Source of the DNA: a virus
Lineage: Duplodnaviria; Caudoviricetes
DNA: 64,000 bases
Virus record (IMG/VR): IMGVR_UViG_3300011989_000257
Location: 160,001-224,000 of that record
Strand: one strand, 5' to 3'
In this document: positions 1 to 64,000 of the stretch, one piece after another
How positions within the stretch are numbered: the first letter of the stretch is position 1
How the letters are laid out: each line of letters opens with the position of its first letter
Translations under genes and position numbers: made by a program
The notes under the pieces: generated by a model
Databases searched by the model: none
What the model was told of the DNA's origin: nothing
Seen by the model: the letters and a program-made list of their open reading frames with translations, nothing else

Positions 1-573
1 TTCGTTAAGGGTGCTGCAAGCACCGTAGTAGTTAATAAATTAGCCGATTCAGCAATGAATAAGGGCAAAGGTGAAAATCGAAATCCCTATTTAGGTAGGG
101 TGATTATCGCCAAGGAATATTGTGGCTACGTCATGGGCACAGATTACTCCAATAGCCTTGAAAATACTGCTGATAGAATGGGCAATGGTGATGCGGAGGT
201 CAATCTGAAACAGACATGGCACAAGCCTTGCAAGGTTTTTGGTGAATGGTTCAGCACTGACAGAGCAACAGAGAGCAAGATTTACTTGAAGTTGCAGCGC
301 AATGCCAAGCAAGTTGGTTGCAAGACCACTACCACTTACTATCTTGATGGCCACAAGGCAACAGACGAAGAAGTTGCAGACATCGAGAATTGGCTGAAAA
401 AGAAGAGCCATACCCAGAGCAGCACACAGATTGAAATGGGTATCGACAAGGAACATGAGCAGACGTTTATTCTTCCACAACTTGACACAATCGTTGAGAT
501 TCGCCAAGGTGAAAGAGTTGTCGAGCCTTATGCGCTCATGCACAAAGTTGAGGAAATGGCAATGGCTTATTAA
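1..573 (+). CDS. Hypothetical phage protein, probably 5'-truncated by the window edge
   Basis: Frame is open from position 1 through the 55..573 ORF and is followed by a terminator. Confidence 0.75.
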   Translation, partial: FVKGAASTVVVNKLADSAMNKGKGENRNPYLGRVIIAKEYCGYVMGTDYSNSLENTADRMGNGDAEVNLKQTWHKPCKVFGEWFSTDRATESKIYLKLQRNAKQVGCKTTTTYYLDGHKATDEEVADIENWLKKKSHTQSSTQIEMGIDKEHEQTFILPQLDTIVEIRQGERVVEPYALMHKVEEMAMAY

Positions 574-585
574 CAAGAACTTTAA

Positions 586-614
586 ATGGTGGGGAGCAAT
601 CCTCACCATTTTTT
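586..614 (+). terminator. Intrinsic terminator
   Basis: ATGGTGGGGA-GCAA-TCCTCACCAT followed by a T tract. Confidence 0.8.
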
Positions 615-619
615 GTGTT

Positions 620-634
620 GTACTTAATTAAGTC
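620..634. repeat. GTACTT-N3-TAAGT repeat copy
   Basis: GTACTTAATTAAGTC; identical copy at 1044-1058. Confidence 0.8.
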
Positions 635-672
635 GTAGTAAAAAAGATTTACAGAAAAAAGTTGCGAATTTA

Positions 673-706
673 TTTGGTCAATTCAGATAAATTTCGTATC
701 TTTGCA
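673..706 (+). promoter_or_regulatory. Bacteroidota sigma-A type promoter driving a non-coding transcript
   Basis: TTTGG...CGTATCTTTGCA; no credible ORF before the terminator at 954-986. Confidence 0.85.
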
Positions 707-720
707 GTGTAAAAGAAATA

Positions 721-788
721 AGAGGTGTAAGGGCACATTTAACGTAGCGTTTTAGCGTAGTGTCGGTGGTAAGTCCCAAAACACCTTT
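721..788 (+). ncRNA. Candidate structured small RNA unit
   Basis: AGAGGTGT...ACACCTTT closing stem just after the predicted TSS. Confidence 0.45.
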
Positions 789-789
789 A

Positions 790-896
790 GGTAGGATAAA
801 ACAAACCATAGCGAATGGTAAGGTGAGGGAAGTGTAGGAGCGTTGCAGCCAGAGAGCCACTCTCACGTTGGAATACCAAGATTGGGGAAACCTACC
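790..896 (+). ncRNA. Candidate structured ncRNA, family A copy 1
   Basis: GGTAGG/CCTACC closing stem; shares GGATAAAACAA and TACCAAGATTGGGGAAACC with 20118-20200(-). Confidence 0.7.
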
Positions 897-953
897 ATTT
901 TGATTGAGAATTTCTGTTCTGAAGTCATATATCGTGTTTTTAGGTGAATATGG

Positions 954-986
954 ATGGGTTGTGTCGTGAGACATGACCCATTTTTT
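954..986 (+). terminator. Intrinsic terminator with GTGA tetraloop
   Basis: ATGGGTTGTGTC-GTGA-GACATGACCCAT followed by a T tract. Confidence 0.85.
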
Positions 987-1043
987 GTATTATTATAGAT
1001 TAAAATATAAATGCCCCTACCTTATTCAGATAGGAGCATAGAT

Positions 1044-1058
1044 GTACTTAATTAAGTC
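1044..1058. repeat. GTACTT-N3-TAAGT repeat copy
   Basis: GTACTTAATTAAGTC. Confidence 0.8.
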
Positions 1059-1067
1059 CAATGGTGC

Positions 1068-1376
1068 TTATAGTTGCACCCCTTGTAGTATTGGGGATGG
1101 AATATCATCTATCCATACATCAACTGCATCGTACACCTCGCAGCCACCGTGTGATGTCATAAAAATGGTTGTGGTGATGCTCTTATAGTTCACATCAAAA
1201 AATGTGTTGTTTCCAATGAACTTGCTGCCGCAGAAACATGGGTCGATGTTTAGGTTGTAGCCATTCAGTTTCTTAAAAGCGTCCTCAAATTTCATGGTGC
1301 TAACCAAACGGCACAAATCCTCTCTGTCTCTCTTAGCGAGTTCTGTTGCTAACTTGATGATAATTTCTCTTTCCAT
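1068..1376 (-). CDS. Hypothetical protein
   Basis: ORF directly downstream of promoter 1404-1437. Confidence 0.75.
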   Translation of the reverse strand: MEREIIIKLATELAKRDREDLCRLVSTMKFEDAFKKLNGYNLNIDPCFCGSKFIGNNTFFDVNYKSITTTIFMTSHGGCEVYDAVDVWIDDIPSPILQGVQL

Positions 1377-1530
1377 AATCTTTAATTGTTATTGTTTTGC
1401 TGGTGCAAAGATACGAAAAAAAATTGGAATAGCCAAACGAAAACAGATTTTTTTTTAGATTTATAATAAAAAATGTGCTGACTATCCTCACGGATAATCA
1501 GCACCTATATTGCTTATGGTCAAATCTTCT

Positions 1531-1782
1531 TTACTTTGTCATGGCTTTGAGTTCAGCCTTGATGCGCTTTGCAGTCTCACCTCTCCAAGTTGATGCGTTT
1601 CCAAGGAAATAGAGCACGATGGTCTTTGCTGAATCAAACATATAGTTGTCGTTGATAGAATCGAGCGTAGCCATTGCATCGAGGTATGGCTTTGCACCGA
1701 AATATACGTTCTTCCAATCGTTCTTGATGTCACGTGCAATCTCATAGAGAGGTCTTACGTTTGTTGTAGTTGTCTTTGCCAT
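1531..1782 (-). CDS. Conserved small phage protein
   Basis: RPLYEIA..DW..VYFGAKPYLDAM...YFLGNASTWRGETAKRIKAEL resembles a phage family I recall; has its own promoter at 1816. Confidence 0.8.
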   Translation of the reverse strand: MAKTTTTNVRPLYEIARDIKNDWKNVYFGAKPYLDAMATLDSINDNYMFDSAKTIVLYFLGNASTWRGETAKRIKAELKAMTK

Positions 1783-1971
1783 AATCTAAATCTGTTATTA
1801 ATTGTTGTTTGATGGTGCAAAGATACGAAAAAAAATTGAATTGGCAAAGAGAAACCAGTTTTTTAACATTTAATTAACATAGTTATATCATTTTCTTAAA
1901 AAGTATTAATAGGTTTGGTTATCTCACTGGAATTTCGTATCTTTGCATTACATTAATAAGATATAGTGTAT

Positions 1972-2178
1972 ATGGAAAAGAGAATCAAGTTTCAATATCA
2001 AGTGAAGCAAGTCAAGGGAATGTTCTCCGTGAGCACCATTGAGCGTTACGAGGTGAAAGAACTTATTCACGTTTGCGACCCCAATAAGAGCGACAGAGAG
2101 AATCTTGATGATGCTTTCTCGAAGGCTTGTGACTTGGGCGCTAATCCAAACAAGCAAGTTAGATGGAGTTTTATTTAA
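1972..2178 (+). CDS. Hypothetical protein
   Basis: Downstream of plus-strand promoter 1914-1947. Confidence 0.7.
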   Translation: MEKRIKFQYQVKQVKGMFSVSTIERYEVKELIHVCDPNKSDRENLDDAFSKACDLGANPNKQVRWSFI

Positions 2179-2192
2179 ATTGAAATAAGATT

Positions 2193-2477
2193 ATGGATAT
2201 TACAACAGAGATTAACAAGTTAAAAGCAGTTGCCAAGGAGAATGGTTTGGAAGTGAGGTTTCGTGACCATAAAACAAATATGGGTGATTTCTGCATATTT
2301 ATCTATGATAAATCTGTAAGAAAATCATATATGGTTGGCTTTGATGGGTATTGGGATAGTAAAACCTTGCCGTTTGATGTATGTCTGCGTTCAGCATACA
2401 ATTGGATTAAGAAGCGTGACAAACGTTACACCAAGGTAGATGGTATGTGGGTATATAATACGCATTTAAATCAATAA
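2193..2477 (+). CDS. Hypothetical protein
   Basis: ORF in plus-strand operon. Confidence 0.75.
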   Translation: MDITTEINKLKAVAKENGLEVRFRDHKTNMGDFCIFIYDKSVRKSYMVGFDGYWDSKTLPFDVCLRSAYNWIKKRDKRYTKVDGMWVYNTHLNQ

Positions 2478-2483
2478 TAGTTT

Positions 2484-2498
2484 GTACTTTTTTAAGTC
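2484..2498. repeat. GTACTT-N3-TAAGT repeat copy
   Basis: GTACTTTTTTAAGTC. Confidence 0.75.
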
Positions 2499-2505
2499 TT
2501 ATAAT

Positions 2506-2751
2506 ATGTTAATATTAGCAAAGTGTATTAAAGAAACATACACATGGGAAGGTGATGGAAAACAGCACAAGTTTTCAAAAGTTAAACTTGGTCACACTTA
2601 TGCATTCTCAGAGACCGCTGGAACCTATTGGCTTGATGTGTTTGCATCACCAAATAGAAAAGACTTTGAGGATTGCAATGGTTGGGTTCAAGCTTGTAAA
2701 AGAGGTCTTGAAAGTAAATATTTCAATGAAATGTTTAAAAGGGTAGATTAA
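2506..2751 (+). CDS. Hypothetical protein
   Basis: ATG start chosen downstream of the repeat. Confidence 0.7.
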   Translation: MLILAKCIKETYTWEGDGKQHKFSKVKLGHTYAFSETAGTYWLDVFASPNRKDFEDCNGWVQACKRGLESKYFNEMFKRVD

Positions 2752-2833
2752 TTCTACCTTTTATTTTTAATTTAAAATAACAATGGGATAGGCTAATAAC
2801 CTATCCCCTTTTTGTAGACCATTGAAGATGGGC

Positions 2834-2872
2834 TTCAATGGCAACAACGTTGCCGTTGTACTTATTTAAGTC
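2834..2872. repeat. Extended hairpin + GTACTT repeat
   Basis: TTCAATGGCAACAACGTTGCCGTTGTACTTATTTAAGTC; homologous to copies at 28.1-29.3 kb. Confidence 0.8.
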
Positions 2873-2874
2873 CA

Positions 2875-3186
2875 TTAATAATACATTCTAAAGGCAAAGT
2901 ATTGTGTTTCCACCCCATGAGAGAGATTGAATAAGTCAGTTTCAATCATATCCATCAGCCTTGCATAGTCCAACGTGAAATCGAAATGGAAGTTTTCCAA
3001 TGGTGCTTCAAGGTCATTGAGGAATACAAGCATCGAATAGTCATGCGCACCTTTGGTAATATACACATGGCTATATTTCTTTGCAAAGTTATCATCGCCC
3101 TTGAATGACATTGTTCTCACACCATTATCAATGAGTGTCTGCTTAATGAGTTCTTGATATAAACCCTTTGTAGTTGTCTTTGCCAT
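2875..3186 (-). CDS. Hypothetical protein
   Basis: ORF; MAKTTT N-terminus shared with the 1531 gene. Confidence 0.75.
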   Translation of the reverse strand: MAKTTTKGLYQELIKQTLIDNGVRTMSFKGDDNFAKKYSHVYITKGAHDYSMLVFLNDLEAPLENFHFDFTLDYARLMDMIETDLFNLSHGVETQYFAFRMYY

Positions 3187-3188
3187 AA

Positions 3189-3569
3189 TTAGAATGTTCT
3201 GTTATATTTCTTCGTATATTCCTCTGGTTGCCACACTCCCATACCTATTGAGACTACATTATCTTTATATCCTACATACAATGCAGAATTAAGAAAAGCA
3301 TTGGCATCAAGTTTGGGGTCTTTTGGTACTAATTTAACTGCCACTTTATTATCTGGCCATATATTTTTTTCTACCTTAAGCCATTTTAATATTTCATCCC
3401 ACAGAGAGTTAAGCCACTCGTCAAATGGGGAATGACCATCTCTGTCTGATTCAACAATGCGGAGATATACGACTGATGTATATGGATAATACTCAACAAT
3501 GTCGAACCTATCCAATGTCAACGTATCTTGCAATGAAAATCCTTTTATTTCTCTTCTTAACCTTTTCAT
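3189..3569 (-). CDS. Hypothetical protein
   Basis: ORF after promoter 3591. Confidence 0.75.
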   Translation of the reverse strand: MKRLRREIKGFSLQDTLTLDRFDIVEYYPYTSVVYLRIVESDRDGHSPFDEWLNSLWDEILKWLKVEKNIWPDNKVAVKLVPKDPKLDANAFLNSALYVGYKDNVVSIGMGVWQPEEYTKKYNRTF

Positions 3570-3664
3570 ATTTTAATTATTATTTGTTGATGCAAAGATA
3601 CGAAAAAAAACTGAGATAACCAAAAGATTACCCCAGTTTTAACAATTATTTAAAGAGAATCAGA

Positions 3665-4321
3665 TTATGCCCAACATCTTGCCCTTGCCCTTGGTGACAT
3701 ATGCGCACCCTCATTCATGACATCAACGCCCTCGTCAGCAATCTTCTGTAATGTTCCGATTACATCTTCCATTTCCCCAATGGTTTTAAGGCACTTTATA
3801 ACCACTGTGGCAAGTCCAAGTTGACGTCCAGCACCATAAATGGCTTCATGGTCTTTGAAACGCTCACACACACCACTTTCTTCAACACCTTTCATGAGGG
3901 ATTTAATATCCTCCTTCATATCATCGAGTTTCCAAGCCATCTTCTCAACATACTGATAGGCTGCTCTCTCGTTTCTCTTTGCCATCTTCTGAATCTCAGC
4001 AAGCAAAGCATTAAGTTCACCATATTTCACAGAATATGTTGCCATTGGCTTGCTTATTCCCTTATGGGCAAGAATCTCATTGGCTATCTTTCCCCAAGAG
4101 CGATACGCATGGCTCTTATACACTTGGATTGATTTAAGTGTTGTCATTGGTTTCAGCAACTTTTCAATCTGCTCTGCCACCGCACTAATTTCCTTGGTGT
4201 TAGTATCACTTACCTTGGTAGCCTTTTTCTTCTTCTTGGCTTTCTTCTCCTTGCGATAGGTGGCATTAAACTCTGTCATGGTCATTTTAACACCATCAAC
4301 TATGATTGTACTCTCTTCCAT
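3665..4321 (-). CDS. Hypothetical helical, Lys-rich protein
   Basis: 218 aa ORF. Confidence 0.8.
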   Translation of the reverse strand: MEESTIIVDGVKMTMTEFNATYRKEKKAKKKKKATKVSDTNTKEISAVAEQIEKLLKPMTTLKSIQVYKSHAYRSWGKIANEILAHKGISKPMATYSVKYGELNALLAEIQKMAKRNERAAYQYVEKMAWKLDDMKEDIKSLMKGVEESGVCERFKDHEAIYGAGRQLGLATVVIKCLKTIGEMEDVIGTLQKIADEGVDVMNEGAHMSPRARARCWA

Positions 4322-4342
4322 AATAATATTTTGTTTTTAGGT

Positions 4343-4663
4343 TTAATCTTCAAGATAACTCTTTGTTGATATAAGATGTTCCAATGCAATCTCACGCTTC
4401 TCCTTGTCAGAGATTAATCCCCACATAATCTTGTGTAGGTCTTGTGTTTCGAGCACTGATATATTTCTCATTCCATAGCCATCATCAAGCCACATGGTTG
4501 AATTGCCTTGCTTCTGCAATGACACGATGCGCTTTCTTGTTGTATGCTTAATCACACCCTCCTTGAAAACCACATAGAATGGCTTGCGGAGTTTAATCTT
4601 GCCAGAGGTCTTGGAATCAACCTTCTCCTTGATTAACTTTAATGTCTTACTTCTTGTAATCAT
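4343..4663 (-). CDS. Hypothetical basic protein (start corrected to MITRSK)
   Basis: Track start runs through promoter 4690. Confidence 0.75.
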   Translation of the reverse strand: MITRSKTLKLIKEKVDSKTSGKIKLRKPFYVVFKEGVIKHTTRKRIVSLQKQGNSTMWLDDGYGMRNISVLETQDLHKIMWGLISDKEKREIALEHLISTKSYLED

Positions 4664-4743
4664 AATTCTGTTTCTCCTTTTTATTATGGTGCAAAGATAC
4701 GAAAAAAAATTGAGATAACCAAAGATTATCCCAACTTTTTTTA

Positions 4744-6303
4744 TTAATCTATAGAAATTTTCTTCTTTGTCAGTTCTTGTTCTGTCAAATCCACGAAAAT
4801 CAACTCTTTTCTTGCCCTTGTAATGGCTACATACTTCAGGTTCATTTCTTGTTGTTCTTGCCATTTCTTTTGTTGTGGATATTTCAATGGCAGCTTGTTT
4901 GGCAATAAAATAAATACTCTATTTGCTTCCAATCCCTTGCTCTTATGTGCAGTTGATAAGGTCACAGCGTGCTCAATCTTATCATCAGTAAACATCTTAT
5001 TGATATAAGACTTCAACTGCATGGTATCTTTGATGGAATACATACAAATGTTCTCAATGCACTTGCACCTATCTTCTAAGTTGAGATACTTCATTGCGTT
5101 CTTTGCAGCAGTCTCGTCACATTTTCTTTCCTCTTTGATGATATTAATCATCTTTTTCTTTTCATCTTCCAAATATGCCAACACTTCTTTGATATTTGTT
5201 GTATTCGCATTTTCAATGAGGTTTTTAAGGTCTTGTGCAATGTCCTTGCCCTTGACAACTGCGGTAATGCCACTCTCAATCATTTTCATACAGAGACCTA
5301 CAAGGGGTGCAGATGTCCTACATAATACCATATCGTCCTCTCTGAACAGAGATTTATTAAGTTCCTTGGTATGATATATCTTCCCATCAATCGCCCCATC
5401 ATGCGCCTTAATTTGAGGTACGATTTCTTGTGCAAGCGCAATCATGTTTGTGCCACAACGATAGTTCACAGACAATGGCAATTCAATGGTATTGTCTTGG
5501 TTGGCAATCTTATCAAATGAGTTACAATCAGCACCTGCAAACCCATTGATGGCTTGGTTTCTGTCACCAACTGCGATAAATCTACCATTCTTTGCAGCGC
5601 ATAGCATCAACTCTCTTTGTGCTCTGTTAAGGTCTTGGCACTCGTCAATAAACACATACTTATATGATGGAATTGCTTCTTTATGAAACAATGGCAATAC
5701 AACCATGTCTGTATAGTCAATGGTTAAATCCTTTGGCATCTTATAAGCATCAGCAAGCAATATATTGCATACCTCAATTTCGTCATATAATGTAATGAGA
5801 TTGTGTTCATCACATAGTTCTCTCAACTTGGATAAATCATTCTCACTATGCTTAATGAGATTGACCCTTGCAAGCGCATATAACTTAGCCACATTGCAGC
5901 AGAAACCAAATACCTTTGCAGCATCCGTATCTGGGGTTATAATCCTTGACAATGAATATACATTCTGTTTCACATACTTCTGATACTTCCAATCATCCAC
6001 CTTGACAAACATCTTGTATTGAGGACAATTATAATACTTCTTTAATACATGAAAACCAAATGCGTGCAATGTCGATACCTCTGCATAACCTTTTAATTTC
6101 GTCTTTAATTCCTCTACAATAAGTTTATTAAACGCAAGAAATAAAACATTACGTTCTTTCTCTCCCAATCGCTTACAAGCAGAAACAATGGTTGTGGTCT
6201 TTCCACTACCCGCAACTGCATTGATGGCAATGTTCTCGCTACCATTCTCGACTGCATCGAAAATGTCCAACTGATAATCTGAATACTCTAATCTCTTTAA
6301 CAT
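4744..6303 (-). CDS. Superfamily 1 (UvrD/Rep-like) helicase
   Basis: AVAGSGKTT Walker A, FIDECQD Walker B, VGDRNQAINGF, NYRC, STAHKSKGLE, YVAITRA; start corrected to MLKRLE. Confidence 0.92.
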   Translation of the reverse strand: MLKRLEYSDYQLDIFDAVENGSENIAINAVAGSGKTTTIVSACKRLGEKERNVLFLAFNKLIVEELKTKLKGYAEVSTLHAFGFHVLKKYYNCPQYKMFVKVDDWKYQKYVKQNVYSLSRIITPDTDAAKVFGFCCNVAKLYALARVNLIKHSENDLSKLRELCDEHNLITLYDEIEVCNILLADAYKMPKDLTIDYTDMVVLPLFHKEAIPSYKYVFIDECQDLNRAQRELMLCAAKNGRFIAVGDRNQAINGFAGADCNSFDKIANQDNTIELPLSVNYRCGTNMIALAQEIVPQIKAHDGAIDGKIYHTKELNKSLFREDDMVLCRTSAPLVGLCMKMIESGITAVVKGKDIAQDLKNLIENANTTNIKEVLAYLEDEKKKMINIIKEERKCDETAAKNAMKYLNLEDRCKCIENICMYSIKDTMQLKSYINKMFTDDKIEHAVTLSTAHKSKGLEANRVFILLPNKLPLKYPQQKKWQEQQEMNLKYVAITRARKELIFVDLTEQELTKKKISID

Positions 6304-6345
6304 AACATTTGCAAAGATACGAAAAAAAAGTGAGATAGCCAAATA

Positions 6346-6531
6346 CTATCCCATCTTTTTTGCACGTTCTGTTTTCAATTCATAATACTTTTTCAACTCC
6401 TTTGTTACGTATTCCTCGTATTTACGGAGTTCTTCTACCCATACCTTACAATCTTCTGCCGATATAGTTACACCTTGCCTACGAGCAACTGGAGTGGTGA
6501 GAATGGCAATCATGCTTTCTAATGCGTTCAT
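6346..6531 (-). CDS. Hypothetical protein
   Basis: ORF in operon. Confidence 0.65.
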   Translation of the reverse strand: MNALESMIAILTTPVARRQGVTISAEDCKVWVEELRKYEEYVTKELKKYYELKTERAKKMG

Positions 6532-6533
6532 AA

Positions 6534-6803
6534 CTATGCTATTCTAACCACCATACACTTTTCAGCACCCCAATTCTTATAAGCACCGACAGAAAGCGCA
6601 TTGATAACCCTTATTTCATCATCTGTGAATGTACCATAATGTCGCATAGCCTTTGCAGTTGACTTAGGAACACAACGTACAACATTTGAAGTGTAGTCAC
6701 CCTTTTCGTCTGGAAAACTAATCAATTGAAATACTTTTCTTCCCTCATTGCCCTCTATACTACTCACAATGCGAGACAAATGCTCAATATTTCTTCTTGC
6801 CAT
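6534..6803 (-). CDS. Hypothetical protein
   Basis: ORF in operon. Confidence 0.7.
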   Translation of the reverse strand: MARRNIEHLSRIVSSIEGNEGRKVFQLISFPDEKGDYTSNVVRCVPKSTAKAMRHYGTFTDDEIRVINALSVGAYKNWGAEKCMVVRIA

Positions 6804-6819
6804 ATTCTTATTAATCTAT

Positions 6820-6969
6820 TTAATTATCAGAACCATATACAATCTCATTGGTCTCAGTATCGAGAATGAACTTAGCACCATCATGTTCAGCAGATATTTG
6901 TGCATCCACTAAATCATCGTATTCATCAATAACTTCATCGTTGATGTCATAAACCTCAAAACGTTTCAT
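6820..6969 (-). CDS. 49-aa highly acidic protein (not in ORF track)
   Basis: MKRFEVYDINDEVIDEYDDLVDAQISAEHDGAKFILDTETNEIVYGSDN; follows promoter 6999 and an AGGAG motif. Confidence 0.75.
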   Translation of the reverse strand: MKRFEVYDINDEVIDEYDDLVDAQISAEHDGAKFILDTETNEIVYGSDN

Positions 6970-7070
6970 ATTAATCTCCTTTTAATTGTTTTCTGTGGTG
7001 TAAATATACGAAAAAAAAATAAATCTACCAAAGATTTCACGTTAATTTTTATTTATTTCGTATAATATTC

Positions 7071-7828
7071 TTATTCTATTGAAATCGTGTCATAAGTTCC
7101 TCTCTCTGTCTTTTCCCAAGTGATTGTAAAGTTATCCACGACATCACCAAATTCCAAGTGCAATATTGAATGAATATCATCACAATTTGTAAATGAAACG
7201 TTTGTGCAGTTCTTGAAATGTCTTTCAACAATATCCTTAACAACACCCTTAAAGAATACATTGTAGATGTTGGTAATACCAATCTTCTTCAATGCTTCAA
7301 TGTTTGCTTGATGAAATGTTTTATTCTCCATAATCTTTTTAATTTATAATACATATACATCTTCCCTTGTATCGTAGTGCTCATATTCAATGGTTTCACC
7401 CAAGAGTTTTGCAGTTCGCTTGCAATTCTTGACATCTTCCCACGTGCATCCCATTGTGGTACGATAGCAGAAACCATTGCGAATCCAATCAACTGAATAT
7501 ATCTTAGTCTTTTTGACTATTCTCTTTTTCATCTAACAAATCAATCTATTTTCAAAATATATTTTTCTGCTGCTTTGATATTATACATATTGCCCTTCGT
7601 TCTATTACCATCACCCCAAATATAATCCACACGATTATAATCTGGAATGTCATACTCACACGCAATTTGGTCAATGCCATTATGTGTATATTTATATACT
7701 TTGAGGTGCGAATAGCAATTGCCGTTCTCTGCAACAATCTTATATTTGCCGCCACCCACAACAACCAATGATTCTGATGAATAACTTGGTGAATCGTTCT
7801 TCACTAATACTTCAATCGTCTTTTCCAT
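7071..7828 (-). CDS. Operon of three hypothetical proteins (7541-7828, 7344-7532, 7071-7331)
   Basis: Tightly packed ORFs after promoter 7863. Confidence 0.7.
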
Positions 7829-7926
7829 ATTCTTTATCTCCTTTTAATTGTTATTTCTATGGTGCAAAGATACGAAAATATTTTGAATTGACAAAACAAA
7901 TTAACACATTTAACAAAAATAACATT

Positions 7927-7954
7927 GGGGTGAAAGCCGAATTGCCTTCACCCC
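7927..7954 (-). terminator. Terminator ending the ncRNA transcript
   Basis: GGGGTGAA...TTCACCCC hairpin with a T-rich tail on the minus strand. Confidence 0.65.
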
Positions 7955-8000
7955 TTCATCGTTCTCAAATGTAACAATTAAAAAGATTAGATTAGATTTG

Positions 8001-8082
8001 TTGGTAAGCATGGAATCGAACCACTCAAGTTTGCTCTATAGAACAGAGCGCAGTACAAGCCATTACTACTATTACTTACTAA
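8001..8082 (-). ncRNA. Degenerate tRNA-like RNA (anticodon arm reads TCT, Arg-like)
   Basis: D-like arm AGTA/TACT, GCTCT-GTTCTAT-AGAGC arm, T arm GTGG-TTCGATT-CCAT, imperfect acceptor stem. Confidence 0.5.
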
Positions 8083-8087
8083 ACTTG

Positions 8088-8202
8088 TTGGTAGAGGCGA
8101 ATTTGAATCGCCGAAGTCACCGAAGTGACACATCAAGCACGAACTTGATGCCCATTTGTCCACATCTACCCTTGCGGATAGTTCTCCTCTGGTATCTACC
8201 AA
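8088..8202 (-). ncRNA. Multi-arm tRNA-like RNA
   Basis: 8-bp closing stem TTGGTAGA/TCTACCAA, three internal hairpins and a T-arm GGCGA-TTCAAAT-TCGCC. Confidence 0.6.
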
Positions 8203-8245
8203 AAGGTGGTTTTTAATAAGTTGTCCACCGCAACCCTATATCTCG

Positions 8246-8354
8246 TAAGTAAGGTGCTTTCCGCTGAAAATCTTAATGGTGTTCTCGTCTTCTTCGTAAT
8301 GCCCTCACATCTTGAACTATTCAGAGGGATTTGTTCTCCATTTGACCTTACTTA
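8246..8354 (-). ncRNA. Candidate structured small RNA
   Basis: Perfect 10-bp closing stem TAAGTAAGGT/ACCTTACTTA just after promoter 8377. Confidence 0.55.
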
Positions 8355-8441
8355 ATGTCTATCGTTTCATTGACGATGCAAAGATATATCTATTTTTCTT
8401 AAATCCCAAATTTTCGCATACCTTTTAACAGTTCTTAACAA

Positions 8442-8774
8442 TTAATCATCTTCGGTGTTTTCAATCATATCAAATATGTGTGTGAATACGATTGCTGCAA
8501 GTGTTGGAGCATACGTTTTTATTGTTTCCCAATCAAAATAGTATTGTTCCTCATTGTCATCAATAAACCAAAGTTCAACACCAAATTGGTCGTTAACACG
8601 GATTGATAACAAATCACCCTTGAGCACACACTTTGGAAACTTGATTGTTAAGTTCTCACTGAATGGCTTTGGCAGATTTGGGAAATATTCAAATTCCTCG
8701 CCATTAAACTCGCCCTTTGCAATGATGAACATCGCAATTAACGGCTCTACTCCTATTGTAATATTCTTATTCAT
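8442..8774 (-). CDS. Hypothetical protein
   Basis: ORF. Confidence 0.7.
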   Translation of the reverse strand: MNKNITIGVEPLIAMFIIAKGEFNGEEFEYFPNLPKPFSENLTIKFPKCVLKGDLLSIRVNDQFGVELWFIDDNEEQYYFDWETIKTYAPTLAAIVFTHIFDMIENTEDD

Positions 8775-8777
8775 ATT

Positions 8778-9014
8778 CTAATAAATTGCTTCGATTGACA
8801 CTTTTGATTCATCTTTCCCTTTGAGGGTTATCAAGAAAACCATATTGCCCCTTATCCATTCCTCTGGGGTTTTCATATCAATCGTCCTCTCCCCATCTGT
8901 CATGTCATACTCAGCGATTGTCTCACCATCATATTTCATCAGCAACTTATACTTGTCGTGCTTCTTGTCAATGGCTTTGACTTTCTTAACCAATTTCTCT
9001 AAAATAATGCTCAT
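8778..9014 (-). CDS. Hypothetical protein
   Basis: ORF after promoter 9042. Confidence 0.7.
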   Translation of the reverse strand: MSIILEKLVKKVKAIDKKHDKYKLLMKYDGETIAEYDMTDGERTIDMKTPEEWIRGNMVFLITLKGKDESKVSIEAIY

Positions 9015-9113
9015 AATCTATAATATTTAATTGTTTAACGATGCAAAGATACGAAATATTTTTGAATTAGCCAAGAAAAATGGGAAGAATTTTTGTATTT
9101 CTTCCCAAAATCC

Positions 9114-9437
9114 TTAATAACGATACAGATTGTCTGCTCTGTTGTTGTAAACATCACCATCGTAATGACCAATGCGATTGTTCTTGACCTTATAGCCATT
9201 CATGCCATAATATGTCCAATTCTCGCCATCTTTGATGCACCAATGGTTAAATACAATCTGTGAAATGGTATGTTGCTCTTTGCCCCATATACCACAACAT
9301 AGAAATATCGTAAGTTGTTTATGCGTTGGTCTTGGTGCTCTCGGCTTCAAAATCTTTTTGGTTTTCTTATTGCGAATCCTACCATAATTTGAAACCTCAT
9401 ACTTTTTCGCAAATATAATCTCTTTCCACTCTTCCAT
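9114..9437 (-). CDS. NUMOD4 domain / HNH-like protein
   Basis: EEWKEI...YEVSNYGRIRN (NUMOD4) and HYDGDVYNNRADNL (HNH-type C-terminus). Confidence 0.8.
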   Translation of the reverse strand: MEEWKEIIFAKKYEVSNYGRIRNKKTKKILKPRAPRPTHKQLTIFLCCGIWGKEQHTISQIVFNHWCIKDGENWTYYGMNGYKVKNNRIGHYDGDVYNNRADNLYRY

Positions 9438-9438
9438 A

Positions 9439-10153
9439 TTATTTCAATCTATAAGTATAATCGTAAACCTCATTGTCATTACCATCATAGGCATAAATAG
9501 AATCATCTTCAAACATGATGTCAATGTCTGAACGTTCATCAATTGGATTTTTGCGCATTTTCTTAACCTCTTTATCAAAGGCTTTCTTTGCGCAGTCAAA
9601 CTTACGATGCTTACTTATGCAATCGTCACCAACATATAATTCTAATAACTTTGCCATATCTCTAATCTTTTTTGATTGTTATTATGCCCAACGTCTCCAG
9701 TATGCTTCTGCTCCAAGAAATCCAAAATATTCACGAACACGATGTTGTGTTGCGTCACCATCAGCAACATTGAATGTGGCTCTCATATCCCACTTTCCAC
9801 GTTTCTCAACTCCATTGTTAAATACCTCACCAATAAGGTTTTCCTTTGGAGTTTTCCAAATGACGAGCAATGCCCCATTATCTTTTTTGAACATTGAAAT
9901 CTTTACCATATCTTTATTTTCTTTTTATTTCGTTATAATAAAACTTCTCAATCCTATAATGCTGCTTAATCATTTCACATAGCAAATCACACTGCCCAAG
10001 AGTTACATCGTAATGGTCACGAATGTAGTCAGAGAAATACTCATAAGGTGAACTACTACTACCAATACGGCCATTCCACTTCTCACCAAATGTTTTGGTA
10101 ATTTCAGCAAATAACTTACTTGTCTTGTTTGTTTGTTCTTTAACCCATCCCAT
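9439..10153 (-). CDS. Three hypothetical proteins (9914-10153, 9682-9909, 9439-9657)
   Basis: Packed ORFs after promoter 10191. Confidence 0.7.
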
Positions 10154-10266
10154 AATCTTTATTTCTTTTTAATTGTTATTATTTTGTTGATGCAAAGATA
10201 CGAAAAAAAATTGGATTAACCAAACGATTAACCCAATTTCTTCCAGTTATTTACAATGTTTAACAT

Positions 10267-10545
10267 TTACTCCTTAATGCTAAGGTCATAAGCACGATTT
10301 GTTGCCTTCAAGTCATGTTTGAACTCGCACAACTGCTTCTGATACTCACGTACCTTTGCACGACCCTCAACAAGCGCTTTGGTAAGCTCTTTAAGCCTAT
10401 CTGAACGCTTCTCCTTTTCAGCAGTCCAAATGGGTGTAATCTCAACTCTGATGGACTTGTTTGCTTCCTCACGATTCTTTAACGAGGTGCGTACCTCAAC
10501 TTGCTTTGTGCGAATAACACGCATCTTTGCCAACTCTTTTGCCAT
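10267..10545 (-). CDS. Hypothetical coiled-coil protein
   Basis: ORF. Confidence 0.7.
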   Translation of the reverse strand: MAKELAKMRVIRTKQVEVRTSLKNREEANKSIRVEITPIWTAEKEKRSDRLKELTKALVEGRAKVREYQKQLCEFKHDLKATNRAYDLSIKE

Positions 10546-10645
10546 AGTTCTTATTTTATTTTAAATTTATATTATTTTCCCATTATGGGGGTGCGGTACT
10601 CAATCGTAATGATGTATTGTACTCGCACACCACATACTCTTATTG

Positions 10646-11107
10646 TTATAATTTTTTATTCTTTATCTCCAATATCCTTATCATTTTCTCGTCTTTCGGT
10701 GTCATTGTATGAACCACCTCAAACTTAAGGCTTTTTAGGAACTCATGCAACTCACCAACGCTTGTTTCTTGTGGTATCTCCAACTTCAATTCAAGTGGAA
10801 CACTCTGAACATTGATGAAACTACCCTCATGCAATTCGCCTACTTGCTGCATGATGTATTCCTCAAACTGATTCTTAAATACCACACTTACGGGCGCATC
10901 ATTGATATTCTCATAGGCATATACCCTTGTGTAAGTGAATTTATTTTCATCCTTATGGTATTCAACTTCAAGATGATAAATATCACCATTGCCATCTTCC
11001 ATTTCTTTGAAACAAACCACATAGGTCTTGCCATCAAGCCAATCCTCACCTACTACCTCATAGACAAGTTCGGGAATCATCTTGCTTGTAAAAATCTTCT
11101 TTGCCAT
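10646..11107 (-). CDS. Hypothetical protein
   Basis: ORF after promoter 11141. Confidence 0.75.
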   Translation of the reverse strand: MAKKIFTSKMIPELVYEVVGEDWLDGKTYVVCFKEMEDGNGDIYHLEVEYHKDENKFTYTRVYAYENINDAPVSVVFKNQFEEYIMQQVGELHEGSFINVQSVPLELKLEIPQETSVGELHEFLKSLKFEVVHTMTPKDEKMIRILEIKNKKL

Positions 11108-11187
11108 ATTCTAATCTCCTTTTAATTGTTATTTTGTTGATGCAAAGATACGAAATTCCCTTGAATTAGCCAAGGGAATTAACATTT

Positions 11188-12033
11188 TTAACACTCTATA
11201 AGTGGAACTTCCTCGACACCAAACTCATATTCAAATGCTTCACAACCATATCCGTGTGCTATTGCAAATGCAATTGAACGTATATTAACCCTTTTCATTC
11301 TATCGTTTAGGATTCCACTTTCCTCAATCTCATTGGAAATCTTTGAGATTATATCCTTATCACGCATATCCTTGTCAGACGGAATAGCGCAGATAGACCC
11401 CTTTGTATTATCGTTGGTGTCCACATAATAGACAATATTCACATTCTTACTCATACCAATCATTTGCTACATCATCAGTTTCAAAAATACACTCTGCAAT
11501 TAACTGATTGCGCTCGGCTTCGTCAGTCACACCATCAAGAATGCCACCATAAGGGGAAAGATACTCACCGATTGCATCTGCATCGTAATCATTCACATCT
11601 GTCTCACTCTGATACCAATCAGCAATGGTGGTGCGGTCATTCAAAGTCGAAAGCAAATGCTTGTTGCCCAAGTGGAATGTCTCAATGAATTTCTTTAAAT
11701 CATCAGTCTTTAACTGAATATACTCAAATATAGTATCACTCACCTTGCGACAGAACTGACATTCGTCTGGGTCTGTGCAAACCCACTCTTCCACATCAAA
11801 GTGAATGGTGTTGTCCTTGTTGAATTTGTTGTTGAACATCATAATCCCTAATCTCCTATTCTTTTAAATTGTTATTTTGACATAATACAAGTAAAACTAT
11901 CATATTCATCTACTCCGTATAAGGTAGCAGAACCATTTGTGCGCTGATACGCAGAAAACGCATCACGATAGACCTCATAGTTATTTACTCCGTGCTCTTT
12001 AGCCAATTGATAAAAAGAATATTTCCTTGCCAT
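11188..12033 (-). CDS. Three hypothetical proteins (11872-12033, 11447-11842 acidic, 11188-11463)
   Basis: Operon after promoter 12060; first start corrected to MARKYS. Confidence 0.7.
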
Positions 12034-12122
12034 AATTCTAATCTTTAATTGTTTAACAATGCAAAGATACGAAAAAAATCTGAATTGACCAAACAATCCA
12101 GATTTTTTTAACATTTATTTAA

Positions 12123-12284
12123 TTATGCCATCAGAATACAATTCACGATGAAACCACAGAGAGCAGCTATCAAATAACTATTGGGATTCTCAACCTTGTC
12201 CTTTTGTACAAAGTAACACACAACACCAACGATGGGAATGAGAAATGAACACCCAACACCAAAACAACTTGCTTTTTCTTTCAT
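12123..12284 (-). CDS. 53-aa membrane protein with two predicted TM segments (not in track)
   Basis: MKEKASCFGVGCSFLIPIVGVVCYFVQKDKVENPNSYLIAALCGFIVNCILMA. Confidence 0.65.
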   Translation of the reverse strand: MKEKASCFGVGCSFLIPIVGVVCYFVQKDKVENPNSYLIAALCGFIVNCILMA

Positions 12285-12302
12285 TTTCTTTTCTTTTTTA
12301 AT

Positions 12303-12758
12303 TTATAATAATACTTTATCAGTTCCATCCCAACAAATGTTCCAAAGATTGCCCATTGTGACACACTTTGAACCAAGGCATCTATCATTCTTTGACCATT
12401 TATAGATACGAACTTTGATTGTCCATTGGTCTAACTTATGCCTAAGAGTGTCCAACACTTCATCCCAAGTCGCAATATCCTTGATATGCTTTGGGTCACT
12501 ATTTTTATGCTCTATAATCAATGAGTATGTCATAACTCAATCTACCTCAAAATTCTTCTTATCAAACTCCTTATAGTCAAAGATACAAGCGAACATTTCA
12601 CTTGAATTAGCCGTACAATAGTAGTCCAAGTCTTCAAGGCTCATGTGCTCCATTTCAGCGATTTCGTCCAAACGAATATCAATCAACTCAATTTCAGTTG
12701 GAGTGTATTCATTTTCCAAATCCTTAATGAGATTGTTTCTTACTTCTTTAATATCCAT
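12303..12758 (-). CDS. Two hypothetical proteins (12537-12758 acidic; 12303-12533)
   Basis: After promoter 12782; start corrected to MDIKEV. Confidence 0.7.
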
Positions 12759-12887
12759 ATTACTTATCTTTTTAATTGTAATGCAAAGATACGAAATTAT
12801 TTTGAATCTACCAAAAAAAATGGGAAGAAAATTTAAAAAATCTCTCCCCATTCAAACAAACATTCACAACTTATTAACTTCTCTAAG

Positions 12888-13547
12888 TTACCATTCTTCA
12901 CAGAATTTCACTTCGACAGATGTATCTTTTATTCCTTGGCTTGCAAGGTAATCACTAATCGCCTTATTCAAACCATCTTCCAAACTCTTAGGGTCTTTAA
13001 TGGCTTTGCGCATTGTATGGGTATATACCTCAAACTTCTCATTAAATTTGCATCTATTTGCAGCAAGTTCCTCATATCCCTTATAATCACACTCTGAAAG
13101 CAATCCTGCAAACGAATGGAAATTCGCATCAACCAATCTATCTTCCAACAGAATCTTAATGCGCTTATCAGCCTTTTGGTGCTCACGCATCAACTTCATA
13201 AGAGAATCATATCCATACCCATAATCACACTTTCTGTTTGGGCGATGCACATACTTTTCACGTTCTTCTTCGGTGAAATAGATTGAATCATCTTTGATGA
13301 AATTATCAATACATTCCTTGCACTCTTTGATGTTGCTCGCCCAAGAACCATAATGCTGCGATGGCTTTTTCTCATTGCCCTCTTTACAGAAATCATAATG
13401 AATCTCTTTCTTCTTTGGATAATCAGAATAACGTGATGAATCAAATATGCTACGCTCATACTCAATCTCAGTTACCCTAATGATACGATAACCATTATAA
13501 ACCTCTAAAGGTGTTCTGCTTGTCTTATGACCACTTCTTACTCCCAT
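12888..13547 (-). CDS. Hypothetical protein
   Basis: 219 aa ORF after promoter 13583. Confidence 0.8.
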   Translation of the reverse strand: MGVRSGHKTSRTPLEVYNGYRIIRVTEIEYERSIFDSSRYSDYPKKKEIHYDFCKEGNEKKPSQHYGSWASNIKECKECIDNFIKDDSIYFTEEEREKYVHRPNRKCDYGYGYDSLMKLMREHQKADKRIKILLEDRLVDANFHSFAGLLSECDYKGYEELAANRCKFNEKFEVYTHTMRKAIKDPKSLEDGLNKAISDYLASQGIKDTSVEVKFCEEW

Positions 13548-13634
13548 AATCTAATCTCCTATTCTTTATTTGTTTAACTTGATGCAAAGATACGAAATTA
13601 TTTTGAATTGACCAAGAAAAAAGATAAAAAAATA

Positions 13635-13666
13635 ACCCACAAGTGCCATTTTTAACACTTGCGGGT
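13635..13666 (-). terminator. Intrinsic terminator
   Basis: ACCCGCAAGTG...CACTTGTGGGT + T tract on the minus strand. Confidence 0.75.
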
Positions 13667-13699
13667 CGAAAAGGAGATTTGAATTATTGTTTCACAAGA

Positions 13700-14073
13700 A
13701 CAAGATTATAGGAGGTTTGTTTTCTTGCGTAGGCGAACCTTATTCCCTCTTTGCGATGGATGCCTATCCCCATCTTTCAACTCAATCTTGTCTTATATCT
13801 TAAAAGGAGAAACTAATTAGTGGCGGAGTTGCACTTTCCTTACTTGACTACACAGCCAGCCTCTTCTTCCAAATGCGCATTGGAATGTCAAACGACCTAC
13901 TCTTACCCTTAGACGAGGTTATTTCTCCTTTGGGGCACTCAGATTTCCTAAGTCCTCTGAGTGTTCTTCCCCTTATATCTTTAAAAATGTGGGAAATGTA
14001 CACTAAGTTTACCGCATCACCGCCATGTACCATCACTGACCTGCGCAGTAATATCAGTGACTTTTTGACCCAC
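13700..14073 (-). ncRNA. Cluster of 3-4 candidate structured RNAs in a long 3' region
   Basis: Closing stems at 13700-13791, 13803-13931 (10 bp), 13932-13972, 13989-14073. Confidence 0.5.
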
Positions 14074-14086
14074 GTTTATTATTCTC

Positions 14087-14482
14087 TTACTTCAACAATC
14101 TTTCGATTACTTTTTCGCAGTCCTCAAAGTAGCAATTATTATTGTAACCTCCACGATAGTCTCTTTCATCCTTTGCAGTTCTGCAATACATTGGCTGCAA
14201 CCAATTTCCATCATTTTTTAGGGCAACGTGAGTTCTTCCACCACGTCCACAACCATTGTCATAACTGAAATATACATACTTGTCACCACACTTGATAAAC
14301 CCACTCATGTCATAGTGTCCATACGAGGGATTAACAACCTCTCCATCAAGTGATTTCGCAATCTTCCTCATTGCATTGAAGAAAGCCACTTGAAATGAAT
14401 GAAATTCCTTTGATACACGAAAACCATCGTCCTCTAATGTACGACCATTCCACTTTTTGATAAATGCCTTAACGTCTGCCAT
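14087..14482 (-). CDS. Hypothetical protein
   Basis: ORF after promoter 14509. Confidence 0.8.
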   Translation of the reverse strand: MADVKAFIKKWNGRTLEDDGFRVSKEFHSFQVAFFNAMRKIAKSLDGEVVNPSYGHYDMSGFIKCGDKYVYFSYDNGCGRGGRTHVALKNDGNWLQPMYCRTAKDERDYRGGYNNNCYFEDCEKVIERLLK

Positions 14483-14559
14483 AATCTAAATCTTTAATTG
14501 TTTAACGATGCAAAGATACGAAATTATTTTGTAATAACCAAACTTTTTTGGAACTTTTT

Positions 14560-14847
14560 TTAAAGAAATTCTATTGTTACATTTTCTGTTATCTGTGGGA
14601 ACGTCTTACAGATAATTCTCTTATGCCAATCTGTCAGCACACAACACTGACTAAACTTAAATAGTGCTACATCATGCCGTAAGTCACTGACCTCACCCAT
14701 AAATAATGAAAGCGTCTTGAACTCATTCTCATTAAGACTAAGGGTAGCAACATTAGGCTCGCCATAACTTCCACCAATGCAACTTCCGTCTCCAAACTCC
14801 TTGAAGAACTTGTTCTTATCGGTAATCTTAACCTTAATTCTCTTCAT
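14560..14847 (-). CDS. Hypothetical protein
   Basis: ORF after promoter 14876. Confidence 0.75.
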   Translation of the reverse strand: MKRIKVKITDKNKFFKEFGDGSCIGGSYGEPNVATLSLNENEFKTLSLFMGEVSDLRHDVALFKFSQCCVLTDWHKRIICKTFPQITENVTIEFL

Positions 14848-15006
14848 AACTCTCTAATCTTTAATTGTTTAACAATGCAAAGATACGAAATTATTTTCAA
14901 TTGACCAAACCTTTTAACGTTTTTAACAAAAGAGAAATGGTGGCTAGGCTTTGATTCACTTACCTAGTCACCACCAACGTCAAAACAAATTAAAAAAGAT
15001 TATGAT

Positions 15007-15405
15007 TTATGTGAACTCTTCCAACATATCCTTGAAAGTCAATGGATATAACTCTCTGTTCCTACCACAATCAGCACACATCTTCATGAGGTTGCGCTCA
15101 ACAAACTCCTTGATGATGTCATGAGTGCTTTTCTCATACTTGAATTGGGGAATTGCCACCATTGGATTGTGCTTACCTCTAATCTCAACGAGAACCTTGC
15201 GGATAATCTTTTCTTGCCAAGGGAGATTATACTTTGACTTTAGAATCTTCTCAACAATGCCATTAACAGACATTCCACTATCCTTGAAATATGCTTTGCA
15301 CATTGCACTATCGAGAATAAAATTGGACTTCTTCTTATAAGCCTCAACCAACTTCTCATTCTTTGCTTGTGCTTCCAACTGCTTTCTTACTTTTGAATTG
15401 CTCAT
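15007..15405 (-). CDS. Hypothetical protein
   Basis: ORF after promoter 15433. Confidence 0.75.
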   Translation of the reverse strand: MSNSKVRKQLEAQAKNEKLVEAYKKKSNFILDSAMCKAYFKDSGMSVNGIVEKILKSKYNLPWQEKIIRKVLVEIRGKHNPMVAIPQFKYEKSTHDIIKEFVERNLMKMCADCGRNRELYPLTFKDMLEEFT

Positions 15406-15604
15406 AACCTTTAATGTTTATTTGTTTAACGATGCAAAGATACGAAATAAAGTTGGAATAACCAAACTTAATCCGTTAATAAACGTTAAACACATTTTAA
15501 AGCCCTCTGAGCCACTTTCTCTGTCCAAGTGAATAAGTTATAGGAACAATACGTTTTAACGTCTCAGAAACAAAATAAAACACTATTGGTATTTAAAGTT
15601 CTCT

Positions 15605-15716
15605 CACGTGCGCACGTGTGCGCATAATATATTTAAATTAAAATATAATATTAAATAAATTTATAATAATATATTATATAAGAAAAGAGAATATATTATT
15701 ATATAATAATATATTC
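15605..15716. other. Palindrome-rich, very AT-rich intergenic element
   Basis: CACGTGCGCACGTG (15605-15618) and a perfect 28-nt palindrome at 15689-15716. Confidence 0.6.
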
Positions 15717-15848
15717 CAGAAAAGAAATAAGGGTTTGATTGCTCCCCAACAACCAAACCCTTCAATTTAAAAAGGTTTTATTCCTTGAAAAAATTCAAGG
15801 GAAACTTCCTCAATTTTTCCCTTGAATTATATTATAAATATTATGAAT

Positions 15849-16304
15849 CTATTGTTTCTTCAAGAACTTGTCGAATAAAGACACATACTTCTGACACTCG
15901 GCCATTTCCGCTTCAAGTTTCTTAAGCCGCACATCTTTCTCCCACCAAAGAGCAAACTTGATGTCATTGACAATCTTTTCCAAGTCATTAACAAACAAAT
16001 CTTCCAAGGCAATCTTATTAACGATTTGGAAAGATGGAACTTTACAAATGGGATATTTACGAATCCTTGCGCCATACTCTGTACCCTCGTCATTGGTTGT
16101 ATAAATCGCTCTGCAACCGATATAAACGTACTGCTTAGTAATCTTACCATAGCGGACTTCTTGTTCACCAATACGATTGGCTTCATACTTGCATTGCTTT
16201 AGATATGCTTCGGAACACTCAAAACCTCTGCCTACAATCTTACGGAGTTCAGCAAGTAACTTCTGCTGCTTTTCCTTTAATTCAACGTTTTCTTCAAGTA
16301 CCAT
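15849..16304 (-). CDS. Hypothetical protein
   Basis: ORF after promoter 16333. Confidence 0.75.
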   Translation of the reverse strand: MVLEENVELKEKQQKLLAELRKIVGRGFECSEAYLKQCKYEANRIGEQEVRYGKITKQYVYIGCRAIYTTNDEGTEYGARIRKYPICKVPSFQIVNKIALEDLFVNDLEKIVNDIKFALWWEKDVRLKKLEAEMAECQKYVSLFDKFLKKQ

Positions 16305-16438
16305 AATCTAATCTCCTATATTTTAGTTGTAGTGCAAAGATACGAAATTATTTTCAATTTACCAAAAAAAATAGTGGAAAATGTCAAGATTGAAACAATC
16401 TTTAACGTTTCCAACTTGAAAAAGGAGATTAAAGTGTG

Positions 16439-16523
16439 TAGGGAAGGTGGGATTCGAACCCAACGAGCCCAGATGGGCATGGCTTTTTAAGAGCCACGTG
16501 TCTACCAGCTGCACCACAACCCC
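16439..16523 (-). tRNA. tRNA-Leu(TAA), type II, with imperfect acceptor and T stems
   Basis: GGGGTTG..TGGTAGACAC, TGGCT-CTTAAAA-AGCCA, long variable arm, GGGTTCGAATCCC. Confidence 0.8.
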
Positions 16524-16603
16524 ATATAAAAAAAAATTCCTTCTCTATCTATCACAGACTGAGAAGGAACATAAACGTAATCTAAATGCCATGAAAAACA
16601 CTT

Positions 16604-16894
16604 TTATTCAACCTTGACAAACACCACAGAACCTTTTGTAATGGGGTTCTTTGATAATGCCCAAGTTATTGTTCCCTCAACCTTATAATCGTCCCATAAA
16701 AGTGAAACCTTATCGTGTAAGGCATCAATTTCGGTTAATTCGACCTTATCAACATGAGGTAACACAATCATATCATCACTACCCTTAACACAAGTGTTAA
16801 GCATATTGAAAACACTTTCAGCATTACGTTCAATAACGTTAAACTCAAAGTTTCTATTGATTGCGTCCTTTATGTTATTACTTAGTGTACTCAT
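16604..16894 (-). CDS. Hypothetical protein (probably leaderless)
   Basis: ATG is 2 nt from promoter 16897. Confidence 0.7.
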   Translation of the reverse strand: MSTLSNNIKDAINRNFEFNVIERNAESVFNMLNTCVKGSDDMIVLPHVDKVELTEIDALHDKVSLLWDDYKVEGTITWALSKNPITKGSVVFVKVE

Positions 16895-17057
16895 ATTGCA
16901 AAGATATAAATAAATATTGACAATTCCAAATTTTTAAGAGTTTTTTTAATCTTCTTCCAACTCTTTCTTCCATTTTGTGTAAGTTGGGTCACTTATAATA
17001 TCCCATGCCATAACACCTATGCAGAATAACAGAAATAGTCCAAACATAATTCAATCT

Positions 17058-17303
17058 TTAATAATTATAAACAAGTGAATTGCAAGCCTCTTTTACCGCA
17101 TTGATACGTGCAGTTGTTGAAGCGTTTGTGTAACCACAATTATCAAAGGTTGCGCTCTTATTGGAATGGTCAACCCTTGCAATCTGATTGCCGTGATACC
17201 AAACCTTTGTAATGTTGTTTTCAGTTTTAACAACAACGTTGCTGCCACTCCAATTGGTCTTGCGAGTAACCGCATCACAGATTCTTTCTTGATATTCTCT
17301 CAT
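17058..17303 (-). CDS. Small phage protein
   Basis: HGNQIA...TTARINA; after promoter 17331. Confidence 0.75.
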   Translation of the reverse strand: MREYQERICDAVTRKTNWSGSNVVVKTENNITKVWYHGNQIARVDHSNKSATFDNCGYTNASTTARINAVKEACNSLVYNY

Positions 17304-17375
17304 AATCCTATTATTTAAATTGTTTGATGGTGCAAAGATACGAAATTATTTTCACACCACCAAACTTTTTAGAGA

Positions 17376-18173
17376 TTATTTTTCGATTTTTTCGATTGTT
17401 CCCTTGTCACCATTGATAATATATCCAATTTCCTTTGCGATTGTTGGGAAGAACACATCATCAAAGTATGTGCTTCCGTCACCCTCTGCATAGAGATTTA
17501 CATCAAATTGATATGCTAACGGATAGAGCATTACACGATTGAAAATCTCACCCCAATAGGCGATAATGATACCCTTGATGTCCTTTTTGGCAACAATGTC
17601 ACCATCATTAAGGTTATACCATTGGATAAAGCGAGAACCCAAAGCCTTAACCTTTGCCCAATCGCTTGGTTTCATGCTACCTCTCAACACTCTCACATCA
17701 TCATCATTGGTGAGGTCATAGATGTATGAATCATCACCATATAAGGAACTTTCCTCAATAAATGCGTTCCACAACTGGACAAGCACTTCATCAGTGAGTT
17801 TAATGGTAGCAATGAGGGTATTTTTCTCAACTCCCTTATAGGTATTGACAACCCACTCATTGATAAACTTCTGTTTGTCATAGCCATTCTTTGCCACAAA
17901 CTCCCTAACATTCTCAATGGTTGGTGTTCCCTCTCCCCAATTAATCTTCATGAGGTCATTGTAGAACTCTGTGGTTGGGTCACGGAAGATACCCTCTTTC
18001 TCTGTATAGTCTTTCATGAAATCATCAACGTTCATGCCATACTTCTGATTGATGTATTCAGAAATCTTATCGTCAGAGGGATATTCCAAACCCTTTTTGC
18101 GGCAAATATCACGAATTACCTTGCGGAAACTGATTACCTTATTCGCTTTCTCAACTAAGTTTAATTCTGCCAT
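17376..18173 (-). CDS. Hypothetical protein (start corrected to MAELNL)
   Basis: After promoter 18212. Confidence 0.8.
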   Translation of the reverse strand: MAELNLVEKANKVISFRKVIRDICRKKGLEYPSDDKISEYINQKYGMNVDDFMKDYTEKEGIFRDPTTEFYNDLMKINWGEGTPTIENVREFVAKNGYDKQKFINEWVVNTYKGVEKNTLIATIKLTDEVLVQLWNAFIEESSLYGDDSYIYDLTNDDDVRVLRGSMKPSDWAKVKALGSRFIQWYNLNDGDIVAKKDIKGIIIAYWGEIFNRVMLYPLAYQFDVNLYAEGDGSTYFDDVFFPTIAKEIGYIINGDKGTIEKIEK

Positions 18174-18274
18174 AACTTTTAATCTCCTATTACTTTTAAA
18201 TTGTTTGATGATGCAAAGATACGAAATTATTTTCACATCACCAAACTTTTTAACTTTTTTTAGCCTAACTCATT

Positions 18275-18842
18275 TCAGTTGTTACAAAGAAACTCATAAA
18301 TTTTGTCACAAATTTCTTCGTCTAAATCGTCTATATCCAAGTCAGCGACATACGATATGCCATTATTCTTGTATGAGAACTTCAAACCACAATCATCAAG
18401 AATGGTATCAACTTCTTTATCATCAATGATAATAGGCTTGCCATCAGTCAAAGCCATTAACTCATTGTGCTCAAGTTCACCATAGCCTACTACTGCTTTA
18501 TAAAACTTTCTCTGTGTCATAGGTTTAATCTCTATAAATTGCTACTTCACCAAGTTGTTGTTTTAAATCTCCAAAGCCATCAGTCATGGTGTAAAGGTCT
18601 GCACCATCAGCAATGGCTTTCTGCAAGAAATGAGCATATTCCTCATTGCCCTCACTAAATGCGTCAGCAATCCATACATTTGCCATTTCAGTATCAACCT
18701 CTTCAAAGTCGTACTGCATAAGCCAAAATGGGTCATACTCAACCATTTCTACTGCAATGTCATGCTGCTCTTTTGTCAAACCACAAGATACTACCTCGCA
18801 GTTGTCTAACTTTGTTCTCTGAACTCCTAAAATTGTACTCAT
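18275..18842 (-). CDS. Two acidic hypothetical proteins (18525-18842, 18275-18520)
   Basis: After promoter 18872. Confidence 0.75.
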
Positions 18843-18927
18843 AATCTTTAATGTTTTATTTGTTTTGACAATGCAAAGATACGAAATTTATCCCAATTGA
18901 CCAAATTAAAAGTGTTAAAAAACGCAA

Positions 18928-18957
18928 ATGGGAACTTATCTCACGACAAGTCCCCAT
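18928..18957 (-). terminator. Terminator (GTGA loop) ending the long non-coding transcript
   Basis: ATGGGGACTTGTC-GTGA-GATAAGTTCCCAT-TTGCGTTTTT. Confidence 0.75.
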
Positions 18958-19036
18958 CCAAACAACTAAAAACCTAACAATCTTAAATTATGGAAAACAA
19001 AGAGCGTCTAAACAACGCAAATCGAGAATTTTTGTA

Positions 19037-20032
19037 CCCTATAAAGTGATGAAACTCTCAACTACAAAACGACACGACCGATGGTTAAGTAGCGTATGGC
19101 AACCAAAAAGCAGAATATACGTAATCATCCACTTTCCAATTCCATCATAGGGCATTTAAAAATGTGAGGTGGAACACGTCCGAAATTACATGATGGCAAA
19201 GGCAAGTGCAACTTATTGCATCGCAGTTCGGCATCTCCCATTTGGGGCGCATCGAATCCACCTCACTTGTTTCTCACACCTTTAGTAGCATACTATGACA
19301 ACACCGCAAACGATTAACGTCATAGTCGCTGTGAGTAGGGTTGATTTCACAACTTAATTTGCAGTAATTTAGGGCATGGCAAGCGCATATACTCGGCTAA
19401 ATTGGGTTCGCTCGCCTAACATCGCCCCTCTCTATTAAAAATGGACACCCTATAACTAACACTCCGCATACTTGGTAGTAGAATTGTGCGCACATTACTC
19501 CTACGCAGACATTGTTTCAACTTCGGTATGTCCTAATCGCCCTTGGTAAGTGGTTTAATGGGCCATTCGGCATCGCTCTTGCTGACCTCCGTAGAGGTGG
19601 CTAAGCGTAATGTGTCTCGGAAATGGCGGCTCTTTGGATATTGGTCGCTCATTGACACTTAATTGGCTCGGACGGAACTATTTATGTTCCAAATTCACTT
19701 AACTCCACGGCTTAAGTTCATTCATACGACGGCATTGTAACGTTACACGAACTTTACCCTATCTCCGCCTAATTGGGGTTTTGTAATTATGGTTAAATTT
19801 ACTTTTTATCAGTGTTATATATATATATCATTCCTTAGTTGGGTCGGTCTCTAATCATACTCTATGTGTGCGAGCATAGGGGCAATCTCGCTTTATATGT
19901 TCTCCCCTTAAAATTTATAATCGGCGCAGTAATCTAAAAAAATTATTTTCCTAAACTTAATACCCTTATGAGGGCGGAGGTCTTTCCATTATCTTTCCTC
20001 TTTAGTAAACTTGGGTGCTTACCCCAACTAAG
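19037..20032 (-). ncRNA. ~1-kb structured non-coding transcript (array of RNA domains)
   Basis: Promoter 20043 to terminator 18928 with no ORF >=60 aa; closing stems at 19834-20032 (10 bp), ~19447-19795, 19371-19429, 19273-19335, 19164-19266 (10 bp), 19037-19152. Confidence 0.7.
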
Positions 20033-20117
20033 CGTTTTGTAATGCAAAGGTACGAAATTTTTTTGAACTGACCAAACTTTTTCGGTGTTTTAACTTCGTT
20101 TAACCTTTGAGAAAATT

Positions 20118-20200
20118 AGGTAGGGTTTCCCCAATCTTGGTACTGACACCGCCACTATCACGAGTTGCTGACCATTTGTTGGCTTGTTTTATCCCTACCT
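20118..20200 (-). ncRNA. Candidate structured ncRNA, family A copy 2
   Basis: AGGTAGGG/CCCTACCT stem; homologous to 790-896(+). Confidence 0.7.
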
Positions 20201-20204
20201 AAGA

Positions 20205-20274
20205 AACGGCATCGAGGGCAAGGTGGTAAGCGATTTGCGCTGTATATATGCACTACCCCCAATCTTAAGCCGTT
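20205..20274 (-). ncRNA. Candidate structured RNA unit
   Basis: AACGGC/GCCGTT closing stem; also contains AAGATTGGGG. Confidence 0.4.
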
Positions 20275-20449
20275 ATTTCAGTTGCTTAACTCGATAGAGT
20301 TGGGTCTCTTTCATGATAGGCTCATTTGTCTTTGGGTCTTTCATAATCTGCCCATTCTCGTCAAGCGCATAATCTTTGCGTACCTTTGATGGCATTGCCA
20401 CCACTCTGATGTTCTTTGTAACTCGATTGAGTTTCTTCTGTCCACTCAT
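20273..20449 (-). CDS. 58-aa basic protein (not in track)
   Basis: MSGQKKLNRVTKNIRVVAMPSKVRKDYALDENGQIMKDPKTNEPIMKETQLYRVKQLK; after promoter 20497. Confidence 0.7.
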   Translation of the reverse strand: MSGQKKLNRVTKNIRVVAMPSKVRKDYALDENGQIMKDPKTNEPIMKETQLYRVKQLK

Positions 20450-20554
20450 TTTTGTTTTACCTTTTTTTAATTAATTACTTTGTTATTGTTTCACGATGCA
20501 AAGATACGAAATCTTTTTGGAATAACCAAATTTATTTTGAGAAATTTTCAATCA

Positions 20555-20761
20555 TTAACATTCGTTAGCAAGAAAGTCAGCCACTTCAACGGTTTCCTTG
20601 ATGTCAGATTCCAATTTATCATCGTCAATGTCACCATCATAGCGATAGTTATCAAGGGTCTTACCATATAATTCGCAAACAAACTCGCCATCTTCTGTCA
20701 CATCAAGGCCAGTAAGGGTTTCTCTTACAATGTAGCCTAACTCTGTTTCGTATACGCCCAT
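20555..20761 (-). CDS. Small acidic protein
   Basis: ORF. Confidence 0.7.
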   Translation of the reverse strand: MGVYETELGYIVRETLTGLDVTEDGEFVCELYGKTLDNYRYDGDIDDDKLESDIKETVEVADFLANEC

Positions 20762-20989
20762 AACTACTTCACCTCTTCTTTCTTCTGCCCAAAGTGAGTG
20801 ACGATGTGCGGAATTGCAACCAAGACACCAATCACAACCACAAGGGAAACAATCTGTAATACTGAAATATCCATAACTCTTATTTATTTGTTAATGCAAA
20901 GATACGAAATTATTTTGAATTGACCAAGAAAAATCCCATTTTTTTTAGAAAAGTTGGTGGGGATTATTTCACCCCACCTAACCTTTGTC

Positions 20990-21550
20990 TTACTCGGCAG
21001 CAGCCATAGCCATAGCCATTTCCTCTGTCTTTGCAGTCTCTTCCACCTTTTTCGCAATGCCAAGTGTCTCAACTGACATCTTAGCGTTCTTCACGTTAAT
21101 CTTTGGATTGGGTTCACTCTTTGCAAGTGCTTCCTTGAAATCCTTTGTCTTTGTGGAATACTTGTCATAGAAACGACACAGAGCATGAGCCACGTTGGGG
21201 TTCTTGAACAACTTCTCGTTCTTGTGGTGCTTTGCGAACATTTCAAGCCACTTGAAAATGGTCTCGGCCTTTTTCTCGTCAATCTTATCGTAGCCGCCAA
21301 GGAACGTGCATAGACGATGTGCGTTCTTACCTACTGCGAAATACACAAGGTATGTGATAGGGTACTTGTCATGTGCGTTTGACAACTCTGTGAGTTTCTT
21401 GCAGATGTCGATGTGCAGCGCACGTTTCTCCTTATTCTGCGGCAGTGTAAACCAATTTGGCATACCTACACCCTTACCGCTACCACTCTCTGCGATTGCA
21501 CGTACACGTGAGTCGATTGTCACTTTCTTTGTCTTTGTCTCTTTTGCCAT
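20990..21550 (-). CDS. Basic hypothetical protein
   Basis: ORF after promoter 21606. Confidence 0.8.
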   Translation of the reverse strand: MAKETKTKKVTIDSRVRAIAESGSGKGVGMPNWFTLPQNKEKRALHIDICKKLTELSNAHDKYPITYLVYFAVGKNAHRLCTFLGGYDKIDEKKAETIFKWLEMFAKHHKNEKLFKNPNVAHALCRFYDKYSTKTKDFKEALAKSEPNPKINVKNAKMSVETLGIAKKVEETAKTEEMAMAMAAAE

Positions 21551-21653
21551 AGTTTTAATCTCCTATTCTTTTAATTAATAATGTTATTTATTTCTTGTTT
21601 CGTGATGCAAAGATACGAAATTATTTTGAATCTACCAAATTTTATCTGGTATT

Positions 21654-22659
21654 TTAACCCATTTTAACAATTTCCTTTTCTTCAATCTCAATTCTTTCGG
21701 AATAATCGTCATAAAGACAATCAATATAAAATGATGTGTCGCTGCGTTCCAATGTGTAGTCACAATCTGCATCATCATCGTTTTGGTCTTTCTCTATCTC
21801 GTCAAGGTCAAGACCCTCATACTTACCATCTGAAAGCAAGGTGTGAACTTCATCGTCCATAACCTTTTTTGCAGTCTCAAAATCAGCACAAGGTGTAACA
21901 TTCACAAGGATTTCTCCATCACAATTACTTGTCTGAATTACATTAAAAATCTTTTCCATAATCTTATTGTTTAATTGTGTAATAACTTGTAAAGTCATTC
22001 ATCTTATAGATGATATCTGCATCGTCACCATCTTGGAAATAGCCATTTTCAAGCCATTCAGATAGCCAAAGGTTCTCGACTTCATTGTTCTCATTGAATT
22101 TTACCCACAATTTGTAAACCTTTTCTTCCACACTGAAGAAAGCGAGGAAACCGCCATCATCCTCATGGTCAAAATAGTAACGATTAACCTTTATTTCAAA
22201 GACTTCCTTTGCGTTTATCTTGTTGCCATTCAAATCCTTGTAAGATTTATCTATTGCGATAGTTGTCACTATTCCAAATGGAGCAATGCAATTTTCATCA
22301 CGTTTGTCAAACTCGCATAAACGGGTATCTTCAACCACTTTCTTTGTGACTACATTCCCATAATAATGGGTATTTGCATTATCGAAACGAGTTATTTCAA
22401 CTCTTAACTTTGATTCAATCATAGTTTAAAAACCAAATGAGAATACATAATAGTCATCTAAATCTACAAAAGGCATTTCGGCTTCAATAGCTTCCTCTGC
22501 ACTTGCATAAGAGTTTGCATCAATCTTAACGATTGTGTAGTTATCATCGTAGTCCTCTTCGGCTACCCATTCCTCTAAATCCTTTTCGGTGAGGTTTTCT
22601 ACTTGCTCCTTGCGATAATGTTGCTTATCGAGTAGGAATACTTTTTTGTCTCTTTCCAT
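21654..22659 (-). CDS. Three acidic hypothetical proteins (22426-22659, 21964-22422, 21654-21959)
   Basis: Operon after promoter 22679; starts corrected. Confidence 0.75.
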
Positions 22660-22827
22660 ATCTCCTTTATTTTGTTGGTGCAAAGTTACGAAATTATTTT
22701 CAATCTACAAAACATTTTGAGGTAAAAATCTGGTCTTTTAACACTTATTAACAAAAAAGGGGTTGAGAATTGCTTCCCAACCCCAAATAATAGGTAAAAA
22801 TGAAAAGTATGACAATATAGAAAGAGT

Positions 22828-23345
22828 TTAATCCCTACCAAGTATCTGTGATTCTCTCTCACCACAGATTACAAATTCCTTAATGTCTGCTTCTTCTGCT
22901 TGATTTCGTGCCTTATCATAGGCTTCGCCCTCGTCCTTTGCATCAACCTCAGTTGTGAAAGTGGCATTATAATTAAGTTGTATCTTAAACCTACCCATTA
23001 TGCAGCCTCCTTAACTTTTGGCACGATTTCAACCCCATCACGATAAAGCGTATTGAACGCAATCAGACAATGGATAACACCAATTTCATCAACGCTTTCA
23101 AGTTTCTTATCACTGATTTTATTGATATATTCCATTACCGCATTTGCCATTTCCTCACTATCCCTAACAGATTTCAATTGTGGATATGACATATCATATC
23201 TGTGACCCCTATAATCCTCACAATAGGCATAGCCATCGTAAATCTCAAATGGTATCTTATTCTTAAAACCCTCAATGGAGAGTTTTTCAGTACCAATCTT
23301 TTTGCCACATAACTTTTCCCAAATTTTACTTTCGTTTTCTACCAT
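22828..23345 (-). CDS. Two hypothetical proteins (22998-23345; 22828-22998, 56 aa, not in track)
   Basis: Overlapping stop/start after promoter 23378. Confidence 0.7.
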
Positions 23346-23664
23346 TTCATTATTAATTTATAAGTTATAATTACTTTGGCAAAGATATGGAAAAAACGTG
23401 TAATTCCAAAGAACTACACGTTAAATTATGTTAAGGCTTCCAAATAAATGCCCACCACATTGATACTATGCACAATATCAGCAATACATAATATATGCTT
23501 TCAACAACCTTATCACTCATATCTCAATTACTTCAAATCCACTTGAAACACAAATCTTACAATCTGATGGTGTTGCACCTTTGAGAACGTTTGCCCTCTT
23601 AATGGCTACGCTCTTTCTCTTATATCTGTGATAGCAATACCCATCTACCATCACTTTCCAAGGT

Positions 23665-23863
23665 CTATTGTCGTTCATATTTAAATGATTTCGGTCTTTT
23701 AAGCCAATCAATAGTCAACCAACCATAGGTATCTGAGAGATAATTGTTAATTGCATCATCATCATCGCAATCAATGTTATCTGGCAATTCTATTTCTGTG
23801 GGCAAGCCAAGTTCTTCGGCATCCAACCCATCAGTTTCCCATGTAATGTCTGTAATACTCATA
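23665..23863 (-). CDS. Small acidic protein (start MSITDI)
   Basis: After promoter 23882. Confidence 0.7.
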
Positions 23864-23951
23864 TCTATTTTTGTTTTGTAATGCAAAGATACGAAATTAT
23901 TTTGAACTGACCAAATTATTTTCAATTTATTTTAAATGGATTGTGAGTTTT

Positions 23952-24854
23952 TTACCACTCACAATCCTTATCATCGACACTTATTATAAATGGACTTTTT
24001 GGTATTCCCTTGAAATGATGTTTGCCATTGATTTCCTCAAAATCATTTATGCCAACCTTATATATAAGTCCTACAATCTGTTTTCCTTTTTGCAACTTAT
24101 CCCATACCCTATAATCGTAATCGTCACCAACAAGAACCTCATAACCCTTCCATTTCTTAGGTAATTCACTTGTCTTTGTCACACCAAACACAACTGCAAC
24201 ATTATTGCCCTTTGAAAGCCATTCAAGGCATTCTTTCTCGTTTTCCTCTGAACCATCCCGACTGAACGTAAGATAGTAGTTACTATATTTCTCTGCAATC
24301 TTCCAATAGTTCTTTACCTTTGTATAGTCATAGAAAGATACATTGGGATATAACTCTAATATATTCTTACCATTAATATTGAAAGCCAATGGAGAAATAT
24401 CACTTGTGCAATTAAGGCGAATAGAAAACTCCATGTTTTCCCTCTTAGCCTTATTTATTGCACGATTTATCTCAATCATCATCAACTTCATAAACAAAGG
24501 CTTATTGGCAAAGAAAAGACGAGTTTTGGTAATTCTCGAATCAATAACCCTTGTATTGCCACTAAGTGCATCTATCTTTGCATAGCCACTACCAACAAGA
24601 CAACTCTCACGGCACATTGAACTCTTTGGGCATACATTGATGTTTGAAGCATCAGCAGAAGCAAGATACAAACCATAAGTGAGCATATTCAAACGCTCAT
24701 TGTGCATCAACTTTGTGGAATGATTGCAATCGCCAATATAGGACACTCCAATCTCTTTCAAGGTCTTTTCAAACCCCTTATAAGTGATTTTGCTCAATCT
24801 GTTCATTTCAAACTGAAATCCTCTGTAAGCAACCAAATCTTTTAAATTTCCCAT
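23952..24854 (-). CDS. GP88-family protein (Cys-motif, possible Fe-S)
   Basis: VCPKSSMCRESCL, IRLNCTSDI, FYDYTK, YYLTFS motifs. Confidence 0.7.
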   Translation of the reverse strand: MGNLKDLVAYRGFQFEMNRLSKITYKGFEKTLKEIGVSYIGDCNHSTKLMHNERLNMLTYGLYLASADASNINVCPKSSMCRESCLVGSGYAKIDALSGNTRVIDSRITKTRLFFANKPLFMKLMMIEINRAINKAKRENMEFSIRLNCTSDISPLAFNINGKNILELYPNVSFYDYTKVKNYWKIAEKYSNYYLTFSRDGSEENEKECLEWLSKGNNVAVVFGVTKTSELPKKWKGYEVLVGDDYDYRVWDKLQKGKQIVGLIYKVGINDFEEINGKHHFKGIPKSPFIISVDDKDCEW

Positions 24855-25037
24855 AATCTGAATCTCCTTTTAATTGTTTAACGATGCAAAGATACGAAAT
24901 TATTTTCAATTGACAAAGAAAAATCCAAATTATTTTCAATTTATAATAATATTTTTCTGAATTGTTTACAAAAATGGGGATTTACCATTACAGATAAATC
25001 CCCACATTAATCTATTTATATAGATACATACAGCATT

Positions 25038-25406
25038 TCAATCCAATATAAATTCGACATCAGCCATTTGTGTGCCACAATCATTCCTATAACATAGTAT
25101 ATTATAGCCACTCAATAGATTTTCATCATATATGGTTAATATCATATCATCATTAATCCTCTCACCACAATTTGGGCAAGTAATAATGAAATCCTCATAG
25201 TTATCCAATGGGAAATATGTAATCCCAAGGGAAATAAGGAACTTCAATACCTTGCCATTGCAATAGCCATCATAGATTGCAATCATACCATTCATGCCAT
25301 CAAAACTATTATTCAGTTTGAAAGCATTGGTATTAACCGCATCATTCATGATTAACCCAATTTCCTCTGTTGGAATATATACCCTTATATGATATTGCTT
25401 AGCCAT
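25038..25406 (-). CDS. Zn-ribbon-containing hypothetical protein
   Basis: CPNC...CYRNDC. Confidence 0.65.
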   Translation of the reverse strand: MAKQYHIRVYIPTEEIGLIMNDAVNTNAFKLNNSFDGMNGMIAIYDGYCNGKVLKFLISLGITYFPLDNYEDFIITCPNCGERINDDMILTIYDENLLSGYNILCYRNDCGTQMADVEFILD

Positions 25407-25496
25407 AATCTAAATCTTTAACAATGCAAAGATACGAATTTTTTTTGAAATAACCAAGAAAAATCCCCACTTTTTTAAGGTGGGGATTAATTTTCT

Positions 25497-26594
25497 TTAG
25501 GCTGCTTCGAGACAAAGGTCAAATGTCTTTTGTACCTTTTTATAGATGTTGCCATCCATAATGCTATCAAACTTGATTTCCTCGCTGCGCTCTGTGGCTT
25601 CATTCTGAAAGTAAGAGGTCATTCCATTCATAAGCCACATTGCAGTACCTCGCTCTTGACCCTCTTGACCAATGCCATTTTCCAAGCATTCCTTAACTCC
25701 CAAGAAGATATTGCGTCCACGTGTCTTGATTGCATCACTATTGATGTTATGGTTCTGCAAGAAATCCTTTGCTGCATCTGGAGCCAATACCACTTGTGCA
25801 ATGATGTTATCAAGGTCTCTCTCAGCCAACTTGATGTTGCGTAAGTGCTCAAAACTCTGTGCGAGTGATTCAGAGTACACCTTTGCCACATTCAGAGCCT
25901 TATAAGCAAATTCAGCGTTTTCCTTATTCAAAAGGTCAAGACGTGACATAACCTTTGAAGAGTGACGGAAAGCAATGCGCCCAATGTTATTCTCCATCGC
26001 CCAATTAAGAGTATTGTTACATACCACACGAATAGGCGTAACCATGCAGCGAACAGAACCTGTGCCATCATGTGAGGTGGTAAACACTACGTACATATCC
26101 ACGAGGTCATCACGCTTTGCATCCATTACAATGCTCTGTGGGAACTTTGCGGTAACAAATACACGCTCACCATTTCCAAGCACACCACAAGTTTCAATCA
26201 CTGGGGTATTGTCTCTATCGGCAAATTTGCCACTACAAAACATATCCACAAACTTGAAGGCATCTTCGTTCTGTACGATACCATACTTGTCAGATACAAT
26301 ACCAAGGCTCTTATTGCTATCAAGGCGCATTGTAGCCATTGTGTTGTCCACAAGGAGGTCTTTCAGCATTGCAGCATTGATAAACTCGCCATTTTCCATT
26401 GCGCTACGCAACTGCTCACTCAGAGCGATAACTGGCTGCAATCCAACGTTATAATCAGCGTGACAAAGTTTCAGCGCATCTTTCACGAACATTGGCTCAT
26501 CTACCACTTGTCCAAGTCCATGCCATGCACGCTCTCTGCGACCATTCTCAGCGAAACTTGCAACACCATTCTTCATCTCAATCATGTGACTCAT
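25497..26594 (-). CDS. DUF932 (phage/plasmid-like TIGR03299) protein
   Basis: AWHGLG, YGIVQN, SHDGTGS, TPIRVVCNNTL motifs. Confidence 0.88.
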   Translation of the reverse strand: MSHMIEMKNGVASFAENGRRERAWHGLGQVVDEPMFVKDALKLCHADYNVGLQPVIALSEQLRSAMENGEFINAAMLKDLLVDNTMATMRLDSNKSLGIVSDKYGIVQNEDAFKFVDMFCSGKFADRDNTPVIETCGVLGNGERVFVTAKFPQSIVMDAKRDDLVDMYVVFTTSHDGTGSVRCMVTPIRVVCNNTLNWAMENNIGRIAFRHSSKVMSRLDLLNKENAEFAYKALNVAKVYSESLAQSFEHLRNIKLAERDLDNIIAQVVLAPDAAKDFLQNHNINSDAIKTRGRNIFLGVKECLENGIGQEGQERGTAMWLMNGMTSYFQNEATERSEEIKFDSIMDGNIYKKVQKTFDLCLEAA

Positions 26595-26866
26595 AATCTA
26601 AATCTCCTATAAATTTAATTGTTAATAACTAATGTTTCTTGAATTACGCTGCAAAGATACGAAATTATTTTCAATCTACAAAGAAAAAAACAAATTATTT
26701 TCAATCTATAATAAAATTTTTCCACTTTATTTACAAAAAAAGGGATAATCACTTAGATTACCCCAATATTTTTAATCTTTTTATTTCGTGATGCAAATAT
26801 ACGATATTTTTTTGAACTGACCAAAAAATTCAAAGAAAACTTTCGTATCTTTACACTTTTTAGCGC

Positions 26867-27295
26867 TTAGAGGGTATTGAACTCGTCTATGATGGAATAG
26901 GCGGTACTACAAGCCCATTCATTGCGAGGGTCATAACAGCCGTTATTATAGTGCTCTGCCAATACCTTGATATACTCAATACACATCTTGAACATTTCAC
27001 TCTGCAAATATCTATGGTCTTTTCCCATTGCGTTTGCAGCCTTTTTGAAATCATTTGGGCATCTATTCACATAATCGCTGAAATTACGTGCAAACAACTC
27101 ATCACGGCTCTCTCCCTTACGAGCGCAACACTCATTCTTGAAACGCTCATATACCTTTTTCATAAGGAGTTCTTTTTCGTCAGAACTGACATGGGTATCG
27201 TCCATTTCCAAATACTTGCCCTCAATCAGTCTAACAATCTGCTCATTGCTCAACTGATAGTCCTCATACTCACGTCCGTCAATTGTAAACTTCAT
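26867..27295 (-). CDS. Hypothetical protein
   Basis: HRYLQSE...YDPRNEWA; after promoter 27327. Confidence 0.75.
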   Translation of the reverse strand: MKFTIDGREYEDYQLSNEQIVRLIEGKYLEMDDTHVSSDEKELLMKKVYERFKNECCARKGESRDELFARNFSDYVNRCPNDFKKAANAMGKDHRYLQSEMFKMCIEYIKVLAEHYNNGCYDPRNEWACSTAYSIIDEFNTL

Positions 27296-27528
27296 AGCCT
27301 AAATCTCCTATATTTTTGAATTATGGTGCAAAGATACGAAATTCTGGCGAAACTACCAAATAAATCTATAAAAAAATTACGTTCAATTGAAAATATTTCC
27401 ACTTTCTTTACAAATCCCTATATACCTTATTATAATATATTATATAGGGAAAAATTAAATTTAAAATAAATCTATTTTTATTTGGCTATTCCAATTTTTT
27501 TTCGTATCTTTGCAAAAAATTTAGAGAT

Positions 27529-28120
27529 ATGGATAAAAATAGTAACGTAAGAGTAGTAGGATTCCCAAAGAACTCCTACGACAAAGAATGGCTCGATTCG
27601 ATTAACGATAGAGAGCGTAGTGAGGCAGCGTGTGCTGATGGCGATACCCAAATTTGGGGTAGTCTTACTGAGTTTCAAGATGACCTACATCTTAATGGCG
27701 CTGGACGTAATATTATTGACCTTAATTGGATTTATTTCTTAAACGATTGATTTTATGACATCAACAACCGAATTAAACGAAGCAAGAAAGAAGTTATATA
27801 GGGTATCTGATGATACCCTTTTACTTGTGAACAAAGTAAGGGAAACGCTCATTCATTTATTTCCTAAAGTCGAAGTGAGTGGTATTCGTATTGATTCCAA
27901 TCAACTGAAGATAAATGACCTATATGTGCAGATGATTGAGATAGACCCTCAAACATTGGGAAGTATATTGATTCATTGGTATCCTGATTATAAGGTATCC
28001 ACAAAATCAGACCCATATTGTTCCATATATATGCTCACGGAAGAGGAGATAAAGGATATATGGCGGTATCTCAAGAAAGTGCAATTATTTTCAATGAAAC
28101 ATAACGAGCACCCTCAGTAA
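27529..28120 (+). CDS. Two hypothetical proteins (27529-27750, 27755-28120)
   Basis: After plus-strand promoter 27481. Confidence 0.7.
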
Positions 28121-28398
28121 GAGGGTGTAACGTTGTTGTTGTACTTATTTAAGTCTTATGTATGGCATTTTGGTAGGTAAATACGCCATTTACTTATCAA
28201 AGTGTCACAGACGTACATACGGAAAATTTTCAAAGTGTTACTGAAAAATATGCTTATACTTACATTTTGTACTTTTTCAAGTACATAATATATCTAAATA
28301 ATGCTTAATTTATTTGGTTATTTAAGATTTTTTCTATATCTTTGCATTAGCATATTATATTTTATAGAAAAAATAAACAACTTAATAACTAAACAATT

Positions 28399-28734
28399 AT
28401 GGCATATTTTAAAATTTCAGAACCAAATCAACCTACAAAATGGATTAAAGAGGTTGATGGAGCAAACGGTACAATTACATTCCAAAACACTAAAGAAAAT
28501 GCATATTACCAAGATGAAGGATTCTTCGCTGACTCAGAACTAGATTATATTAAACATCACTTCATGAAAGACTACCCAGAACTAGAATATATGACAATCG
28601 ATAGTGAATGGGGTGACTGTGAGGAAGATGTAGATGCAGCAGATGAACCTATGCCTATGGATTTGGTAGGCGCACCAGCAGCAGAAGCAAGACCACAAGC
28701 ACCTATCCTAGACGATTTAGCTTGGAATGATTAA
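28399..28734 (+). CDS. Acidic hypothetical protein, paralog of 28868
   Basis: IK.D...T...AY...LD..HH...ELE.M pattern shared. Confidence 0.75.
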   Translation: MAYFKISEPNQPTKWIKEVDGANGTITFQNTKENAYYQDEGFFADSELDYIKHHFMKDYPELEYMTIDSEWGDCEEDVDAADEPMPMDLVGAPAAEARPQAPILDDLAWND

Positions 28735-28867
28735 CATGTGCATCATTTCGCTGATGCTCAATGGTAACAACGTTGACGTTGTACGCTATCTCACTAGCGT
28801 TCAATAGCAACAACAGTGCTGTTGTACTTTTTTAAGTCTATTTATAATTTTTAAATCGTTTAAAACT

Positions 28868-29086
28868 ATGGCAAAAGGAGTAGCAAAAAATAAAGATGGT
28901 CTCATGATTAAATCATATGACCTATCAACAGAAACACTTGAATTGACAACTGATATCAATGAGGCATATAACTATGGATATATGGGAGAACAAGAAACAA
29001 ATAATGACTTGGATTTCCTAAGACACCATATGGGAAATATACATAAAGAACTTGAAACCATGAAGTATACCGTAGTTACAACATAA
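28868..29086 (+). CDS. Hypothetical protein, paralog of 28399
   Basis: Same shared pattern as 28399. Confidence 0.7.
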   Translation: MAKGVAKNKDGLMIKSYDLSTETLELTTDINEAYNYGYMGEQETNNDLDFLRHHMGNIHKELETMKYTVVTT

Positions 29087-29321
29087 TTATGTACTTTTTT
29101 AAGTACTAATACATACTCATAAAATACATTAAAAAGATGACATATATTGGTAATATGCCATCTTTTTTATTTTTATCCCTTAAGAAAATAAATATCACAT
29201 ATAGCTTAATTATAGCCCATTGTACGCTATCTCACTTCGCCTATGGCTCGATTGTGGACAAGTCCACAAGCTAGCGTTCAATAGCAACAACACTGTTGGT
29301 GTTGTACTTTTTTAAGTACAT

Positions 29322-29870
29322 TTATCCAAAGTAGTGTCCCTCCTCACTCCATCTTCCATCTGGTTCGTATACTGGCTCCATATGTCTCATACTAGGTGGT
29401 CTATTGATTGCCACATTACCATGATGGACACATGTATCGGTAAAAGGGTTATTCTTAAATGTATTCTCAATACTGCTACCCTCCTCTATAGCTTTGGATA
29501 ATTCACTGAAACTATTCTTGATTATAATTTCCTTCTTACCCTTTTTGCAAGCAATATAGGGATGTTTCATATGAGAAATAACCTCACGTTGCCAAGCTAA
29601 TAGATAAATGTGACAGTCATTCAAGAATTTCTCAAACGCTTCCAAAGTATAATATGTCTTGGGAGTCCTATTGGTATCAGACCATTCGTAGAAATATATA
29701 CAGCCAATAACACCGCTGTTAAATAAAGAGGGCTGATATGTAGTAGGATTTGGTCTATGTGTTACTACACTGCCGTATTCCCTTGGTTTATTTTTGTTCG
29801 TTAAATGTGCAAAAAATAACTTCTTTAATTCCTTACTTAAATTAGCCATAAATTTATATATTATTTCCAA
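29322..29870 (-). CDS. Hypothetical protein
   Basis: IYFYEWSD domain resembles the C-terminus of 29878 (IYYYPDY). Confidence 0.75.
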   Translation of the reverse strand: MEIIYKFMANLSKELKKLFFAHLTNKNKPREYGSVVTHRPNPTTYQPSLFNSGVIGCIYFYEWSDTNRTPKTYYTLEAFEKFLNDCHIYLLAWQREVISHMKHPYIACKKGKKEIIIKNSFSELSKAIEEGSSIENTFKNNPFTDTCVHHGNVAINRPPSMRHMEPVYEPDGRWSEEGHYFG

Positions 29871-29877
29871 AAAAATA

Positions 29878-30609
29878 TTATTGACTTAATTCGCTAATTG
29901 GACATACTTCATATACCATATCACTAAATGATTCCTTGGCAACAATCTCCATGATTCCATCCTCCCTTAACTTGGGGTCTAAACATGTGTGACTAATCCT
30001 ACGATATGCAATGTCCATTCCAACCTCCCTAGGGACAGTATAACCTTGGTCAGCACAAAAATCACTGAAACCACTTAAGGTCTCAAATTCCAATCTGTCA
30101 CTCTTATTCAAATAGTCTGGATAATAATATATCATCTTGCCATCCTCAATACCACTAGAATCAAGGTCATAATACCCAGCGTAATCACCAACCTCATCTG
30201 GATTATCCTCATCACCACTGTAAGGAACATTTATATTAATAACCTTTGTAGCCTTACCTTTCCTATGTTTGCGCTTGTTATGCCTCTTCTCCATCTTCTC
30301 CAACGTCTCCCAATATTGACCATATGGGTCAAGAGACTTACGCTTGCCTTTTCTCTTATTGCGCTCATGAGAAGCGGATGTTGGTGGCCATATCGTATCA
30401 GCATCATCCATTTCCATACCAGGAAATATAATGCCTTGCTGCATTAGCCACATTACCTCATCATCTTCAGCCCAATCATAACCACTACCGTATCTTCTGC
30501 TGTAATGATTGGATTTACTAACTTCATGACAATCCTCAAGATATTCATGAAATAAATCATGCAATTTCCACCTTATATTATTTAAAGGTATAGTTATTTT
30601 CTTCGACAT
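29878..30609 (-). CDS. Hypothetical protein
   Basis: ORF after promoter 30636. Confidence 0.8.
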   Translation of the reverse strand: MSKKITIPLNNIRWKLHDLFHEYLEDCHEVSKSNHYSRRYGSGYDWAEDDEVMWLMQQGIIFPGMEMDDADTIWPPTSASHERNKRKGKRKSLDPYGQYWETLEKMEKRHNKRKHRKGKATKVININVPYSGDEDNPDEVGDYAGYYDLDSSGIEDGKMIYYYPDYLNKSDRLEFETLSGFSDFCADQGYTVPREVGMDIAYRRISHTCLDPKLREDGIMEIVAKESFSDMVYEVCPISELSQ

Positions 30610-30984
30610 CTATTAATTATATTTTAATATATCAATGCAAATATATCTAAAAAATATTTAATTACCAAATATTATGGAAATATTTATATAACATTAACAT
30701 TGATATTTTTTGGAAATATTTTCTGGAATAAAGAAACAACAGTTTTTTATGTTGTTTTTTATCATATTTTTCCATATATTTTTTCATTTCATTTTGACAT
30801 TTCTGCTGAGAACGCAATACCTCCAATTATAGCCCAACTACCAACCATAGATAATGCAATAGTCATTATTGTATCGTCATCAAGTTTTTCGAAAAAAGAT
30901 GGGTCATAATAATACCATATTCCTATCGCAAAATTTGCGATAAAAAGCATTACAATTACTATATCTACTACTTTGTTATACATA

Positions 30985-31095
30985 TGTTATCGCTAAACAT
31001 CTTCATATAATTTATCGAATATCGATAAACAATCATCGAAAAACAATAAACATTTATCGAAAATCAAGCAAGGATTTATTGATAAACGATAAGCC
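30985..31095. other. Candidate replication origin (iteron-like ATCGAWAA repeats)
   Basis: Clustered TTATCG/ATCGATAAAC/ATCGAAAA repeats in non-coding DNA at a local G/C skew flip. Confidence 0.4.
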
Positions 31096-31208
31096 TTAGA
31101 AATGTAAATTATTTATCATTTATTTTAACTTATTAATTTTCAAGTACTTATAGTGTTTTATAGGTCTATTTTCGGTAATTATTCATGATTACTATACGTT
31201 CCCATGTG

Positions 31209-32602
31209 TTATCGTTTTCTTCTTGGTTTATATAGGAAGAATTTTTTAAAGTTGTTTACTTGTTTTTCATTTTTTGGTTGCACTTTTTTAAATCGTTCCA
31301 AGATTTTGAATAGTTCGATTATATTTTCTGTTTGTATGGCTTTAAGGAATTTATAGAGCACATGTGTTTCTGGAAGCATATATTTTCTATTATGTGCTTC
31401 GGTTTTATCAATATCTGAGTAGAGCCATTGTAGTAAGATTCTAAACTGTGTATATAGTTTATTTTCTTTTGTAAGTTTTACAATTCTTTTTGATTTGTCG
31501 TTAATAATCATATCAATCTTATATTCTTTCCTTTTTCTGAGTCAAAGTATCTTCTCATATATTCTATGAGGTTTACGAGATACTCTTCATCTAGTCTTGA
31601 GAGTGTATCATTAAACTTATCCAATAGTCTTTTTCTGCTTATGTCAAAAGTTCCATTTTGTATGAATTCTTGTTCACATTCAGACATCAATTCTCCCATT
31701 GGTGTACTGTATACCCACAGCCATTCTTCGAGTATGTCATATATTCTATGGGGTCTTACAGCAATGGTTGTCATATATATTCCGAAGAGGTTATGTTGTT
31801 TAAGGAGTTTATAGAGTTTTCTAGTTCTTTCCTCAAGTGATTCCTTTGGCTGTTGTTGGTAAGTTTGTTTACCTTCAACTGTAGATTGGTAATAATACAT
31901 GGTTATTTTATAATTGTTTAAGTGTATTCATTACTTTTTGGTATGTTCCTCTAGCTGTTATTCTTCCACGATGGCATTCTATTCTATAGAAGTCTCTGAT
32001 ATGTTTTGCCAAGAGTTGTTTATCTTCTGTGACATATAGAGTGCCTTTTGGAAGCCAAGAGGATTGATATGCTGTGAGTTGTAGCATATTTCTTGGTTTC
32101 ATGTTTGCTCTCACAAAGGCATTATCTTCTAGTAGGCATGTATATTCTGTTGAGCGTGTATGAGACATAACACGTAGAAATTTCTTTTGGTTGGATTTTG
32201 TATAGAAACCAAGAAAATTAATTTCTAGTGGTACTAGGAAGTGTGGCACATCATCATGTGGTGGGATATACACTGCATAGTATGTTTTGTTATGGTTTGT
32301 TAATGAGTTATATGTTATCATCTTGCATCAGTTGTTACTAGTGTTTCTTTTTCTTGTTCTATAGTTACAGTTTTATTTATAATATTTCTAACTGCCTTAG
32401 TTGTAGCTGTTAGTGTGAGCACTCCGTATTTTGATAGGTATTCTTCTGCCTTAAGTTTGATATTGACAGCTTCTTCTTCGTTTATGCAGTCATATTTTTG
32501 CATTATGTCTTTGATTGGCATGAAGAGGTCTCCCATGAGTGTTGCCATATTATCATAGTTTTTGAGTACGCTTATTATATTATTTCTATCTTCTTGCGTC
32601 AT
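31209..32602 (-). CDS. Four hypothetical proteins (32318-32602, 31908-32321, 31508-31900, 31209-31511)
   Basis: Overlapping or abutting ORFs. Confidence 0.7.
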
Positions 32603-32604
32603 AG

Positions 32605-33084
32605 TTATTTCTCTTTATTTATATACATACCTTCAGGCGCTTCTAACGCCAAACCTCTTTCAATTAAATATCTGTAATCAAAATGGCGCATATTCAGCCA
32701 ATCAATCAATTTAGTACAAATTTCGCTAGAACAGAGCATATTTATTGGGTCTGCACCGTATAATTTACCGTCACCGCCGAAAAGATAGTATTTATGATAA
32801 CTTTTTGACCCTATATGCCTTTCACCTTTTTTGTATTCAAATGTATAATAGGTTGTTTTTTCTAACTCTTTTCTCTCTTCCTCAGTCATACTTGACAGTG
32901 GTCGGAGATAAGGTTTAAAATCTTCAACGTAACAGTCTTCTGCATCAGATAAATGCAATACATTATTATCAATTCCTTTTACAGTAAATGTTGTATTACT
33001 TTTATCATATGTTATTATACCTTTAACCCCATAAGACAACCTTGCTGTAAGGTCTTTTAATAGTTTTTTATCTTCTTGTACCAT
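32605..33084 (-). CDS. MTQEDK paralog family member
   Basis: DL.ARL.YGV...KPYLR.LSSMTEEE...DWLN..HFDYR.LI..GLALEAPEGMY. Confidence 0.85.
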   Translation of the reverse strand: MVQEDKKLLKDLTARLSYGVKGIITYDKSNTTFTVKGIDNNVLHLSDAEDCYVEDFKPYLRPLSSMTEEERKELEKTTYYTFEYKKGERHIGSKSYHKYYLFGGDGKLYGADPINMLCSSEICTKLIDWLNMRHFDYRYLIERGLALEAPEGMYINKEK

Positions 33085-33086
33085 AG

Positions 33087-33464
33087 TTATTTCTCCTTAT
33101 TTATATTATACATACCTTCAGGTGCTTCTAATGCAAGACCTTTAGGTATTAAGCCTCGATAATCAAACATCTTTTTGTTAAGCCAATCTAATCTTTTGGC
33201 ATCAGCAGTCATGCCTAGTTTTTTCAATAACTCCCATAATTCATTTTTTTCTTCATTAGTCATACTTGAAAGAGAACGAAGATATGGTTTGCAGTCGTTA
33301 ATGTCACACCAGTCTTCGAATATCTGAACTTTTTGACTATTTGTATTTATATTGCTTATTTCCACATGACCGTCACGTGGCCAGCGAATATTGATACACT
33401 TAACTCCATAAGGCAACCTTGAACAAAGGTCTACCAAAAGGAGTTTTTTATCTTCTTGTGTCAT
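33087..33464 (-). CDS. MTQEDK paralog family member
   Basis: Same motifs as 32605. Confidence 0.85.
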   Translation of the reverse strand: MTQEDKKLLLVDLCSRLPYGVKCINIRWPRDGHVEISNINTNSQKVQIFEDWCDINDCKPYLRSLSSMTNEEKNELWELLKKLGMTADAKRLDWLNKKMFDYRGLIPKGLALEAPEGMYNINKEK

Positions 33465-33466
33465 GG

Positions 33467-33721
33467 TTATTTCTCCTTGCCTTTAAATACTACTACGCTA
33501 TCTGTGGGTACACCATCCTTATAGGTGATTTCAAGGGTTGTTTTTCCTTGATAGACATCCATCGCAGTTGGTTTTGAATCACTTGAAAGCGCAAATACAG
33601 CACCTGATATTATATATGCCCCAATTACTCCAAATATGAATGCAGCGTCTTTACATTCTGTACATAGGAGAAACAATCCGACTAGCAATATAATTAATCC
33701 AATTGTAAATAATATCCACAT
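33467..33721 (-). CDS. Small membrane protein
   Basis: Two hydrophobic segments; PTAMDVYQGKTTLEITY. Confidence 0.75.
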   Translation of the reverse strand: MWILFTIGLIILLVGLFLLCTECKDAAFIFGVIGAYIISGAVFALSSDSKPTAMDVYQGKTTLEITYKDGVPTDSVVVFKGKEK

Positions 33722-33723
33722 AG

Positions 33724-34191
33724 TTATTTCTTTTTTATATTATACATCCCTTCTGGTGCTTTAAGTGCAAGCTCCTTTTCAATTAATCCACGATAATCAA
33801 AATGATGTTTATTAAGCCAATCAACCACTTCGCCGAACGTAGAGTATGAAATATCTGTATAAGGTTTATAAATATAATTTTCATCTGGTATACCTCCAAA
33901 CAGACAACTCAATTCTATTTTCTCTTCCTCTGTCATGCTTGACAGTGAGCGCAGATAGGGTTTAATAAAATCAACACACCCAGTGTAATGTTTTTTGTTA
34001 AAAGAACCGAAGTCATCGCCATCAACACCAACACTAGTATAGGTTTCTTCCATCAAAAACACATCACTAGATATTTTCCCATATAGTGTCTGTATTGTTG
34101 GTTCTTTAAATGTCGTATTATATACTTTCACTCCACACAGCAACCTTGAAGAAAGGTCTGTAAGCAATAAATCTTTATCTTCTTGTGTCAT
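33724..34191 (-). CDS. MTQEDK paralog family member
   Basis: Same motifs as 32605. Confidence 0.85.
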   Translation of the reverse strand: MTQEDKDLLLTDLSSRLLCGVKVYNTTFKEPTIQTLYGKISSDVFLMEETYTSVGVDGDDFGSFNKKHYTGCVDFIKPYLRSLSSMTEEEKIELSCLFGGIPDENYIYKPYTDISYSTFGEVVDWLNKHHFDYRGLIEKELALKAPEGMYNIKKK

Positions 34192-34415
34192 ACTTTATTC
34201 TGTTTTATATTTTTTGCCATATTTTTCTAGCTCTTCTGACGCTTGTTTTATGCTTTTCCATTCTTTCTCAAGATATGTTGCAACGTCATTACATAGGTCA
34301 GACACACGAATATTACTAGTATCAGTGGCTCGGTCTTTATTTTCTTTTGCACATTGTCGTAAAGCTGCAATAGCTCGATTCAAATTATTTATTGTAATCT
34401 CCATAATTTTATTAT

Positions 34416-34871
34416 TTATTGTTTGTACATTCCTATAGGTGCTTCTAATGCAAGACCCATTGGTATTAGTCCACGATAGTCAAAATGATGAGCATTGAGC
34501 CAGTCTATATAACTACTTATGTCAAATTCATATAATAATTTATGTTCTGTGGGGTATGCAGAAAAATCAGAGTCAAAAGGTTGTTGACCTACAATGAAAG
34601 AGTTGTATTCTTTTTCTTCTTCCTTGGTCATTGAAGACATTGAGCGAAGATATGGTTTAACCTCGTCTGTATGTGCATCCCAATAAGAATCAGCAGCAGT
34701 ATCAAATACCACAAGTTCTTTTGGGATACTAATTTCTACTGGCTTTCCATCGTTCAAACCTGCTGCTCCATCATCTACTTGGCATATTACTCCATACGTC
34801 AACCTTGCAGATAGGTCTTTCAACAATAGTTCTTTATCTTCTTGTGACAGTTCTTTATTTTCTTGTGTCAT
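34416..34871 (-). CDS. MTQEDK paralog family member
   Basis: Same motifs, with an internal QE.KEL duplication at the N-terminus. Confidence 0.85.
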   Translation of the reverse strand: MTQENKELSQEDKELLLKDLSARLTYGVICQVDDGAAGLNDGKPVEISIPKELVVFDTAADSYWDAHTDEVKPYLRSMSSMTKEEEKEYNSFIVGQQPFDSDFSAYPTEHKLLYEFDISSYIDWLNAHHFDYRGLIPMGLALEAPIGMYKQ

Positions 34872-35122
34872 GGTTTATTTTTCTCTATGGTTAGTATCAA
34901 TGTATCTCCGATTTCGAAGTTGGTGGTATCTTTATAGTTATAGTCATACCATATGTGGTCTCCTAGTTTAATAAGTCTATACCTATAGCATGGTTCTCCT
35001 GCTTTTTTTGCCTTTGATGTGACGATGTATTTTGTACCGTTGCCCACATTTAGTTCGTCCATTGCCATATTGCATCCAATCATTATGAGGGATGCGAGCA
35101 TTAATAATATAATTTTTTTCAT
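34868..35122 (-). CDS. Putative lipoprotein
   Basis: MKKIILLMLASLIMIGC lipobox-like signal. Confidence 0.7.
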   Translation of the reverse strand: MKKIILLMLASLIMIGCNMAMDELNVGNGTKYIVTSKAKKAGEPCYRYRLIKLGDHIWYDYNYKDTTNFEIGDTLILTIEKNKP

Positions 35123-35126
35123 ATCG

Positions 35127-37027
35127 TTACCAATTGATTATTAGCATTGTCCCTGGTGAGCAATTATACCTCACATATTCTACTTTAAAGCCGTAACTAG
35201 ATAAACGTTCATTTATGACATCTTTCAATGTAGTGAGTAATCCATCTGACTTAATTCCTCCAAAATAAGTATCAACTAATTCATCTAGTGACATATATAT
35301 ATCAAGCTTCCCTTTTTTGGCAGATTTCTCAATGTTTTCAAACACTGCGTCCATAAAACGATTTAAGCAATCATCATAGGTTGTTTCGATTTTATTGAAC
35401 GCCATTTCTCTTGCTTCTTCTGCTGTTATATGATTCATATTATTCTCCTTTTTGCGTTTTCAATTGTTTAATTCTAATGTCTTGGAATTGATACAACTGT
35501 TCATAGATTCGTTCATTGCGATTCATGCAAGTATCAAGTTTCTCTCGCCATAGTTTTGAAAGTTCAATCCATTCTTTTTCACTCTGCTTATAGTTTCTTA
35601 TCTGATAATCCTGAACACCTATTGTGGTAATCAGAAAAAGAAACAGCAACCACTTTCCAACGGTTACAAACGGTTTAAAATCTATATTCGAATCCATATT
35701 ACAATTCTCCTTTCTGTGCTTTATTATTAACTGCCATCCCAAGTTCAAAGAAATGCTTGGCAATTACTATTACAGGGCTTTCTGTACATTCATAAAATTC
35801 TTTTGTTTGAACAAATCTTTCTACCTCTTTCTGCAAATCCACCTCTTTTACCTCAAGGGTATCGAGGAAAGAAAGCAACTCCGTAAGAACAAAAGCTTCG
35901 TTTCCATAAACTGCTCTTAATGCTTTATCGGTTTCATTCTTTGGTATTTCTTTTCTTCTTCTCACTATCTCCGCTACTACAGCAGATTTTGGTATGTACT
36001 GTTCCATAATCTACTTATTTTTTAATATAATAAAATTAATAAAAATCTTACCAATGAATATATTATAAATTTTTCCAATTGGCTTATTATATTTCATAAC
36101 CTTAAAGAATGGTTTCCAAACATAGTCAAGTATCGTAATATTTAGTATAAATCTTTTACACTCCATTGATTTATCTTTTAATGCTACTAATTTCCACTGA
36201 GTTATTTGTTTTTTCAAACTTCATATTACCGTTACAAGCTGCGAACAATAGTTGTCCAACGATGAACAAGTAGGCCATATTCCTGATAAAGTAGCACATT
36301 TCTTCAGTTCTGACGTACTTATAAGGGTCTTCTAGAACCTTTTTAACATACAAGTCGGTTGTACCTTGGTGTAATACTACCATCAAGTGACTGAATATAT
36401 GCCACAAGATTCCAAGCAATATGATGATTAAAACTATGTATATAATTGTCATTTCCATACCTTACTCTCCTTCTATATAGTTTTTGAAATTTTCAATCAT
36501 TTCTTTCTTGCTATCAAATACTTCACTTTCAATGCTATAACGTCTATTATTGAAAAAGAAGTATTCATCTAAGAATTTCAATGCCTTCTCGATAAAGACA
36601 TCCTTGCGGACGTATTCCTTACTTTCATCGTCAATAGCCTTTGTTTGCCATCTCCTATCAAAATTAGGTGTGGCATAAATTTTTTCTGGTAGATTCTTCA
36701 TAACATTATTTCTTTTTCAATTCCACAAAGTCTTAATGCGTAGTGGAGTTGATGGACATATTTAATATGTGTAAGATATAATTTCGTTCTCTCACTTGGT
36801 ATAACATTGTCTTTTCCTTTTTCGACAATTTTGATGTACTCTATTCTGTTTGCATAGCCTAATTGTACTGATATAGAGTAGTTATCTAAATCTTTATCAT
36901 AATGATGCCAAATGAGGTCTCTTTTAAAGCCATTCTTCTCCAATATCTCTGGAGTAAGTTCTACATTGTCACCAACCATCGATTCGTTTGCTTTCATAAC
37001 TTCATTGCTTTGTGACCCACAATCCAC
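35127..37027 (-). CDS. Run of small hypothetical proteins (35127, 35440, 35699, 36011, 36171, 36462, 36698)
   Basis: Packed ORFs. Confidence 0.65.
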
Positions 37028-37272
37028 TTTATCAAAAACAGTAATCCAAATGACACATACAAAGGTATTGCATCATCACCAAGCAGATTATATAACATAT
37101 AGCAACCATAATAGACAGCATAAATCCATACTATAATATAAAAAACTAACAATGCTTTCATAACTTTATTTCTTTAGTATATAATATAACCACTCTATTA
37201 TTTGTTTGATTATAAGAAATATTCCACCTGCCGCAAGCCATGCAACAGTCCATTCTTGTCCATCTGTCATAA

Positions 37273-38412
37273 CTATTCCTCCCTTAGTTTCTTTAAATCT
37301 TTATAGAGCGATTCAAGGATTCCTAAGTTCACGTAATTTCCTCCACAAGCACACTTGAGTGTTTCTATCTGCTCTTCGCTCGGCTTCCAAGCGTATCTAT
37401 CTTTAAGTGACTGAAACCATCCAAAATGTTCTAATTTGATTTCATCAAAATATGGGTCAACCAAGAGTACACTAAGAGCATGAGCAATACTTTTAAAATA
37501 CCCTTCATCCTCTTTACTCCACTTAGCATTATTCTGCTCAATCATCTTCAATTCCTTCTTTTCAAAATCAAAGGTATATCTTGCATCAGCCATTGCTTTC
37601 ATTAGAGCATCACTCTGCTCTTTGGTGGCTGGTTTTACATCTTCATCATTAGGAGCAAGACAACCTTTTTCAGAATCAGAATTAAAATGAGGATACATAA
37701 TATTGTAATAACAATAGTAACTTAAAGCATAATGTTTCTTTGGTGTTCCTTTAAGAACGAATACAATCTTTGGTGTCCCACATTCATAAGTGCAAAGCAC
37801 ATCGCCATCCTTTGCATCTTGGATGGTCCAAAGATGATAATATTGATGGACTACATCAAAACAAATCTTATCACCATCATCTGCATAATACCACTCATTT
37901 TCGACTTTCACTATTTGAAAAGTACTATTATTATCTGTTATCCAATCACCAACTTTAAACTTTGGCTCAATCTTGTCAGCATGTTTCTGCCCTACCAAAT
38001 CCCATATACATTCTTCATCAAAGCCACAGATAAACAAATCTTCTGACCAATACCCATTTTCGTCAATCTTAGTGATAGTCAGAGATTCTTCATTGGAAGT
38101 CTTTATTTCGTCACCAACTCTAAACTTTGGAATGATTACAACAGGCTTCTGCTGACCTTGATTTTCAAGCCAATCTATAGCCTTCGTAAGTTCTTCATAT
38201 CTATCAGAACCTTTTTCATCGGTTGCTCTAAGACAAGCAAGTTCATTACTTATGAAGTTCCTTATCCTCTCATCCTCCTCGCTCTTTTTGAGTTCTGGGA
38301 ACATTCTTGCTAGTTGGAAGTTTGTGCCAATTGGCATTGCTCTGTCATTCCAATACTGACGAGCAATTTCTAGAGCCTTGTCATAACGTTCTGCCTTTTC
38401 TTTTACTGTCAT
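37273..38412 (-). CDS. Modular phage hypothetical protein
   Basis: Repeated PKF(R/K)VGD modules, HLWTIQDAKDGDVL, WKPSEEQ; after promoter 38435. Confidence 0.85.
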   Translation of the reverse strand: MTVKEKAERYDKALEIARQYWNDRAMPIGTNFQLARMFPELKKSEEDERIRNFISNELACLRATDEKGSDRYEELTKAIDWLENQGQQKPVVIIPKFRVGDEIKTSNEESLTITKIDENGYWSEDLFICGFDEECIWDLVGQKHADKIEPKFKVGDWITDNNSTFQIVKVENEWYYADDGDKICFDVVHQYYHLWTIQDAKDGDVLCTYECGTPKIVFVLKGTPKKHYALSYYCYYNIMYPHFNSDSEKGCLAPNDEDVKPATKEQSDALMKAMADARYTFDFEKKELKMIEQNNAKWSKEDEGYFKSIAHALSVLLVDPYFDEIKLEHFGWFQSLKDRYAWKPSEEQIETLKCACGGNYVNLGILESLYKDLKKLREE

Positions 38413-38558
38413 AACTTATATTTTTATACTATAATGCAAATATACGAAAAAAATATGAGATAAACAAAAAATTCATCTCATATTTAATATTATTTAACTT
38501 TTTGACTGCATTATTGTCTCTTCTTCACCTCACTCTTTCTTTGAGGTGCTTGAGTCAA

Positions 38559-40950
38559 TTAAATAGTTGACTTCAGTTTAATAGGTTCATCACTATATGT
38601 CATTTCTTTGCCAATAAGATGTTTAATAGTTCCTTTTGGTAACAAGACTCCTTTCTTAAATTCTGTATCAATGGAGCCAGTAGTCCAACGTTGCCCCCAC
38701 ATGACTTTTAAGTCCATATTTGGGAAATTTCTATATGGCTCACATGGAAATATTCTTTCGTCTCCATGACCATCAACACATATCCAAGATTCTTCCATAA
38801 TTAATATAATCCACTTTCTTTTTTAACTTCCTCAATCATATTTAGGATTGTAGCAGTTTCTAAAAAACCGCCTATTGGAATGCCACGATTTAAAGAATCA
38901 TACATTCTCCCAAATTCTTCTCCTGCTTCTTCACCAAACTCTTTAGAGTATTTGTCTATGCATGCTTGTCGTAAATCAAATTTTTTACGTTTCCACCACT
39001 TTATAATTTTATTCATAATTACAACAAATTTAATAAAGTTTATAGATATTTTTCCATCCTTCCACATCAAACCCCTTACCACAAACAGCACAAGTAACAC
39101 AAGGTGAACTACCACCATCTATATCTTTATGCCACCATATATCCCCTTTTTCAAGTTCTAACTTACTACCGCAATGTGGACAATTGCCAACAACTGATAA
39201 TTTCCCTCTTTCTAATATCTTCATAGCTATGTATTTTTAAGTTCTATGTTATTGCCTAATTTCATTAATCAAAATATCCGTAAGGAAAATCTTCAAGCTG
39301 ACCATTGTCGTTAAAATGATATTGTATTGTTTCTCCAGTTCCATATGCATTTTCATTTGCATACACCTCAACATTCTCGCCAAACCAATCCTTGCCATAT
39401 TCTCTATGAAAACGGCCTACATGGTTAATAAATGGTGAGTAGCAAGAATGTATATTATTGCCAAAGGATTTAATCATTGAAACAAACTCATCTTTAGATG
39501 TCTCAATAATATCCGCAGATGAATATTCATCTTCAATGTATTTGATACCTTTTTCTTTATGTACGTCAAGATAAATTTTCATATTTTTTCTATTGATAGT
39601 TCTTTCATAATTTATTCATTAGTCCATTAAGACATTTTTCTGCATCTTCACTATTACTAAAAACACAATTAACAGTACAATTTCCAGGTACAGATAAATC
39701 GGGATGAGGTGCCTCAGGTCCCCAATAAGTAACAGTTGTCCAAAATAAAGGAAGCCCAAATAAAGGGTTTTCTTGAACTTTATAAATAAGTTTGTTATTT
39801 TTATATTTACCTACAATTCTATATTTCATATTGTTCCTTCTTTAATTAGTTGTTCTTTTTCTTTTTCAGTATAATCGTAAGAATCTATATCTTTTATAAG
39901 ATTATCCCACAATTCTCCTGTAGAATCTAATGCTGCACTATTCCAATACTCTCCTATTCCGAACCATCCACCTTGTTTTGTTCTAACATAGACACCAAGT
40001 TCATCGTTTTCTCCTTTAGAGGTAACGATAAATTTATCACTGTGCGTAGAATATAGCCAAAAATGACCTTTTACGGCTTCACGATATAGTTCAAACTGTT
40101 TAGGATATTTTTTCCTAAACTGTTGATGGCCAAGAACTTCATCCACTTGAATAACAAAATGACGTGAAAATGTTATTTTTCCATCGTCAAAGCAATGATA
40201 CTTTTTGCCTACTTCTGGAATCGGTTTCATGTGCTTTTTATGACCACACAACACAGTTCTTGTTGGTAATGGATATTTATTTTTCTTCATAATCGCATTA
40301 TTTTATGCTTATATAATTTCAATAAAACATTGTATATGGGTCAGCACCAAGTATATCATCAAGTTGTTCTTGCGCTTCATCATCCCATTCGATTGGCTCT
40401 TTGGTGGATGGGATATATGGTTTTTCTTTTTTCTTTGGGGTAATATCTTTAAAGTAACTTCCGTAGAAATGTGTTATCGCTAATTTTTTTCTTTTCCTTT
40501 CATCAGCACGTTTAAACATTTTTACCAACGGCTCAAAGTCACTTTCGTGAGTTTTACCCCACATTGTAATTACTACTTTTGTATCTGATACTTCTATTTC
40601 CATAATCAAATCAAGTTTAATTTATTCAACTTAATAATCATTTCAACACAAGCATTAATATGGTTGTCAGAAATAACAATTTCTTCTTTTCCATAATCAC
40701 ATTTTATAGATACACCATTTTTTACAGGATGAATATCATACCAAAAAGGCATAACTTTAAGTAATGCTGGCAAGCTCCAACAAGGAATATATTTAATCTC
40801 TTCATCATAATCCTTTACAGCATCACTTGATAGAGAATATGAATAGAAATATGATTTTTCTCCTTGTGCAATATAATGATAATCCGCACTTTCAATTGGC
40901 AGTATCTCTGCCAACTTCTTGGACTGTTCTAAATCAGTATAACTTTTCAT
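38559..40950 (-). CDS. Run of small hypothetical proteins (38559, 38801, 39030 Zn-ribbon, 39265, 39605, 39826, 40319, 40606)
   Basis: Packed ORFs. Confidence 0.65.
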
Positions 40951-41204
40951 AACATATCATTTAGTACAAGGTATATGATAAATAACTCAACAGCAACTCC
41001 AAAAGCAGCCACAGATATGCCATAGTATTTAGGAGGTCGAATAAAGCAATCTATCCCAAATAACACAAGTAAGATAATTAATATCCAAATTATAGTATTA
41101 ACTGTTGCCATAAGTTATTTCAATAATAAAATCATTAAAACTATAACCAATATTATAATTGCTACTATTAATGGTTTAAATTCTCCCATAATATTCGAAT
41201 CAAA

Positions 41205-44200
41205 TTATCTCCAAGCATATACTGCTGTATAATTACCCTTACACCCACAATCAATATCACGAGAATAATAATATTTAACGATATCAGAGAATGGGCTGCA
41301 ATTATGTTTCAATATAAACATTCTTGCTTCTTCGTTACGTAAAGTATATCCATTTTCATCGAAAAGATACTGATATATTTCATTATCTCTATCGCATCTA
41401 TATGGGTCTATTGGATTTATAAAGTTCCCATTTTTATCAAAAATGTCTTTTATTTTATTTATTGCCATAGCTTGTTTATTTTTTGAATGTGTTGTATGCC
41501 ATTCTTTGGATTTTCACTGCGTATCTTATGTCTAGAATTGCATTCATAATGGCTTTCTTATGTTCTGTTTCTGGGTGTTCATTAATATATGCCTCTGCAA
41601 AGTCGCATACTTTTTCAAAATTTTTTAAACGGCTTTTTGAAACATTATAAACTATCATAGTTACTAATTTTAATTACTGGTTCAACATCATAATTGTCAC
41701 TTACTAACATTTCTGCCATATATTCTAATCGTCTACATTGTAATTTAAACAACTTTATTTTTTCTTCTTTTGTTAAATTGATTGTTGCCATAGTTAATCG
41801 TTCCAATTTATTATACCATGTGTACTATAATTTGCTTTAGTTTCTGCGATAGTCATAGGAGGCTTACTTCTTCTGCCATTTCCGCTATAATGTACAATAT
41901 TAACACTTGCGTCAATGTCAATACTCATTTTAAGAGCCAAGCAAGGTTCTTTGTATTTTTCCAAAAGAGCAAGAACATCATCGTGTATTTTTTGTGCAAG
42001 ATTTTGTTTCATTTCTTGCATTACCTCATTATCTTTTGTAGTTGTTGCCATAGTTACTTAAGGGCTTTAATTGCTTGGTTAATTTTATCAATAGACCATT
42101 GAACGTTCAAATTCTGCTTATGTCCTCTAAGAAGATATTTTGCAGTATCTAATAACTGAATTATTTCTTCATTATCTTTAACCGTTGTCATAGTCTTTAT
42201 TCATTTTCATTTCTCCACAAAGTATTTTCCATTTTATCAGAATGGGAAAACTCTATGATTTCATCAATATTATTGCATTCATATTTCTTCAAAACACTTG
42301 CATCCATTGTACCATTGTTAACCTCTTTAACTAGGTCGAGCAATGTTTTGTAAGGCGTTAATAAATTCCTTAAATGTGCGCCCAATGTTTCTGTTGCCAT
42401 AGTTATTCAAATTATATGTTCAAGACAATATCTAATACCAGCATCACAAGCTTCCTCATAGGTTTTCCCATATATATGTCCACAAGCATTTACAGTTGCA
42501 TCTATGCCAGAATCACGATAGTATATATCGGCTTCCCATTCTCCATAATCTCTTACTCCAACACTTGTTGTTACTGGGTTAACAACGAGATTATGCTTTT
42601 CTCTCAGCCACTTCATTGCCATTTGGAGAGTACATTTAGGTAGCCAATCAATTTCATTTTCCCAATGACCACACATAGTAGACCCTCTATTAGAATAGGA
42701 AAACAACGTAAAGCCTTCAAATCCTTTTTCTTTCAAGAGTTTTGCTATCTCAAATGAAACATAGTCTTCTGTAATTGTTGCCATAGTTATTAAATTAAAT
42801 TGATATCGCCTTTCCGTCTCCCATATATTTGTTATGTGGGCATCCTTCACACGAATGATGTGTACCCCATTCATCAGTACACCCAGAGTTCCATCTTTCA
42901 TCATCATCTAATGGCCTATCTAATCGTAAACACCATTTTGCCATAACTATTTAATTAAATGTTTTAAGCAATACTTTATTGCTTCTTCACAAGCTTGTTC
43001 ATGGGAATTAAAAGTACCTATAAACCTTCCAAACGGATACCTTTTGTTCAATTCCTCGACATAAGAGTGCCACCTTTCAGTCCAGTGGCAGTCTTCTACA
43101 CTTGGCGCTACATTCACGTAAAGCCTATGCTTTCGTACCAACCACTTCATTGCCATTTGAAGAGTTGGCGCAGATATGATAGAAGCAACACCTTCAATCG
43201 AGAGCTTCCAAGTATGATAGTCATTGCAGTCGGCGTTTGTTAAATCCTTTATCCCAAACTGGCTAAGTCTTAGCAATTCCCCATTATTTGAGAAGACGTA
43301 TTCGGTTTCTTCATTAAATCCCTTCTCTTTTAAGAGTTCTGCTGTCTCAAAAGAAACATAATTTTCTTCAATTGTTGCCATAGTTATTCAGATTTATTTA
43401 AAAGCAATCTTTAAATTTTGCATTTCTACCGTATTTTTCTTTAAACTGATTATGTGTTATTATCTCCACCCTACAAGGGATTCCAAATAGTGAACCATAA
43501 TCAGAATAATATGCAATACGTATTTTCTTTAATACATAGAAAATATACAGTCGTTTCAAATATTTTATAAAGGGGTTTATTAGGAGTATCCACAACAAAA
43601 GGGAAATAACTATAACCCCTACTATTGCACAAATATATATTAAAAAATTCATGTTAATTACAAATAATTTTCTAATTTATCACTTCTATTATTATAGCAC
43701 TCGCACATACTTATGTCAGCTAACGCTAAAAAAACAATTTTAAGCCAATATTTAATTGTTGTCATAAGTTATCTATTATCTAAGTTTATTCTATCTGGGC
43801 ATTCGCCAATATTAAGAGGGTAAAGAAAACATCCAAGACAATAATGATTGTTATATACTTTAACTTTTCTATTATATCTCTTACAATAATATGATTTAAT
43901 TGTGGTCATAGCTGTTTACATAATTCATCATAATGTCCATTTCTTTTTGTGCATTTGTCTGCAATCTTAAATGATAGTTTCATCAACGATATTGTTAAAA
44001 TTGGATAGATTACTATGCAATTAACAAACATTAGCAATGGAAGCCAATGTATATTAATATATCCACTTTCTGTTATAGAAAATAACAAATATGCTACCAA
44101 TGCAAATATAATGGATGCTATAATAAAACCACAAGCACCAGCTAAGCATCCCGCCATTTCTTCATCAGTATGCGGAGTTAAATCTGGAATATCATCTGGA

Positions 44201-44814
44201 TGATAAGATGCCCAAGGATTGATAAATACCATAATCTATAATAACTTTTACGTTTCAAACCAAATTTTCAAGACAATCCTTTTATTACCAACAGATACTT
44301 TCTTGATATGGGTGTGGAAAGAGTTTATCATCCCAAAATGGATAGTAGCCTCCGCAAGCAAATCTTTCATAATTAGCCACTTTGTTATATATGGTATATA
44401 AAACCATGCCATAGATAGGTTTCCCTTCTTCATCTGTAAACAATTTAATCTCCTTTGGCTTTAGCGTTTCTCTATCATAAAGTTTGTCGAATGAATCTTT
44501 ATGTGATGTTTCTGCCTCTTGAATAATTAGTTTGGTGTCACGCTTAATTGCATAACTACAATCATACGTTTTCCCATCATATTCAAAGCAATTTCCATTT
44601 ATTTGATATTCTTCTTTCTTAATTGTTGCCATAGTTATTCAAATTAAATTATCCAGCCGATTTCATACATTCTATTTCCACTTTCGTCTTCGATGGTATA
44701 TCCACGCATATCATCAGAATTTACAACCTTAACACGAGTACCTTTTGCAAATGTACGAGCCAAACAACTATGCTTTTTTGTTGTTACAACCCATTCTCCA
44801 ATTTTTGTTGCCAT
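41205..44814 (-). CDS. Array of small genes, many starting MAT- (41205, 41476, 41794, 42197, 42407-42784, 42795-42944, 42947, 43398, 43906, 44285, 44644-44814)
   Basis: Shared TAACTATGGCAAC start junction; 42407 and 42947 are paralogs (YVSFE.A.LLKEKGF...TLQMAMKWL). Confidence 0.75.
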
Positions 44815-44959
44815 AGTTATTAATATCTTTAATGTTATAGTGCAAATATACGAAAAAAATATGGGATAACCAAAAGATTATCTCATATTTAATATTATTT
44901 AACGTATTTTGTAATTTTACAATCGAGACAATATGCTGAATGCATACTATTGTGTTATT

Positions 44960-47900
44960 TTACTTTTTGTCCAATATTTCCAAGGTATCTTTAAATATTT
45001 CCAAGACATCTTCGATGGCTTTAAGAGCCTCTTCATTGTGGCGGTATTTTAATCTCAGTATTCTCACTTCACATAGTTTCCACAATAAGTCGGTTTCTGC
45101 TCGTTGATAGCCTTGCTGATATATAATCCTTTTATTTAAATTCAAATCATAAGAGCCACGACTATCACCTTCTATTCTTTGTGGATATGCCTTTAACGCT
45201 TCATCTTCTGCTTTGCTCATGGCATTTTTCCTTAAACTCTTTTACTTCGTTTTTCAGTTCTTCTATATTTTTCAGTTCTTTCCCAATGGCGATTTTGATG
45301 TCTTCGTCAGTATTTGCCAATGAATCATTTTTTGATTTCATTCTTTTTATTTCAGTGAAGAGTCTTTTTGCTTCAGCATGTTCAAAAATGGTATAATATT
45401 CTCCATCTCCTATTTCAATTTTGAATGTTCTTGCCAAATCTGGTGAAATGGTCATAAGTTCCCACCCTGAGTCAAAATCTAAACGTATTTTTGTCATGTT
45501 GTTGTTTTCATCGAAACGGTATGATACAGATTTCACCTTGATAGGTGTTATTTCTGTCCCTACTAATTTCCATATATAATCACCTTTTTCAAGCTGATTA
45601 AACATTAAAAATTGGAACTTCTTCTTATGTTCATATTTAATTATGTCGTATATCCAGCATAGGATTGGTGATATAGTTAGTAGAATCAGTAATATTGCAG
45701 TACAAGCTATCATAATTGTCATCATAATTATTATTTTTATGTTATTTAATGTATTCGATTTCAATCACATTTGGTATTTGGTTTCTATCATATAAAAAAA
45801 GATGTCCTTTCCACTGTATGAGGTACACGTTTGATGAATCTGTTGGCATTATTATCCGTTCAATATATGCCTCGTTTGTCATTCCTTCGACTTGTCCTAT
45901 TGATGAACATCCAATTGTCAATAGTACTAACAATGACAATATAATGATTTTTCTCATAAATTTTTAAGTTTATTTAGATATTTTCTATAGACAGCACCTG
46001 AAGAATATGCATCGATTTTATGGTGTAAGATGAAACCATGCGTTTGTAAAAAGATATGTATTTTTCTTATGAACCTTGCTATATCTTGTTTGCTTGTAGC
46101 GATTATTTTCTCTTTTTCATAAGCCATTAATACATGGATTGAAAATTCGTCATCATTTGCATTTTGGGCTGGTATTTCTTCCCTAAAATCGTCTCCAACT
46201 ATTAACAAGGTATCATTACTTGTGAATGTAGCCATTCGAATGCGAACCTTTCTTAATCTGAACCTTTCAGCAATAAACGGATTATATTCACAGAAATACA
46301 AATATCTACCTTTTATTTTTAATTTATTTTTATTTCTCATAAAGATTCGATTGCTTTATCGTATATATTTGAGCCAACCTTTGTGATATAATCTCTAGAG
46401 TCAACGCCTTTTAAAGTAATAAGAGCAATTTTATCCGTAAATGGATTATCCAATATTTCTATAGCCTCTTTTAATTGTTTTACGTTGTCAAAATAAACGT
46501 AGTAATCTGGTTTATTACCACTATTAAGAACTATTCTTATACGTAGTCTTGATGTTTCTGAACGTCTAATATCATAGTATGCAATATCCTTTGCTTTGAT
46601 TTTTGTGATATTGTCGATACCGCATGCAAATAATTTACTTTTTTCTTCGTTCATTTGATTGTAATCGTAGTTCATATGAAAATTATTTTTTCGTTTGATG
46701 CAAAGATACGAAAAAATCGTGAGATAACCAAATATCTCACGTTAAAATATCTTAATACCGAGAACGATATGAATCCCAATATCTCTGTGATTCAACGATT
46801 ACATTTTGTAATGTCCCTTCTCTAATTATTCTCCCATCCACACCAAAGAATGATGTACCATCCCTCACGTGATTTATGGATAACAAATTGTCCACTGTTT
46901 TTCTATGTAATGTGACTATTCTTTCAATGACATCATCGTATGAAATCCATGAATGGTAACATAATTCATTTTGTGTTATTTCAGCCAATGCGACTGCTGT
47001 TAGTATTTTCTTTAGGATTAGCCATGCGCTTCCTCCTTCTTCAATACTTGTTTGATGGAGCAACTTTGCTGATACCTTTAATTGTCCTTTTGTTAAGTTA
47101 AACATCGCTTTCTGCTGCTGTTACTATTTCGAAATCTGTTTGTTTATGGTCTCTTTGGAATACATGAAATTTAATTGAGCATTGTTCATATTCTTTTCTG
47201 AACTTAATTGCATCTTTATATCCAGTTTTTTTATTTTGATAGAGTATCGTTTCAGAATGGTGTATATCTTTTCCCTTCTCTTTGTAAGAAACATCCAATA
47301 CATGGAATTCCTTCACCTCATCGAATTTATCCTCGAAATCAGTAATTGCATCCATTAAGGTATCTTCAGACAGCATGGAGCAAGGAAACCAAAAATCATT
47401 ATCAGGTTCCATGAAATAATATTCATCACCATTTGGGTTTGAATCGGTACTGACTTGTATTTTCCTTATAATTTTTATGTGCGCCTCTAGCGAAGGGGTG
47501 TTAGAAAAATTGCGTTTAAAACCAGTAAGATATATATTCCCATTTAATTTTATTGGTTCTAGCTCGATTCTGTCAACATAATCAGAAGTTAAATCTGTAG
47601 TATTGTTGAAGAATGTCATTATCATTTGCTGAGCCAAATATGAATTAATTGTAGTCATGCTTCTTTGATTTTTATGAGTTCTTTTTTTGCTTTATTATAT
47701 TTATATCCTGTTATCTGTAATAGATAAGAAATCTCTTTATATGTGCAAATGTCTAATTTGGTTATGACATCTGTAGATAAACGACTGCATATATTATTTG
47801 GAGGAGGACATGTGTCAAATAGTTTTTCTACCATGTTAATCAAGGCTTCTTTTTTGTATTGCTTAAATTTCGTTTGTATTTCCACAAAAGAAACCAAAGA

Positions 47901-49187
47901 ACGATATATACGTCTACTTTCAATATAGTTGGATTTTAAAGTAACCCATTTATTCTTTGGGTTGTTTTTATCGCTAACCAAGATAAAGTCACATTTCCCA
48001 ATCATAGTCAATATTTAGTATTTCCTTTAGATTTTTATTAATGGTATTTTTTCCAATTCCTCTTTTAAAATTTTTTTTGACATAGTTTGTAACAAAAAAT
48101 TTTTCCTTATCGAAATCATAATATCCCTTTGCCATTGTTTTTTTATTACAAGCTAGCCTACAGAAAATCTTACTTCCATCGTGATTCGATGCAAAGGCAA
48201 ATAACTCGAATCTATCTCCCATTGGTCAAAGAGTTTTTAATTTGCCTCTCGTAGTATGAGAGCCAATTGATTAACATTGGTTTTTTGCTTTGGAAATTAT
48301 CTTCATTAAGATTGTCTAACGCAGCCTTTCTGAAAGCATTTGCGTTTCGTTTAACTTTTTTCATTAAACTTTCTGACGAAGAAAGGTTTTCGCCAAACAT
48401 ATCGTCTTTAATCACATTTCCATCCAAATGGTCAAATGCTCTTTTCATGAAATCAACACGTTCCTTAAATGTGTCTTTTGTTAATTCGTTGATTGAATCG
48501 ATACAGTTTAAGAATATTTCATCAACTTCCTCTAATGTATTTCTATTAATCATAATAATTTTCCGAAATTATCTTTTATATTGTAATTAAAATAGCAAAA
48601 GCGTCCCCCACCATTCCGATATGTTCTATATGCATTATCAATCAAGGAAATAGTTCCCATGCATGCTTTAGGTTCAGTGAACATAGCATAAGGTGTTCTC
48701 CAACAGCATGCATCTTCTCCTTTCTGCTTTTCCAAGCAAGCCCATACAATTGTTTTGAAGAAAAGCAACTCATCAATTGGTCTTTTATTTCTCAATTCTC
48801 TGTATAATTGTAGAATTTTATCTGTACTCTCACTCGCAAGCCCAAATATATTTTTTCGTTTCATAGCAATTTTCCGAAATCTTTTTCTTTTTTGTAACCG
48901 AATGGATGTACTGCCTCACAAAGAAACATTATGTATCCTAAAGGTGTTTTACTTTTTCCCGCTCTCACACCGTTTTGTATGATTTCCAAATATTTGCTGA
49001 CGCTAACATAACATTTGTGGCATTTGCCATCGAATATGGTAGTCTCACTTTGTGCTTCTATCATTTTGGTAACAAACGATTTAACACTTAGTAGTTTATA
49101 TAAATCATGCTTTTGCTTAGCATCTTTATATATTGCAAAAATATATTCAAAATCATTTTTTCCAACAATTTTTTCCAATCTAGTCAT
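44960..49187 (-). CDS. Run of hypothetical proteins (44960, 45201, 45742 lipoprotein-like, 45954, 46337, 46752, 47098, 47655, 47989, 48212, 48550, 48861)
   Basis: Packed ORFs after promoters 46699 and 49204. Confidence 0.65.
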
Positions 49188-49284
49188 GCCTAATTTAATT
49201 TGTAGCAAAGATATGGAAAAAAAATCAATTTCACAAAAATTAACTGTTAAAAAAAACTAAAAGGACGGATTAAAAATCCATCCT

Positions 49285-49981
49285 TTAGTCAGCAGCCTCT
49301 AACGCTACTTCTAGTTCTTTTTCATAATTACATTTTGTTTTTGCTATAGTGCTAGAAACATTTTTTCTAGGGACAATATTTTTTTCTTTCGAGATTTTTT
49401 TAATTTGTTTAGCTTCATCTTCTGTTGCCATTTTAATGTCTTTTGGGTAAACGTTATATCGTTTTCCAGTATTAACATCAATAACACAATGTGAAGAATC
49501 TAATTGATATGTGCATTCAAATATTCCTAGAAATTGTTCGCCACTCCATTTTTTGCAACTAACACAATCTCCGCTATTAAAAACTATTTTTCCCATTGTT
49601 TTTTTTCCTTTAAATTGTTCCAATATCAGCAACAACCAATTCAAAATCAGTCATTTCTTTAACCTCTACAGCTTCTTCATATTCTACTTTTAATTTTGGA
49701 ATCAGTTTTGGCTCTTCTTTTTTGTGGGGTTGGCTTTCTGTTTTTTCAAACATTGAGTTAAATCGTTTATCTAACTTGTCGTATATTTCAATTGTTTCTT
49801 GCTCAGTGGCATCAACCATTGAATCACCTCTTTCTTCTTTTATTAGATATTGTTGTTCGCCATCCCAAACGATATGACTATTCCCTATATCACTTTGATG
49901 AAGTGCTAAAAATTCTCTTCCGTCTTTCTTCTTACATCTAACAACTTTCCATGCACGAAAAAAATCAATTCGCCTTTCCAT
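49285..49981 (-). CDS. Two related hypothetical proteins (49610-49981, 49285-~49596)
   Basis: Shared V.CKK..G..FL...SH..D...Y...ATE.E pattern. Confidence 0.7.
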
Positions 49982-50087
49982 GTTTACTTTTTTTAATGCA
50001 AAGATATCGAAATTAAATGAGATAACCAAATATTACCTCAAGTTTTAACATTAATTATGAGAGATTTACATTTGCTCTTGAATGCGC

Positions 50088-50459
50088 TTATTTTGTATTT
50101 GGTTTTTCAATTTCCTTCCAAAACAGAATATCATCGAATTCCACAACATCATCAGAGCCTACGAAATCAAAATATCTGTTACAACTACCATCAGAACTTT
50201 CATCAGCATATGATACCACAACCCTTTCTGACAAATCCTTCATAATGACAACATAATAGGTTGAAGACCAGTCAACATATTCATCGAACAAGTCTTTCTC
50301 AGACTGTTTATGCCACTCATTAATGCATTTTGTCTTAAGGCCAATAAGCCAATCCACGAGTTTATCATACTCAGACTGTCCAAGGCATTTGGTAACGTCC
50401 AATACGCTAATGATTCTATCTATCATTTTTACGTCTTTATTCTTCATTCTAACCTTCAA
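50088..50459 (-). CDS. Hypothetical protein
   Basis: ORF. Confidence 0.7.
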   Translation of the reverse strand: MKVRMKNKDVKMIDRIISVLDVTKCLGQSEYDKLVDWLIGLKTKCINEWHKQSEKDLFDEYVDWSSTYYVVIMKDLSERVVVSYADESSDGSCNRYFDFVGSDDVVEFDDILFWKEIEKPNTK

Positions 50460-51003
50460 TATACATTACACCTTGTCTGTTGAACATATCGATTACATTA
50501 TTAGCATCCATGTGTTTGATAAGCTTTCCAGGCCATCCTCTGAGTGGAACTTTCTCTTCCAATAGTCTTCCAAGCTCACAATCAAATCTTCTGCTATTCA
50601 TAGCAATGTCTTCATCACTATAGTCATAGATACAGTTATCCCAAGCCTCTGCTACATTCGAGATAAACATTGATGTTGCAAATGCCTTTAGGTGATGGTC
50701 TTCACAGAAGTTTGCAGCATAGCACCACACACAGATTACGTTCTTTGCTCTGATAAGATGTACATTGTTCTCATGGAGAATATACATTCCCTTATCGAAG
50801 TCTGGAAACAACAATCCATTCTCTGTGCCATGACCAGCAAAGATAAGTGTATCTTCTTCCTTTGCAATGGCTTCATCAACCTTATCCTCCCAATTAATTG
50901 AGTCCTTGGTAATCTCAATAAGATTGACATTTAGCTGACCTTCCCATATCTTCGGTAGGGTCATACAATCAATGTCGTTATTATTAGCAAAAATTACAGT
51001 CAT
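50449..51003 (-). CDS. Possible caspase/gingipain-fold cysteine peptidase
   Basis: LIFAGHG ... VICVWC His-Gly/Cys dyad pattern after beta strands. Confidence 0.45.
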   Translation of the reverse strand: MTVIFANNNDIDCMTLPKIWEGQLNVNLIEITKDSINWEDKVDEAIAKEEDTLIFAGHGTENGLLFPDFDKGMYILHENNVHLIRAKNVICVWCYAANFCEDHHLKAFATSMFISNVAEAWDNCIYDYSDEDIAMNSRRFDCELGRLLEEKVPLRGWPGKLIKHMDANNVIDMFNRQGVMYIEG

Positions 51004-51436
51004 CTTCTACGTATGTTTCTTCTTCAAAAATCAGTTTCTCACTCACAATCTCACCAACTTGGTTTTCCCAATAAGCAGTGCCCTTGGGTATTGTGCATTC
51101 TATTACTACTGTCTTATGGTCTCCGCCATACTTGCCATTATTTTGATATATTTTTTGACCGCCTAGATGTCTAAGGCTTTTAACCTTTATATCTCCACCG
51201 CATAGCTGTTTCATTTCAATGTCCCAAGCATAGGAATGGAAACCAGCCTCAATAGCAACCCCAAAATTTCTTCCGTATATTGGGGTTACTTTGGTGCTGT
51301 ATTCCTTACCTAGTTCATATTCGAACCATTCTTGGTAATATCCATAATAACTTCCCTTGAACTTATCGACAATCTTTCTTGTCTTAATGTCCTCAGCTGC
51401 TATCTTCTCATCATTTACTTTACCTACCCAACACAT
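50984..51436 (-). CDS. MCW paralog
   Basis: MCW.GKV.D..IA..GFH.Y...V.EC.IPKGT.Y..N..GEIV. Confidence 0.8.
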   Translation of the reverse strand: MCWVGKVNDEKIAAEDIKTRKIVDKFKGSYYGYYQEWFEYELGKEYSTKVTPIYGRNFGVAIEAGFHSYAWDIEMKQLCGGDIKVKSLRHLGGQKIYQNNGKYGGDHKTVVIECTIPKGTAYWENQVGEIVSEKLIFEEETYVEDDCNFC

Positions 51437-51442
51437 AGTTTC

Positions 51443-51964
51443 TTAATCAAATAACCAATTTTTCTTAACCTCTCTGAATCTCATTGGTTGCTCATTCTTT
51501 GGAGCACCCAATTCCCAACGAAAGTATAAACACGGTGTCACAATTTCGCCATACTTATTAATGTAATATTCTGTTCCCTTTGGGATTACACACTCTACCA
51601 CAACGGATTTCCATACACTCACATATAAGTCATATGTTTGCATTATGTTTCCAAATCTACGACTACTTCCAACACATAGTATTTTAGTTGGTTTCTCTTT
51701 GCTATATGGGTTTTTTTGATAGCCAAGAGTTATATGCGCATTCTGGGAATAGCAATGAAATCCTTGATTGATACTAGCATCTAGTCCCAAAGTTCTAACC
51801 TCAAGTGGCTTAATAAGGGTATATCGATGACCCATTTCATAATTTTTGCCTTGGAATGGAGAACGGTATTCCTTATTCTTTATTCCCCACCGTTCCAAGA
51901 CCTTATACACGATAATATTTTGTTTGGCAATTCTCTTATCATCTACTTTACCTATCCAACACAT
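51443..51964 (-). CDS. MCW paralog
   Basis: Same motifs as 50984. Confidence 0.8.
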   Translation of the reverse strand: MCWIGKVDDKRIAKQNIIVYKVLERWGIKNKEYRSPFQGKNYEMGHRYTLIKPLEVRTLGLDASINQGFHCYSQNAHITLGYQKNPYSKEKPTKILCVGSSRRFGNIMQTYDLYVSVWKSVVVECVIPKGTEYYINKYGEIVTPCLYFRWELGAPKNEQPMRFREVKKNWLFD

Positions 51965-52257
51965 AGTTTATTTAATTTTTCTTCCAAATCTTTGATGTGG
52001 TCTTTTACTACTTTCTTCAAGTCTTCTTTATTAAAATATATTGTTACATAGTCATTATATTTAGCTTTTGTTTTGGCCAAGTCAGATGTACAGAACCATT
52101 CCTCATATTTATTTTTAAAGAAAAATATTGTTACTCCGTATTTATCAAACTCGGTTTTTGATACACTAAATATATCAAAATCATGTGTTTTGCTATCATA
52201 ATAATATAGTGAATCGCCTACCTTTAAATCATTAAATGTTACTTTCTTTGTATTCAT
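51952..52257 (-). CDS. Hypothetical protein (start MNTKK)
   Basis: After promoter 52274. Confidence 0.7.
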   Translation of the reverse strand: MNTKKVTFNDLKVGDSLYYYDSKTHDFDIFSVSKTEFDKYGVTIFFFKNKYEEWFCTSDLAKTKAKYNDYVTIYFNKEDLKKVVKDHIKDLEEKLNKLCVG

Positions 52258-52612
52258 ATTATCTTTTTTTTTTTGCAAAGATACGAAAAAAAATTGAGTT
52301 GACCAAATGTCAACCCAACTTTTTAACAGAGTTTAATCTTAACGATTTAAGTTCTTCAAGCCATCTAGCCAATTGAAGATGGTCTTCAGCGCATCCTTTA
52401 ACTGAACAAGTAATAGCTTTTTCTTTGCAGTGAGCTATTGCTTCATCCAAGGTCATTTTCATCAATATTTTGATTCTTCTGTCAATGCTCCACGTTTACA
52501 TCTTCTTTCAGGTGTTAAATGTGGATAACCAAAATAATGACAATACCACCTTTCATGTCTTTTAATTTCTTCGTCTGCCATAATAGTTAAAAATTAAACA
52601 ATAAAAAAAAAT

Positions 52613-52650
52613 AGGCACACCCCTCACATTTTCATGTGAAGAGTATGCCT
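52613..52650 (-). terminator. Intrinsic terminator
   Basis: AGGCATACTCTTCACAT..ATGTGAGGGGTGTGCCT + T tract. Confidence 0.75.
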
Positions 52651-52774
52651 TACTGTTACAGTGACCTTTATATATTATATATAGGTATGTTGGCTTTCAA
52701 TAAATTCAATGCAAAGATATGAAAAATAATTGAGATAACAAAATATTTATAGTTAATTAACGTTAATAAAAAAA

Positions 52775-53917
52775 ATGAAAAGAATACATATAAATGAGAC
52801 CCAATTGAACGAAATTCAATTTGGTGACGGATTTTGTGCTGGAACTGACCAACCATATTATGAGAACGAGGAGACTGGAGAAGTCTATGAAGCGACTTGG
52901 AATGGAGATTATGGATTTCCATTTGGCTATTGGCCAATCGATTATAACGGTAGCATGAAATTCGCTGTTGGTGATGCTTATACAACCCATGCAAATGCTT
53001 GCGGCAAGTGTGCTAAAGAGTATTTCAATGACTCCATGTATGAACAAATAGATGATGCAGCATGTCAACTTTCAGATGCAATGGAATCATTTGCTTCTGA
53101 CTTTCAAGAGTATGGGTATCAATATAATGAGGAAAGCGGTTTATGGGTATCAGCAGATGGCAGCGATGAAAGGGATTTGGATGATTTCATAAATGAGATA
53201 GAAGACCAAGTTTCTACCCCAATTAATATGCGTGATTATATCAGTGAATTTGTAGATAACTATACTCAAGGTGACACGAATATCCCAAGTAGTAGTGAGA
53301 TATATGAGTATATGAATGACGATATTTCAGATACATATGATTTCACGGATAAGGATGATATTAATTATGCAATGGAACAATTGGGCATGGATTTCTACCA
53401 ATACTTTGAAATGGGAAGAAATGAAGGTAGGATTTGGCCTGAAAGGGAAATGATTGGTTTCTATGAATCAGAGCAGCCAGACCCAGAGACATTGCACGAT
53501 ATTCTTTATGCATTGCAAGATAATGGAATTGCAAAAGTCAGTGACATGCTCCAATATCACATGGTCTTTGAAGATTGGAGAAATGATGGCACTATTACCG
53601 CATGTACAATACAAGACTACATCGATGGAAACTACGGTCCAGAATCATATGAGGATGAAGAATCTGATGAGCCAATACAATATAATAATGGACAAAAGAC
53701 CGTGTTCGTGCCTCATTTGGCAAACCAAGACCAAAAGAGAGAGTATTTCAAGGATTTTAGAAACACTAGAGATAGGGCTGTCTATACGCCTAGAGAAAAG
53801 GCAGCTGGAAACCTTGCAGCATATCATGCAATGCGTTATCCATATGGCGAATCTGAGAAAAAAATAGGAAATATTATAAAAGAGGTTATAAACAAAATGA
53901 TAAAGATGGAAAGCTAA
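52775..53917 (+). CDS. Acidic 380-aa protein, possibly late / virion-associated
   Basis: Lone plus-strand gene without an early promoter; AATATTTATA upstream; terminal INETQLNEI / IIKEVINK motifs. Confidence 0.75.
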   Translation: MKRIHINETQLNEIQFGDGFCAGTDQPYYENEETGEVYEATWNGDYGFPFGYWPIDYNGSMKFAVGDAYTTHANACGKCAKEYFNDSMYEQIDDAACQLSDAMESFASDFQEYGYQYNEESGLWVSADGSDERDLDDFINEIEDQVSTPINMRDYISEFVDNYTQGDTNIPSSSEIYEYMNDDISDTYDFTDKDDINYAMEQLGMDFYQYFEMGRNEGRIWPEREMIGFYESEQPDPETLHDILYALQDNGIAKVSDMLQYHMVFEDWRNDGTITACTIQDYIDGNYGPESYEDEESDEPIQYNNGQKTVFVPHLANQDQKREYFKDFRNTRDRAVYTPREKAAGNLAAYHAMRYPYGESEKKIGNIIKEVINKMIKMES

Positions 53918-55243
53918 AATGCTATTCCATCTTTTTTTAATTCCCCTTTCTTCCTATTGTATGAGAAACCATTCATCCTAAGCAAAGTCATGAACTTGTT
54001 ATATTCTTCCAATGTTGGGATTTCAAATGTGTCCTCTCTTGTCCTACGAATTGGACCATCAAGGCTAATGGTGCTCTTTTGTCGATACCTTATATAAAGT
54101 TGACTAAATGGTATTTCACTATCCCTTATGATTTTTCCATCATCGTTTGACTTTCCATGATAAAGGCAGCATCCAAGGTCATAACATGTGGTGTGTTCAT
54201 CAAATGGCTTCAATTTATCCATTACAATGTAACGACTTTCCCCTTCACAACTTGGGGTTATAACCATTCTTATTTTATAGTCTTCCTCTGGAATCTGCAT
54301 TTCTTTTTGTTATATATAAGGCAATTATCTCTCAAAGATTTTCCAAGCGCTAGATACATGCTAACTGATGGCAATTCAAATACATCGTCTTTATGGACAC
54401 CAAAGGTGTTTGCCATTCCATTATTAAACGCACTAGTTTTATTAAACGACAAGGTAGGTCTGCCAATATATTGCCCTTTACTATTTTTCACCGTTGCTAC
54501 ACAATAATAATGATGCAATTTGGTTGCGTCGAAACTGATATTATCAAAATCATCTATTCCAATAAATTGTGTATGCGCTTCTTGTACAGTGTCATGTATT
54601 GTTCTGATTTTGAAACTCATTTGAATAGTTTAATTCTTTCCTTGTTATGTATTTTATGTAGGTTTCCTAAAATTGCCATTAATTCCTTGAAGTCCTCAAT
54701 CTTTTTTTCATTAACAACTATCTCTGATACCATTTTCGTCATACCAAATGTTTCAGGGTTAACCTTAATCACCTCAACATCAATCTTAACAGCGTAATAT
54801 GGTACGCTAAGGTATGAATAAGTTAATCTACTGCCATTACGTTTAACTGTATGTGCAAAGAACTTATTTTTCTCTAGTATATTTCTAATTTTATCGTAAT
54901 TCATAATGCAAATATACGAAAAAAAATTGAGATAGCCAAATAAAATCAACTATTTTGTTTCAGTTTCAGTTTCTCCCTTCTGTATCATTAAAGTCAATTT
55001 AAGATTTGTGTCAAAACCTTTGGTATAATTGCCACTGCTTCTATAATAAGCTGACATTATTTGACTTAGAATAGATGTGAGACTGCTAGCCTTCCCTTTA
55101 ATTACCATTTTGCATAATACATCCCCTTCAGTATCTTCAAGTTCCTTCTTTGACATGTTTGTGAGGACATTATGAGCAAGTTCTTCTAACTTGGTTTTAT
55201 CCACGCTAGAAGAACTCATTTCCTTGTTGTTATTTTCTGCCAT
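53914..55243 (-). CDS. Four hypothetical proteins (54950-55243, 54617-54904, 54270-54620, 53914-54300)
   Basis: Packed ORFs; starts corrected. Confidence 0.7.
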
Positions 55244-55754
55244 TGATTTTACCAATTAGTACTTCCTTAATTATTTCACCGTTTACAGTTGGATATACTG
55301 AATTAATCATAGGTTTTATTTTTCCCATATCCTTCATTGAGAGAACATAATCTTCTTTTTGTTCAGAAAGATATTCATCAATCTTGTTAACAATGAACTC
55401 CTTTAATTCTTCGCCACTAGGTACACTTGGAAGAAACTCTTGCAAGATAAAAAGCTCTTGTTGTTCAGCCTCAGCCAATTCAGGTCTTCCATTATCTCCA
55501 TAGTCCTTGATGTTTTTCTTACGTTTTTCTGCCATACCGTTCAAGAACAATATTTCTTCCTCCTCTTTCATTTGATATTCAGAACGCTCATAAACTTTTT
55601 GGTTTTCCTTTATGAGTTCCGACTTGATGAGTTTAAGACTATTCAATCTAGCAGTTAGCCCATCTATAGTGCTTTGCATTTGTTTGTTAGCAACAGCAGT
55701 GGCTTTTGCCTTCATCGTCTCTTTTAATTTACTTTCAATTTCTGTTAGTTTCAT
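55230..55754 (-). CDS. GatB/YqeY domain protein
   Basis: LKETMKAK...RKKNIKDY...GRPELAEAEQQELFILQEFLP...MKDMGKI. Confidence 0.85.
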   Translation of the reverse strand: MKLTEIESKLKETMKAKATAVANKQMQSTIDGLTARLNSLKLIKSELIKENQKVYERSEYQMKEEEEILFLNGMAEKRKKNIKDYGDNGRPELAEAEQQELFILQEFLPSVPSGEELKEFIVNKIDEYLSEQKEDYVLSMKDMGKIKPMINSVYPTVNGEIIKEVLIGKINGRK

Positions 55755-55774
55755 TTTTTTAGTTGTTTTTGTTT

Positions 55775-56626
55775 TTAACCTAAAACATCTTTAAATGGTT
55801 GGAAATTTCCTTGTGGGTTATGACTACCATTTGTTGATGCAAGGTTTATTATTGCAAAATGTATTACTTTGAATGCACCTTTATAGTTCTTACTTTCGAT
55901 TACCTCTTTGAATAGTTTAGCCATTTCAGTTGGAGGTGTCTTATATGCTCCACAACCAAATGCGCTTAGAATAAGCGAATCATGACCGTTCTCAAGGGCA
56001 ATATCTAGGATTTGTCTTATCTTGCACTTTGTTGTATCTATTACCCAAGGCTGTAATTTTCCATTCTGAAGCGTTGGTTTCTTCACTGCTGATACAGATA
56101 CCACACCAATCTCAAAAGGCTCTTCTAGAGGCGTATAATTAGTGTCATCACTTCCTTTGAATACCACTACATGAGGAGTATAGATACCACCGAAATTATA
56201 GTCAAGTGGATAACGTTCATCTTTCTGCCCTATGCCATAATTTTCACCAATTGAGTGAAATTGATAGAGTGATTTGAATATATTTGTACGTCTGAAAATG
56301 TTTTCCTCTTGTGCAGATGAGCCTTCTACAACTCCGCCACCAGGTTTATGGAATGATGCCATATTCAAAACGCAAGGATTCAGGCCTTTATCAATCAAAT
56401 CTTTGGCTGCGTAAATCGTATCGCTGTCGATAACCTTGACTTCTGTCTCATACCTTGGGATTGTATCATAATCCACGATAGCTTTTTTGCCATAGAACTT
56501 AGTGCCATCAATCATTGCTTTTGCGCTTGGAAGAATCACTTCCTTTCCCTTTGGGGACATATATCTGCCTTTGTTGACTATAGCCATAGTATTGGCATAT
56601 ACTGCAATTCTCTCTTCTTTATTCAT
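55775..56626 (-). CDS. TIGR02452 family PARG-type macrodomain (ADP-ribosyl hydrolase)
   Basis: VLNMAS..KPGGG...GSSAQEE.I.RRT and LILSAFGCGAY motifs. Confidence 0.9.
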   Translation of the reverse strand: MNKEERIAVYANTMAIVNKGRYMSPKGKEVILPSAKAMIDGTKFYGKKAIVDYDTIPRYETEVKVIDSDTIYAAKDLIDKGLNPCVLNMASFHKPGGGVVEGSSAQEENIFRRTNIFKSLYQFHSIGENYGIGQKDERYPLDYNFGGIYTPHVVVFKGSDDTNYTPLEEPFEIGVVSVSAVKKPTLQNGKLQPWVIDTTKCKIRQILDIALENGHDSLILSAFGCGAYKTPPTEMAKLFKEVIESKNYKGAFKVIHFAIINLASTNGSHNPQGNFQPFKDVLG

Positions 56627-56636
56627 GATTTATAGT

Positions 56637-58244
56637 TTATTTCTGATAGTTGACATATTTAATTTTTTGAATTGGAGCATTTGTTTGTATCACGTATTCT
56701 CCAAAATGTTTTTTGACGTAGTTAGTACCTTTGTGAGAGCCAATTACTATTGGTCTATTATGCGTAACGGTATAATCTACAAATGTGCTTGGCGTGTAGT
56801 ATACACGATATGTCAATTCATAATTTCCATGAGGATAATTCTTTTCATCTTGATATTCAAGCATTTTAATAACACCAAATATCACTAAGCAAGAAAATCC
56901 AATGATTGATAAAATTTGAAAGCCAGTAGTGGAAGTGATATTGCCCACCCACTTGTTAACTTTCTTGAAAAAAGATTCTTCAGAATTGTTCATAATGTTT
57001 GTATTCATAATATCTATCCTAAATTGTTTTCAATCCTATATTCGTAATCTAGTATCATGCTATCATTCTGGGCAAGTTGCCTATCTATCTCAGCCACTTC
57101 TTTGGTAGTTGAGCATTTTGTTCTTTTCTCCTTGAGAATGCCGCTATTGTATTTCAGTTTAGCGATAGCTTCTCTCAATACACTTTCTTTTGCCATGCTA
57201 CATATTTTTTAAATTTTCATTCATTGTCCTCACCCTATCATTGACACTAGCAATATTTCTTTCAATCAATGGTATTCTTTCATCAATTGCTTGTTTGAGT
57301 CTAACATTCAATTCTTGAAGTTTGGCATTTTCATTAAACAATTGGGTATTATCTTCCAATAGTTTTTTCACATCTATATTGTCGTACCCTCGTTCCTTAT
57401 TGCTTTTAATCTGTGAATCCCAAGCCTCAACAGCGTTAAGTTCTTGCTTGAGGATATATCCAACCTCAAGAATAAGTCTTTTTTCTTCAGAGCTAGCACG
57501 AACATTGAGTTCTGCCAAAATATCAATGCATCTTCTTAAATCCTTAGCACTAATCATTTCTATATATTCCCATTAGGGTTAAACGTTCTTTTTCTTTTTC
57601 GAAATAGGCTATTTGTTCATCAGTGACTCCTTTAATCCATTCTGTACAATATTCGCCATATTTATTTCTAACATATGGGTCACTCATAAACCGCCAAATA
57701 AGATACTTTTCCATACGTATTAATCTCCATATTCATCCCAATATCTTTGATAATTTGAAGTATAAGTTTCCTTTTTATTCTTCTCGATACAGAATTTTTT
57801 CAAAATGTCTTTGAAGTCTTGAGTTATTGGTTTGATAATTTGACCATGATATGAGTTATCAGGAACTATTATCTTTTTTATGATTTCTCCAGTACTAGTG
57901 TCAATCATTGAAAGATTTTCTTCATCCCATAAATAGCCGTATTCAGCTAACACTTTCTTGGCTTCGGCTTTTTCAATATCTGAACATAATGAAATCCAAA
58001 AGTCCTCTTTTTCAGTGTCAATGGTGTCTTCGCAACGTCTTTTGCTGTCTGATACATCTAGATGTGGAACATGGTCATAGCCCATTGGTGTTTGCATAAA
58101 CTTCTCTGGGTCATACGAAGCAATCAATGACATTTTTTTGAGAGTACTATCAGATATATTAATCCCCTCATATATCATGAAACTTCCTTTTTTATTGTTC
58201 CTTTTAATAAAATCACCTTGTTTAAAAATCTTCTTTTCTTCCAT
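56637..58244 (-). CDS. Hypothetical proteins (57720-58244, 57198-57557, 57014-57196, 56637-57008 membrane-anchored)
   Basis: Packed ORFs. Confidence 0.7.
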
Positions 58245-58248
58245 TTTA

Positions 58249-58872
58249 TCATTTATACAGTTGATTATCTGTTATTATTTTGTAAACTCCTTCTGTAACA
58301 TATGGATAAGGATTCATACCTTTTGATACCATATACCTAACCATAGTTGAAGAAACGTCTAGTCTTTGTATCTCAAGTAGCCTCACTTTCATATGTGTGC
58401 TAATTCCTTCATAACCTACCCTAAACGGAATCGGTATTCCAACTAAGTTACTATGTTGGTTTCCCTCATCCCATCTTGTAACCTCAATAAACCCAATTTT
58501 ATCCTTGATATGGGTTTCAAAGTTTTTCCACTTGGGAATACGTTTAATGGTATCTGTTCCAGCAATTAAGATGATTTCATCATTTGGATATTCTTTAATT
58601 GCCTTAGTGATAGGGATATATGAATAAACTGGAGGCTCATATTTCTCTTCAAACCTACATACCTCAAAAGCATTACCCAATGGCTTAATGGCTTCCTCAA
58701 TCATTTGGCATCTTAAATCAAATGGCGCTGGTTCTTCTTTCTTCCAAGGGTTATGTTTTGCGACAACGAATAGAACCTTGTCACAAAGTCCGCTTGATAC
58801 AACACTTGATGCCATTGCAACATGGGCGATTGTGATTGGGTTAAAAGAACCTAGTAGTAATCCTATCTTCAT
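58249..58872 (-). CDS. nadD: Nicotinate/nicotinamide mononucleotide adenylyltransferase
   Basis: GSFNPITIAH (HxGH-like), NPWK, GTD...WKN, VSSTMVR. Confidence 0.88.
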   Translation of the reverse strand: MKIGLLLGSFNPITIAHVAMASSVVSSGLCDKVLFVVAKHNPWKKEEPAPFDLRCQMIEEAIKPLGNAFEVCRFEEKYEPPVYSYIPITKAIKEYPNDEIILIAGTDTIKRIPKWKNFETHIKDKIGFIEVTRWDEGNQHSNLVGIPIPFRVGYEGISTHMKVRLLEIQRLDVSSTMVRYMVSKGMNPYPYVTEGVYKIITDNQLYK

Positions 58873-58924
58873 GTTTTTCTTTTTTATGCAAATATATGAA
58901 AAAAAATTGGAATAGCCAAATAAT

Positions 58925-61900
58925 TTAAATAATTTTTTGATTTTTTACAATGAATTTATAATATTCATTATTTAGCTTGCTCCAAAAATCATGGCCTTCT
59001 GTGGTTTCTGCCCAACAAAAACCACTACCAATTGTTGTTTTTGACAAAAATTCTAATAATTCTTCTCCTCCATTCGGACAATTGTCTCCTCTTCGTCTCA
59101 CCCTATTTTCGACAAATTGTTTTAAGCAGCGTTTTTGTTTTAAAAATTTATATAATAATCTGCCATGATATAGATTAATCTCTCTGTCGGTTAGTAAAGC
59201 CATAAAACCATTGTTTAAACCTCTTGTAATAATTTTGGGCTAGTACGCATACTAGCCCAACATAACAATTAATCCTTGCAAATTTCGGCAAGTTTATCAT
59301 CATATTCTTTTAGAATAAGAGGATAATATGCATCATAGTAATACTGAATATCATCCAAATCGTAGTCCTTAAGCATTTGGCGGTAGATACATTTGGCTTC
59401 GACATTCATTACCTTTTGCACATGCACCTCTGGAACTTTTCCATCACACCAATCTTCTGCTTTCTTTTGAAATTGGCTGACATATCCTAAATACTCAGCA
59501 AAGATTATAAACAAAGGGGCTTGAATAGTCGCAACTACATGCTCCACATTATCAGAAAACTTTTCAAGGTCTTTTACATTCCCTTCCCACTTCTCTGTAG
59601 AAGTTCCTACTTTTGTTTCGCTATTATTCATTTTTTATGTAATTAATTAATTTTCACCAACAACTCACATCAGTTATATCTTTCTCCTCACCGCAGCATG
59701 GGCATTTAATAGTCACAGCGTCACCAATCCCAGTTGGAGTGAAGATGTATTTAAAAGGTATATAATGCTTCGGATTGCATTTCTTATGTTTTTTAATGAA
59801 GGCATCTGCATCCTTTTTTTCTTTTTCAGTTAGTGTATAGTTTGCCATTAGTAATAAATTTCTGGATGCGAAGACACGGTGGTCTTCTTATTCTCTATTA
59901 CATGTTGTTCATTTGTTACAGCATTACTTAGAAAAATTGTAGATGCTGTGATGAATTCGTTCTTTTTCTGTTCCATCTTTTTCTATAGATATTTTAAAAT
60001 TTCTTTTACATTTTTTAACTATGGCTTTATAAGCAGGATTTTCCCATTTCTTGCGTGGAGTGAAACTATCTCTGCCAAAATAATCATAGGTGCTTGTATC
60101 ATTGCTACCTCTTCTAGCATCGCTTGGACTATCCCAAGTTATAACATTTTTGTTGGTTGTTGGGTATGTCTTAGTATTGCGATGCCTTCTATTTCTATAG
60201 GTTGAATTGTCGTAATAATCTGGGAAGAAAGCATTAAATTCATCTGGGTCAATGCCCATCCCCTCTAAATACTTTCTGTCATTCTCATCAAAGAATTTGA
60301 ATATGCCCCAAATTAAAATTCCAATTGGTAAAATAATGTATCCCCACTGCTCATTCACCACCATATCAATCATGGCGAAGAAAGCAACAGTCATAATACA
60401 AACAATAAAGTTATTATATAGCATATTTTCTTTTTTTAGTGCAAAGATATTAATTTTTTCTCTAAAAACTAAATTTTACACTTTAAAAATTGTTAATATT
60501 TTCTTTTATTAACAATAAACCTTGATAGAATACTAGTTTTATGCATTTTCTTCTCCGCATTGTCAGTTGTACTATCAGTCCTCTTAAAACGGATGTAATC
60601 ACCTTCAAGCCCTAGAATCATAATATCCATCCTTTCCAATGAAATGATTGGTGGGACATGATATATACCGTTAACTTTAAGATTACTTGGATGAATATGA
60701 GCCTTTATTTTCTTAAGCTCATCCTTATTGTCTTGAATTGTACGTTCTTTTGCCATATTATTACGATTTTAAAATTTATGATATTCTGTTATAAACACTG
60801 CGTCAAGGTCTGATGGGTATATGTTACAAGTATATGAATATTCATTACCAGTATTTTCATTAATCTCGTGACAAACACATACGGAACTTGTTTTACTAGT
60901 TACTTTTACAATCTTCCTAGGTTGATTCATTATTCTTGGGACTACATATAATTTTTTCTCCTCTATTTCATCCCATTCGATATGTTTGGGGAGTTCTTTA
61001 AGAAGTTCCCTTTTTTCACTATAAGTAAGCATATTTGCTGGTTTCTTTTTCAACTCTTCTATATTTGCACTTGGGATAGAAGTGATACTTTGACTAGGAC
61101 TTGGTAATTCCATGTGTTTATTATTTGGATTCAAGGGACACCAACTAGGACATACAATGTCTTGTTTTGGAGATAGATTATAATCAATCCTTCTAGCTCT
61201 AGAAACTCCAAAAGCATTATATGTCATCGCTTTACAAGCCGCATCAAATCTTCCTTCTGTACGAAGTTCAAACGATTTCTCTAGATTTATGCACAAATTA
61301 CATAATTTTGTACTCATTGCCTTAATTTTTTTATTTGGTTGCACCCTATCAGCAAATAAATCTTCATCAAAGATGCATGTTTCACAATCTTTACAATCCT
61401 TTCCAATGCAAGGATGTCCTGTTTGAAGTTCAGTCATAATATCCGTTCCACCCATAATCCCAACTCTTCCCCAGCCACTTCTAATAGTTTTTTGGCTTCT
61501 TTTTTGATGGTATCATCTGAAAAATATCCACCATCATCATCATAGTCCCATTTATTCAACACCTCTAGGACTGCATTCTCAAACTTAGTCAATGTAGTTC
61601 TCATATCTATTATTTTTCCAAGTAGTTTTCTCACCAAGGTAAGTCATCGACATCTTCCCAATCGTAATCATCTTGTTTGAATATTGGAGGAGTTAAATTT
61701 TGTTCGTTGTTTTGCCGTTCTCTCAAGTAATTATCAATCCATTCTTGAAATGCTCTCTCAGTTGCTTCTCCAAATCCACCTCTTTGGTTATGTCTTCTCC
61801 TATTCATTTGTGGAGGTGGCATCATTCTCCCAAATTTCTCCATCATTTCACGTTGTTTTGGGTCTAATGCCTCCGAAGTTTTATCAACAAAGTCATCACC

Positions 61901-62326
61901 AAATAGATTTTTGCATACTTCAGTGAAAACCCCTTCACCTATTTGTTCTAAAACACCGAATTCATCAACTATAAATGGTTCTATGCATGAGTGTATCAAT
62001 CCATTTACAGTATTCATTAGTTCCATCTGGCATTTACTATTATTTACAATTTGTAATTTACCACCATTTGCTTGCTGCATGGTACTTAGAATCTCTTCTA
62101 ATGACTTAGCTTGCATGTAGTATGGATTCATCATACCAAGTTTACCAATTGAATTCCCATAATTCATTAAAACTCTTGATGCAATAAGGTGAAACAAATC
62201 CTTATGCCTATTTGGAATGTTCACACTGCATCTGAATTTATGATATAGATGATGTAATTTGATGTGTTTCAGAAATACTCTGAATATTAGTAATTCGACA
62301 TCATAATTTTTTGAGTTTTTTCTCAT
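58925..62326 (-). CDS. Hypothetical proteins (58925, 59269, 59654, 59924, 60493, 60769 Cys-rich, 61434, 61631)
   Basis: Packed ORFs. Confidence 0.7.
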
Positions 62327-62536
62327 CTTTGCAAATATATTAAATTTTTAGTTGAAAACCAAATTTATATGGTTAATTTATCTTAAAACTAGTTTTATCA
62401 TCAAATTTACTGCAATTTGGGCAGTATAAGAATTCTTTCCAGTTAGTTTTTTCGGATGTCACCATTAGTGTCTTCCAAGGATAAAATTCACATCCACAAT
62501 CCTTGCATCTTAATAAAAATCTTTCGTCAAATTTTG

Positions 62537-63220
62537 TCATATTTCGATATAAGTTGGTTCATATGTCATTTTATAATCTTCGTTAAGTAACGATACATTG
62601 TACAATGCAGTACCTTCATGCATTACCTTACCATGTTCACAAGTATGCAGATGACCTTCTAACCATAAAGTTGGCTTCGCCTCATCAATAAACCACCTAA
62701 GTGCAGTGTTACCTATATGGTTTCCGTCAGCCCACCAACAATCTTTTTGCAAGATTATGTCGTTAATTCCATACGGACAATCGTGAGACATTATTATATT
62801 AATCTTCCCAATGGCTTTTAAATGACGTTCATACATTTCCCTTTGCTCATCTAGAGTAAGTGACATAAATGCCCAGTTATAGAACTTCTTGCACAAAGGC
62901 GTGCCATATATGACTTTCCCTTTATATTCGTATGACTCACAATCTAGGTAGATAATTTTATCTTGGTCTTTCAGCATATCCCTTATTATTTCAGGATGCT
63001 TCATCAAGATAAAGTCGTGATTACCGCCAATGAATATCACCTTTTCACAAGGTAAGTTGGTACACCAAGGTATGAAAAATGTCTTAAACCACATTTCACT
63101 CATAGTGTCATTACGCTGTATGTCCAATGGAACAATGTCCCCACATATCAACACAATATCGCACGTCTCTATCTTAAAATCATAGTTTCCGTGCATATCT
63201 GAAATTCCACATATTCTCAT
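62537..63220 (-). CDS. Calcineurin-like metallophosphoesterase
   Basis: SDMHG, GDI, GNHD, SH, GHLH motifs. Confidence 0.9.
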   Translation of the reverse strand: MRICGISDMHGNYDFKIETCDIVLICGDIVPLDIQRNDTMSEMWFKTFFIPWCTNLPCEKVIFIGGNHDFILMKHPEIIRDMLKDQDKIIYLDCESYEYKGKVIYGTPLCKKFYNWAFMSLTLDEQREMYERHLKAIGKINIIMSHDCPYGINDIILQKDCWWADGNHIGNTALRWFIDEAKPTLWLEGHLHTCEHGKVMHEGTALYNVSLLNEDYKMTYEPTYIEI

Positions 63221-63926
63221 AATATAATCTCAATTTCTTTGCTAATTAATGATTGCCATTTATGATGTATTTTATCCCACTTTACACAAGATATACTTGC
63301 TACTCTATACCATGCAAAACTTACATCTCGATAATTAAATAAATCAAAAAAACAATCTCTGCTAGATTTTATGCAGCTTATTAGAACCTCGTTACTAGTA
63401 TATTCTTTAGCAGATGGATGCTGATATTTATAGCATTTTACGAATTCCCCAAAAACATTATTCTCCATCAAAAATCTAGCAAGAATAAATTTAGCTTGTT
63501 TTCTAGACAATTGATGCTTATCGCACAAAAAATCATTCACCATAATTAATGTTCAATATATTTTGTGTCATAATATTTGGCTTCCCACTTTTCAGAAATC
63601 CCATGCCAAAAACCTTTCCACTGATACATGAATGAAGATGGAATAAATCTAAAAAAACCTCTTATAGTTCCATCATAGTAACAGTAAGAATTATTGCTGC
63701 ATGTGTTGTTGATATAGATGTCTACACATTTTGATAAATGGGTTTTGAAATCATCGTATTTGCTCAATGAGATTTTATCATAATATGGTTGGTAGTAGCT
63801 TCTTTTGCTTGAAAACTTTGATGCTTTTGATTTTTCAAACCATTCTTTTTGAATTCTATTTTCCATCATGAATTGGATTAGTAGGAAAATAAATTGTTTT
63901 CTGTTGACAGATTTTGGTGCATCCAT
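63217..63926 (-). CDS. Two related hypothetical proteins (63546-63926, 63217-63543)
   Basis: RKQ..F.L..F.MEN...W..I..KW pattern shared. Confidence 0.7.
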
Positions 63927-64000
63927 AACTTTTGTTTTAAATCAGAAAAAACCTAGCACTATTTTCACAAACGGTACTAGGCAATGTTTAACAATCAATA

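Follow-up and report, generated by a model that had tools for sequence, protein, structure and literature searches.

The window, the 64,000-nucleotide stretch of DNA analysed here, belongs to a 412,514-bp phage genome with Bacteroidota-type hosts and contains four islands, the first on the plus strand and the others on the minus strand. An earlier note had described them as lacking credible ORFs; all four were found to be ORF-free, with the caveat that the 1.1-kb transcription unit in island 4 carries two conserved micro-ORFs. The longest stretch of the whole genome without an ATG-initiated ORF of at least 60 aa contains island 4. Further ORF-free gaps are present within the same 27 kb. Folding-energy z-scores were -2.3 for island 1, -3.2 for island 2, and -3.5 for island 3. 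The description of the islands as strings of stem-closed units with AU or U-run separators proved accurate, including the perfect 10-bp stems (8246-8255/8345-8354 and 13803-13812/13922-13931), and a 16-nt stem is located at 19158-19173/19257-19272. Approximately 18 units were counted instead of the 15 proposed, and two are tRNA-like, as had been stated.

The promoter consensus, TTTG...TAnnTTTG, is of the Bacteroidota type (-33 TTTG/-7 TAnnTTTG) and precedes island 1 (673-704, plus strand, both elements read from the sequence), island 2 (8410-8379, minus strand), and the 1.1-kb unit of island 4 (20076-20045, minus strand). The proposal that the islands lie downstream of this consensus therefore holds for three of them; in this genome island 3 lacks a dedicated promoter and is situated directly 3′ of an ORF (14087-14482), whereas a promoter is present in the relatives G001-G003. 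No ORF of at least 40 aa follows the island 1 promoter. The consensus occurs at least 36 times in the window, upstream of almost every gene, so being promoter-driven is not a distinctive property. Each island is closed by a strong intrinsic terminator, in agreement with the original description: 952-986 on the plus strand for island 1 (14 pairs and a T-run; the island 4 terminator is its homologue) and, on the minus strand, 7954-7927 for island 2, 13667-13634 for island 3 (15 pairs), and 18960-18925 for island 4 (16 pairs).

Island homologues were identified in at least 10 related phage contigs of 30-413 kb. All four islands have homologues in G001-G005, with 72-88% identity and a patchy, modular pattern of presence, and invariant blocks of at least 40 bases survive amid diverging surroundings. 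The earlier note recognized no known families among the units, and the Rfam comparison it called for bore this out: in a search of Rfam 15, permissive matches included, none of the units matched any family. The structured-RNA nature of the units is supported by covariation in a tRNA-shaped RNA, a junction motif, unit 3c, and the core of island 4. Neither of the first two occurs in any of 185,579 species genomes of bacteria and archaea.

The tRNA-shaped RNA (TLU; 8202-8088, minus strand) is in island 2 and consists of an 8-bp acceptor stem, a D region enlarged by hairpin insertion, a UUCG variable arm, and a T arm. Its anticodon-like arm comprises 9 bp capped by a 4-nt loop, which makes decoding impossible. 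Covariation was assessed in alignments fitted to models, using relatives that are mostly close, so shared ancestry inflates some of the counts; compensatory changes were found at 17 of 37 pairs among 9 sequences, and covariation at 32 of 37 pairs among 52 distinct sequences, with the observed values reached in 0 of 500 shuffles. There are three copies in this genome and up to five in tandem elsewhere, and TLU units also reside inside tRNA arrays. TLU shares the acceptor stem, U[U/G]CAAAU T-arm loop, long variable arm, and discriminator A of class II tRNAs (Leu, Ser, Tyr) but differs from them in the 9-bp arm with its 4-nt loop and in the hairpin-enlarged D region. Its 3′ trailer (discriminator, C, then A/U) is the same as that of the 42 phage tRNAs, and the best, weak match of the TLU model is the phage tRNA-Tyr; neither ARAGORN nor Rfam called TLU as a tRNA. 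The YrlA Y RNAs with Ro60/Rsr (Rfam RF02553) are also non-decoding RNAs with tRNA-like acceptor, T, and D features. However, TLU forms a full cloverleaf with an acceptor stem of its own to close it, the YrlA model matched none of the units, and none of the four islands contains an ACAGCAA-type handle. The second tRNA-like unit (8003-8079, minus strand) is a near-cloverleaf with a UCU anticodon-like loop; it was likewise called by neither ARAGORN nor Rfam, and relatives carry large inserts at its site.

The junction motif (module A) is present twice, at 790-896 on the plus strand (100 bits with model R2) and at 20199-20119 on the minus strand (73.9 bits), the second copy directly 3′ of the stop codon of a conserved 58-aa gene. 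It is a compact four-helix fold (P1, P2, a variable P3, and P4), has approximately 45 invariant junction bases among 37 distinct variants, and is found in tandem and in varied contexts; a U-run always follows the closing helix. In P1, six of seven pairs have changed on both sides, a value reached by 0 of 500 shuffles, and the closing stem of P3 covaries; the cautions given for TLU on model-fitted alignments and shared ancestry apply here as well. P2 and P4 are predicted helices that show no variation and hence no covariation support.

The remaining units of islands 1-3 are conserved to different extents. Island 1 begins with a hairpin domain (723-786, plus strand; 6-bp closing stem) conserved in G001 and G002. 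On the minus strand, unit 2a (8246-8354) has an invariant 9-10-bp clamp stem, here a perfect 10-mer, and a conserved 3′ internal strand around an interchangeable interior, with two unrelated interiors among the relatives; the small hairpin 2b (8205-8236) is conserved in G003-G005. Island 3, also on the minus strand, opens with unit 3a (13989-14073), which has a 5-bp closing stem (four G-C and one U-A) followed by a U-run and an inner hairpin that combines a stem covarying from genome to genome with an unchanging 8-nt palindromic loop. Unit 3b (13803-13972) contains two stem-closed domains and, among the genomes compared, is found only in this one. Unit 3c (13698-13792) is a conserved domain of approximately 95 nt in nine genomes, with compensatory change in four pairs and a closing stem that covaries by eye.

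Island 4 is read from the minus strand throughout. Its 5′ domain (20203-20271) is directly 3′ of the stop codon of the 58-aa ORF (20273-20449). The 5′ end of the 1.1-kb RNA carries two conserved micro-ORFs of seven codons each, MERPPP(S) (19966-19989, here MERPPPS) and MIRDRP(N) (19835-19858, here MIRDRPN), so the start of this unit is not purely noncoding. The stop codon of micro-ORF 1 is within a CCC/GGG hairpin loop. Changes in this micro-ORF were limited to GAA/GAG, AGA/CGA, CCG/CCA, and CCC/CCT, none of them non-synonymous, with one frameshifted exception: a 1-nt deletion in G010 that alters the peptide and keeps the RNA sequence. The ATG of micro-ORF 2 remains in frame across five N-terminal configurations, and a 12-nt core is invariant, wobble positions included. 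Because of the G010 deletion and this invariant core, constraint at the RNA level is possible for both micro-ORFs. RxPP motifs (x = Gly, Ala, Ser, or Pro) are reported to induce ribosome arrest (PMC12992588), and micro-ORF 1, with Arg-Pro-Pro-Pro next to its stop codon, is similar to RAPP-like and RxPP arrest peptides (PMC10951233, PMC12992588); its position at the 5′ end of the transcript resembles that of a leader peptide. In contrast to these peptides, it has no downstream protein gene to regulate, and it is only 6-7 residues long where known arrest peptides also require an adjacent N-terminal region; it is a candidate for stalling.

Downstream is a multi-helix core of approximately 335 nt (19443-19778) whose 8-nt palindromic apical loop is conserved; the core is 79% identical in G010, and 10 of its 46 pairs are compensatory. 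Unit 4.4 (19371-19432) is a conserved hairpin domain also found in G004 and G010. Unit 4.5 (19164-19266) has a 9-bp closing stem with a U-run and a highly conserved interior with near-zero covariation, and unit 4.6 (19036-19153) has a 7-bp closing stem and is adjoined or replaced by a tRNA or intron-like tRNA in relatives. Among the closest comparisons for this RNA are GOLLD and ROOL (Rfam RF01998, RF03087), large phage and prophage RNAs of unknown function that are often near or cotranscribed with tRNA genes, and whose self-assembly is driven by conserved palindromic kissing loops (bioRxiv 10.1101/2024.12.08.627333). The island 4 RNA resembles them in its 1.1-kb length, the tRNA at its end in several relatives, and the conserved palindromic apical loop. 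It differs in being a modular string of domains, with genome-dependent content and micro-ORFs first, and the GOLLD and ROOL models did not match it even at E<=10; it is a candidate for self-assembly. The palindrome UGCGCA occurs in three island hairpin loops, one of them in unit 3b, where approximately 0.25 occurrences would be expected in 2.5 kb. Because the palindromic loops do not vary, they give no covariation evidence for kissing.

The 3′ tail of island 2 (7962-8000, minus strand) is antisense to the translation-initiation consensus of the phage (top-10 duplex z = -4.2; 0 of 40 shuffles; rank 3 of 150 random windows). That of island 4 (18962-19020, minus strand) combines a small hairpin with a U-rich stretch whose antisense match to the translation-start consensus takes in the AUG (z = -3.8; rank 0 of 150 random windows); no other block of the island is as conserved. 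The trimmed tail of island 3 showed no unusual complementarity to translation starts. The antisense tails of islands 2 and 4 suggest regulation of phage mRNAs in trans.

That the four ORF-free units are packed with conserved folded small RNAs is well supported, and these are real structured RNAs outside every catalogued RNA family. We consider it probable that the islands function as transcription units that yield phage-specific structured RNAs, selectively kept across a clade of related megaphages as a mixed repertoire. The claim that they form a single system was not borne out, given that the islands mix unrelated RNA types and vary in modular fashion between relatives. In the tRNA operon of phage T4, species 1 and 2 (RNA C and D) are small structured RNAs of unknown function that are cotranscribed with tRNAs and freed by the tRNA-processing machinery; by comparison, the island units greatly outnumber these two, are found for the most part outside the main tRNA array, and in some cases form many-copy families. 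Conservation, covariation, noncoding status, the micro-ORF signatures, promoters, and terminators are all directly observed, and from them we infer every functional step of the mixed-repertoire explanation. TLU retains the features that tRNA-maturing enzymes read (acceptor helix, T arm and elbow, and tRNA-type 3′ trailer) and may be matured like a tRNA by RNase P, RNase Z, and a CCA-adding enzyme such as the one the phage encodes; the product would be a tRNA look-alike that does not decode and serves to occupy or recruit proteins with affinity for the acceptor end or the elbow. The junction motif may be a domain that specifically binds either a protein or a small ligand and carries a built-in 3′ end or terminator. 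The micro-ORFs would be translated and end in arrest-type Arg/Pro motifs, and paused ribosomes could protect or gate the untranslated RNA downstream, within which palindromic loops may allow pairing between domains. The tails of islands 2 and 4 might act on the phage's own mRNAs. Efficient termination at every closing stem and U-run would mean that downstream units are not made and would count against this explanation.

The earlier note had instead envisaged one early-expressed RNA arsenal, processed into units that counter the RNA-sensing or RNA-cleaving defenses of the host as decoys or mimics, which now seems unlikely. The phage does invest heavily in tRNA biology (42 tRNAs, a tmRNA, a CUA suppressor tRNA, RtcB, and a CCA-adding-type enzyme), TLU copies occur in tandem as expected of a titrating decoy, and the motifs are restricted to this phage clade. 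The encoded RtcB and CCA-adding-type enzyme make a tRNA-centered conflict plausible, as context and not as evidence. However, TLU lacks an anticodon loop and would be a poor decoy for anticodon nucleases, the unit folds are unrelated and vary independently between genomes, and neither defense-linked repeats nor repeat arrays like those of type III toxin-antitoxin or anti-CRISPR loci are present. A ribozyme role, also raised, found no match to known ribozyme models among the units.

Quite unlikely, too, is a mainly cis-acting function as decorated terminators, 3′-UTR stabilizers, or leader-peptide attenuators that tune transcription or mRNA stability of neighboring small genes. It would account for the closing stem and U-run that terminate most units, the second junction motif beside the 58-aa gene, the promoterless island 3 behind its ORF, and the arrest-type micro-ORFs, which are classical attenuator parts. 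Against it, islands 1 and 2 and the 1.1-kb unit are gene-free with their own promoters and terminators, the genes beyond the islands have their own promoters placed after the island terminators, and both TLU (in tRNA arrays) and the junction motif (in tandem) recur in other contexts.

Functionless decay from tRNA genes and small ORFs is very improbable: one degenerate tRNA-like unit differs greatly between relatives and unit content is patchy, but the compensatory changes that preserve helices already largely refute this reading, and the long invariant blocks and multicopy tandem arrays speak against it as well. Most improbable is that the islands encode missed small proteins through unusual starts or a recoded stop, despite the CUA suppressor tRNA and the stop-free frames of 94-96 codons on the opposite strand of islands 1-3, since reading TAG, TGA, or TAA as sense opens none of the islands, the only island-spanning frame (a 98-aa minus-strand ORF across island 1) is interrupted in both close relatives by stop codons and shifts of frame, the opposite-strand frames of islands 2 and 3 are antisense to RNAs with covarying helices, and coding-type conservation is confined to the two micro-ORFs.

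The window comprises bases 160,001–224,000 of a 412,514-bp phage record from IMG/VR, rated complete by CheckV. Its G+C content is ~35%, and nearly all of its genes lie on the minus strand. Four islands, at 712–986 (plus strand) and at 7927–8370, 13635–14075, and 18928–20274 (minus strand; islands 1 to 4), had been described in an earlier note as gene-free strings of stem-closed RNA units. The absence of credible ORFs was borne out, with island 4 falling within the genome's longest stretch free of any ATG-initiated ORF of at least 60 aa. The noncoding status stands overall, except that a 1.1-kb unit in island 4 opens with two micro-ORFs. A 98-aa minus-strand ORF in island 1 is the sole island-spanning frame and was rejected, as its two closest relatives carry stops and frame changes. 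ORFs on the opposite strand of islands 1 to 3 were ruled out as genes, and reading TGA, TAG, or TAA as sense leaves the islands closed. Every island ends, as proposed, in an intrinsic terminator formed by a strong hairpin and a T-run. The perfect 10-bp closing stems and the AU- or U-rich linkers between units were also confirmed; this layout holds with a tally of ~18 units in place of the ~15 claimed. Folding z-scores of the islands range from −2.3 to −3.5. The islands had also been considered promoter-driven. A two-part Bacteroidota-type promoter (TTTG, ~19 nt, TAnnTTTG) occurs at least 36 times in the window, ahead of nearly every small gene, and sigma-70-type sites are not enriched there (78 found versus 73.8 expected). 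Three of the islands have a copy, at 673–704 (plus), 8410–8379 (minus), and 20076–20045 (minus), and no ORF of at least 40 aa follows any of these promoters. The promoter is generic to the phage, and island 3, located immediately 3′ of the ORF at 14087–14482, lacks one of its own here, whereas its counterparts in relatives G001–G003 possess one. The ORF, promoter, terminator, stem, and folding checks therefore confirm the anatomy with three corrections.

A BLAST search against GenBank phages found no similar phage. Related contigs were gathered by a 16-nt motif search followed by further pattern searches, revealing a clade that includes complete genomes of 409,537, 412,435, 412,753, and 295,155 bp as well as many fragments. 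Homologues of all four islands are present in five relatives (G001–G005) with 72–88% identity. Conservation is patchy, with entire units kept, lost, or swapped between relatives; the islands are modular strings rather than single RNAs. An ordinary tRNA lies close to the end of island 4 in several relatives. Genome-wide, ARAGORN identified a tmRNA and 42 tRNAs, one of them a CUA suppressor, with the bulk of the tRNAs located 100–140 kb downstream of the island region. Two other relevant genes lie outside the window and encode a CCA-adding-type nucleotidyltransferase (genome positions 242412–242819; PF01743, 90 bits) and an RtcB RNA ligase (genome positions 303671–304891; PF01139, 191 bits). Among ten proteins neighboring the islands, a UvrD-like helicase was the sole recognized Pfam match.

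Rfam 15 was scanned at gathering thresholds over the window and permissively over 1–22,000 and over the loci of islands 1, 2, and 4. The sole match, tRNA-Leu(TAA) at 16438–16523, lies outside the islands, and the window has no other standard tRNA; cmscan returned zero matches inside the islands, not even a weak one to a tRNA. Models of GOLLD and ROOL gave no match at the gathering score or at E ≤ 10, those of hammerhead, twister, pistol, hatchet, and HDV-like ribozymes gave none at E ≤ 10, and the YrlA model gave none in the permissive scans. These negative scans, together with the covariation described below, support the earlier proposal of structured RNAs outside known families. Three or more of the RNA families at the locus appear to be undescribed, and we rate the locus as belonging to a known kind of locus, phage ncRNA operons linked to tRNA biology.

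The best-characterized of these RNAs is a tRNA-shaped RNA in island 2 (8202–8088, minus strand). Nine homologues share a cloverleaf-like fold of 37 pairs, 17 of which show compensatory changes. The fold contains an 8-bp acceptor helix, a T arm, and a variable arm whose 5 bp end in a UUCG loop. Its D region is enlarged, with a 3-bp D-like stem enclosing a pair of invariant strands together with a variable hairpin insert. In every copy, a 4-nt loop caps the 9-bp anticodon-like arm. The RNA thus shares with tRNA (RF00005) a five-helix cloverleaf-like fold backed by covariation and lacks the 7-nt anticodon loop. It was not called as a tRNA by ARAGORN and gave no Rfam match at E ≤ 5 (locus L122). 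In the loci collected, a covariance model scored 57 strong matches, which include tandem runs of as many as five copies. Three copies occur in this genome, the other two inside the tRNA array next to tRNA-Met. Among 52 distinct sequences, 98.9% of cells are paired and both sides change in 32 of the 37 pairs, a count somewhat inflated by ~10 ordinary class II tRNAs among the rows; shuffled (0/500) and slid controls came nowhere near the observed covariation. Beyond the acceptor helix, the trailer reads discriminator A, C, and either A or U. It is shared by all 42 of the real phage tRNAs, none of which encodes CCA. This RNA would be a tRNA look-alike that undergoes tRNA-type maturation and is unable to decode. 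A decoy role against anticodon nucleases had been suggested for the islands, but this unit lacks the loop that most tRNA-targeting defenses cut, and in our reading it would be a poor mimic for such enzymes. Mimicry directed at factors that read the acceptor end or elbow is plausible. An anticodon-less tRNA shape would offer a clean test of which tRNA-binding factors the phage wants occupied. The neighboring unit (8079–8003, minus strand) is a near-cloverleaf with a UCU loop; large inserts at this position in relatives indicate that no decoding tRNA is conserved here.

The second family is a junction motif found in island 1 (790–896, plus strand) and island 4 (20199–20119, minus strand), for which a metagenome scan and covariance model yielded 45 matches with 37 distinct sequences. 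P1 (6–8 bp) is followed by a 10-nt A-rich joining strand, P2 (3–4 bp with a 7-nt loop), a variable hairpin of 20–60 nt (P3), and P4 (3–4 bp with a 4-nt loop), after which a GGAAA strand returns to P1 and a U-run invariably comes next. P1 covaries, with six of seven pairs changing on both sides (equaled by 0/500 shuffles), as does the P3 closing stem, for which at least four different complementary sequences were found. The P2 and P4 stems are without variation, so these helices are rated as plausible rather than proven; the P4 loop varies, and some members carry an extra C–G pair in P4. The junction strands carry ~45 invariant bases, a level of conservation typical of specific ligand or protein recognition, and these bases point to specific recognition of a putative partner. 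A riboswitch, in which a conserved aptamer with its expression platform precedes a regulated gene, is possible: the core is aptamer-like and invariant, and a U-run comes after P1. However, the motif lies 3′ of a conserved 58-aa gene, in gene-free units, 3′ of unit 3c (a stem-closed domain of island 3; in relative G004), and in tandem, and it matched no riboswitch model. The 58-aa gene (20273–20449, minus strand) encodes a conserved basic protein without a Pfam match and, in relatives, is always immediately upstream of the island 4 copy; the protein is a candidate partner of the junction motif RNA. Neither this motif nor the tRNA-shaped RNA was found by exact-pattern scans of 185,579 bacterial and archaeal species (one genome each), an absence that applies at exact-motif sensitivity only; judged by such scans, both belong to this phage clade alone. 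A second group of small viral contigs (L003, L010, L011, L014, L030, L032, L039, and L049) carries the Rfam Betaproteobacteria-1 RNA. Both the 10-nt and the 16-nt block of the junction motif recur in these contigs with similar spacing, ~200 nt from that RNA and on the opposite strand. Their matches to the junction-motif model reach E values of 0.2–0.6, and the P1 helix is absent.

The third family is the 1.1-kb unit of island 4 (20038–18925, minus strand). Also conserved is a ~22-nt block within 20077–20118, the interval that separates the junction motif from this unit's promoter; homologues in G001, G003, G004, G006, and G007 show that it is kept in all promoter-bearing relatives, and it may be an upstream promoter element or regulator site. 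Micro-ORF 1 begins ~55 nt downstream of the promoter, after an A-rich leader resembling those of real genes, and reads ATG-Glu-Arg-Pro-Pro-Pro-(Ser/Met)-stop. Its ~18 sequence variants differ by GAA/GAG, AGA/CGA, CCG/CCA, and CCC/CCT only. All four substitutions are synonymous (p ~0.005 by our own estimate, with ~27% of single changes taken as synonymous). Micro-ORF 2 encodes Met, one to three residues, Arg-Asp-Arg-Pro, zero to three residues, and a stop, and its ATG stays in frame across five N-terminal configurations. Constraint on the RNA itself also acts, or acts instead: in relative G010, a 1-nt deletion alters the peptide of micro-ORF 1 and the RNA sequence is kept, micro-ORF 2 has a 12-nt core that is unchanged even at wobble positions, and both stop codons lie within the loop of a small CCC/GGG hairpin. 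RAPP-like motifs are a mark of arrest peptides (PMC12992588, PMC10951233), and the RxPP class, with x = Pro among its forms, has been published as inducing arrest (PMC12992588). Micro-ORF 1, MERPPP(S/M), has such a C-terminal R-x-P-P near its stop. RAPP-like arrest peptides precede a gene that they control, whereas no ORF of at least 40 aa exists in the rest of the 1.1-kb unit. To our knowledge, there is no precedent for arrest-type micro-ORFs heading an otherwise untranslated RNA; such an arrangement would link translation state to noncoding RNA production. Downstream, a ~335-nt core (19778–19443, minus strand) has homologues in G010 (79% identity) and G003–G006. Their 46 common predicted pairs include 10 with compensatory changes, and this comparison, which spans few lineages, gives the predicted fold moderate support. 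Units 4.4, 4.5, and 4.6, stem-closed domains of this island, are conserved, unit 4.5 with almost no covariation.

The self-complementary hexamer UGCGCA forms part of the apical loop in three hairpins of the islands (13874, 14042, and 19487), against ~0.25 occurrences expected in 2.5 kb; genome-wide it is not enriched (42 versus 37 expected). In unit 3a of island 3, the stem below the loop is wholly different among G000, G002, and G003, and the 8-nt palindromic loop is fixed. Palindromic loops mediate self-assembly in GOLLD, ROOL, and OLE (bioRxiv 10.1101/2024.12.08.627333). GOLLD and ROOL assemble into homo-oligomers by kissing loops, whereas the likeness here consists of conserved palindromic loops alone; since these are invariant, loop variation is uninformative as a test of kissing. 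Islands 2 and 4 have 3′ tails that exceed shuffled sequences in complementarity to the phage's own translation-start regions (top-10 duplex z of −4.2 and −3.8, respectively; 0/40 shuffles as good) and rank third and first, respectively, among 150 random windows. Islands 1 and 3 fail this test, the tail of island 3 not being significant once trimmed. Alternatively, the antisense tails could be what remains of gene starts that were inverted. The possibility that a plus-strand gene begins in the conserved tail of island 4 was considered and rejected: by eye, no plus-strand promoter lies upstream, and the peptide length varies. The region of tRNA-Leu(TAA) (16395–16605) likewise has a CU-rich, anti-Shine-Dalgarno-like tail after the tRNA, similar to that of island 3, and a weak, sub-threshold Rfam match to FopS (16527–16601) lies just upstream of the tRNA. 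In unit 2a of island 2, an invariant clamp stem and a conserved 3′ internal strand enclose two unrelated interiors. This handle-plus-cargo design differs from the ACAGCAA-type handle of phage Y-like RNAs, whose strict form has nine sites in the genome, all outside the window, and whose loose form is absent from the islands.

GOLLD, ROOL, and the T4 stable RNAs are phage structured RNAs of unknown function and a long-standing puzzle, to which at least three well-delimited candidates with comparative support are now added. All three belong exclusively to a clade of very large phages and could therefore be synthesized, solved structurally, and used in pull-downs with no need to culture the phage beforehand. 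In its fullest form, which we consider improbable, the model would be that the clade evolved RNA classes of novel function: a nondecoding tRNA look-alike, given tRNA-type maturation and a CCA tail and acting as decoy or carrier for acceptor-end-binding factors, a new junction fold that binds a ligand or protein, and a 1.1-kb RNA with its synthesis or stability gated by RxPP micro-ORF arrest and self-associating through UGCGCA kissing loops into a GOLLD/ROOL-like scaffold. The single promoter-driven anti-defense arsenal envisaged in the earlier note found no support in these tests, the units being heterogeneous and varying independently.

Several other features of the window lie outside the four islands. 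An ORF-free gap of ~440 nt around 15560–15770 contains long palindromic runs made up of A and T alone, as well as a GC-rich inverted element in which two copies of UGCGCA lie 10 nt apart; a terminator follows (15762–15729). Its appearance is closer to that of a protein-binding or origin-like region than to that of an RNA gene. Further stretches of 270–340 nt without an ATG-initiated ORF of at least 60 aa occur at 6804–7070, 22660–22997, 23346–23664, and 26595–26866, in the same early-looking region. At 32580–34890, direct-repeat families of 36–112 nt with ~380–730-nt spacing reveal four to six paralogous small genes in tandem.

What the first reader, a model, noticed from the sequence alone, without database searches (positions are those of the whole stretch)
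790..896. Same RNA family twice, 19 kb apart: conserved scaffold with a variable middle
Seen: 790-896(+) reads GGTAGG-ATAAAACAA-ACCA(loop)TGGT-[~55 nt]-TACCAAGATTGGGGAAA-CCTACC. 20118-20200(-) reads AGGTAGGG-ATAAAACAA-GCCA(loop)TGGT-[~28 nt]-TACCAAGATTGGGGAAA-CCCTACCT. The copies share an 11-nt 5' block and a 19-nt identical 3' block. The closing stem gains a base on both sides together, the first hairpin has an A-U to G-U change, and the middles look unrelated. Inference: selection preserves a structured scaffold while the middle is exchanged. This would fit a protein-bound guide or decoy RNA, or a ribozyme with a variable peripheral stem.
Basis: partly seen in the sequence, partly recalled or inferred. 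Interest (0 to 1): 0.85.

Follow-up and report, generated by a model that had tools for sequence, protein, structure and literature searches.

The report
Modular small RNA family of megaphages
The two look-alike stretches are genuine copies of a previously uncatalogued small structured RNA, found only in a group of about 410-kb phages, that keeps one conserved folded core and swaps one arm among at least twelve fixed versions; what it does is not known.

Summary
It lies in a 412,514-bp IMG/VR phage record with Bacteroidota-type promoters.

**Family and search results**
- Copy 1 (789-897 +) and copy 2 (20117-20201 -) belong to a family of 36 distinct sequences.
- All members come from related megaphage contigs and metagenomes.
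- No Rfam 15 family matches, and I found no member in 185,579 GTDB species genomes or in GenBank phages.

**Architecture**
- A 7-bp closing stem P1; six of its seven pairs show compensatory changes.
- AUAAAACAA, then a 4-bp hairpin P2 (ACCA/UGGU).
- An exchangeable arm P3.
- GUUGGAACA-CCAAGAUUGGGGAAA, then P1' and a T-run.

**Evidence that the RNA is the product**
- Five members are complete stand-alone units: promoter, element, T-run.
- Thirteen are followed 42-44 nt later by the next promoter.

**The arms**
- The arms are discrete conserved modules. The same arm occurs at different loci, and different arms occur at the same locus.

**Reading**
- Best reading (about 45%): a stable small RNA whose core is a protein-binding handle displaying a swappable arm, with P1 plus the U-tract as its own terminator.
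- No antisense target was found. No known ribozyme or Y RNA fold fits.

The scan had already noted this stretch in an overlapping window, and a look-alike module in another genome.

The parts
673..705 (+). Promoter of the copy 1 RNA unit (TTTG-N-TAnnTTTGC, phage-wide consensus)
   Evidence: 44 matches to this pattern in the window against 0.70 expected by chance. This one lies 84 nt upstream of P1.
723..786 (+). Neighbouring closed-stem module 'X' (AGGTGT...ACACCT), in the same transcript and 5' of copy 1
   Evidence: The same conserved core precedes the element in G001, G002, L080 and L075. The inner closing stem is GGG/CCC here and GGCGG/CCGCC in L075.
789..897 (+). Copy 1 of the RNA family (arm type B). 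P1 790-795/891-896; J AUAAAACAA 796-804; P2 805-808/816-819; arm P3 820-869; J 870-875; mini-hairpin CCA/UGG 876-878/883-885; GGAAA 886-890
   Evidence: (94.1 bits, E 1.7e-22).
898..901 (+). T-run directly after P1' of copy 1
   Evidence: In one search, 31 of 34 distinct members have a run of 4 or more T within 12 nt of P1', against 7.6% of random 12-mers from the genome.
955..987 (+). Second, conventional hairpin terminator of the copy 1 unit (loop GUCGUGAGA)
   Evidence: A weak terminator-only match to the FopS model appears. The same loop occurs in the terminator at 18918-18960.
20206..20273 (-). Closed-stem module (ACGGC...GCCGU) between the stop codon of the 58-aa ORF and copy 2; it contains AAGAUUGGGG
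   Evidence: G001 has the same closing stem with a different interior.
20117..20201 (-). Copy 2 of the RNA family (arm type A). P1 20200-20193/20125-20118; AUAAAACAA 20192-20184; P2 20183-20180/20174-20171; arm 20170-20141; CCAAGAUUGGGGAAA 20140-20126
   Evidence: (70.7 bits, E 4.3e-16).
20112..20115 (-). T-run after P1' of copy 2
20044..20076 (-). Next promoter, starting 42 nt downstream of copy 2; it drives the ORF-free stretch of about 1.1 kb
   Evidence: The segment holding copy 2, this promoter and the 5' leader is absent from the close relative G002.

Best explanation
The element is a gene for a small structured RNA of about 80-111 nt. The family belongs to a clade of roughly 410-kb phages that use Bacteroidota-type host promoters.

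Shown:
- It folds as a four-way junction: closing stem P1, hairpin P2, an exchangeable arm P3, and a 3-bp mini-hairpin. The joining strands are long and highly conserved (AUAAAACAA, AAG, GUUGGAACA, GGAAA).
- It is followed by a T-run.
- It can be a complete transcription unit on its own.
- Its arm comes in at least 12 discrete conserved versions that are shuffled between loci.

Inferred:
- P1 plus the U-tract acts as the RNA's own intrinsic terminator, so the transcript ends with paired 5' and 3' ends and a U tail.
- The conserved junction is a docking 'handle' for a protein not yet identified.
- The arm is the part presented to something else, as a bait, decoy or adaptor.
- Recombination through the conserved core exchanges arms between copies and between phages.
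For: 1. Family and structure.
- There are 36 distinct members.
- Six of the 7 P1 pairs show changes on both sides. 97.9% of cells are paired, against 89.7% in shuffles and 56% or less when the 3' partners are slid by 1-3 columns. Examples are GAGAAGG/CCTTCTC, AGATAGC/GCTATCT and GTAGTGG/CCACTAC.
- In P1, G-U pairs outnumber A-C mismatches 7 to 1. This fits RNA read on the stated strand.
- RNAalifold recovers P1, P2, P3 and the mini-hairpin in two arm types. Compensatory pairs occur inside both arms.

2. The RNA is the product.
- Five distinct members have a full promoter ending 5-25 nt before the 9 nt that flank the core on the 5' side (P1 is the last 7 of them) and a T-run after P1'. In L101 at 3948-4031 the next promoter follows as well.
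- The promoter consensus is real: 44 matches in the window against 0.7 expected.

3. Terminator-like end.
- A T-run of 4 or more follows P1' in 31 of 34 members, against 7.6% background.
- In 13 distinct members the next promoter starts 42-44 nt downstream.

4. Strong constraint.
- Phages whose syntenic 68-aa protein is only 35-43% identical still carry exact core blocks.
- In L115 the whole type B element differs from copy 1 by a single base.

5. Modularity.
- One locus carries arms B, C, F or A in close relatives.
- Arm C occurs at three different loci.
- Tandem A+B and B+I pairs exist.

6. Context.
- In relatives the copy 1 unit is a string of separate closed-stem RNAs that includes a 93-nt tRNA-like gene.
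Against:
- No partner protein is identified. The small protein just upstream of copy 2 is not homologous to the one in the same position in other relatives. Neighbouring proteins have no Pfam assignment, and the few PHROG matches are weak or to families of unknown function.
- The invariance of AUAAAACAA and CCAAGA-UGGGG is partly an artefact, because my database patterns required them.
- A long-range stem enclosing 80-110 nt is an unusual intrinsic terminator.
- The near-identity of whole elements between diverged phages could reflect recent transfer rather than long-term selection.
Confidence: 0.45

Rival explanations
1. A purely cis-acting 3'-end module: an elaborate intrinsic terminator, insulator or RNA-stabilising cap, possibly a protein-controlled attenuator. 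It closes one transcription unit before the next promoter or before the large ORF-free RNA.
For: - It always sits at the end of a unit and is followed by a T-run.
- In 13 distinct members a promoter starts 42-44 nt downstream.
- In G002 copy 2 is missing together with its promoter, as one block.
- In L105, L091, L075 and L115 the element(s) lie directly in front of the large RNA with no promoter between.
Against: - Five members have their own promoter and contain nothing but the element. A terminator alone needs no promoter.
- About 45 conserved unpaired bases and sequence-conserved arms are far more than termination requires.
- The genome's ordinary terminators are simple hairpins.
Confidence: 0.25
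2. A trans-acting antisense or guide RNA. The variable arm carries the seed that pairs with a phage or host transcript, and the core recruits a chaperone or effector.
For: - The arm is the exchangeable part, and arm types differ between otherwise near-identical phages. This resembles immunity-type antisense RNAs.
- The arms of copy 1 and copy 2 are complementary at 11 of 12 positions.
Against: - blastn-short of all arms against the 412-kb genome gives no match of 12 nt or more for this phage's own two arms. The longest for arms of other phages is 14 nt, close to what chance gives in a genome of this size.
- The arm-to-arm complementarity is not seen by eye for the arm pairs of G001 or L006 (sequences).
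- Much of each arm is locked in a covarying stem.
- Host genomes could not be searched for targets because the host is unknown.
Confidence: 0.1
3. A new self-cleaving or processing RNA whose variable arm is a peripheral stem. It would cut the multi-RNA transcripts, for example to free the adjacent tRNA-like RNA.
For: - Conserved unpaired junction bases together with a freely variable peripheral stem are typical of small ribozymes.
- In L077 and L112 the element starts 5 nt after a tRNA-like gene. This recalls the theta ribozymes of gut phages (from my own knowledge, not checked in a paper).
Against: - No Rfam ribozyme model matches at E up to 10, nor at E up to 1 for the other arm types.
- The HDV-like fold needs a 6-7-nt P1 3' strand between the first hairpin and the variable arm. 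Only AAG or CAG is there.
- Stand-alone units have nothing to process.
Confidence: 0.07
4. A DNA-level element: a folded single-strand recombination or transposition site (attC-, REP- or IS200-like) or a small mobile inverted-repeat element. The RNA-like features would be incidental.
For: - The two copies are convergent and about 19.4 kb apart, and the same arrangement holds in G001.
- There is presence/absence polymorphism at the copy 2 locus.
- Near-identical elements sit in diverged phages with unrelated flanks.
- P1 contains GTAG, as REP heads do (from my own knowledge).
Against: - Orientation always agrees with an upstream promoter and a downstream T-run.
- G-U pairs outnumber A-C mismatches 7 to 1 on the sense strand.
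- The G002 deletion is not precise to the element: it removes about 270 nt including a promoter.
- Tandem same-strand copies exist.
- No inversion of the 19-kb segment is seen among three complete genomes.
- No reverse transcriptase is encoded. Recombinase and transposase genes were not searched for.
Confidence: 0.05

Closest known systems
Y RNAs / YrlA-type bacterial and phage Y RNAs (Rfam RF02553) bound by Ro60/Rsr
   Same: - A small RNA with paired 5' and 3' ends and a U tail.
- A conserved docking part combined with a variable or modular body.
- Encoded next to tRNA-like RNAs in phages.
   Different: - No match to any Rfam Y RNA model.
- The closing stem covaries freely and carries no conserved Ro-binding bulged helix.
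- The conserved bases lie in junction strands.
- No TROVE gene is present. A DUF2828 gene lies about 130 kb away.
'CAGCAA-handle' small RNAs in this phage's tRNA cluster
   Same: - The same build: closing stem, conserved 5' junction, interchangeable cargo, closing stem, T-run.
- The same genome.
   Different: - A different conserved handle: UACAGCAA there, against AUAAAACAA...CCAAGAUUGGGGAAA here.
- Cargo there is reported to be tRNA-derived. The arms here match no tRNA model.
- Only copy 2's arm begins with CAGCAAC, and its close variants have CAGUUUAAC instead.
Intrinsic (Rho-independent) terminators
   Same: A G+C-rich stem immediately followed by a T-run, at the end of transcription units and before the next promoter.
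   Different: - The 'loop' is 65-95 nt of conserved, structured RNA.
- Some copies are the only content of their transcription unit.
HDV-like 'theta' ribozymes of gut phages
   Same: - Phage-borne and lying next to tRNA genes.
- The outermost helix ends at the 3' terminus, and there is a variable peripheral hairpin.
   Different: The nested double pseudoknot cannot be drawn, because there is no P1 3' strand between the first hairpin and the variable arm. No Rfam HDV-type model matches.
tRNA cloverleaf
   Same: Four-way junction with a 7-bp closing stem, a 4-bp first arm with a 7-nt loop, a central arm and a short last arm.
   Different: - ARAGORN and the Rfam tRNA model do not call it.
- Joining strands are 3-9 nt long.
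- There is no T-loop, no D-loop GG and no anticodon-loop pattern.

Membership tests
Any Rfam 15 family | Covariance-model match at or near the gathering score | tested here: not met
   Window at gathering threshold: only a tRNA at 16439-16523. Both copies at E up to 10: nothing overlapping copy 1, and for copy 2 only a 10.8-bit DnaX hit. Eight further arm types at E up to 1: only neighbouring tRNAs.
Y RNA / YrlA | Conserved Ro60-binding helix in the terminal stem | tested here: not met
   No Y RNA model hit. The terminal stem sequence covaries.
Y RNA / YrlA | Ro60/TROVE protein encoded in the genome or adjacent | tested here: inconclusive
   PF05731: no match in the phage. PF11443 (DUF2828): one gene at genome position 312869-313267, about 130 kb from both copies. 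The host may supply Rsr: the control Bacteroides thetaiotaomicron has TROVE.
Intrinsic terminator | G+C-rich stem directly followed by a U-tract | tested here: met
   31 of 34 members have a run of 4 or more T within 12 nt of P1'.
Intrinsic terminator | Actual termination by RNA polymerase | not testable with these tools
   Needs in vitro transcription or 3'-end mapping.
HDV-like / theta ribozyme | Nested double pseudoknot with the P1 3' strand lying between P3 and P4 | tested here: not met
   Only 3 nt (AAG or CAG) lie between the first hairpin and the variable arm. No Rfam hit.
tRNA | Cloverleaf with T-loop, D-loop and anticodon loop, recognised by ARAGORN or Rfam RF00005 | tested here: not met
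Retron msr-msd RNA | Adjacent reverse transcriptase | tested here: not met
   No RVT_1 match in the whole phage genome.
CRISPR repeat-spacer unit / solitary repeat RNA | Direct repeats flanking the variable part | tested here: not met
   The 5' and 3' conserved blocks are not repeats of each other.
Antisense or guide sRNA | Extended complementarity of the variable part to a target | tested here: not met
   Own genome only: no match of 12 nt or more for the window's two arms. The host genome is unknown.

The most novel reading that the evidence does not exclude
A new class of modular phage ribonucleoprotein RNA. One conserved four-way-junction handle, bound by a protein not yet identified, presents a library of at least 12 interchangeable, sequence-conserved arms. 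These arms would serve as baits, decoys or adaptors in phage-host conflict over RNA (tRNA-, rRNA- or defence-related). Arms would be shuffled between loci and between phages by recombination through the handle.
Probability: 0.3. Interest if true: 0.85.

Novelty: new variant of a known kind. Interest (0 to 1): 0.62.

Why it matters
Giant phages of gut and rumen Bacteroidota are uncultured, and their non-coding genes are almost unexplored. This is a compact RNA family with good covariation support. Its sequence is better conserved than that of the proteins encoded around it. It has a clear 'constant core plus exchangeable arm' design and sits among tRNA-like and other closed-stem RNAs.

If the core is a protein handle and the arms are baits or adaptors, the family would be a new way for a phage to diversify an RNA tool by cassette exchange. 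Even as a structured terminator it would be an unusual design. It is small enough for direct tests: probing, termination and cleavage assays, and pull-downs.

Tried and rejected
- Rfam at gathering and permissive thresholds on both copies, on the 1.1-kb neighbour and on eight other arm types: no family.
- Alternative genetic codes (TAG=Q, table 4, TAA=Q) to explain the short ORFs: none improves them, so the region is simply made of small genes and RNA genes.
- GenBank phage search with both loci: only unrelated short hits.
- GTDB species genomes: four pattern hits, all about 17-20 bits against the model and therefore chance.
- More copies in the phage's own genome: the model finds only the two. 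A weak hit in G002 at 359476-359588 lies in a coding region.
- Antisense targets of the arms in the phage genome: none convincing.
- Retron, Y RNA and Ro60 readings: no reverse transcriptase and no TROVE gene. A DUF2828 gene is far away.
- Partner protein by neighbourhood: the recurring neighbours are a 68-aa acidic protein and a 186-aa protein, neither with a Pfam assignment nor a convincing PHROG family (the 186-aa protein has only weak PHROG matches, E 0.001-0.004). The basic protein directly upstream is not conserved between sub-clades.
- HDV-like and tRNA-like drawings by hand: they do not fit.
- Alternative pairing of UGGU with the 3' ACCA, giving a rod-like fold: it cannot be told apart from the hairpin fold, because all four CCA/UGG segments are invariant.
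- Minus-strand ORF 678-974 (98 aa) over copy 1: rejected as coding. Orthologous loci differ in length by 13-14 nt (113 against 99 and 100 nt), which would shift the frame.
- Literature searches for a description of such phage RNAs: nothing relevant.

Full report
**Where the window lies.** The window is bases 160001-224000 of a 412,514-bp IMG/VR virus record rated complete. Most genes are small and lie on the minus strand. The standard genetic code fits as well as any alternative. The genome holds 42 tRNA genes and a tmRNA gene. An extended promoter of the Bacteroidota type, TTTG-N18-22-TAnnTTTGC, occurs 44 times in the window against 0.70 expected by chance. That this is the Bacteroidota sigma-A promoter form rests on my own knowledge.

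**The observation.** The 17-mer TACCAAGATTGGGGAAA occurs exactly twice in the window and twice in the whole genome. The shared blocks are collinear and are enclosed by complementary ends, so chance is excluded.

**Relatives.** Exact-pattern scans of IMG/VR and of JGI and ENA metagenomes, followed by a covariance model (R1), gave 51 matches and 36 distinct sequences.
- All matches lie on contigs of related megaphages. Two are complete genomes of 409,537 and 412,435 bp (G001, G002).
- No member exists in one genome per each of 185,579 prokaryote species.
- No member exists in GenBank phages.
- No Rfam 15 family matches any arm type.
- Each complete genome has one or two copies. G000 and G001 each have a convergent pair about 19.5 kb apart.
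- G002 has the copy 1 homologue only. At the copy 2 locus about 270 nt are missing: the upstream module, the element, the promoter and the leader.

**Structure.**
- P1 is a 7-bp closing stem. Six of its seven pairs carry changes on both sides, for example GAGAAGG/CCTTCTC, AGATAGC/GCTATCT, GTAGTGG/CCACTAC and GGGTAGC/GCTACCC.
- 97.9% of cells pair, against 89.7% in shuffles and 15-56% when the partner is slid by 1-3 columns.
- G-U pairs outnumber A-C mismatches 7 to 1. This points to RNA on the strand given.
- P2 (ACCA/UGGU, usually with loop NAGCGAN) and the mini-hairpin CCA-AGAU-UGG never vary in their pairs, so they are neither supported nor contradicted by covariation.
- RNAalifold, run separately on eight type B and ten type A members, predicts P1, P2, a hairpin arm P3 and the mini-hairpin in both sets. 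Compensatory pairs occur inside the arms: G-C to A-U in type B, and C-G to U-A at two pairs in type A.
- The result is a four-way junction with long conserved joiners: AUAAAACAA, AAG (or CAG), GUUGGAACA and GGAAA.
- Caveat: my database patterns demanded ATAAAACAA and CCAAGANTGGGG, so their invariance is partly ascertainment.

**The variable middle.** It is not hypervariable sequence. It is a set of at least 12 discrete arms, 25-58 nt long, and each arm type is conserved across phages.
- The copy 1 locus, recognisable by near-identical flanks, carries arm B in G000 and L080, C in G001, F in G002, and A-type arms in L112 and L077.
- The locus preceded by GCACCTCCCTCACCCCATTTA carries E, A', D, G or C.
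- Conversely, arm C occurs at three loci and arm B at five or more.
- Tandem pairs exist: A+B in L115 and B+I in L091, with D and K about 400 nt apart in L101.
- Phages whose syntenic 68-aa protein is only 35-43% identical to the window's still have exact core blocks. L115's type B element differs from copy 1 at one base.
- So either selection on the whole element is very strong, or elements move between phages, or both. Breakpoints at the arm borders suggest recombination through the conserved core. That last point is inference.

**Transcription context.**
- Copy 1 lies in a short ORF-free unit: promoter 673-705, closed-stem module X 723-786, element 789-897, T-run 898-901, hairpin terminator about 955-987.
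- In G001 and G002 a 93-nt tRNA-like gene precedes module X. ARAGORN calls it Met (CAT), and it has a 29-nt insert. In L077 and L112 the tRNA-like gene is followed directly by the element.
- Copy 2 follows a 58-aa ORF and another closed-stem module (20273-20206). It is followed by a T-run, and 42 nt later by the promoter (20076-20044) of an ORF-free stretch of about 1.1 kb.
- Across the family, 31 of 34 members have a run of 4 or more T within 12 nt of P1', against 7.6% background.
- In 13 distinct members the next promoter starts 42-44 nt downstream.
- Five members (L071, L081, L098, L101 at 3948, L105) have a full promoter ending 5-25 nt before the 9 nt that flank the core on the 5' side (P1 is the last 7 of them). 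In L101 the unit is promoter, element, T-run, next promoter and nothing else. This is the strongest argument that the RNA itself is the product.

**Function.**
- None of the tested known kinds fits; see the membership table.
- No antisense target exists in the phage genome.
- No reverse transcriptase and no TROVE protein are encoded. A DUF2828 gene lies 130 kb away.
- Neighbouring proteins have no Pfam assignment, and their few PHROG matches are weak or to families of unknown function. The protein directly upstream is not conserved between sub-clades.
- Transcript data could not be obtained.
- On anatomy alone I favour a stable small RNA. Its junction would be a protein-binding handle, its arm an exchangeable displayed module, and P1 plus the U-tract its own terminator.
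- The same genome holds another family with the same logic but a different handle, UACAGCAA. Earlier notes of this scan gave me that lead and the 'handle and cargo' wording. They are not evidence.
- The main rival is a purely cis-acting structured terminator or attenuator.

**Verdict.** This is a real structured RNA family that I found in no catalogue. It is well supported by covariation and by transcription signals. It has a constant core and a cassette-like arm. The mechanism is unknown, and the guide, decoy and ribozyme ideas remain untested or weakly disfavoured.

Noticed in passing
window, whole (e.g. 673-705 +, 18873-18905 -, 20044-20076 -): One extended promoter consensus, about TTTGGTnAnnnCAAAATAATTTCGTATCTTTGC, occurs 44 times in 64 kb against 0.7 expected. 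It usually sits in front of a single small gene, so nearly every gene has its own promoter.
   Followed up: partly
window 723-786 (+); L075 1640-1690 (-); L121 985-1045 (-): Closed-stem module 'X' directly 5' of the element. Its core is conserved (CACAUUUAACGUAGCGUUUAGCGUAGUGUCGGUGRUAAGU). Its closing stem differs between phages: GGG/CCC plus an outer AGGUGU/ACACCU here, GGCGG/CCGCC in L075. It is probably a second RNA family.
   Followed up: partly
window 20206-20273 (-): Another closed-stem module (ACGGC...GCCGU, then UUCUU) between the ORF stop codon and copy 2. It contains AAGAUUGGGG, identical to 10 nt of the element's 3' block. G001 keeps the closing stem with a different interior.
   Followed up: partly
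window 18926-20036 (-): An ORF-free stretch of about 1.1 kb between a consensus promoter and a hairpin terminator. Parts of it are conserved in L075, L091 and G001. No Rfam match at E up to 5.
   Followed up: partly
window 19966-19989 (-): A short ORF, MERPPPS-stop, at the start of the 1.1-kb stretch. A Pro-Pro-Pro followed by one residue and a stop recurs in G001 (MERPPPM), L105 (MERPPPI) and L091 (MQKNKPPPR), but not in L075. It could be a stalling leader peptide, or simply a conserved RNA helix (CCUCCGCCC).
   Followed up: partly
L121 1053-1145 (-), L013 4116-4208 (+), L077 about 1955-2050 (-): A 93-nt tRNA-like gene upstream of the copy 1 unit in relatives. It has the acceptor, D and T arms, and ARAGORN calls it Met CAT, but a 29-nt insert replaces a normal anticodon region. 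It is absent from this window.
   Followed up: partly
window 955-987 (+) and 18918-18960 (-): Terminator hairpins share the loop GUCGUGAGA and flanking GGAUGGG/CCCAUUU, while their stems differ. This is a repeated terminator family. One gave a weak, terminator-only hit to the Bacteroidetes FopS model (21 bits, gathering score 56).
   Followed up: no
window 20151-20162 (-) and 855-866 (+): Copy 2's arm has CGUGAUAGUGGC, which is complementary at 11 of 12 positions to GCCACUCUCACG in copy 1's arm. My own rough post hoc estimate of the chance is about 0.002. The same pair occurs in the tandem A+B of L115. The arm pairs of G001 and L006 show no such match by eye.
   Followed up: partly
genome 286,350-286,435 (outside the window) against window 20151-20160 (-): GUGAUAGUGG in copy 2's arm is identical to 10 nt of the D-arm of the phage's own tRNA-Asn (...GUGAUAGUGGUCAGCAC). 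UGGUCAGCA also recurs at the P2/arm border. My own rough estimate of the chance is about 0.06, so this may be coincidence.
   Followed up: no
genome 262,000-300,000 (outside the window): The tRNA cluster (42 tRNAs in the genome, including one with anticodon CUA, plus a tmRNA) is interspersed with small RNAs built as GGAAAC-NUA-CAGCAA...GUUUCC followed by a T-run. A DUF2828 gene lies at 312,869-313,267.
   Followed up: partly
window 1003-1035 (-): The minus-strand terminator of gene 1068-1376 uses the stem CCTATC/GGTAGG, the same hexamer as the element's P1 but in a simple hairpin.
   Followed up: no
window 867-877 (+): GUUGGAACACC in the 3' joiner (GUUGGAAUACC in copy 1 itself) resembles, from my memory only, the Bacteroidota 16S rRNA 3' end GCUGGAACACCUCC. 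Not checked against a 16S sequence.
   Followed up: no

Follow-up and report, generated by a model that had tools for sequence, protein, structure and literature searches.

We have found that a 412-kb virus record from a rumen phage carries, on its minus strand, a transcription unit of about 1.1 kb made up of separately folded RNA cassettes. It lies in a window of 64 kb (the whole stretch of DNA that was analysed) and runs from a promoter, P1 (20076-20045), to an intrinsic terminator with a GTGA loop (18960-18925). An array of cassettes, and not one giant RNA, is strongly supported because a constant leader and last module are retained at some 70 related loci in metagenomes of rumen and gut, where modules of the variable middle are exchanged, deleted and added. 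The original prediction left the choice between one new large non-coding RNA and a polycistronic array; the array has held, and a single large RNA survives only as the module of about 365 nt described below as module B. We consider it probable that the whole is a phage RNA operon, in which an early-type promoter, independently folded cassettes placed head to tail and an intrinsic terminator are combined, and whose functions we infer.

Borders and composition of the unit

The unit is delimited by two copies of one promoter repeat:

20045..20076, minus strand: promoter P1, Bacteroidota type, with -33 element TTTG at 20076-20073 and -7 element TAccTTTG at 20052-20045
18862..18905, minus strand: promoter P2 of the next gene (ATG 18842), same promoter repeat, marking the end of the unit

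P1 agrees with the promoter that had been placed at 20043-20076. It is a copy of a repeat of about 45 nt that is present more than 40 times before genes in the window, it is also kept in the relatives, and within the unit the repeat occurs at P1 and P2 only. Transcription from P1 probably starts near 20038. The proposed division of the transcript into a leader of about 200 nt, a domain of about 350 nt, four smaller closed domains and a terminator was roughly correct. As was also predicted, no ORF of at least 60 aa was found on either strand in 18860-20160, and reading TAG, TGA and TAA each as sense (TAG=Q, table 4 or TAA=Q) opened no credible ORF.

Rfam 15 gave no gathering-score match relevant to the unit across the window, nothing relevant at E<=10 in 18700-20400, and no ROOL or GOLLD match at E<=1 in seven related loci; hence none of the families against which a check had been proposed (GOLLD, ROOL, RNase P, tmRNA) was matched. 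A DNA search of a phage collection returned a 50-nt chance match only, and comparison of the neighbouring proteins with PHROGs and Pfam neither assigned them to an informative family nor revealed a partner that binds RNA or acts as a nuclease. RNase P RNA, tmRNA and SRP RNA, as well as group I/II intron remnants and guide RNAs of the IscB/TnpB type, were considered and rejected, with no model match and no nuclease gene adjoining.

Among 47 units the distance from the first leader micro-ORF to the last module, E, was 281-1052 nt. The cassettes recombined across units were Bw/B2/B3/B4, M1, C1 and C2/C2b, followed by varied tRNA-like elements, and pairwise identity between relatives is a mosaic.

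Module B and its conserved rod

The largest cassette and its substructures are as follows:

19431..19795, minus strand: module B, an ornate RNA of about 365 nt; 5' border +/- ~30 nt, 3' end a stem followed by a U-run
19436..19535, minus strand: 3' rod of module B, built of four stacked helices with a 15-nt apical loop and conserved internal loops AAGUUG and GUUAGUUAUA
19486..19493, minus strand: palindrome GUGCGCAC in the apical loop of the rod, a candidate symmetric kissing-loop contact

Comparative analysis indicates that module B, a large structured RNA, is a member of a superfamily that varies in its 5' part and is absent from Rfam. Its eight homologues were 71-80% identical, and their alignment gave 85 pairs that were 98% paired, with 11 compensatory as against 0-3 in slid controls. 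The rod is conserved over about 95 nt and was detected by covariance model R1 in the W, B2, B3, B4 and L026 types, in 34 distinct sequences. Changes on both sides were seen in 24 of its 24 pairs, 90.8% of cells were paired compared to 32-43% when slid, and the covariation score was 0.618 compared to 0.06-0.12 when slid. The predicted structures of module B and of the rod are therefore backed by covariation, and separate MFE folds of the rods arrived at the same topology. MAFFT followed by RNAalifold on the mixed-type rod alignment recovered the apical hairpin only, since aligning by sequence had put the structures out of register, a problem that the covariance model resolved.

The pairings that had been proposed for this domain fared unevenly. 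The ACCTC-TACG-GAGGT hairpin is in the consensus fold. GACAT/ATGTC is replaced by a helix of GGACAU with GUGUCC at the 3' end of the domain, in which 8 of 8 pairs are compensatory. The pairing CACATTAC/GTAATGTG was not upheld, as its 3' half is taken up by the stem of a covarying hairpin and its conserved loop, and an A-C mismatch would arise in most relatives. Nor was GGCGG/CCGCC, in which CCGCC belongs to another conserved helix and GGYGG seems able to pair locally with CCRYC (C-G to U-A), in a helix that was read from the alignment and that RNAalifold did not predict.

The palindrome GUGCGCAC never covaries, and every rod that could be aligned across the loop has it unaltered but for L015, which retains the inner UGCGCA. 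The same apical loop was found on an unrelated stem in the tRNA islands of other phages, inside a tRNA-shaped element. A literature search on the palindrome found nothing relevant to it. ROOL and GOLLD are found close to the tRNA islands of phages and have palindromic kissing loops (doi 10.1101/2024.12.08.627333). They are RNA-only homomultimers, joined by kissing loops and A-minor contacts. Like ROOL (RF03087) and GOLLD (RF01998), both encoded by phages or prophages next to tRNA genes, module B is large, multi-helix and phage-encoded, stands beside tRNA-type genes (tRNA or tRNA-like elements being part of the unit), has no evident protein partner, and bears a near-invariant palindromic hairpin loop, resembling those by which copies of ROOL or GOLLD make symmetric kissing-loop contacts with one another. 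A rumen source is shared with ROOL, and a conserved 3' region with a variable 5' region is shared with GOLLD. Unlike them, module B gave no covariance-model match even at E<=10, measures 250-370 nt rather than about 580 or more than 800, and is one cassette of a shuffled operon. The comparison thus holds in kind, as a phage RNA beside tRNA-type genes, and not as family membership.

In RNA libraries from the rumen, B-type RNA is far more abundant than either the mRNAs that flank the unit or its other modules. B-type contigs were present in four metatranscriptomes from four studies. In X15 and X18, which had the most cover, bin depth over B was 264-941 compared to 1-20 over neighbouring genes, and in run X15 the B contig had a depth of 479 and coding contigs 3-10; these depths come from assembled contigs, in which depth is a poor ranking measure and which cannot show starts, ends or strand. 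The contigs were placed at >=85% identity and some are therefore from relatives. Contig depth differs 10-100-fold between modules within the unit, and contigs break at 19428 in two studies. Over C1 to E and over micro-ORF 2 they were low or absent, from which nothing was concluded because contigs cannot show absence and RNAs of <100 nt assemble poorly.

Small middle modules and the tRNA-shaped element

Four further closed domains lie between module B and the last module:

19371..19432, minus strand: module M1, a small closed hairpin domain GAGGGG...CCCT; 14 pairs, 94% paired, 1 compensatory
19270..19356, minus strand: module C1, a scaffold CUCACA/UGUGAG around a variable inserted hairpin; 19 pairs, 4 compensatory
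19158..19266, minus strand: module C2, with closing stem GUGAGGUGG/CCACCUCAC and a U-run behind it; 30 pairs, 3 compensatory
19035..19153, minus strand: module D, a tRNA-shaped four-way junction with a 7-bp acceptor-like stem GCCCUAU/AUAGGGU plus A

M1 occurs as an independent cassette in L019, L024, L031, L043, L045 and others. The inner hairpin of C1 is replaced in L021, L031 and L048, and the closing stem of C2 varies among relatives, for example GGGGAU/AUCCCC. C1 is 94% identical to L009 and L018; in L009, C1 and C2 together are 94% identical and module B is replaced. A search of viral contigs for the module C pattern returned the sister phage alone.

Module D has a T-like arm abutting its closing stem, two oversized arms and no decoding anticodon loop, and MFE folds of nine variants predict, on energy, the same four-way junction. 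ARAGORN and Rfam, with a tRNA criterion of >=29 bits or a 7-nt anticodon loop, did not call the module D of the window. The arrays of relatives contain matches of 35-76 bits to the Rfam tRNA family (RF00005), which lie in the slot before E where positions were checked, and ARAGORN on 11 units made one odd call, with a 4-base anticodon. A tRNA or tRNA-shaped element stands directly before module E in every unit read; a T-arm and acceptor strand just upstream of E were recorded in the 63 units listed, 33 of which were scored by a script that was too strict and the remainder judged by eye.

Maturation linked to a tRNA is known from 3'ETS-leuZ of E. coli. It was also described for the tRNA-miRNA units of murine gammaherpesvirus 68 (PMC4337559) and for MALAT1-mascRNA (PMC8457004). 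As in these three systems, a tRNA or tRNA-like fold here directly adjoins another functional RNA, and tRNA-processing enzymes could therefore set the end of that RNA. Unlike in those systems, the anticodon regions are non-decoding, with arms that are oversized or loops that measure 5, 8 or 15 nt, and the setting is a bacteriophage cassette array in which cleavage is predicted.

Leader and micro-ORFs

Three features were recognized in the leader:

20011..20027, minus strand: 5' hairpin TTGGGG/CCCAA; GAGGGT/ACCCTC at the same site in other relatives
19966..19989, minus strand: micro-ORF 1, MERPPPS-stop, with a purine-rich leader upstream
19835..19858, minus strand: micro-ORF 2, MIRDRPN-stop, general form M(x)RDRP(x)-stop

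The unit had been described as non-coding, which stands for ORFs of at least 60 aa and overlooks these two micro-ORFs; because two reading frames of 7-8 codons are conserved in the leader, the unit is not strictly non-coding. Both are short conserved 5' ORFs under coding constraint, as leader peptides are. All of the 47 units with the motif of micro-ORF 1 encode MERPPP plus 0-1 residue and a stop, and all changes across them are synonymous (AGA/CGA, CCT/CCG, CCC/CCT). A small covarying hairpin (CCCT..AGGG) holds the stop codon in its loop, and the CCC-to-CCT change is also compensated within that hairpin, and is therefore no proof of translation. For micro-ORF 2, the ATG of 49 units keeps the frame of the invariant RDRP codons despite 1, 2 or 3 codons between them, the stop comes 0-3 codons after RDRP, and the frame survives indels of 3 and 6 nt. 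RDRP is invariant at the nucleotide level, and an RNA motif would explain this no less well than a peptide. A partly supported long-range helix, an alternative to the 5' hairpin, has a 3' strand into which the stop of micro-ORF 2 falls. The proposed pairing CTTAGTTGGG/CCCAACTAAG shows one compensatory change (window compared to L102/L104), but a local hairpin competes with it and most relatives lack it, and it was not confirmed. No terminator/antiterminator pair was identified.

TnaC ends in Arg-Pro-stop, EF-P relieves stalling at polyproline, and leader attenuators are found in amino-acid operons. Like such leader and arrest peptides, the micro-ORFs are very short, conserved and 5', end in Arg-Pro-Pro-Pro or Arg-Pro beside the stop, and have their stop codons within RNA helices. 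Unlike them, they are only 6-9 codons long, the products downstream are RNAs, and their codons do not match the tRNAs of the array. The AUGGAAA of micro-ORF 1 is complementary to UUUCCAU in module E, both being constant. These 7-8 bp are too few for a duplex that would close the 5' onto the 3' end as a substrate of RNase III, an idea that was given up.

Module E and a candidate host target

The last module resembles a small RNA:

18925..19030, minus strand: module E, sRNA-like 3' module, with a hairpin (19018-19004), a seed (19004-18966) and the GTGA-loop terminator (18960-18925) plus T-run

The terminator had been correctly recognized, and it has 11 compensatory pairs across 41 distinct sequences. 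The seed is mostly unpaired in the consensus fold, save for a short predicted hairpin of six pairs. Module E is conserved in about 70 loci; its invariance among most of them is circular, because they were collected with the 20-mer of E itself. L013 and others were found independently of that 20-mer, through a protein only, and L013, a distant relative, retains both halves of the seed.

The 20-nt complement of the seed was found at 28 genome loci, 11 of which are the start of one orthologous Prevotella gene, a member of the SPFH/Band_7 family (Pfam E=2.5e-20). The E 20-mer was also found in seventeen unrelated genomes. This SPFH-family gene is a candidate target, its ribosome-binding region being complementary to the seed: the match to the start region is 20/20, and in L157 ungapped extension brings it to 31/38 including the 5' UTR (one species). 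The UTR part in L157 (18/23) outscores every other one of the 189,666 positions scanned across 25 SPFH loci and is in register with the start codon, and the predicted duplex energies are -34 and -43 kcal/mol. The two-part seed pattern was seen in 2 of the 251 sampled Prevotella genomes only, a scan that did not lead to the true host of the phage. The 11 species with the exact 20/20 match are labelled mostly as human-associated or as unspecified isolates, none as rumen. In the phage's own genome the best match to E has at least 4 mismatches, a genus-wide scan for the 20-mer with 3 mismatches gave mostly noise, and PADLOC assigned the SPFH protein to no defence family.

To our knowledge, phage small RNAs with a named host target are very few, and we know of none in Bacteroidota. 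FopS sRNAs consist of a single-stranded seed and a terminator and bind at start codons, and a FopS-like sequence was reported in a Bacteroides phage (PMC11697453). Like FopS/GibS of Bacteroides (RF04319), module E has a single-stranded seed followed by a terminator, and its predicted pairing spans the start codon of the target mRNA. Unlike FopS, it scores 18.4 bits (E = 8.2, 18913-19000) against a gathering score of 56, has a tRNA-shaped element directly upstream in place of a sigma-ABfr promoter of its own, has a Prevotella SPFH/Band-7 gene and not susC as predicted target, and has a far longer complementarity of 20-38 nt.

Proposed function and alternatives

In the mechanism that we propose, ribosomes would translate both micro-ORFs and pause at Arg-Pro-Pro-Pro or Arg-Pro beside the stop, and this pausing might shield or gate the long untranslated transcript. 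The stem and U-run ends after B and C2 may act as leaky terminators or stable 3' ends, which would let B accumulate. Host RNase P and RNase Z would cut at the tRNA-shaped elements, freeing the neighbouring RNAs and making the 5' end of E, and E would anneal to the host SPFH/Band-7 mRNA over its 5' UTR and first five codons, blocking translation as FopS/GibS do in Bacteroides. B itself may be a stable RNA particle, whose palindromic apical loop probably mediates a symmetric RNA-RNA contact. Going further, we offer as a tentative suggestion, about which we have more doubt than confidence, that B represents a new abundant class of phage RNA that self-associates through the palindromic loop into an RNA-only dimer or larger assembly, a small relative in kind of ROOL and GOLLD. 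It would do so within an RNA weapon kit that also comprises a polyproline micro-gene gate, tRNA-mimic cutting marks and a terminal antisense RNA that silences an SPFH membrane-scaffold gene during Prevotella infection.

The same cassettes could instead be selfish or neutral mobile RNA inserts in a tRNA island, functionless for the phage, with the match of E a captured scrap or chance. The gain and loss of cassettes between close relatives would fit such inserts, as would the rod with the same loop inside a tRNA-shaped element of unrelated phages' tRNA islands, the degenerate look of module D and the seventeen unrelated genomes with the E 20-mer. We think this unlikely in view of the strong purifying selection on stems with compensatory changes, loops that are near-invariant across diverged types, the great abundance of B RNA, the retention of leader and E in about 70 loci including a distant relative, and the second, independent half of the E seed, which matches the UTR of the same gene in register.

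That the whole 1.1 kb acts as one ornate molecule, GOLLD/ROOL-like, with the modules as its domains, is suggested by the one promoter and one strong terminator, by a whole-unit MFE fold that pairs the 5' with the 3' region, and by the constant complementary heptamers of micro-ORF 1 and E. Yet modules are deleted or swapped whole while the ends stay, bringing leader and E to within 281 nt, each module is self-closing, RNA depth is 10-100-fold apart between modules, and the 5'-3' complementarity of just 7-8 bp is beyond covariation testing; we therefore regard a single molecule as very improbable. A decayed coding sequence or unconstrained spacer with stems formed by chance, to which the lack of an Rfam family and a related rod whose single-sequence fold is no better than shuffles (z = 0.3) might point, can be given almost no weight against covariation far above shuffled and slid controls, sequence kept across about 70 loci, RNA that accumulates and the lack of a reading frame under any code tried, and the decayed gene that was raised with the original prediction is likewise contradicted by covariation and RNA contigs.

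Phage tRNA islands hold enigmatic large RNAs of unknown function, of which the unit would be a simpler and more testable case, with about 70 natural variants, fixed ends and exchangeable cassettes as comparative material. The B cassette is seemingly highly expressed in rumen samples, and its compact rod and palindromic loop allow RNA-RNA assembly to be tested directly, while E yields a concrete predicted target, an SPFH/Band-7 protein with relatives in the HflK/C and flotillin group. If true, the mechanism would tie sRNAs encoded by phages to the regulation at start codons, of FopS/GibS type, that gut Bacteroidales use, and would make degenerate tRNA mimics processing marks in a bacteriophage and a polyproline micro-gene a control element of a non-coding transcript.

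As to the genomic context, the helicase of the phage is closest to those of Bacteroides thetaiotaomicron phages (42% identity), and the gene flanking the unit is 92% identical in L009.

A gene-free transcription unit

The best-supported reading of the locus is that of a modular RNA operon, for whose cassettes we infer all functions. The source virus record is 412,514 bp long, the window being its bases 160001-224000, and the minus strand of the window is densely packed with small genes; its helicase has its nearest relatives in phages of Bacteroides thetaiotaomicron (42% identity). No ORF of at least 60 aa was found on either strand from 20273, where a 58-codon ORF stops, to 18842, where a 105-codon ORF begins with ATG, except for a 74-aa opposite-strand frame (20165-20389) that falls beyond the reported interval and extends into the gene upstream. 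Reading TAG, TGA or TAA as sense gave no credible gene. A ~45-nt element ending TTTG...TAyCTTTG, of the Bacteroidota promoter type, precedes genes in more than 40 copies in the window, two of them at this locus.

Features of the unit, in 5' to 3' order
20076-20045, minus: promoter P1, a copy of the ~45-nt repeat
19989-19966, minus: micro-ORF 1, in the leader
19858-19835, minus: micro-ORF 2, in the leader
~19795-19431, minus: module B, the large module
19535-19436, minus: the rod, the conserved 3' domain of module B
19153-19035, minus: module D, tRNA-shaped
18960-18925, minus: terminator hairpin of module E, 16 bp with a GTGA loop, then a T-run
18905-18862, minus: promoter P2, a copy of the ~45-nt repeat

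Since P1, the GTGA-loop hairpin with its T-run and an interval free of ORFs of at least 60 aa were all found, the promoter-to-terminator unit of the original prediction is real. What had been noticed goes beyond chance.

The ORF-free gap continues upstream of P1 (20105-20235, minus strand), where a 31-nt stretch (20142-20112) matches window 874-901. An RNA contig covering 19898-20142 crosses P1, so upstream transcripts may read into the unit. Downstream, a 286-aa ORF (17376-18236, minus) has no family assigned; its only match, to an astrovirus VPg domain, is sub-threshold (19.7 bits against a cut-off of 25) and is probably due to chance.

A constant frame with exchanged cassettes

Five related viral loci were reached through the protein encoded downstream of the unit, and searching for exact leader and last-module motifs yielded nine further viral stretches and 102 metagenome stretches, nearly all from rumen or gut samples. 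Filtering and de-duplication left 71 distinct oriented units. A sister phage, whose flanking protein is 92% identical, has a mosaic unit: identity to the window is 83% over the promoter and first 70 nt, 94% over 19356-19156 and 79% over the last 180 nt, and what had been described as a 350-nt core is swapped for other sequence. The distance from leader motif to last module varied from 281 to 1052 nt (47 units). Annotated against a reference cassette library, all units have one scheme in common:

First part: leader, then an optional short hairpin
Second part: one large module, of type Bw, B2, B3 or B4, or none
Third part: small modules M1, M3, C1, C2 or C2b
Fourth part: one or two tRNAs or tRNA-shaped elements, then the constant module E

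A single scheme with varied middle modules characterizes a polycistronic cassette array and not one RNA. Of the two possibilities originally offered, one large ncRNA or a polycistronic array, the swapping of modules among units thus favors the second, and a single RNA for the whole unit was not upheld.

After micro-ORF 2 a short motif, TATAACACTGAT (window 19815-19800), is kept across units with differing downstream cassettes, and may be a processing or recombination junction.

Conserved short frames in the leader

The unit had been called non-coding, a term that does not strictly fit the leader, as it carries two conserved short frames. In 47 of 47 units with the leader motif, micro-ORF 1 reads ATG GAA MGA CCN CCG CCY, with a stop directly or one codon later, to give MERPPP(x); the sole nucleotide changes (AGA/CGA, CCT/CCG, CCC/CCT) are all synonymous. 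The sequence immediately 5' of its ATG is freely variable but purine-rich throughout, and its stop codon sits in a small hairpin loop with compensatory stem changes (CCCT/AGGG, GCCC/GGGC, GCC/GGC). Micro-ORF 2 encodes M-(I, RQ, RT, RS, RV, RP or RNI)-RDRP-(x)-stop in 49 units, and in all of them the ATG is in frame with the invariant RDRP codons despite one, two or three intervening codons. In relative L019 the 30 nt 5' of the micro-ORF 1 ATG are repeated exactly 5' of the micro-ORF 2 ATG, on account of which both upstream regions look like initiation regions; judging from this repeat, the two leaders may have arisen by tandem duplication.

Without help from EF-P, ribosomes stall at consecutive prolines, and an Arg-Pro adjoining the stop is the arrest end of TnaC. 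Since the micro-ORFs likewise place prolines after Arg close to the stop, they can be read as ribosome-pausing leaders, with the chances that they are actually translated about evenly balanced. What counts against a peptide reading is that RDRP is invariant even in its nucleotides and that the CCC to CCT change of micro-ORF 1 is also compensated within the hairpin, so that a reading at the RNA level keeps its place.

Between the micro-ORFs (19915-19868, minus), complementary segments alternate in the order GGGG..GCGAG..CCCC..CUCGC, from which an H-type pseudoknot could form; no covariation of it was seen in the four homologues available.

Module B and its rod

The proposal of a new RNA stood up to the search of known families. 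Rfam 15 at gathering score returned for the whole window only a tRNA-Leu, located outside the unit, and the GOLLD, ROOL, RNase P RNA, tmRNA and intron models gave no match in the unit; at E<=10 the sole notable match there was a weak one to FopS (18913-19000; 18.4 bits, gathering score 56). Module B is best read as a new structured RNA family, related to ROOL and GOLLD in kind and not in sequence.

Eight metagenomic homologues are 71-80% identical to module B, for which RNAalifold predicted 91 pairs. In a cleaned structure of 85 pairs, 98.1% were paired and 11 pairs had changes in both partners; sliding the partners by 1-3 columns left 0-3 such pairs. Modules B2, B3, B4 and the L026 type have islands in common with module B, including a hairpin pair with covariation from type to type (GUGUC/GACAC vs GUGCC/GGCAC). 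A 3' domain is common to them too; 29 variants of it, folded separately by MFE, gave the same nested rod. Searched with a covariance model built on the eight close sequences, 60 loci yielded 47 rods; 34 are distinct, and every type is represented among these. All 24 of 24 pairs showed changes on both sides, 90.8% of cells were paired (32-43% in slid controls) and the covariation score was 0.618 (0.06-0.12 in controls), figures that are biased toward the model to which the alignment was fitted, the margin being large nonetheless. The rod consists of four stacked helices with conserved internal loops, and a U-run comes after it. An 8-nt palindrome, GUGCGCAC, lies in the 15-nt apical loop; among rods whose alignment spans this loop, L015 alone departs from it, keeping the inner six bases. 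The rod is single-copy in this phage genome.

The long-range pairs proposed earlier fared less well. GACAT/ATGTC and CACATTAC/GTAATGTG were contradicted by the covariation data, from which GGCGG/CCGCC drew no support. CTTAGTTGGG/CCCAACTAAG gained one compensatory change (window vs L102/L104), but is absent from most units, rivals a local 5' hairpin and overlaps the micro-ORF 2 stop; it could be a translation-sensitive alternative pairing.

A pattern search with the apical loop recovered three further fragments of the same phage group and five contigs of another kind. In the latter a tRNA-shaped element lies between tRNA-Phe and tRNA-Arg, and its giant variable arm is a ~95-nt rod in which an unrelated 7-bp stem bears the same loop; owing to this recurrence the rod looks like a portable module found in phage tRNA islands. 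The element (L183:2694-2876; also in L186, L188, L202 and L203), from a different phage group, is unannotated and received no call from ARAGORN or Rfam; its variable arm, ~110 nt long, is a rod that ends in the AACGUGCGCACAAUUCU loop also carried by module B.

RNA evidence

Part of the stretch is present in six RNA runs. Contigs from four metatranscriptomes, each of a different study (one sheep, one bovine, two with gut as their only label), were placed on 17000-22000. Summed contig word depth over 19338-19838 was 264-514 in run X15 and 299-941 in X18, a size-fractionated library, against 1-20 for other modules and flanking genes. In X15 a 233-nt contig on 19562-19766 had a depth of 479, compared with 3-10 for contigs on neighboring coding regions, and in two studies contigs broke at 19428, the border of B and M1. 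As contig depth is a crude measure and the runs were selected for containing this stretch, we take these depths as good evidence that B-type RNA accumulates and not as quantification. A 412-nt contig links the leader with the 5' part of B and a 576-nt contig links B with C1 across a replaced M1, consistent with co-transcription.

tRNA-shaped elements

In relatives, the slot 5' of the last module scores 35-76 bits with the Rfam tRNA model. Several occupants qualify as good tRNAs, among them a Lys-UUU-like gene carried by four loci (L043, L045, L104, L119). In others the anticodon loop has 5, 8 or about 15 nt, and ARAGORN either rejects these elements or assigns a four-base anticodon. The window's own module D went undetected by every tool used; it and eight variants are predicted to fold as a four-way junction: the acceptor-like stem has 7 bp, one A is left unpaired, a T-like arm adjoins the acceptor strand and two further arms are oversized. 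A T-arm and acceptor strand lie 3-15 nt upstream of module E in 63 units (33 scored by script, the rest by eye). Because RNase P and RNase Z act on acceptor/T minihelices, the tRNA-shaped elements would serve as processing marks, freeing neighboring RNAs and making the 5' end of E.

Several tRNA-like genes (L012:3759-3832, L016:547-620, L020:3063-3136 and others) score 40-43 bits in Rfam and are well formed in their D and T arms; they have two mismatches at the acceptor stem base and an 8-nt anticodon loop, UGCCAACA, read by ARAGORN as the four-base anticodon ccaa.

Module E and its predicted host target

In module E a small hairpin is followed by ~40 nt of conserved single-stranded sequence and by a terminator with 11 compensatory pairs in 41 distinct sequences. 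The Bacteroides sRNAs FopS and GibS, which pair at the start codons of target mRNAs, have the same architecture, and one FopS-like sequence has been reported from a phage (PMC11697453). This cassette is best read as a FopS-like antisense RNA, for which a specific host target is predicted.

The reverse complement of its seed resembles a 5' UTR followed by ATG GAA AAC AAA GAG. A 20-mer scan of 185,579 species genomes gave 28 loci, of which 11 are the start of one orthologous Prevotella or Prevotellaceae gene with a Bacteroidota -7 box upstream (isolate labels mostly human-associated or unspecified, none rumen); the other 17 are scattered and set the level expected by chance. The product of the gene is an SPFH/Band_7 membrane protein of 314 aa (Pfam E=2.5e-20), weakly similar to HflC and not a known defence component. 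Orthologues, mostly starting MENKEF, were present in 24 of 61 sampled Prevotella genomes, with two more matches weaker or partial, and by inspection the U and G residues of E would tolerate, via wobble, most synonymous A/G and C/U variants at this start. In a single species, L157, the match runs ungapped through the 5' UTR (31/38 positions in total). When the UTR half of the seed was slid over 189,666 positions in 25 SPFH loci, the single best match (18/23) sat exactly in register 5' of the L157 start codon, independently of the 20-mer that had found the gene. Only two of 251 sampled genomes matched the two-part pattern. No comparable target of E was found in the phage genome. Most phage loci were gathered using E's own 20-mer; L013, a distant relative found through a protein, keeps both seed halves. 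We give slightly better than an even chance to the SPFH gene family being the target of E.

In L153 and L157, about 30-60 nt 5' of the SPFH start codon, a palindrome, TGATATCA, lies beside the predicted -7 box and transcription start, a position that suggests an operator for some regulator.
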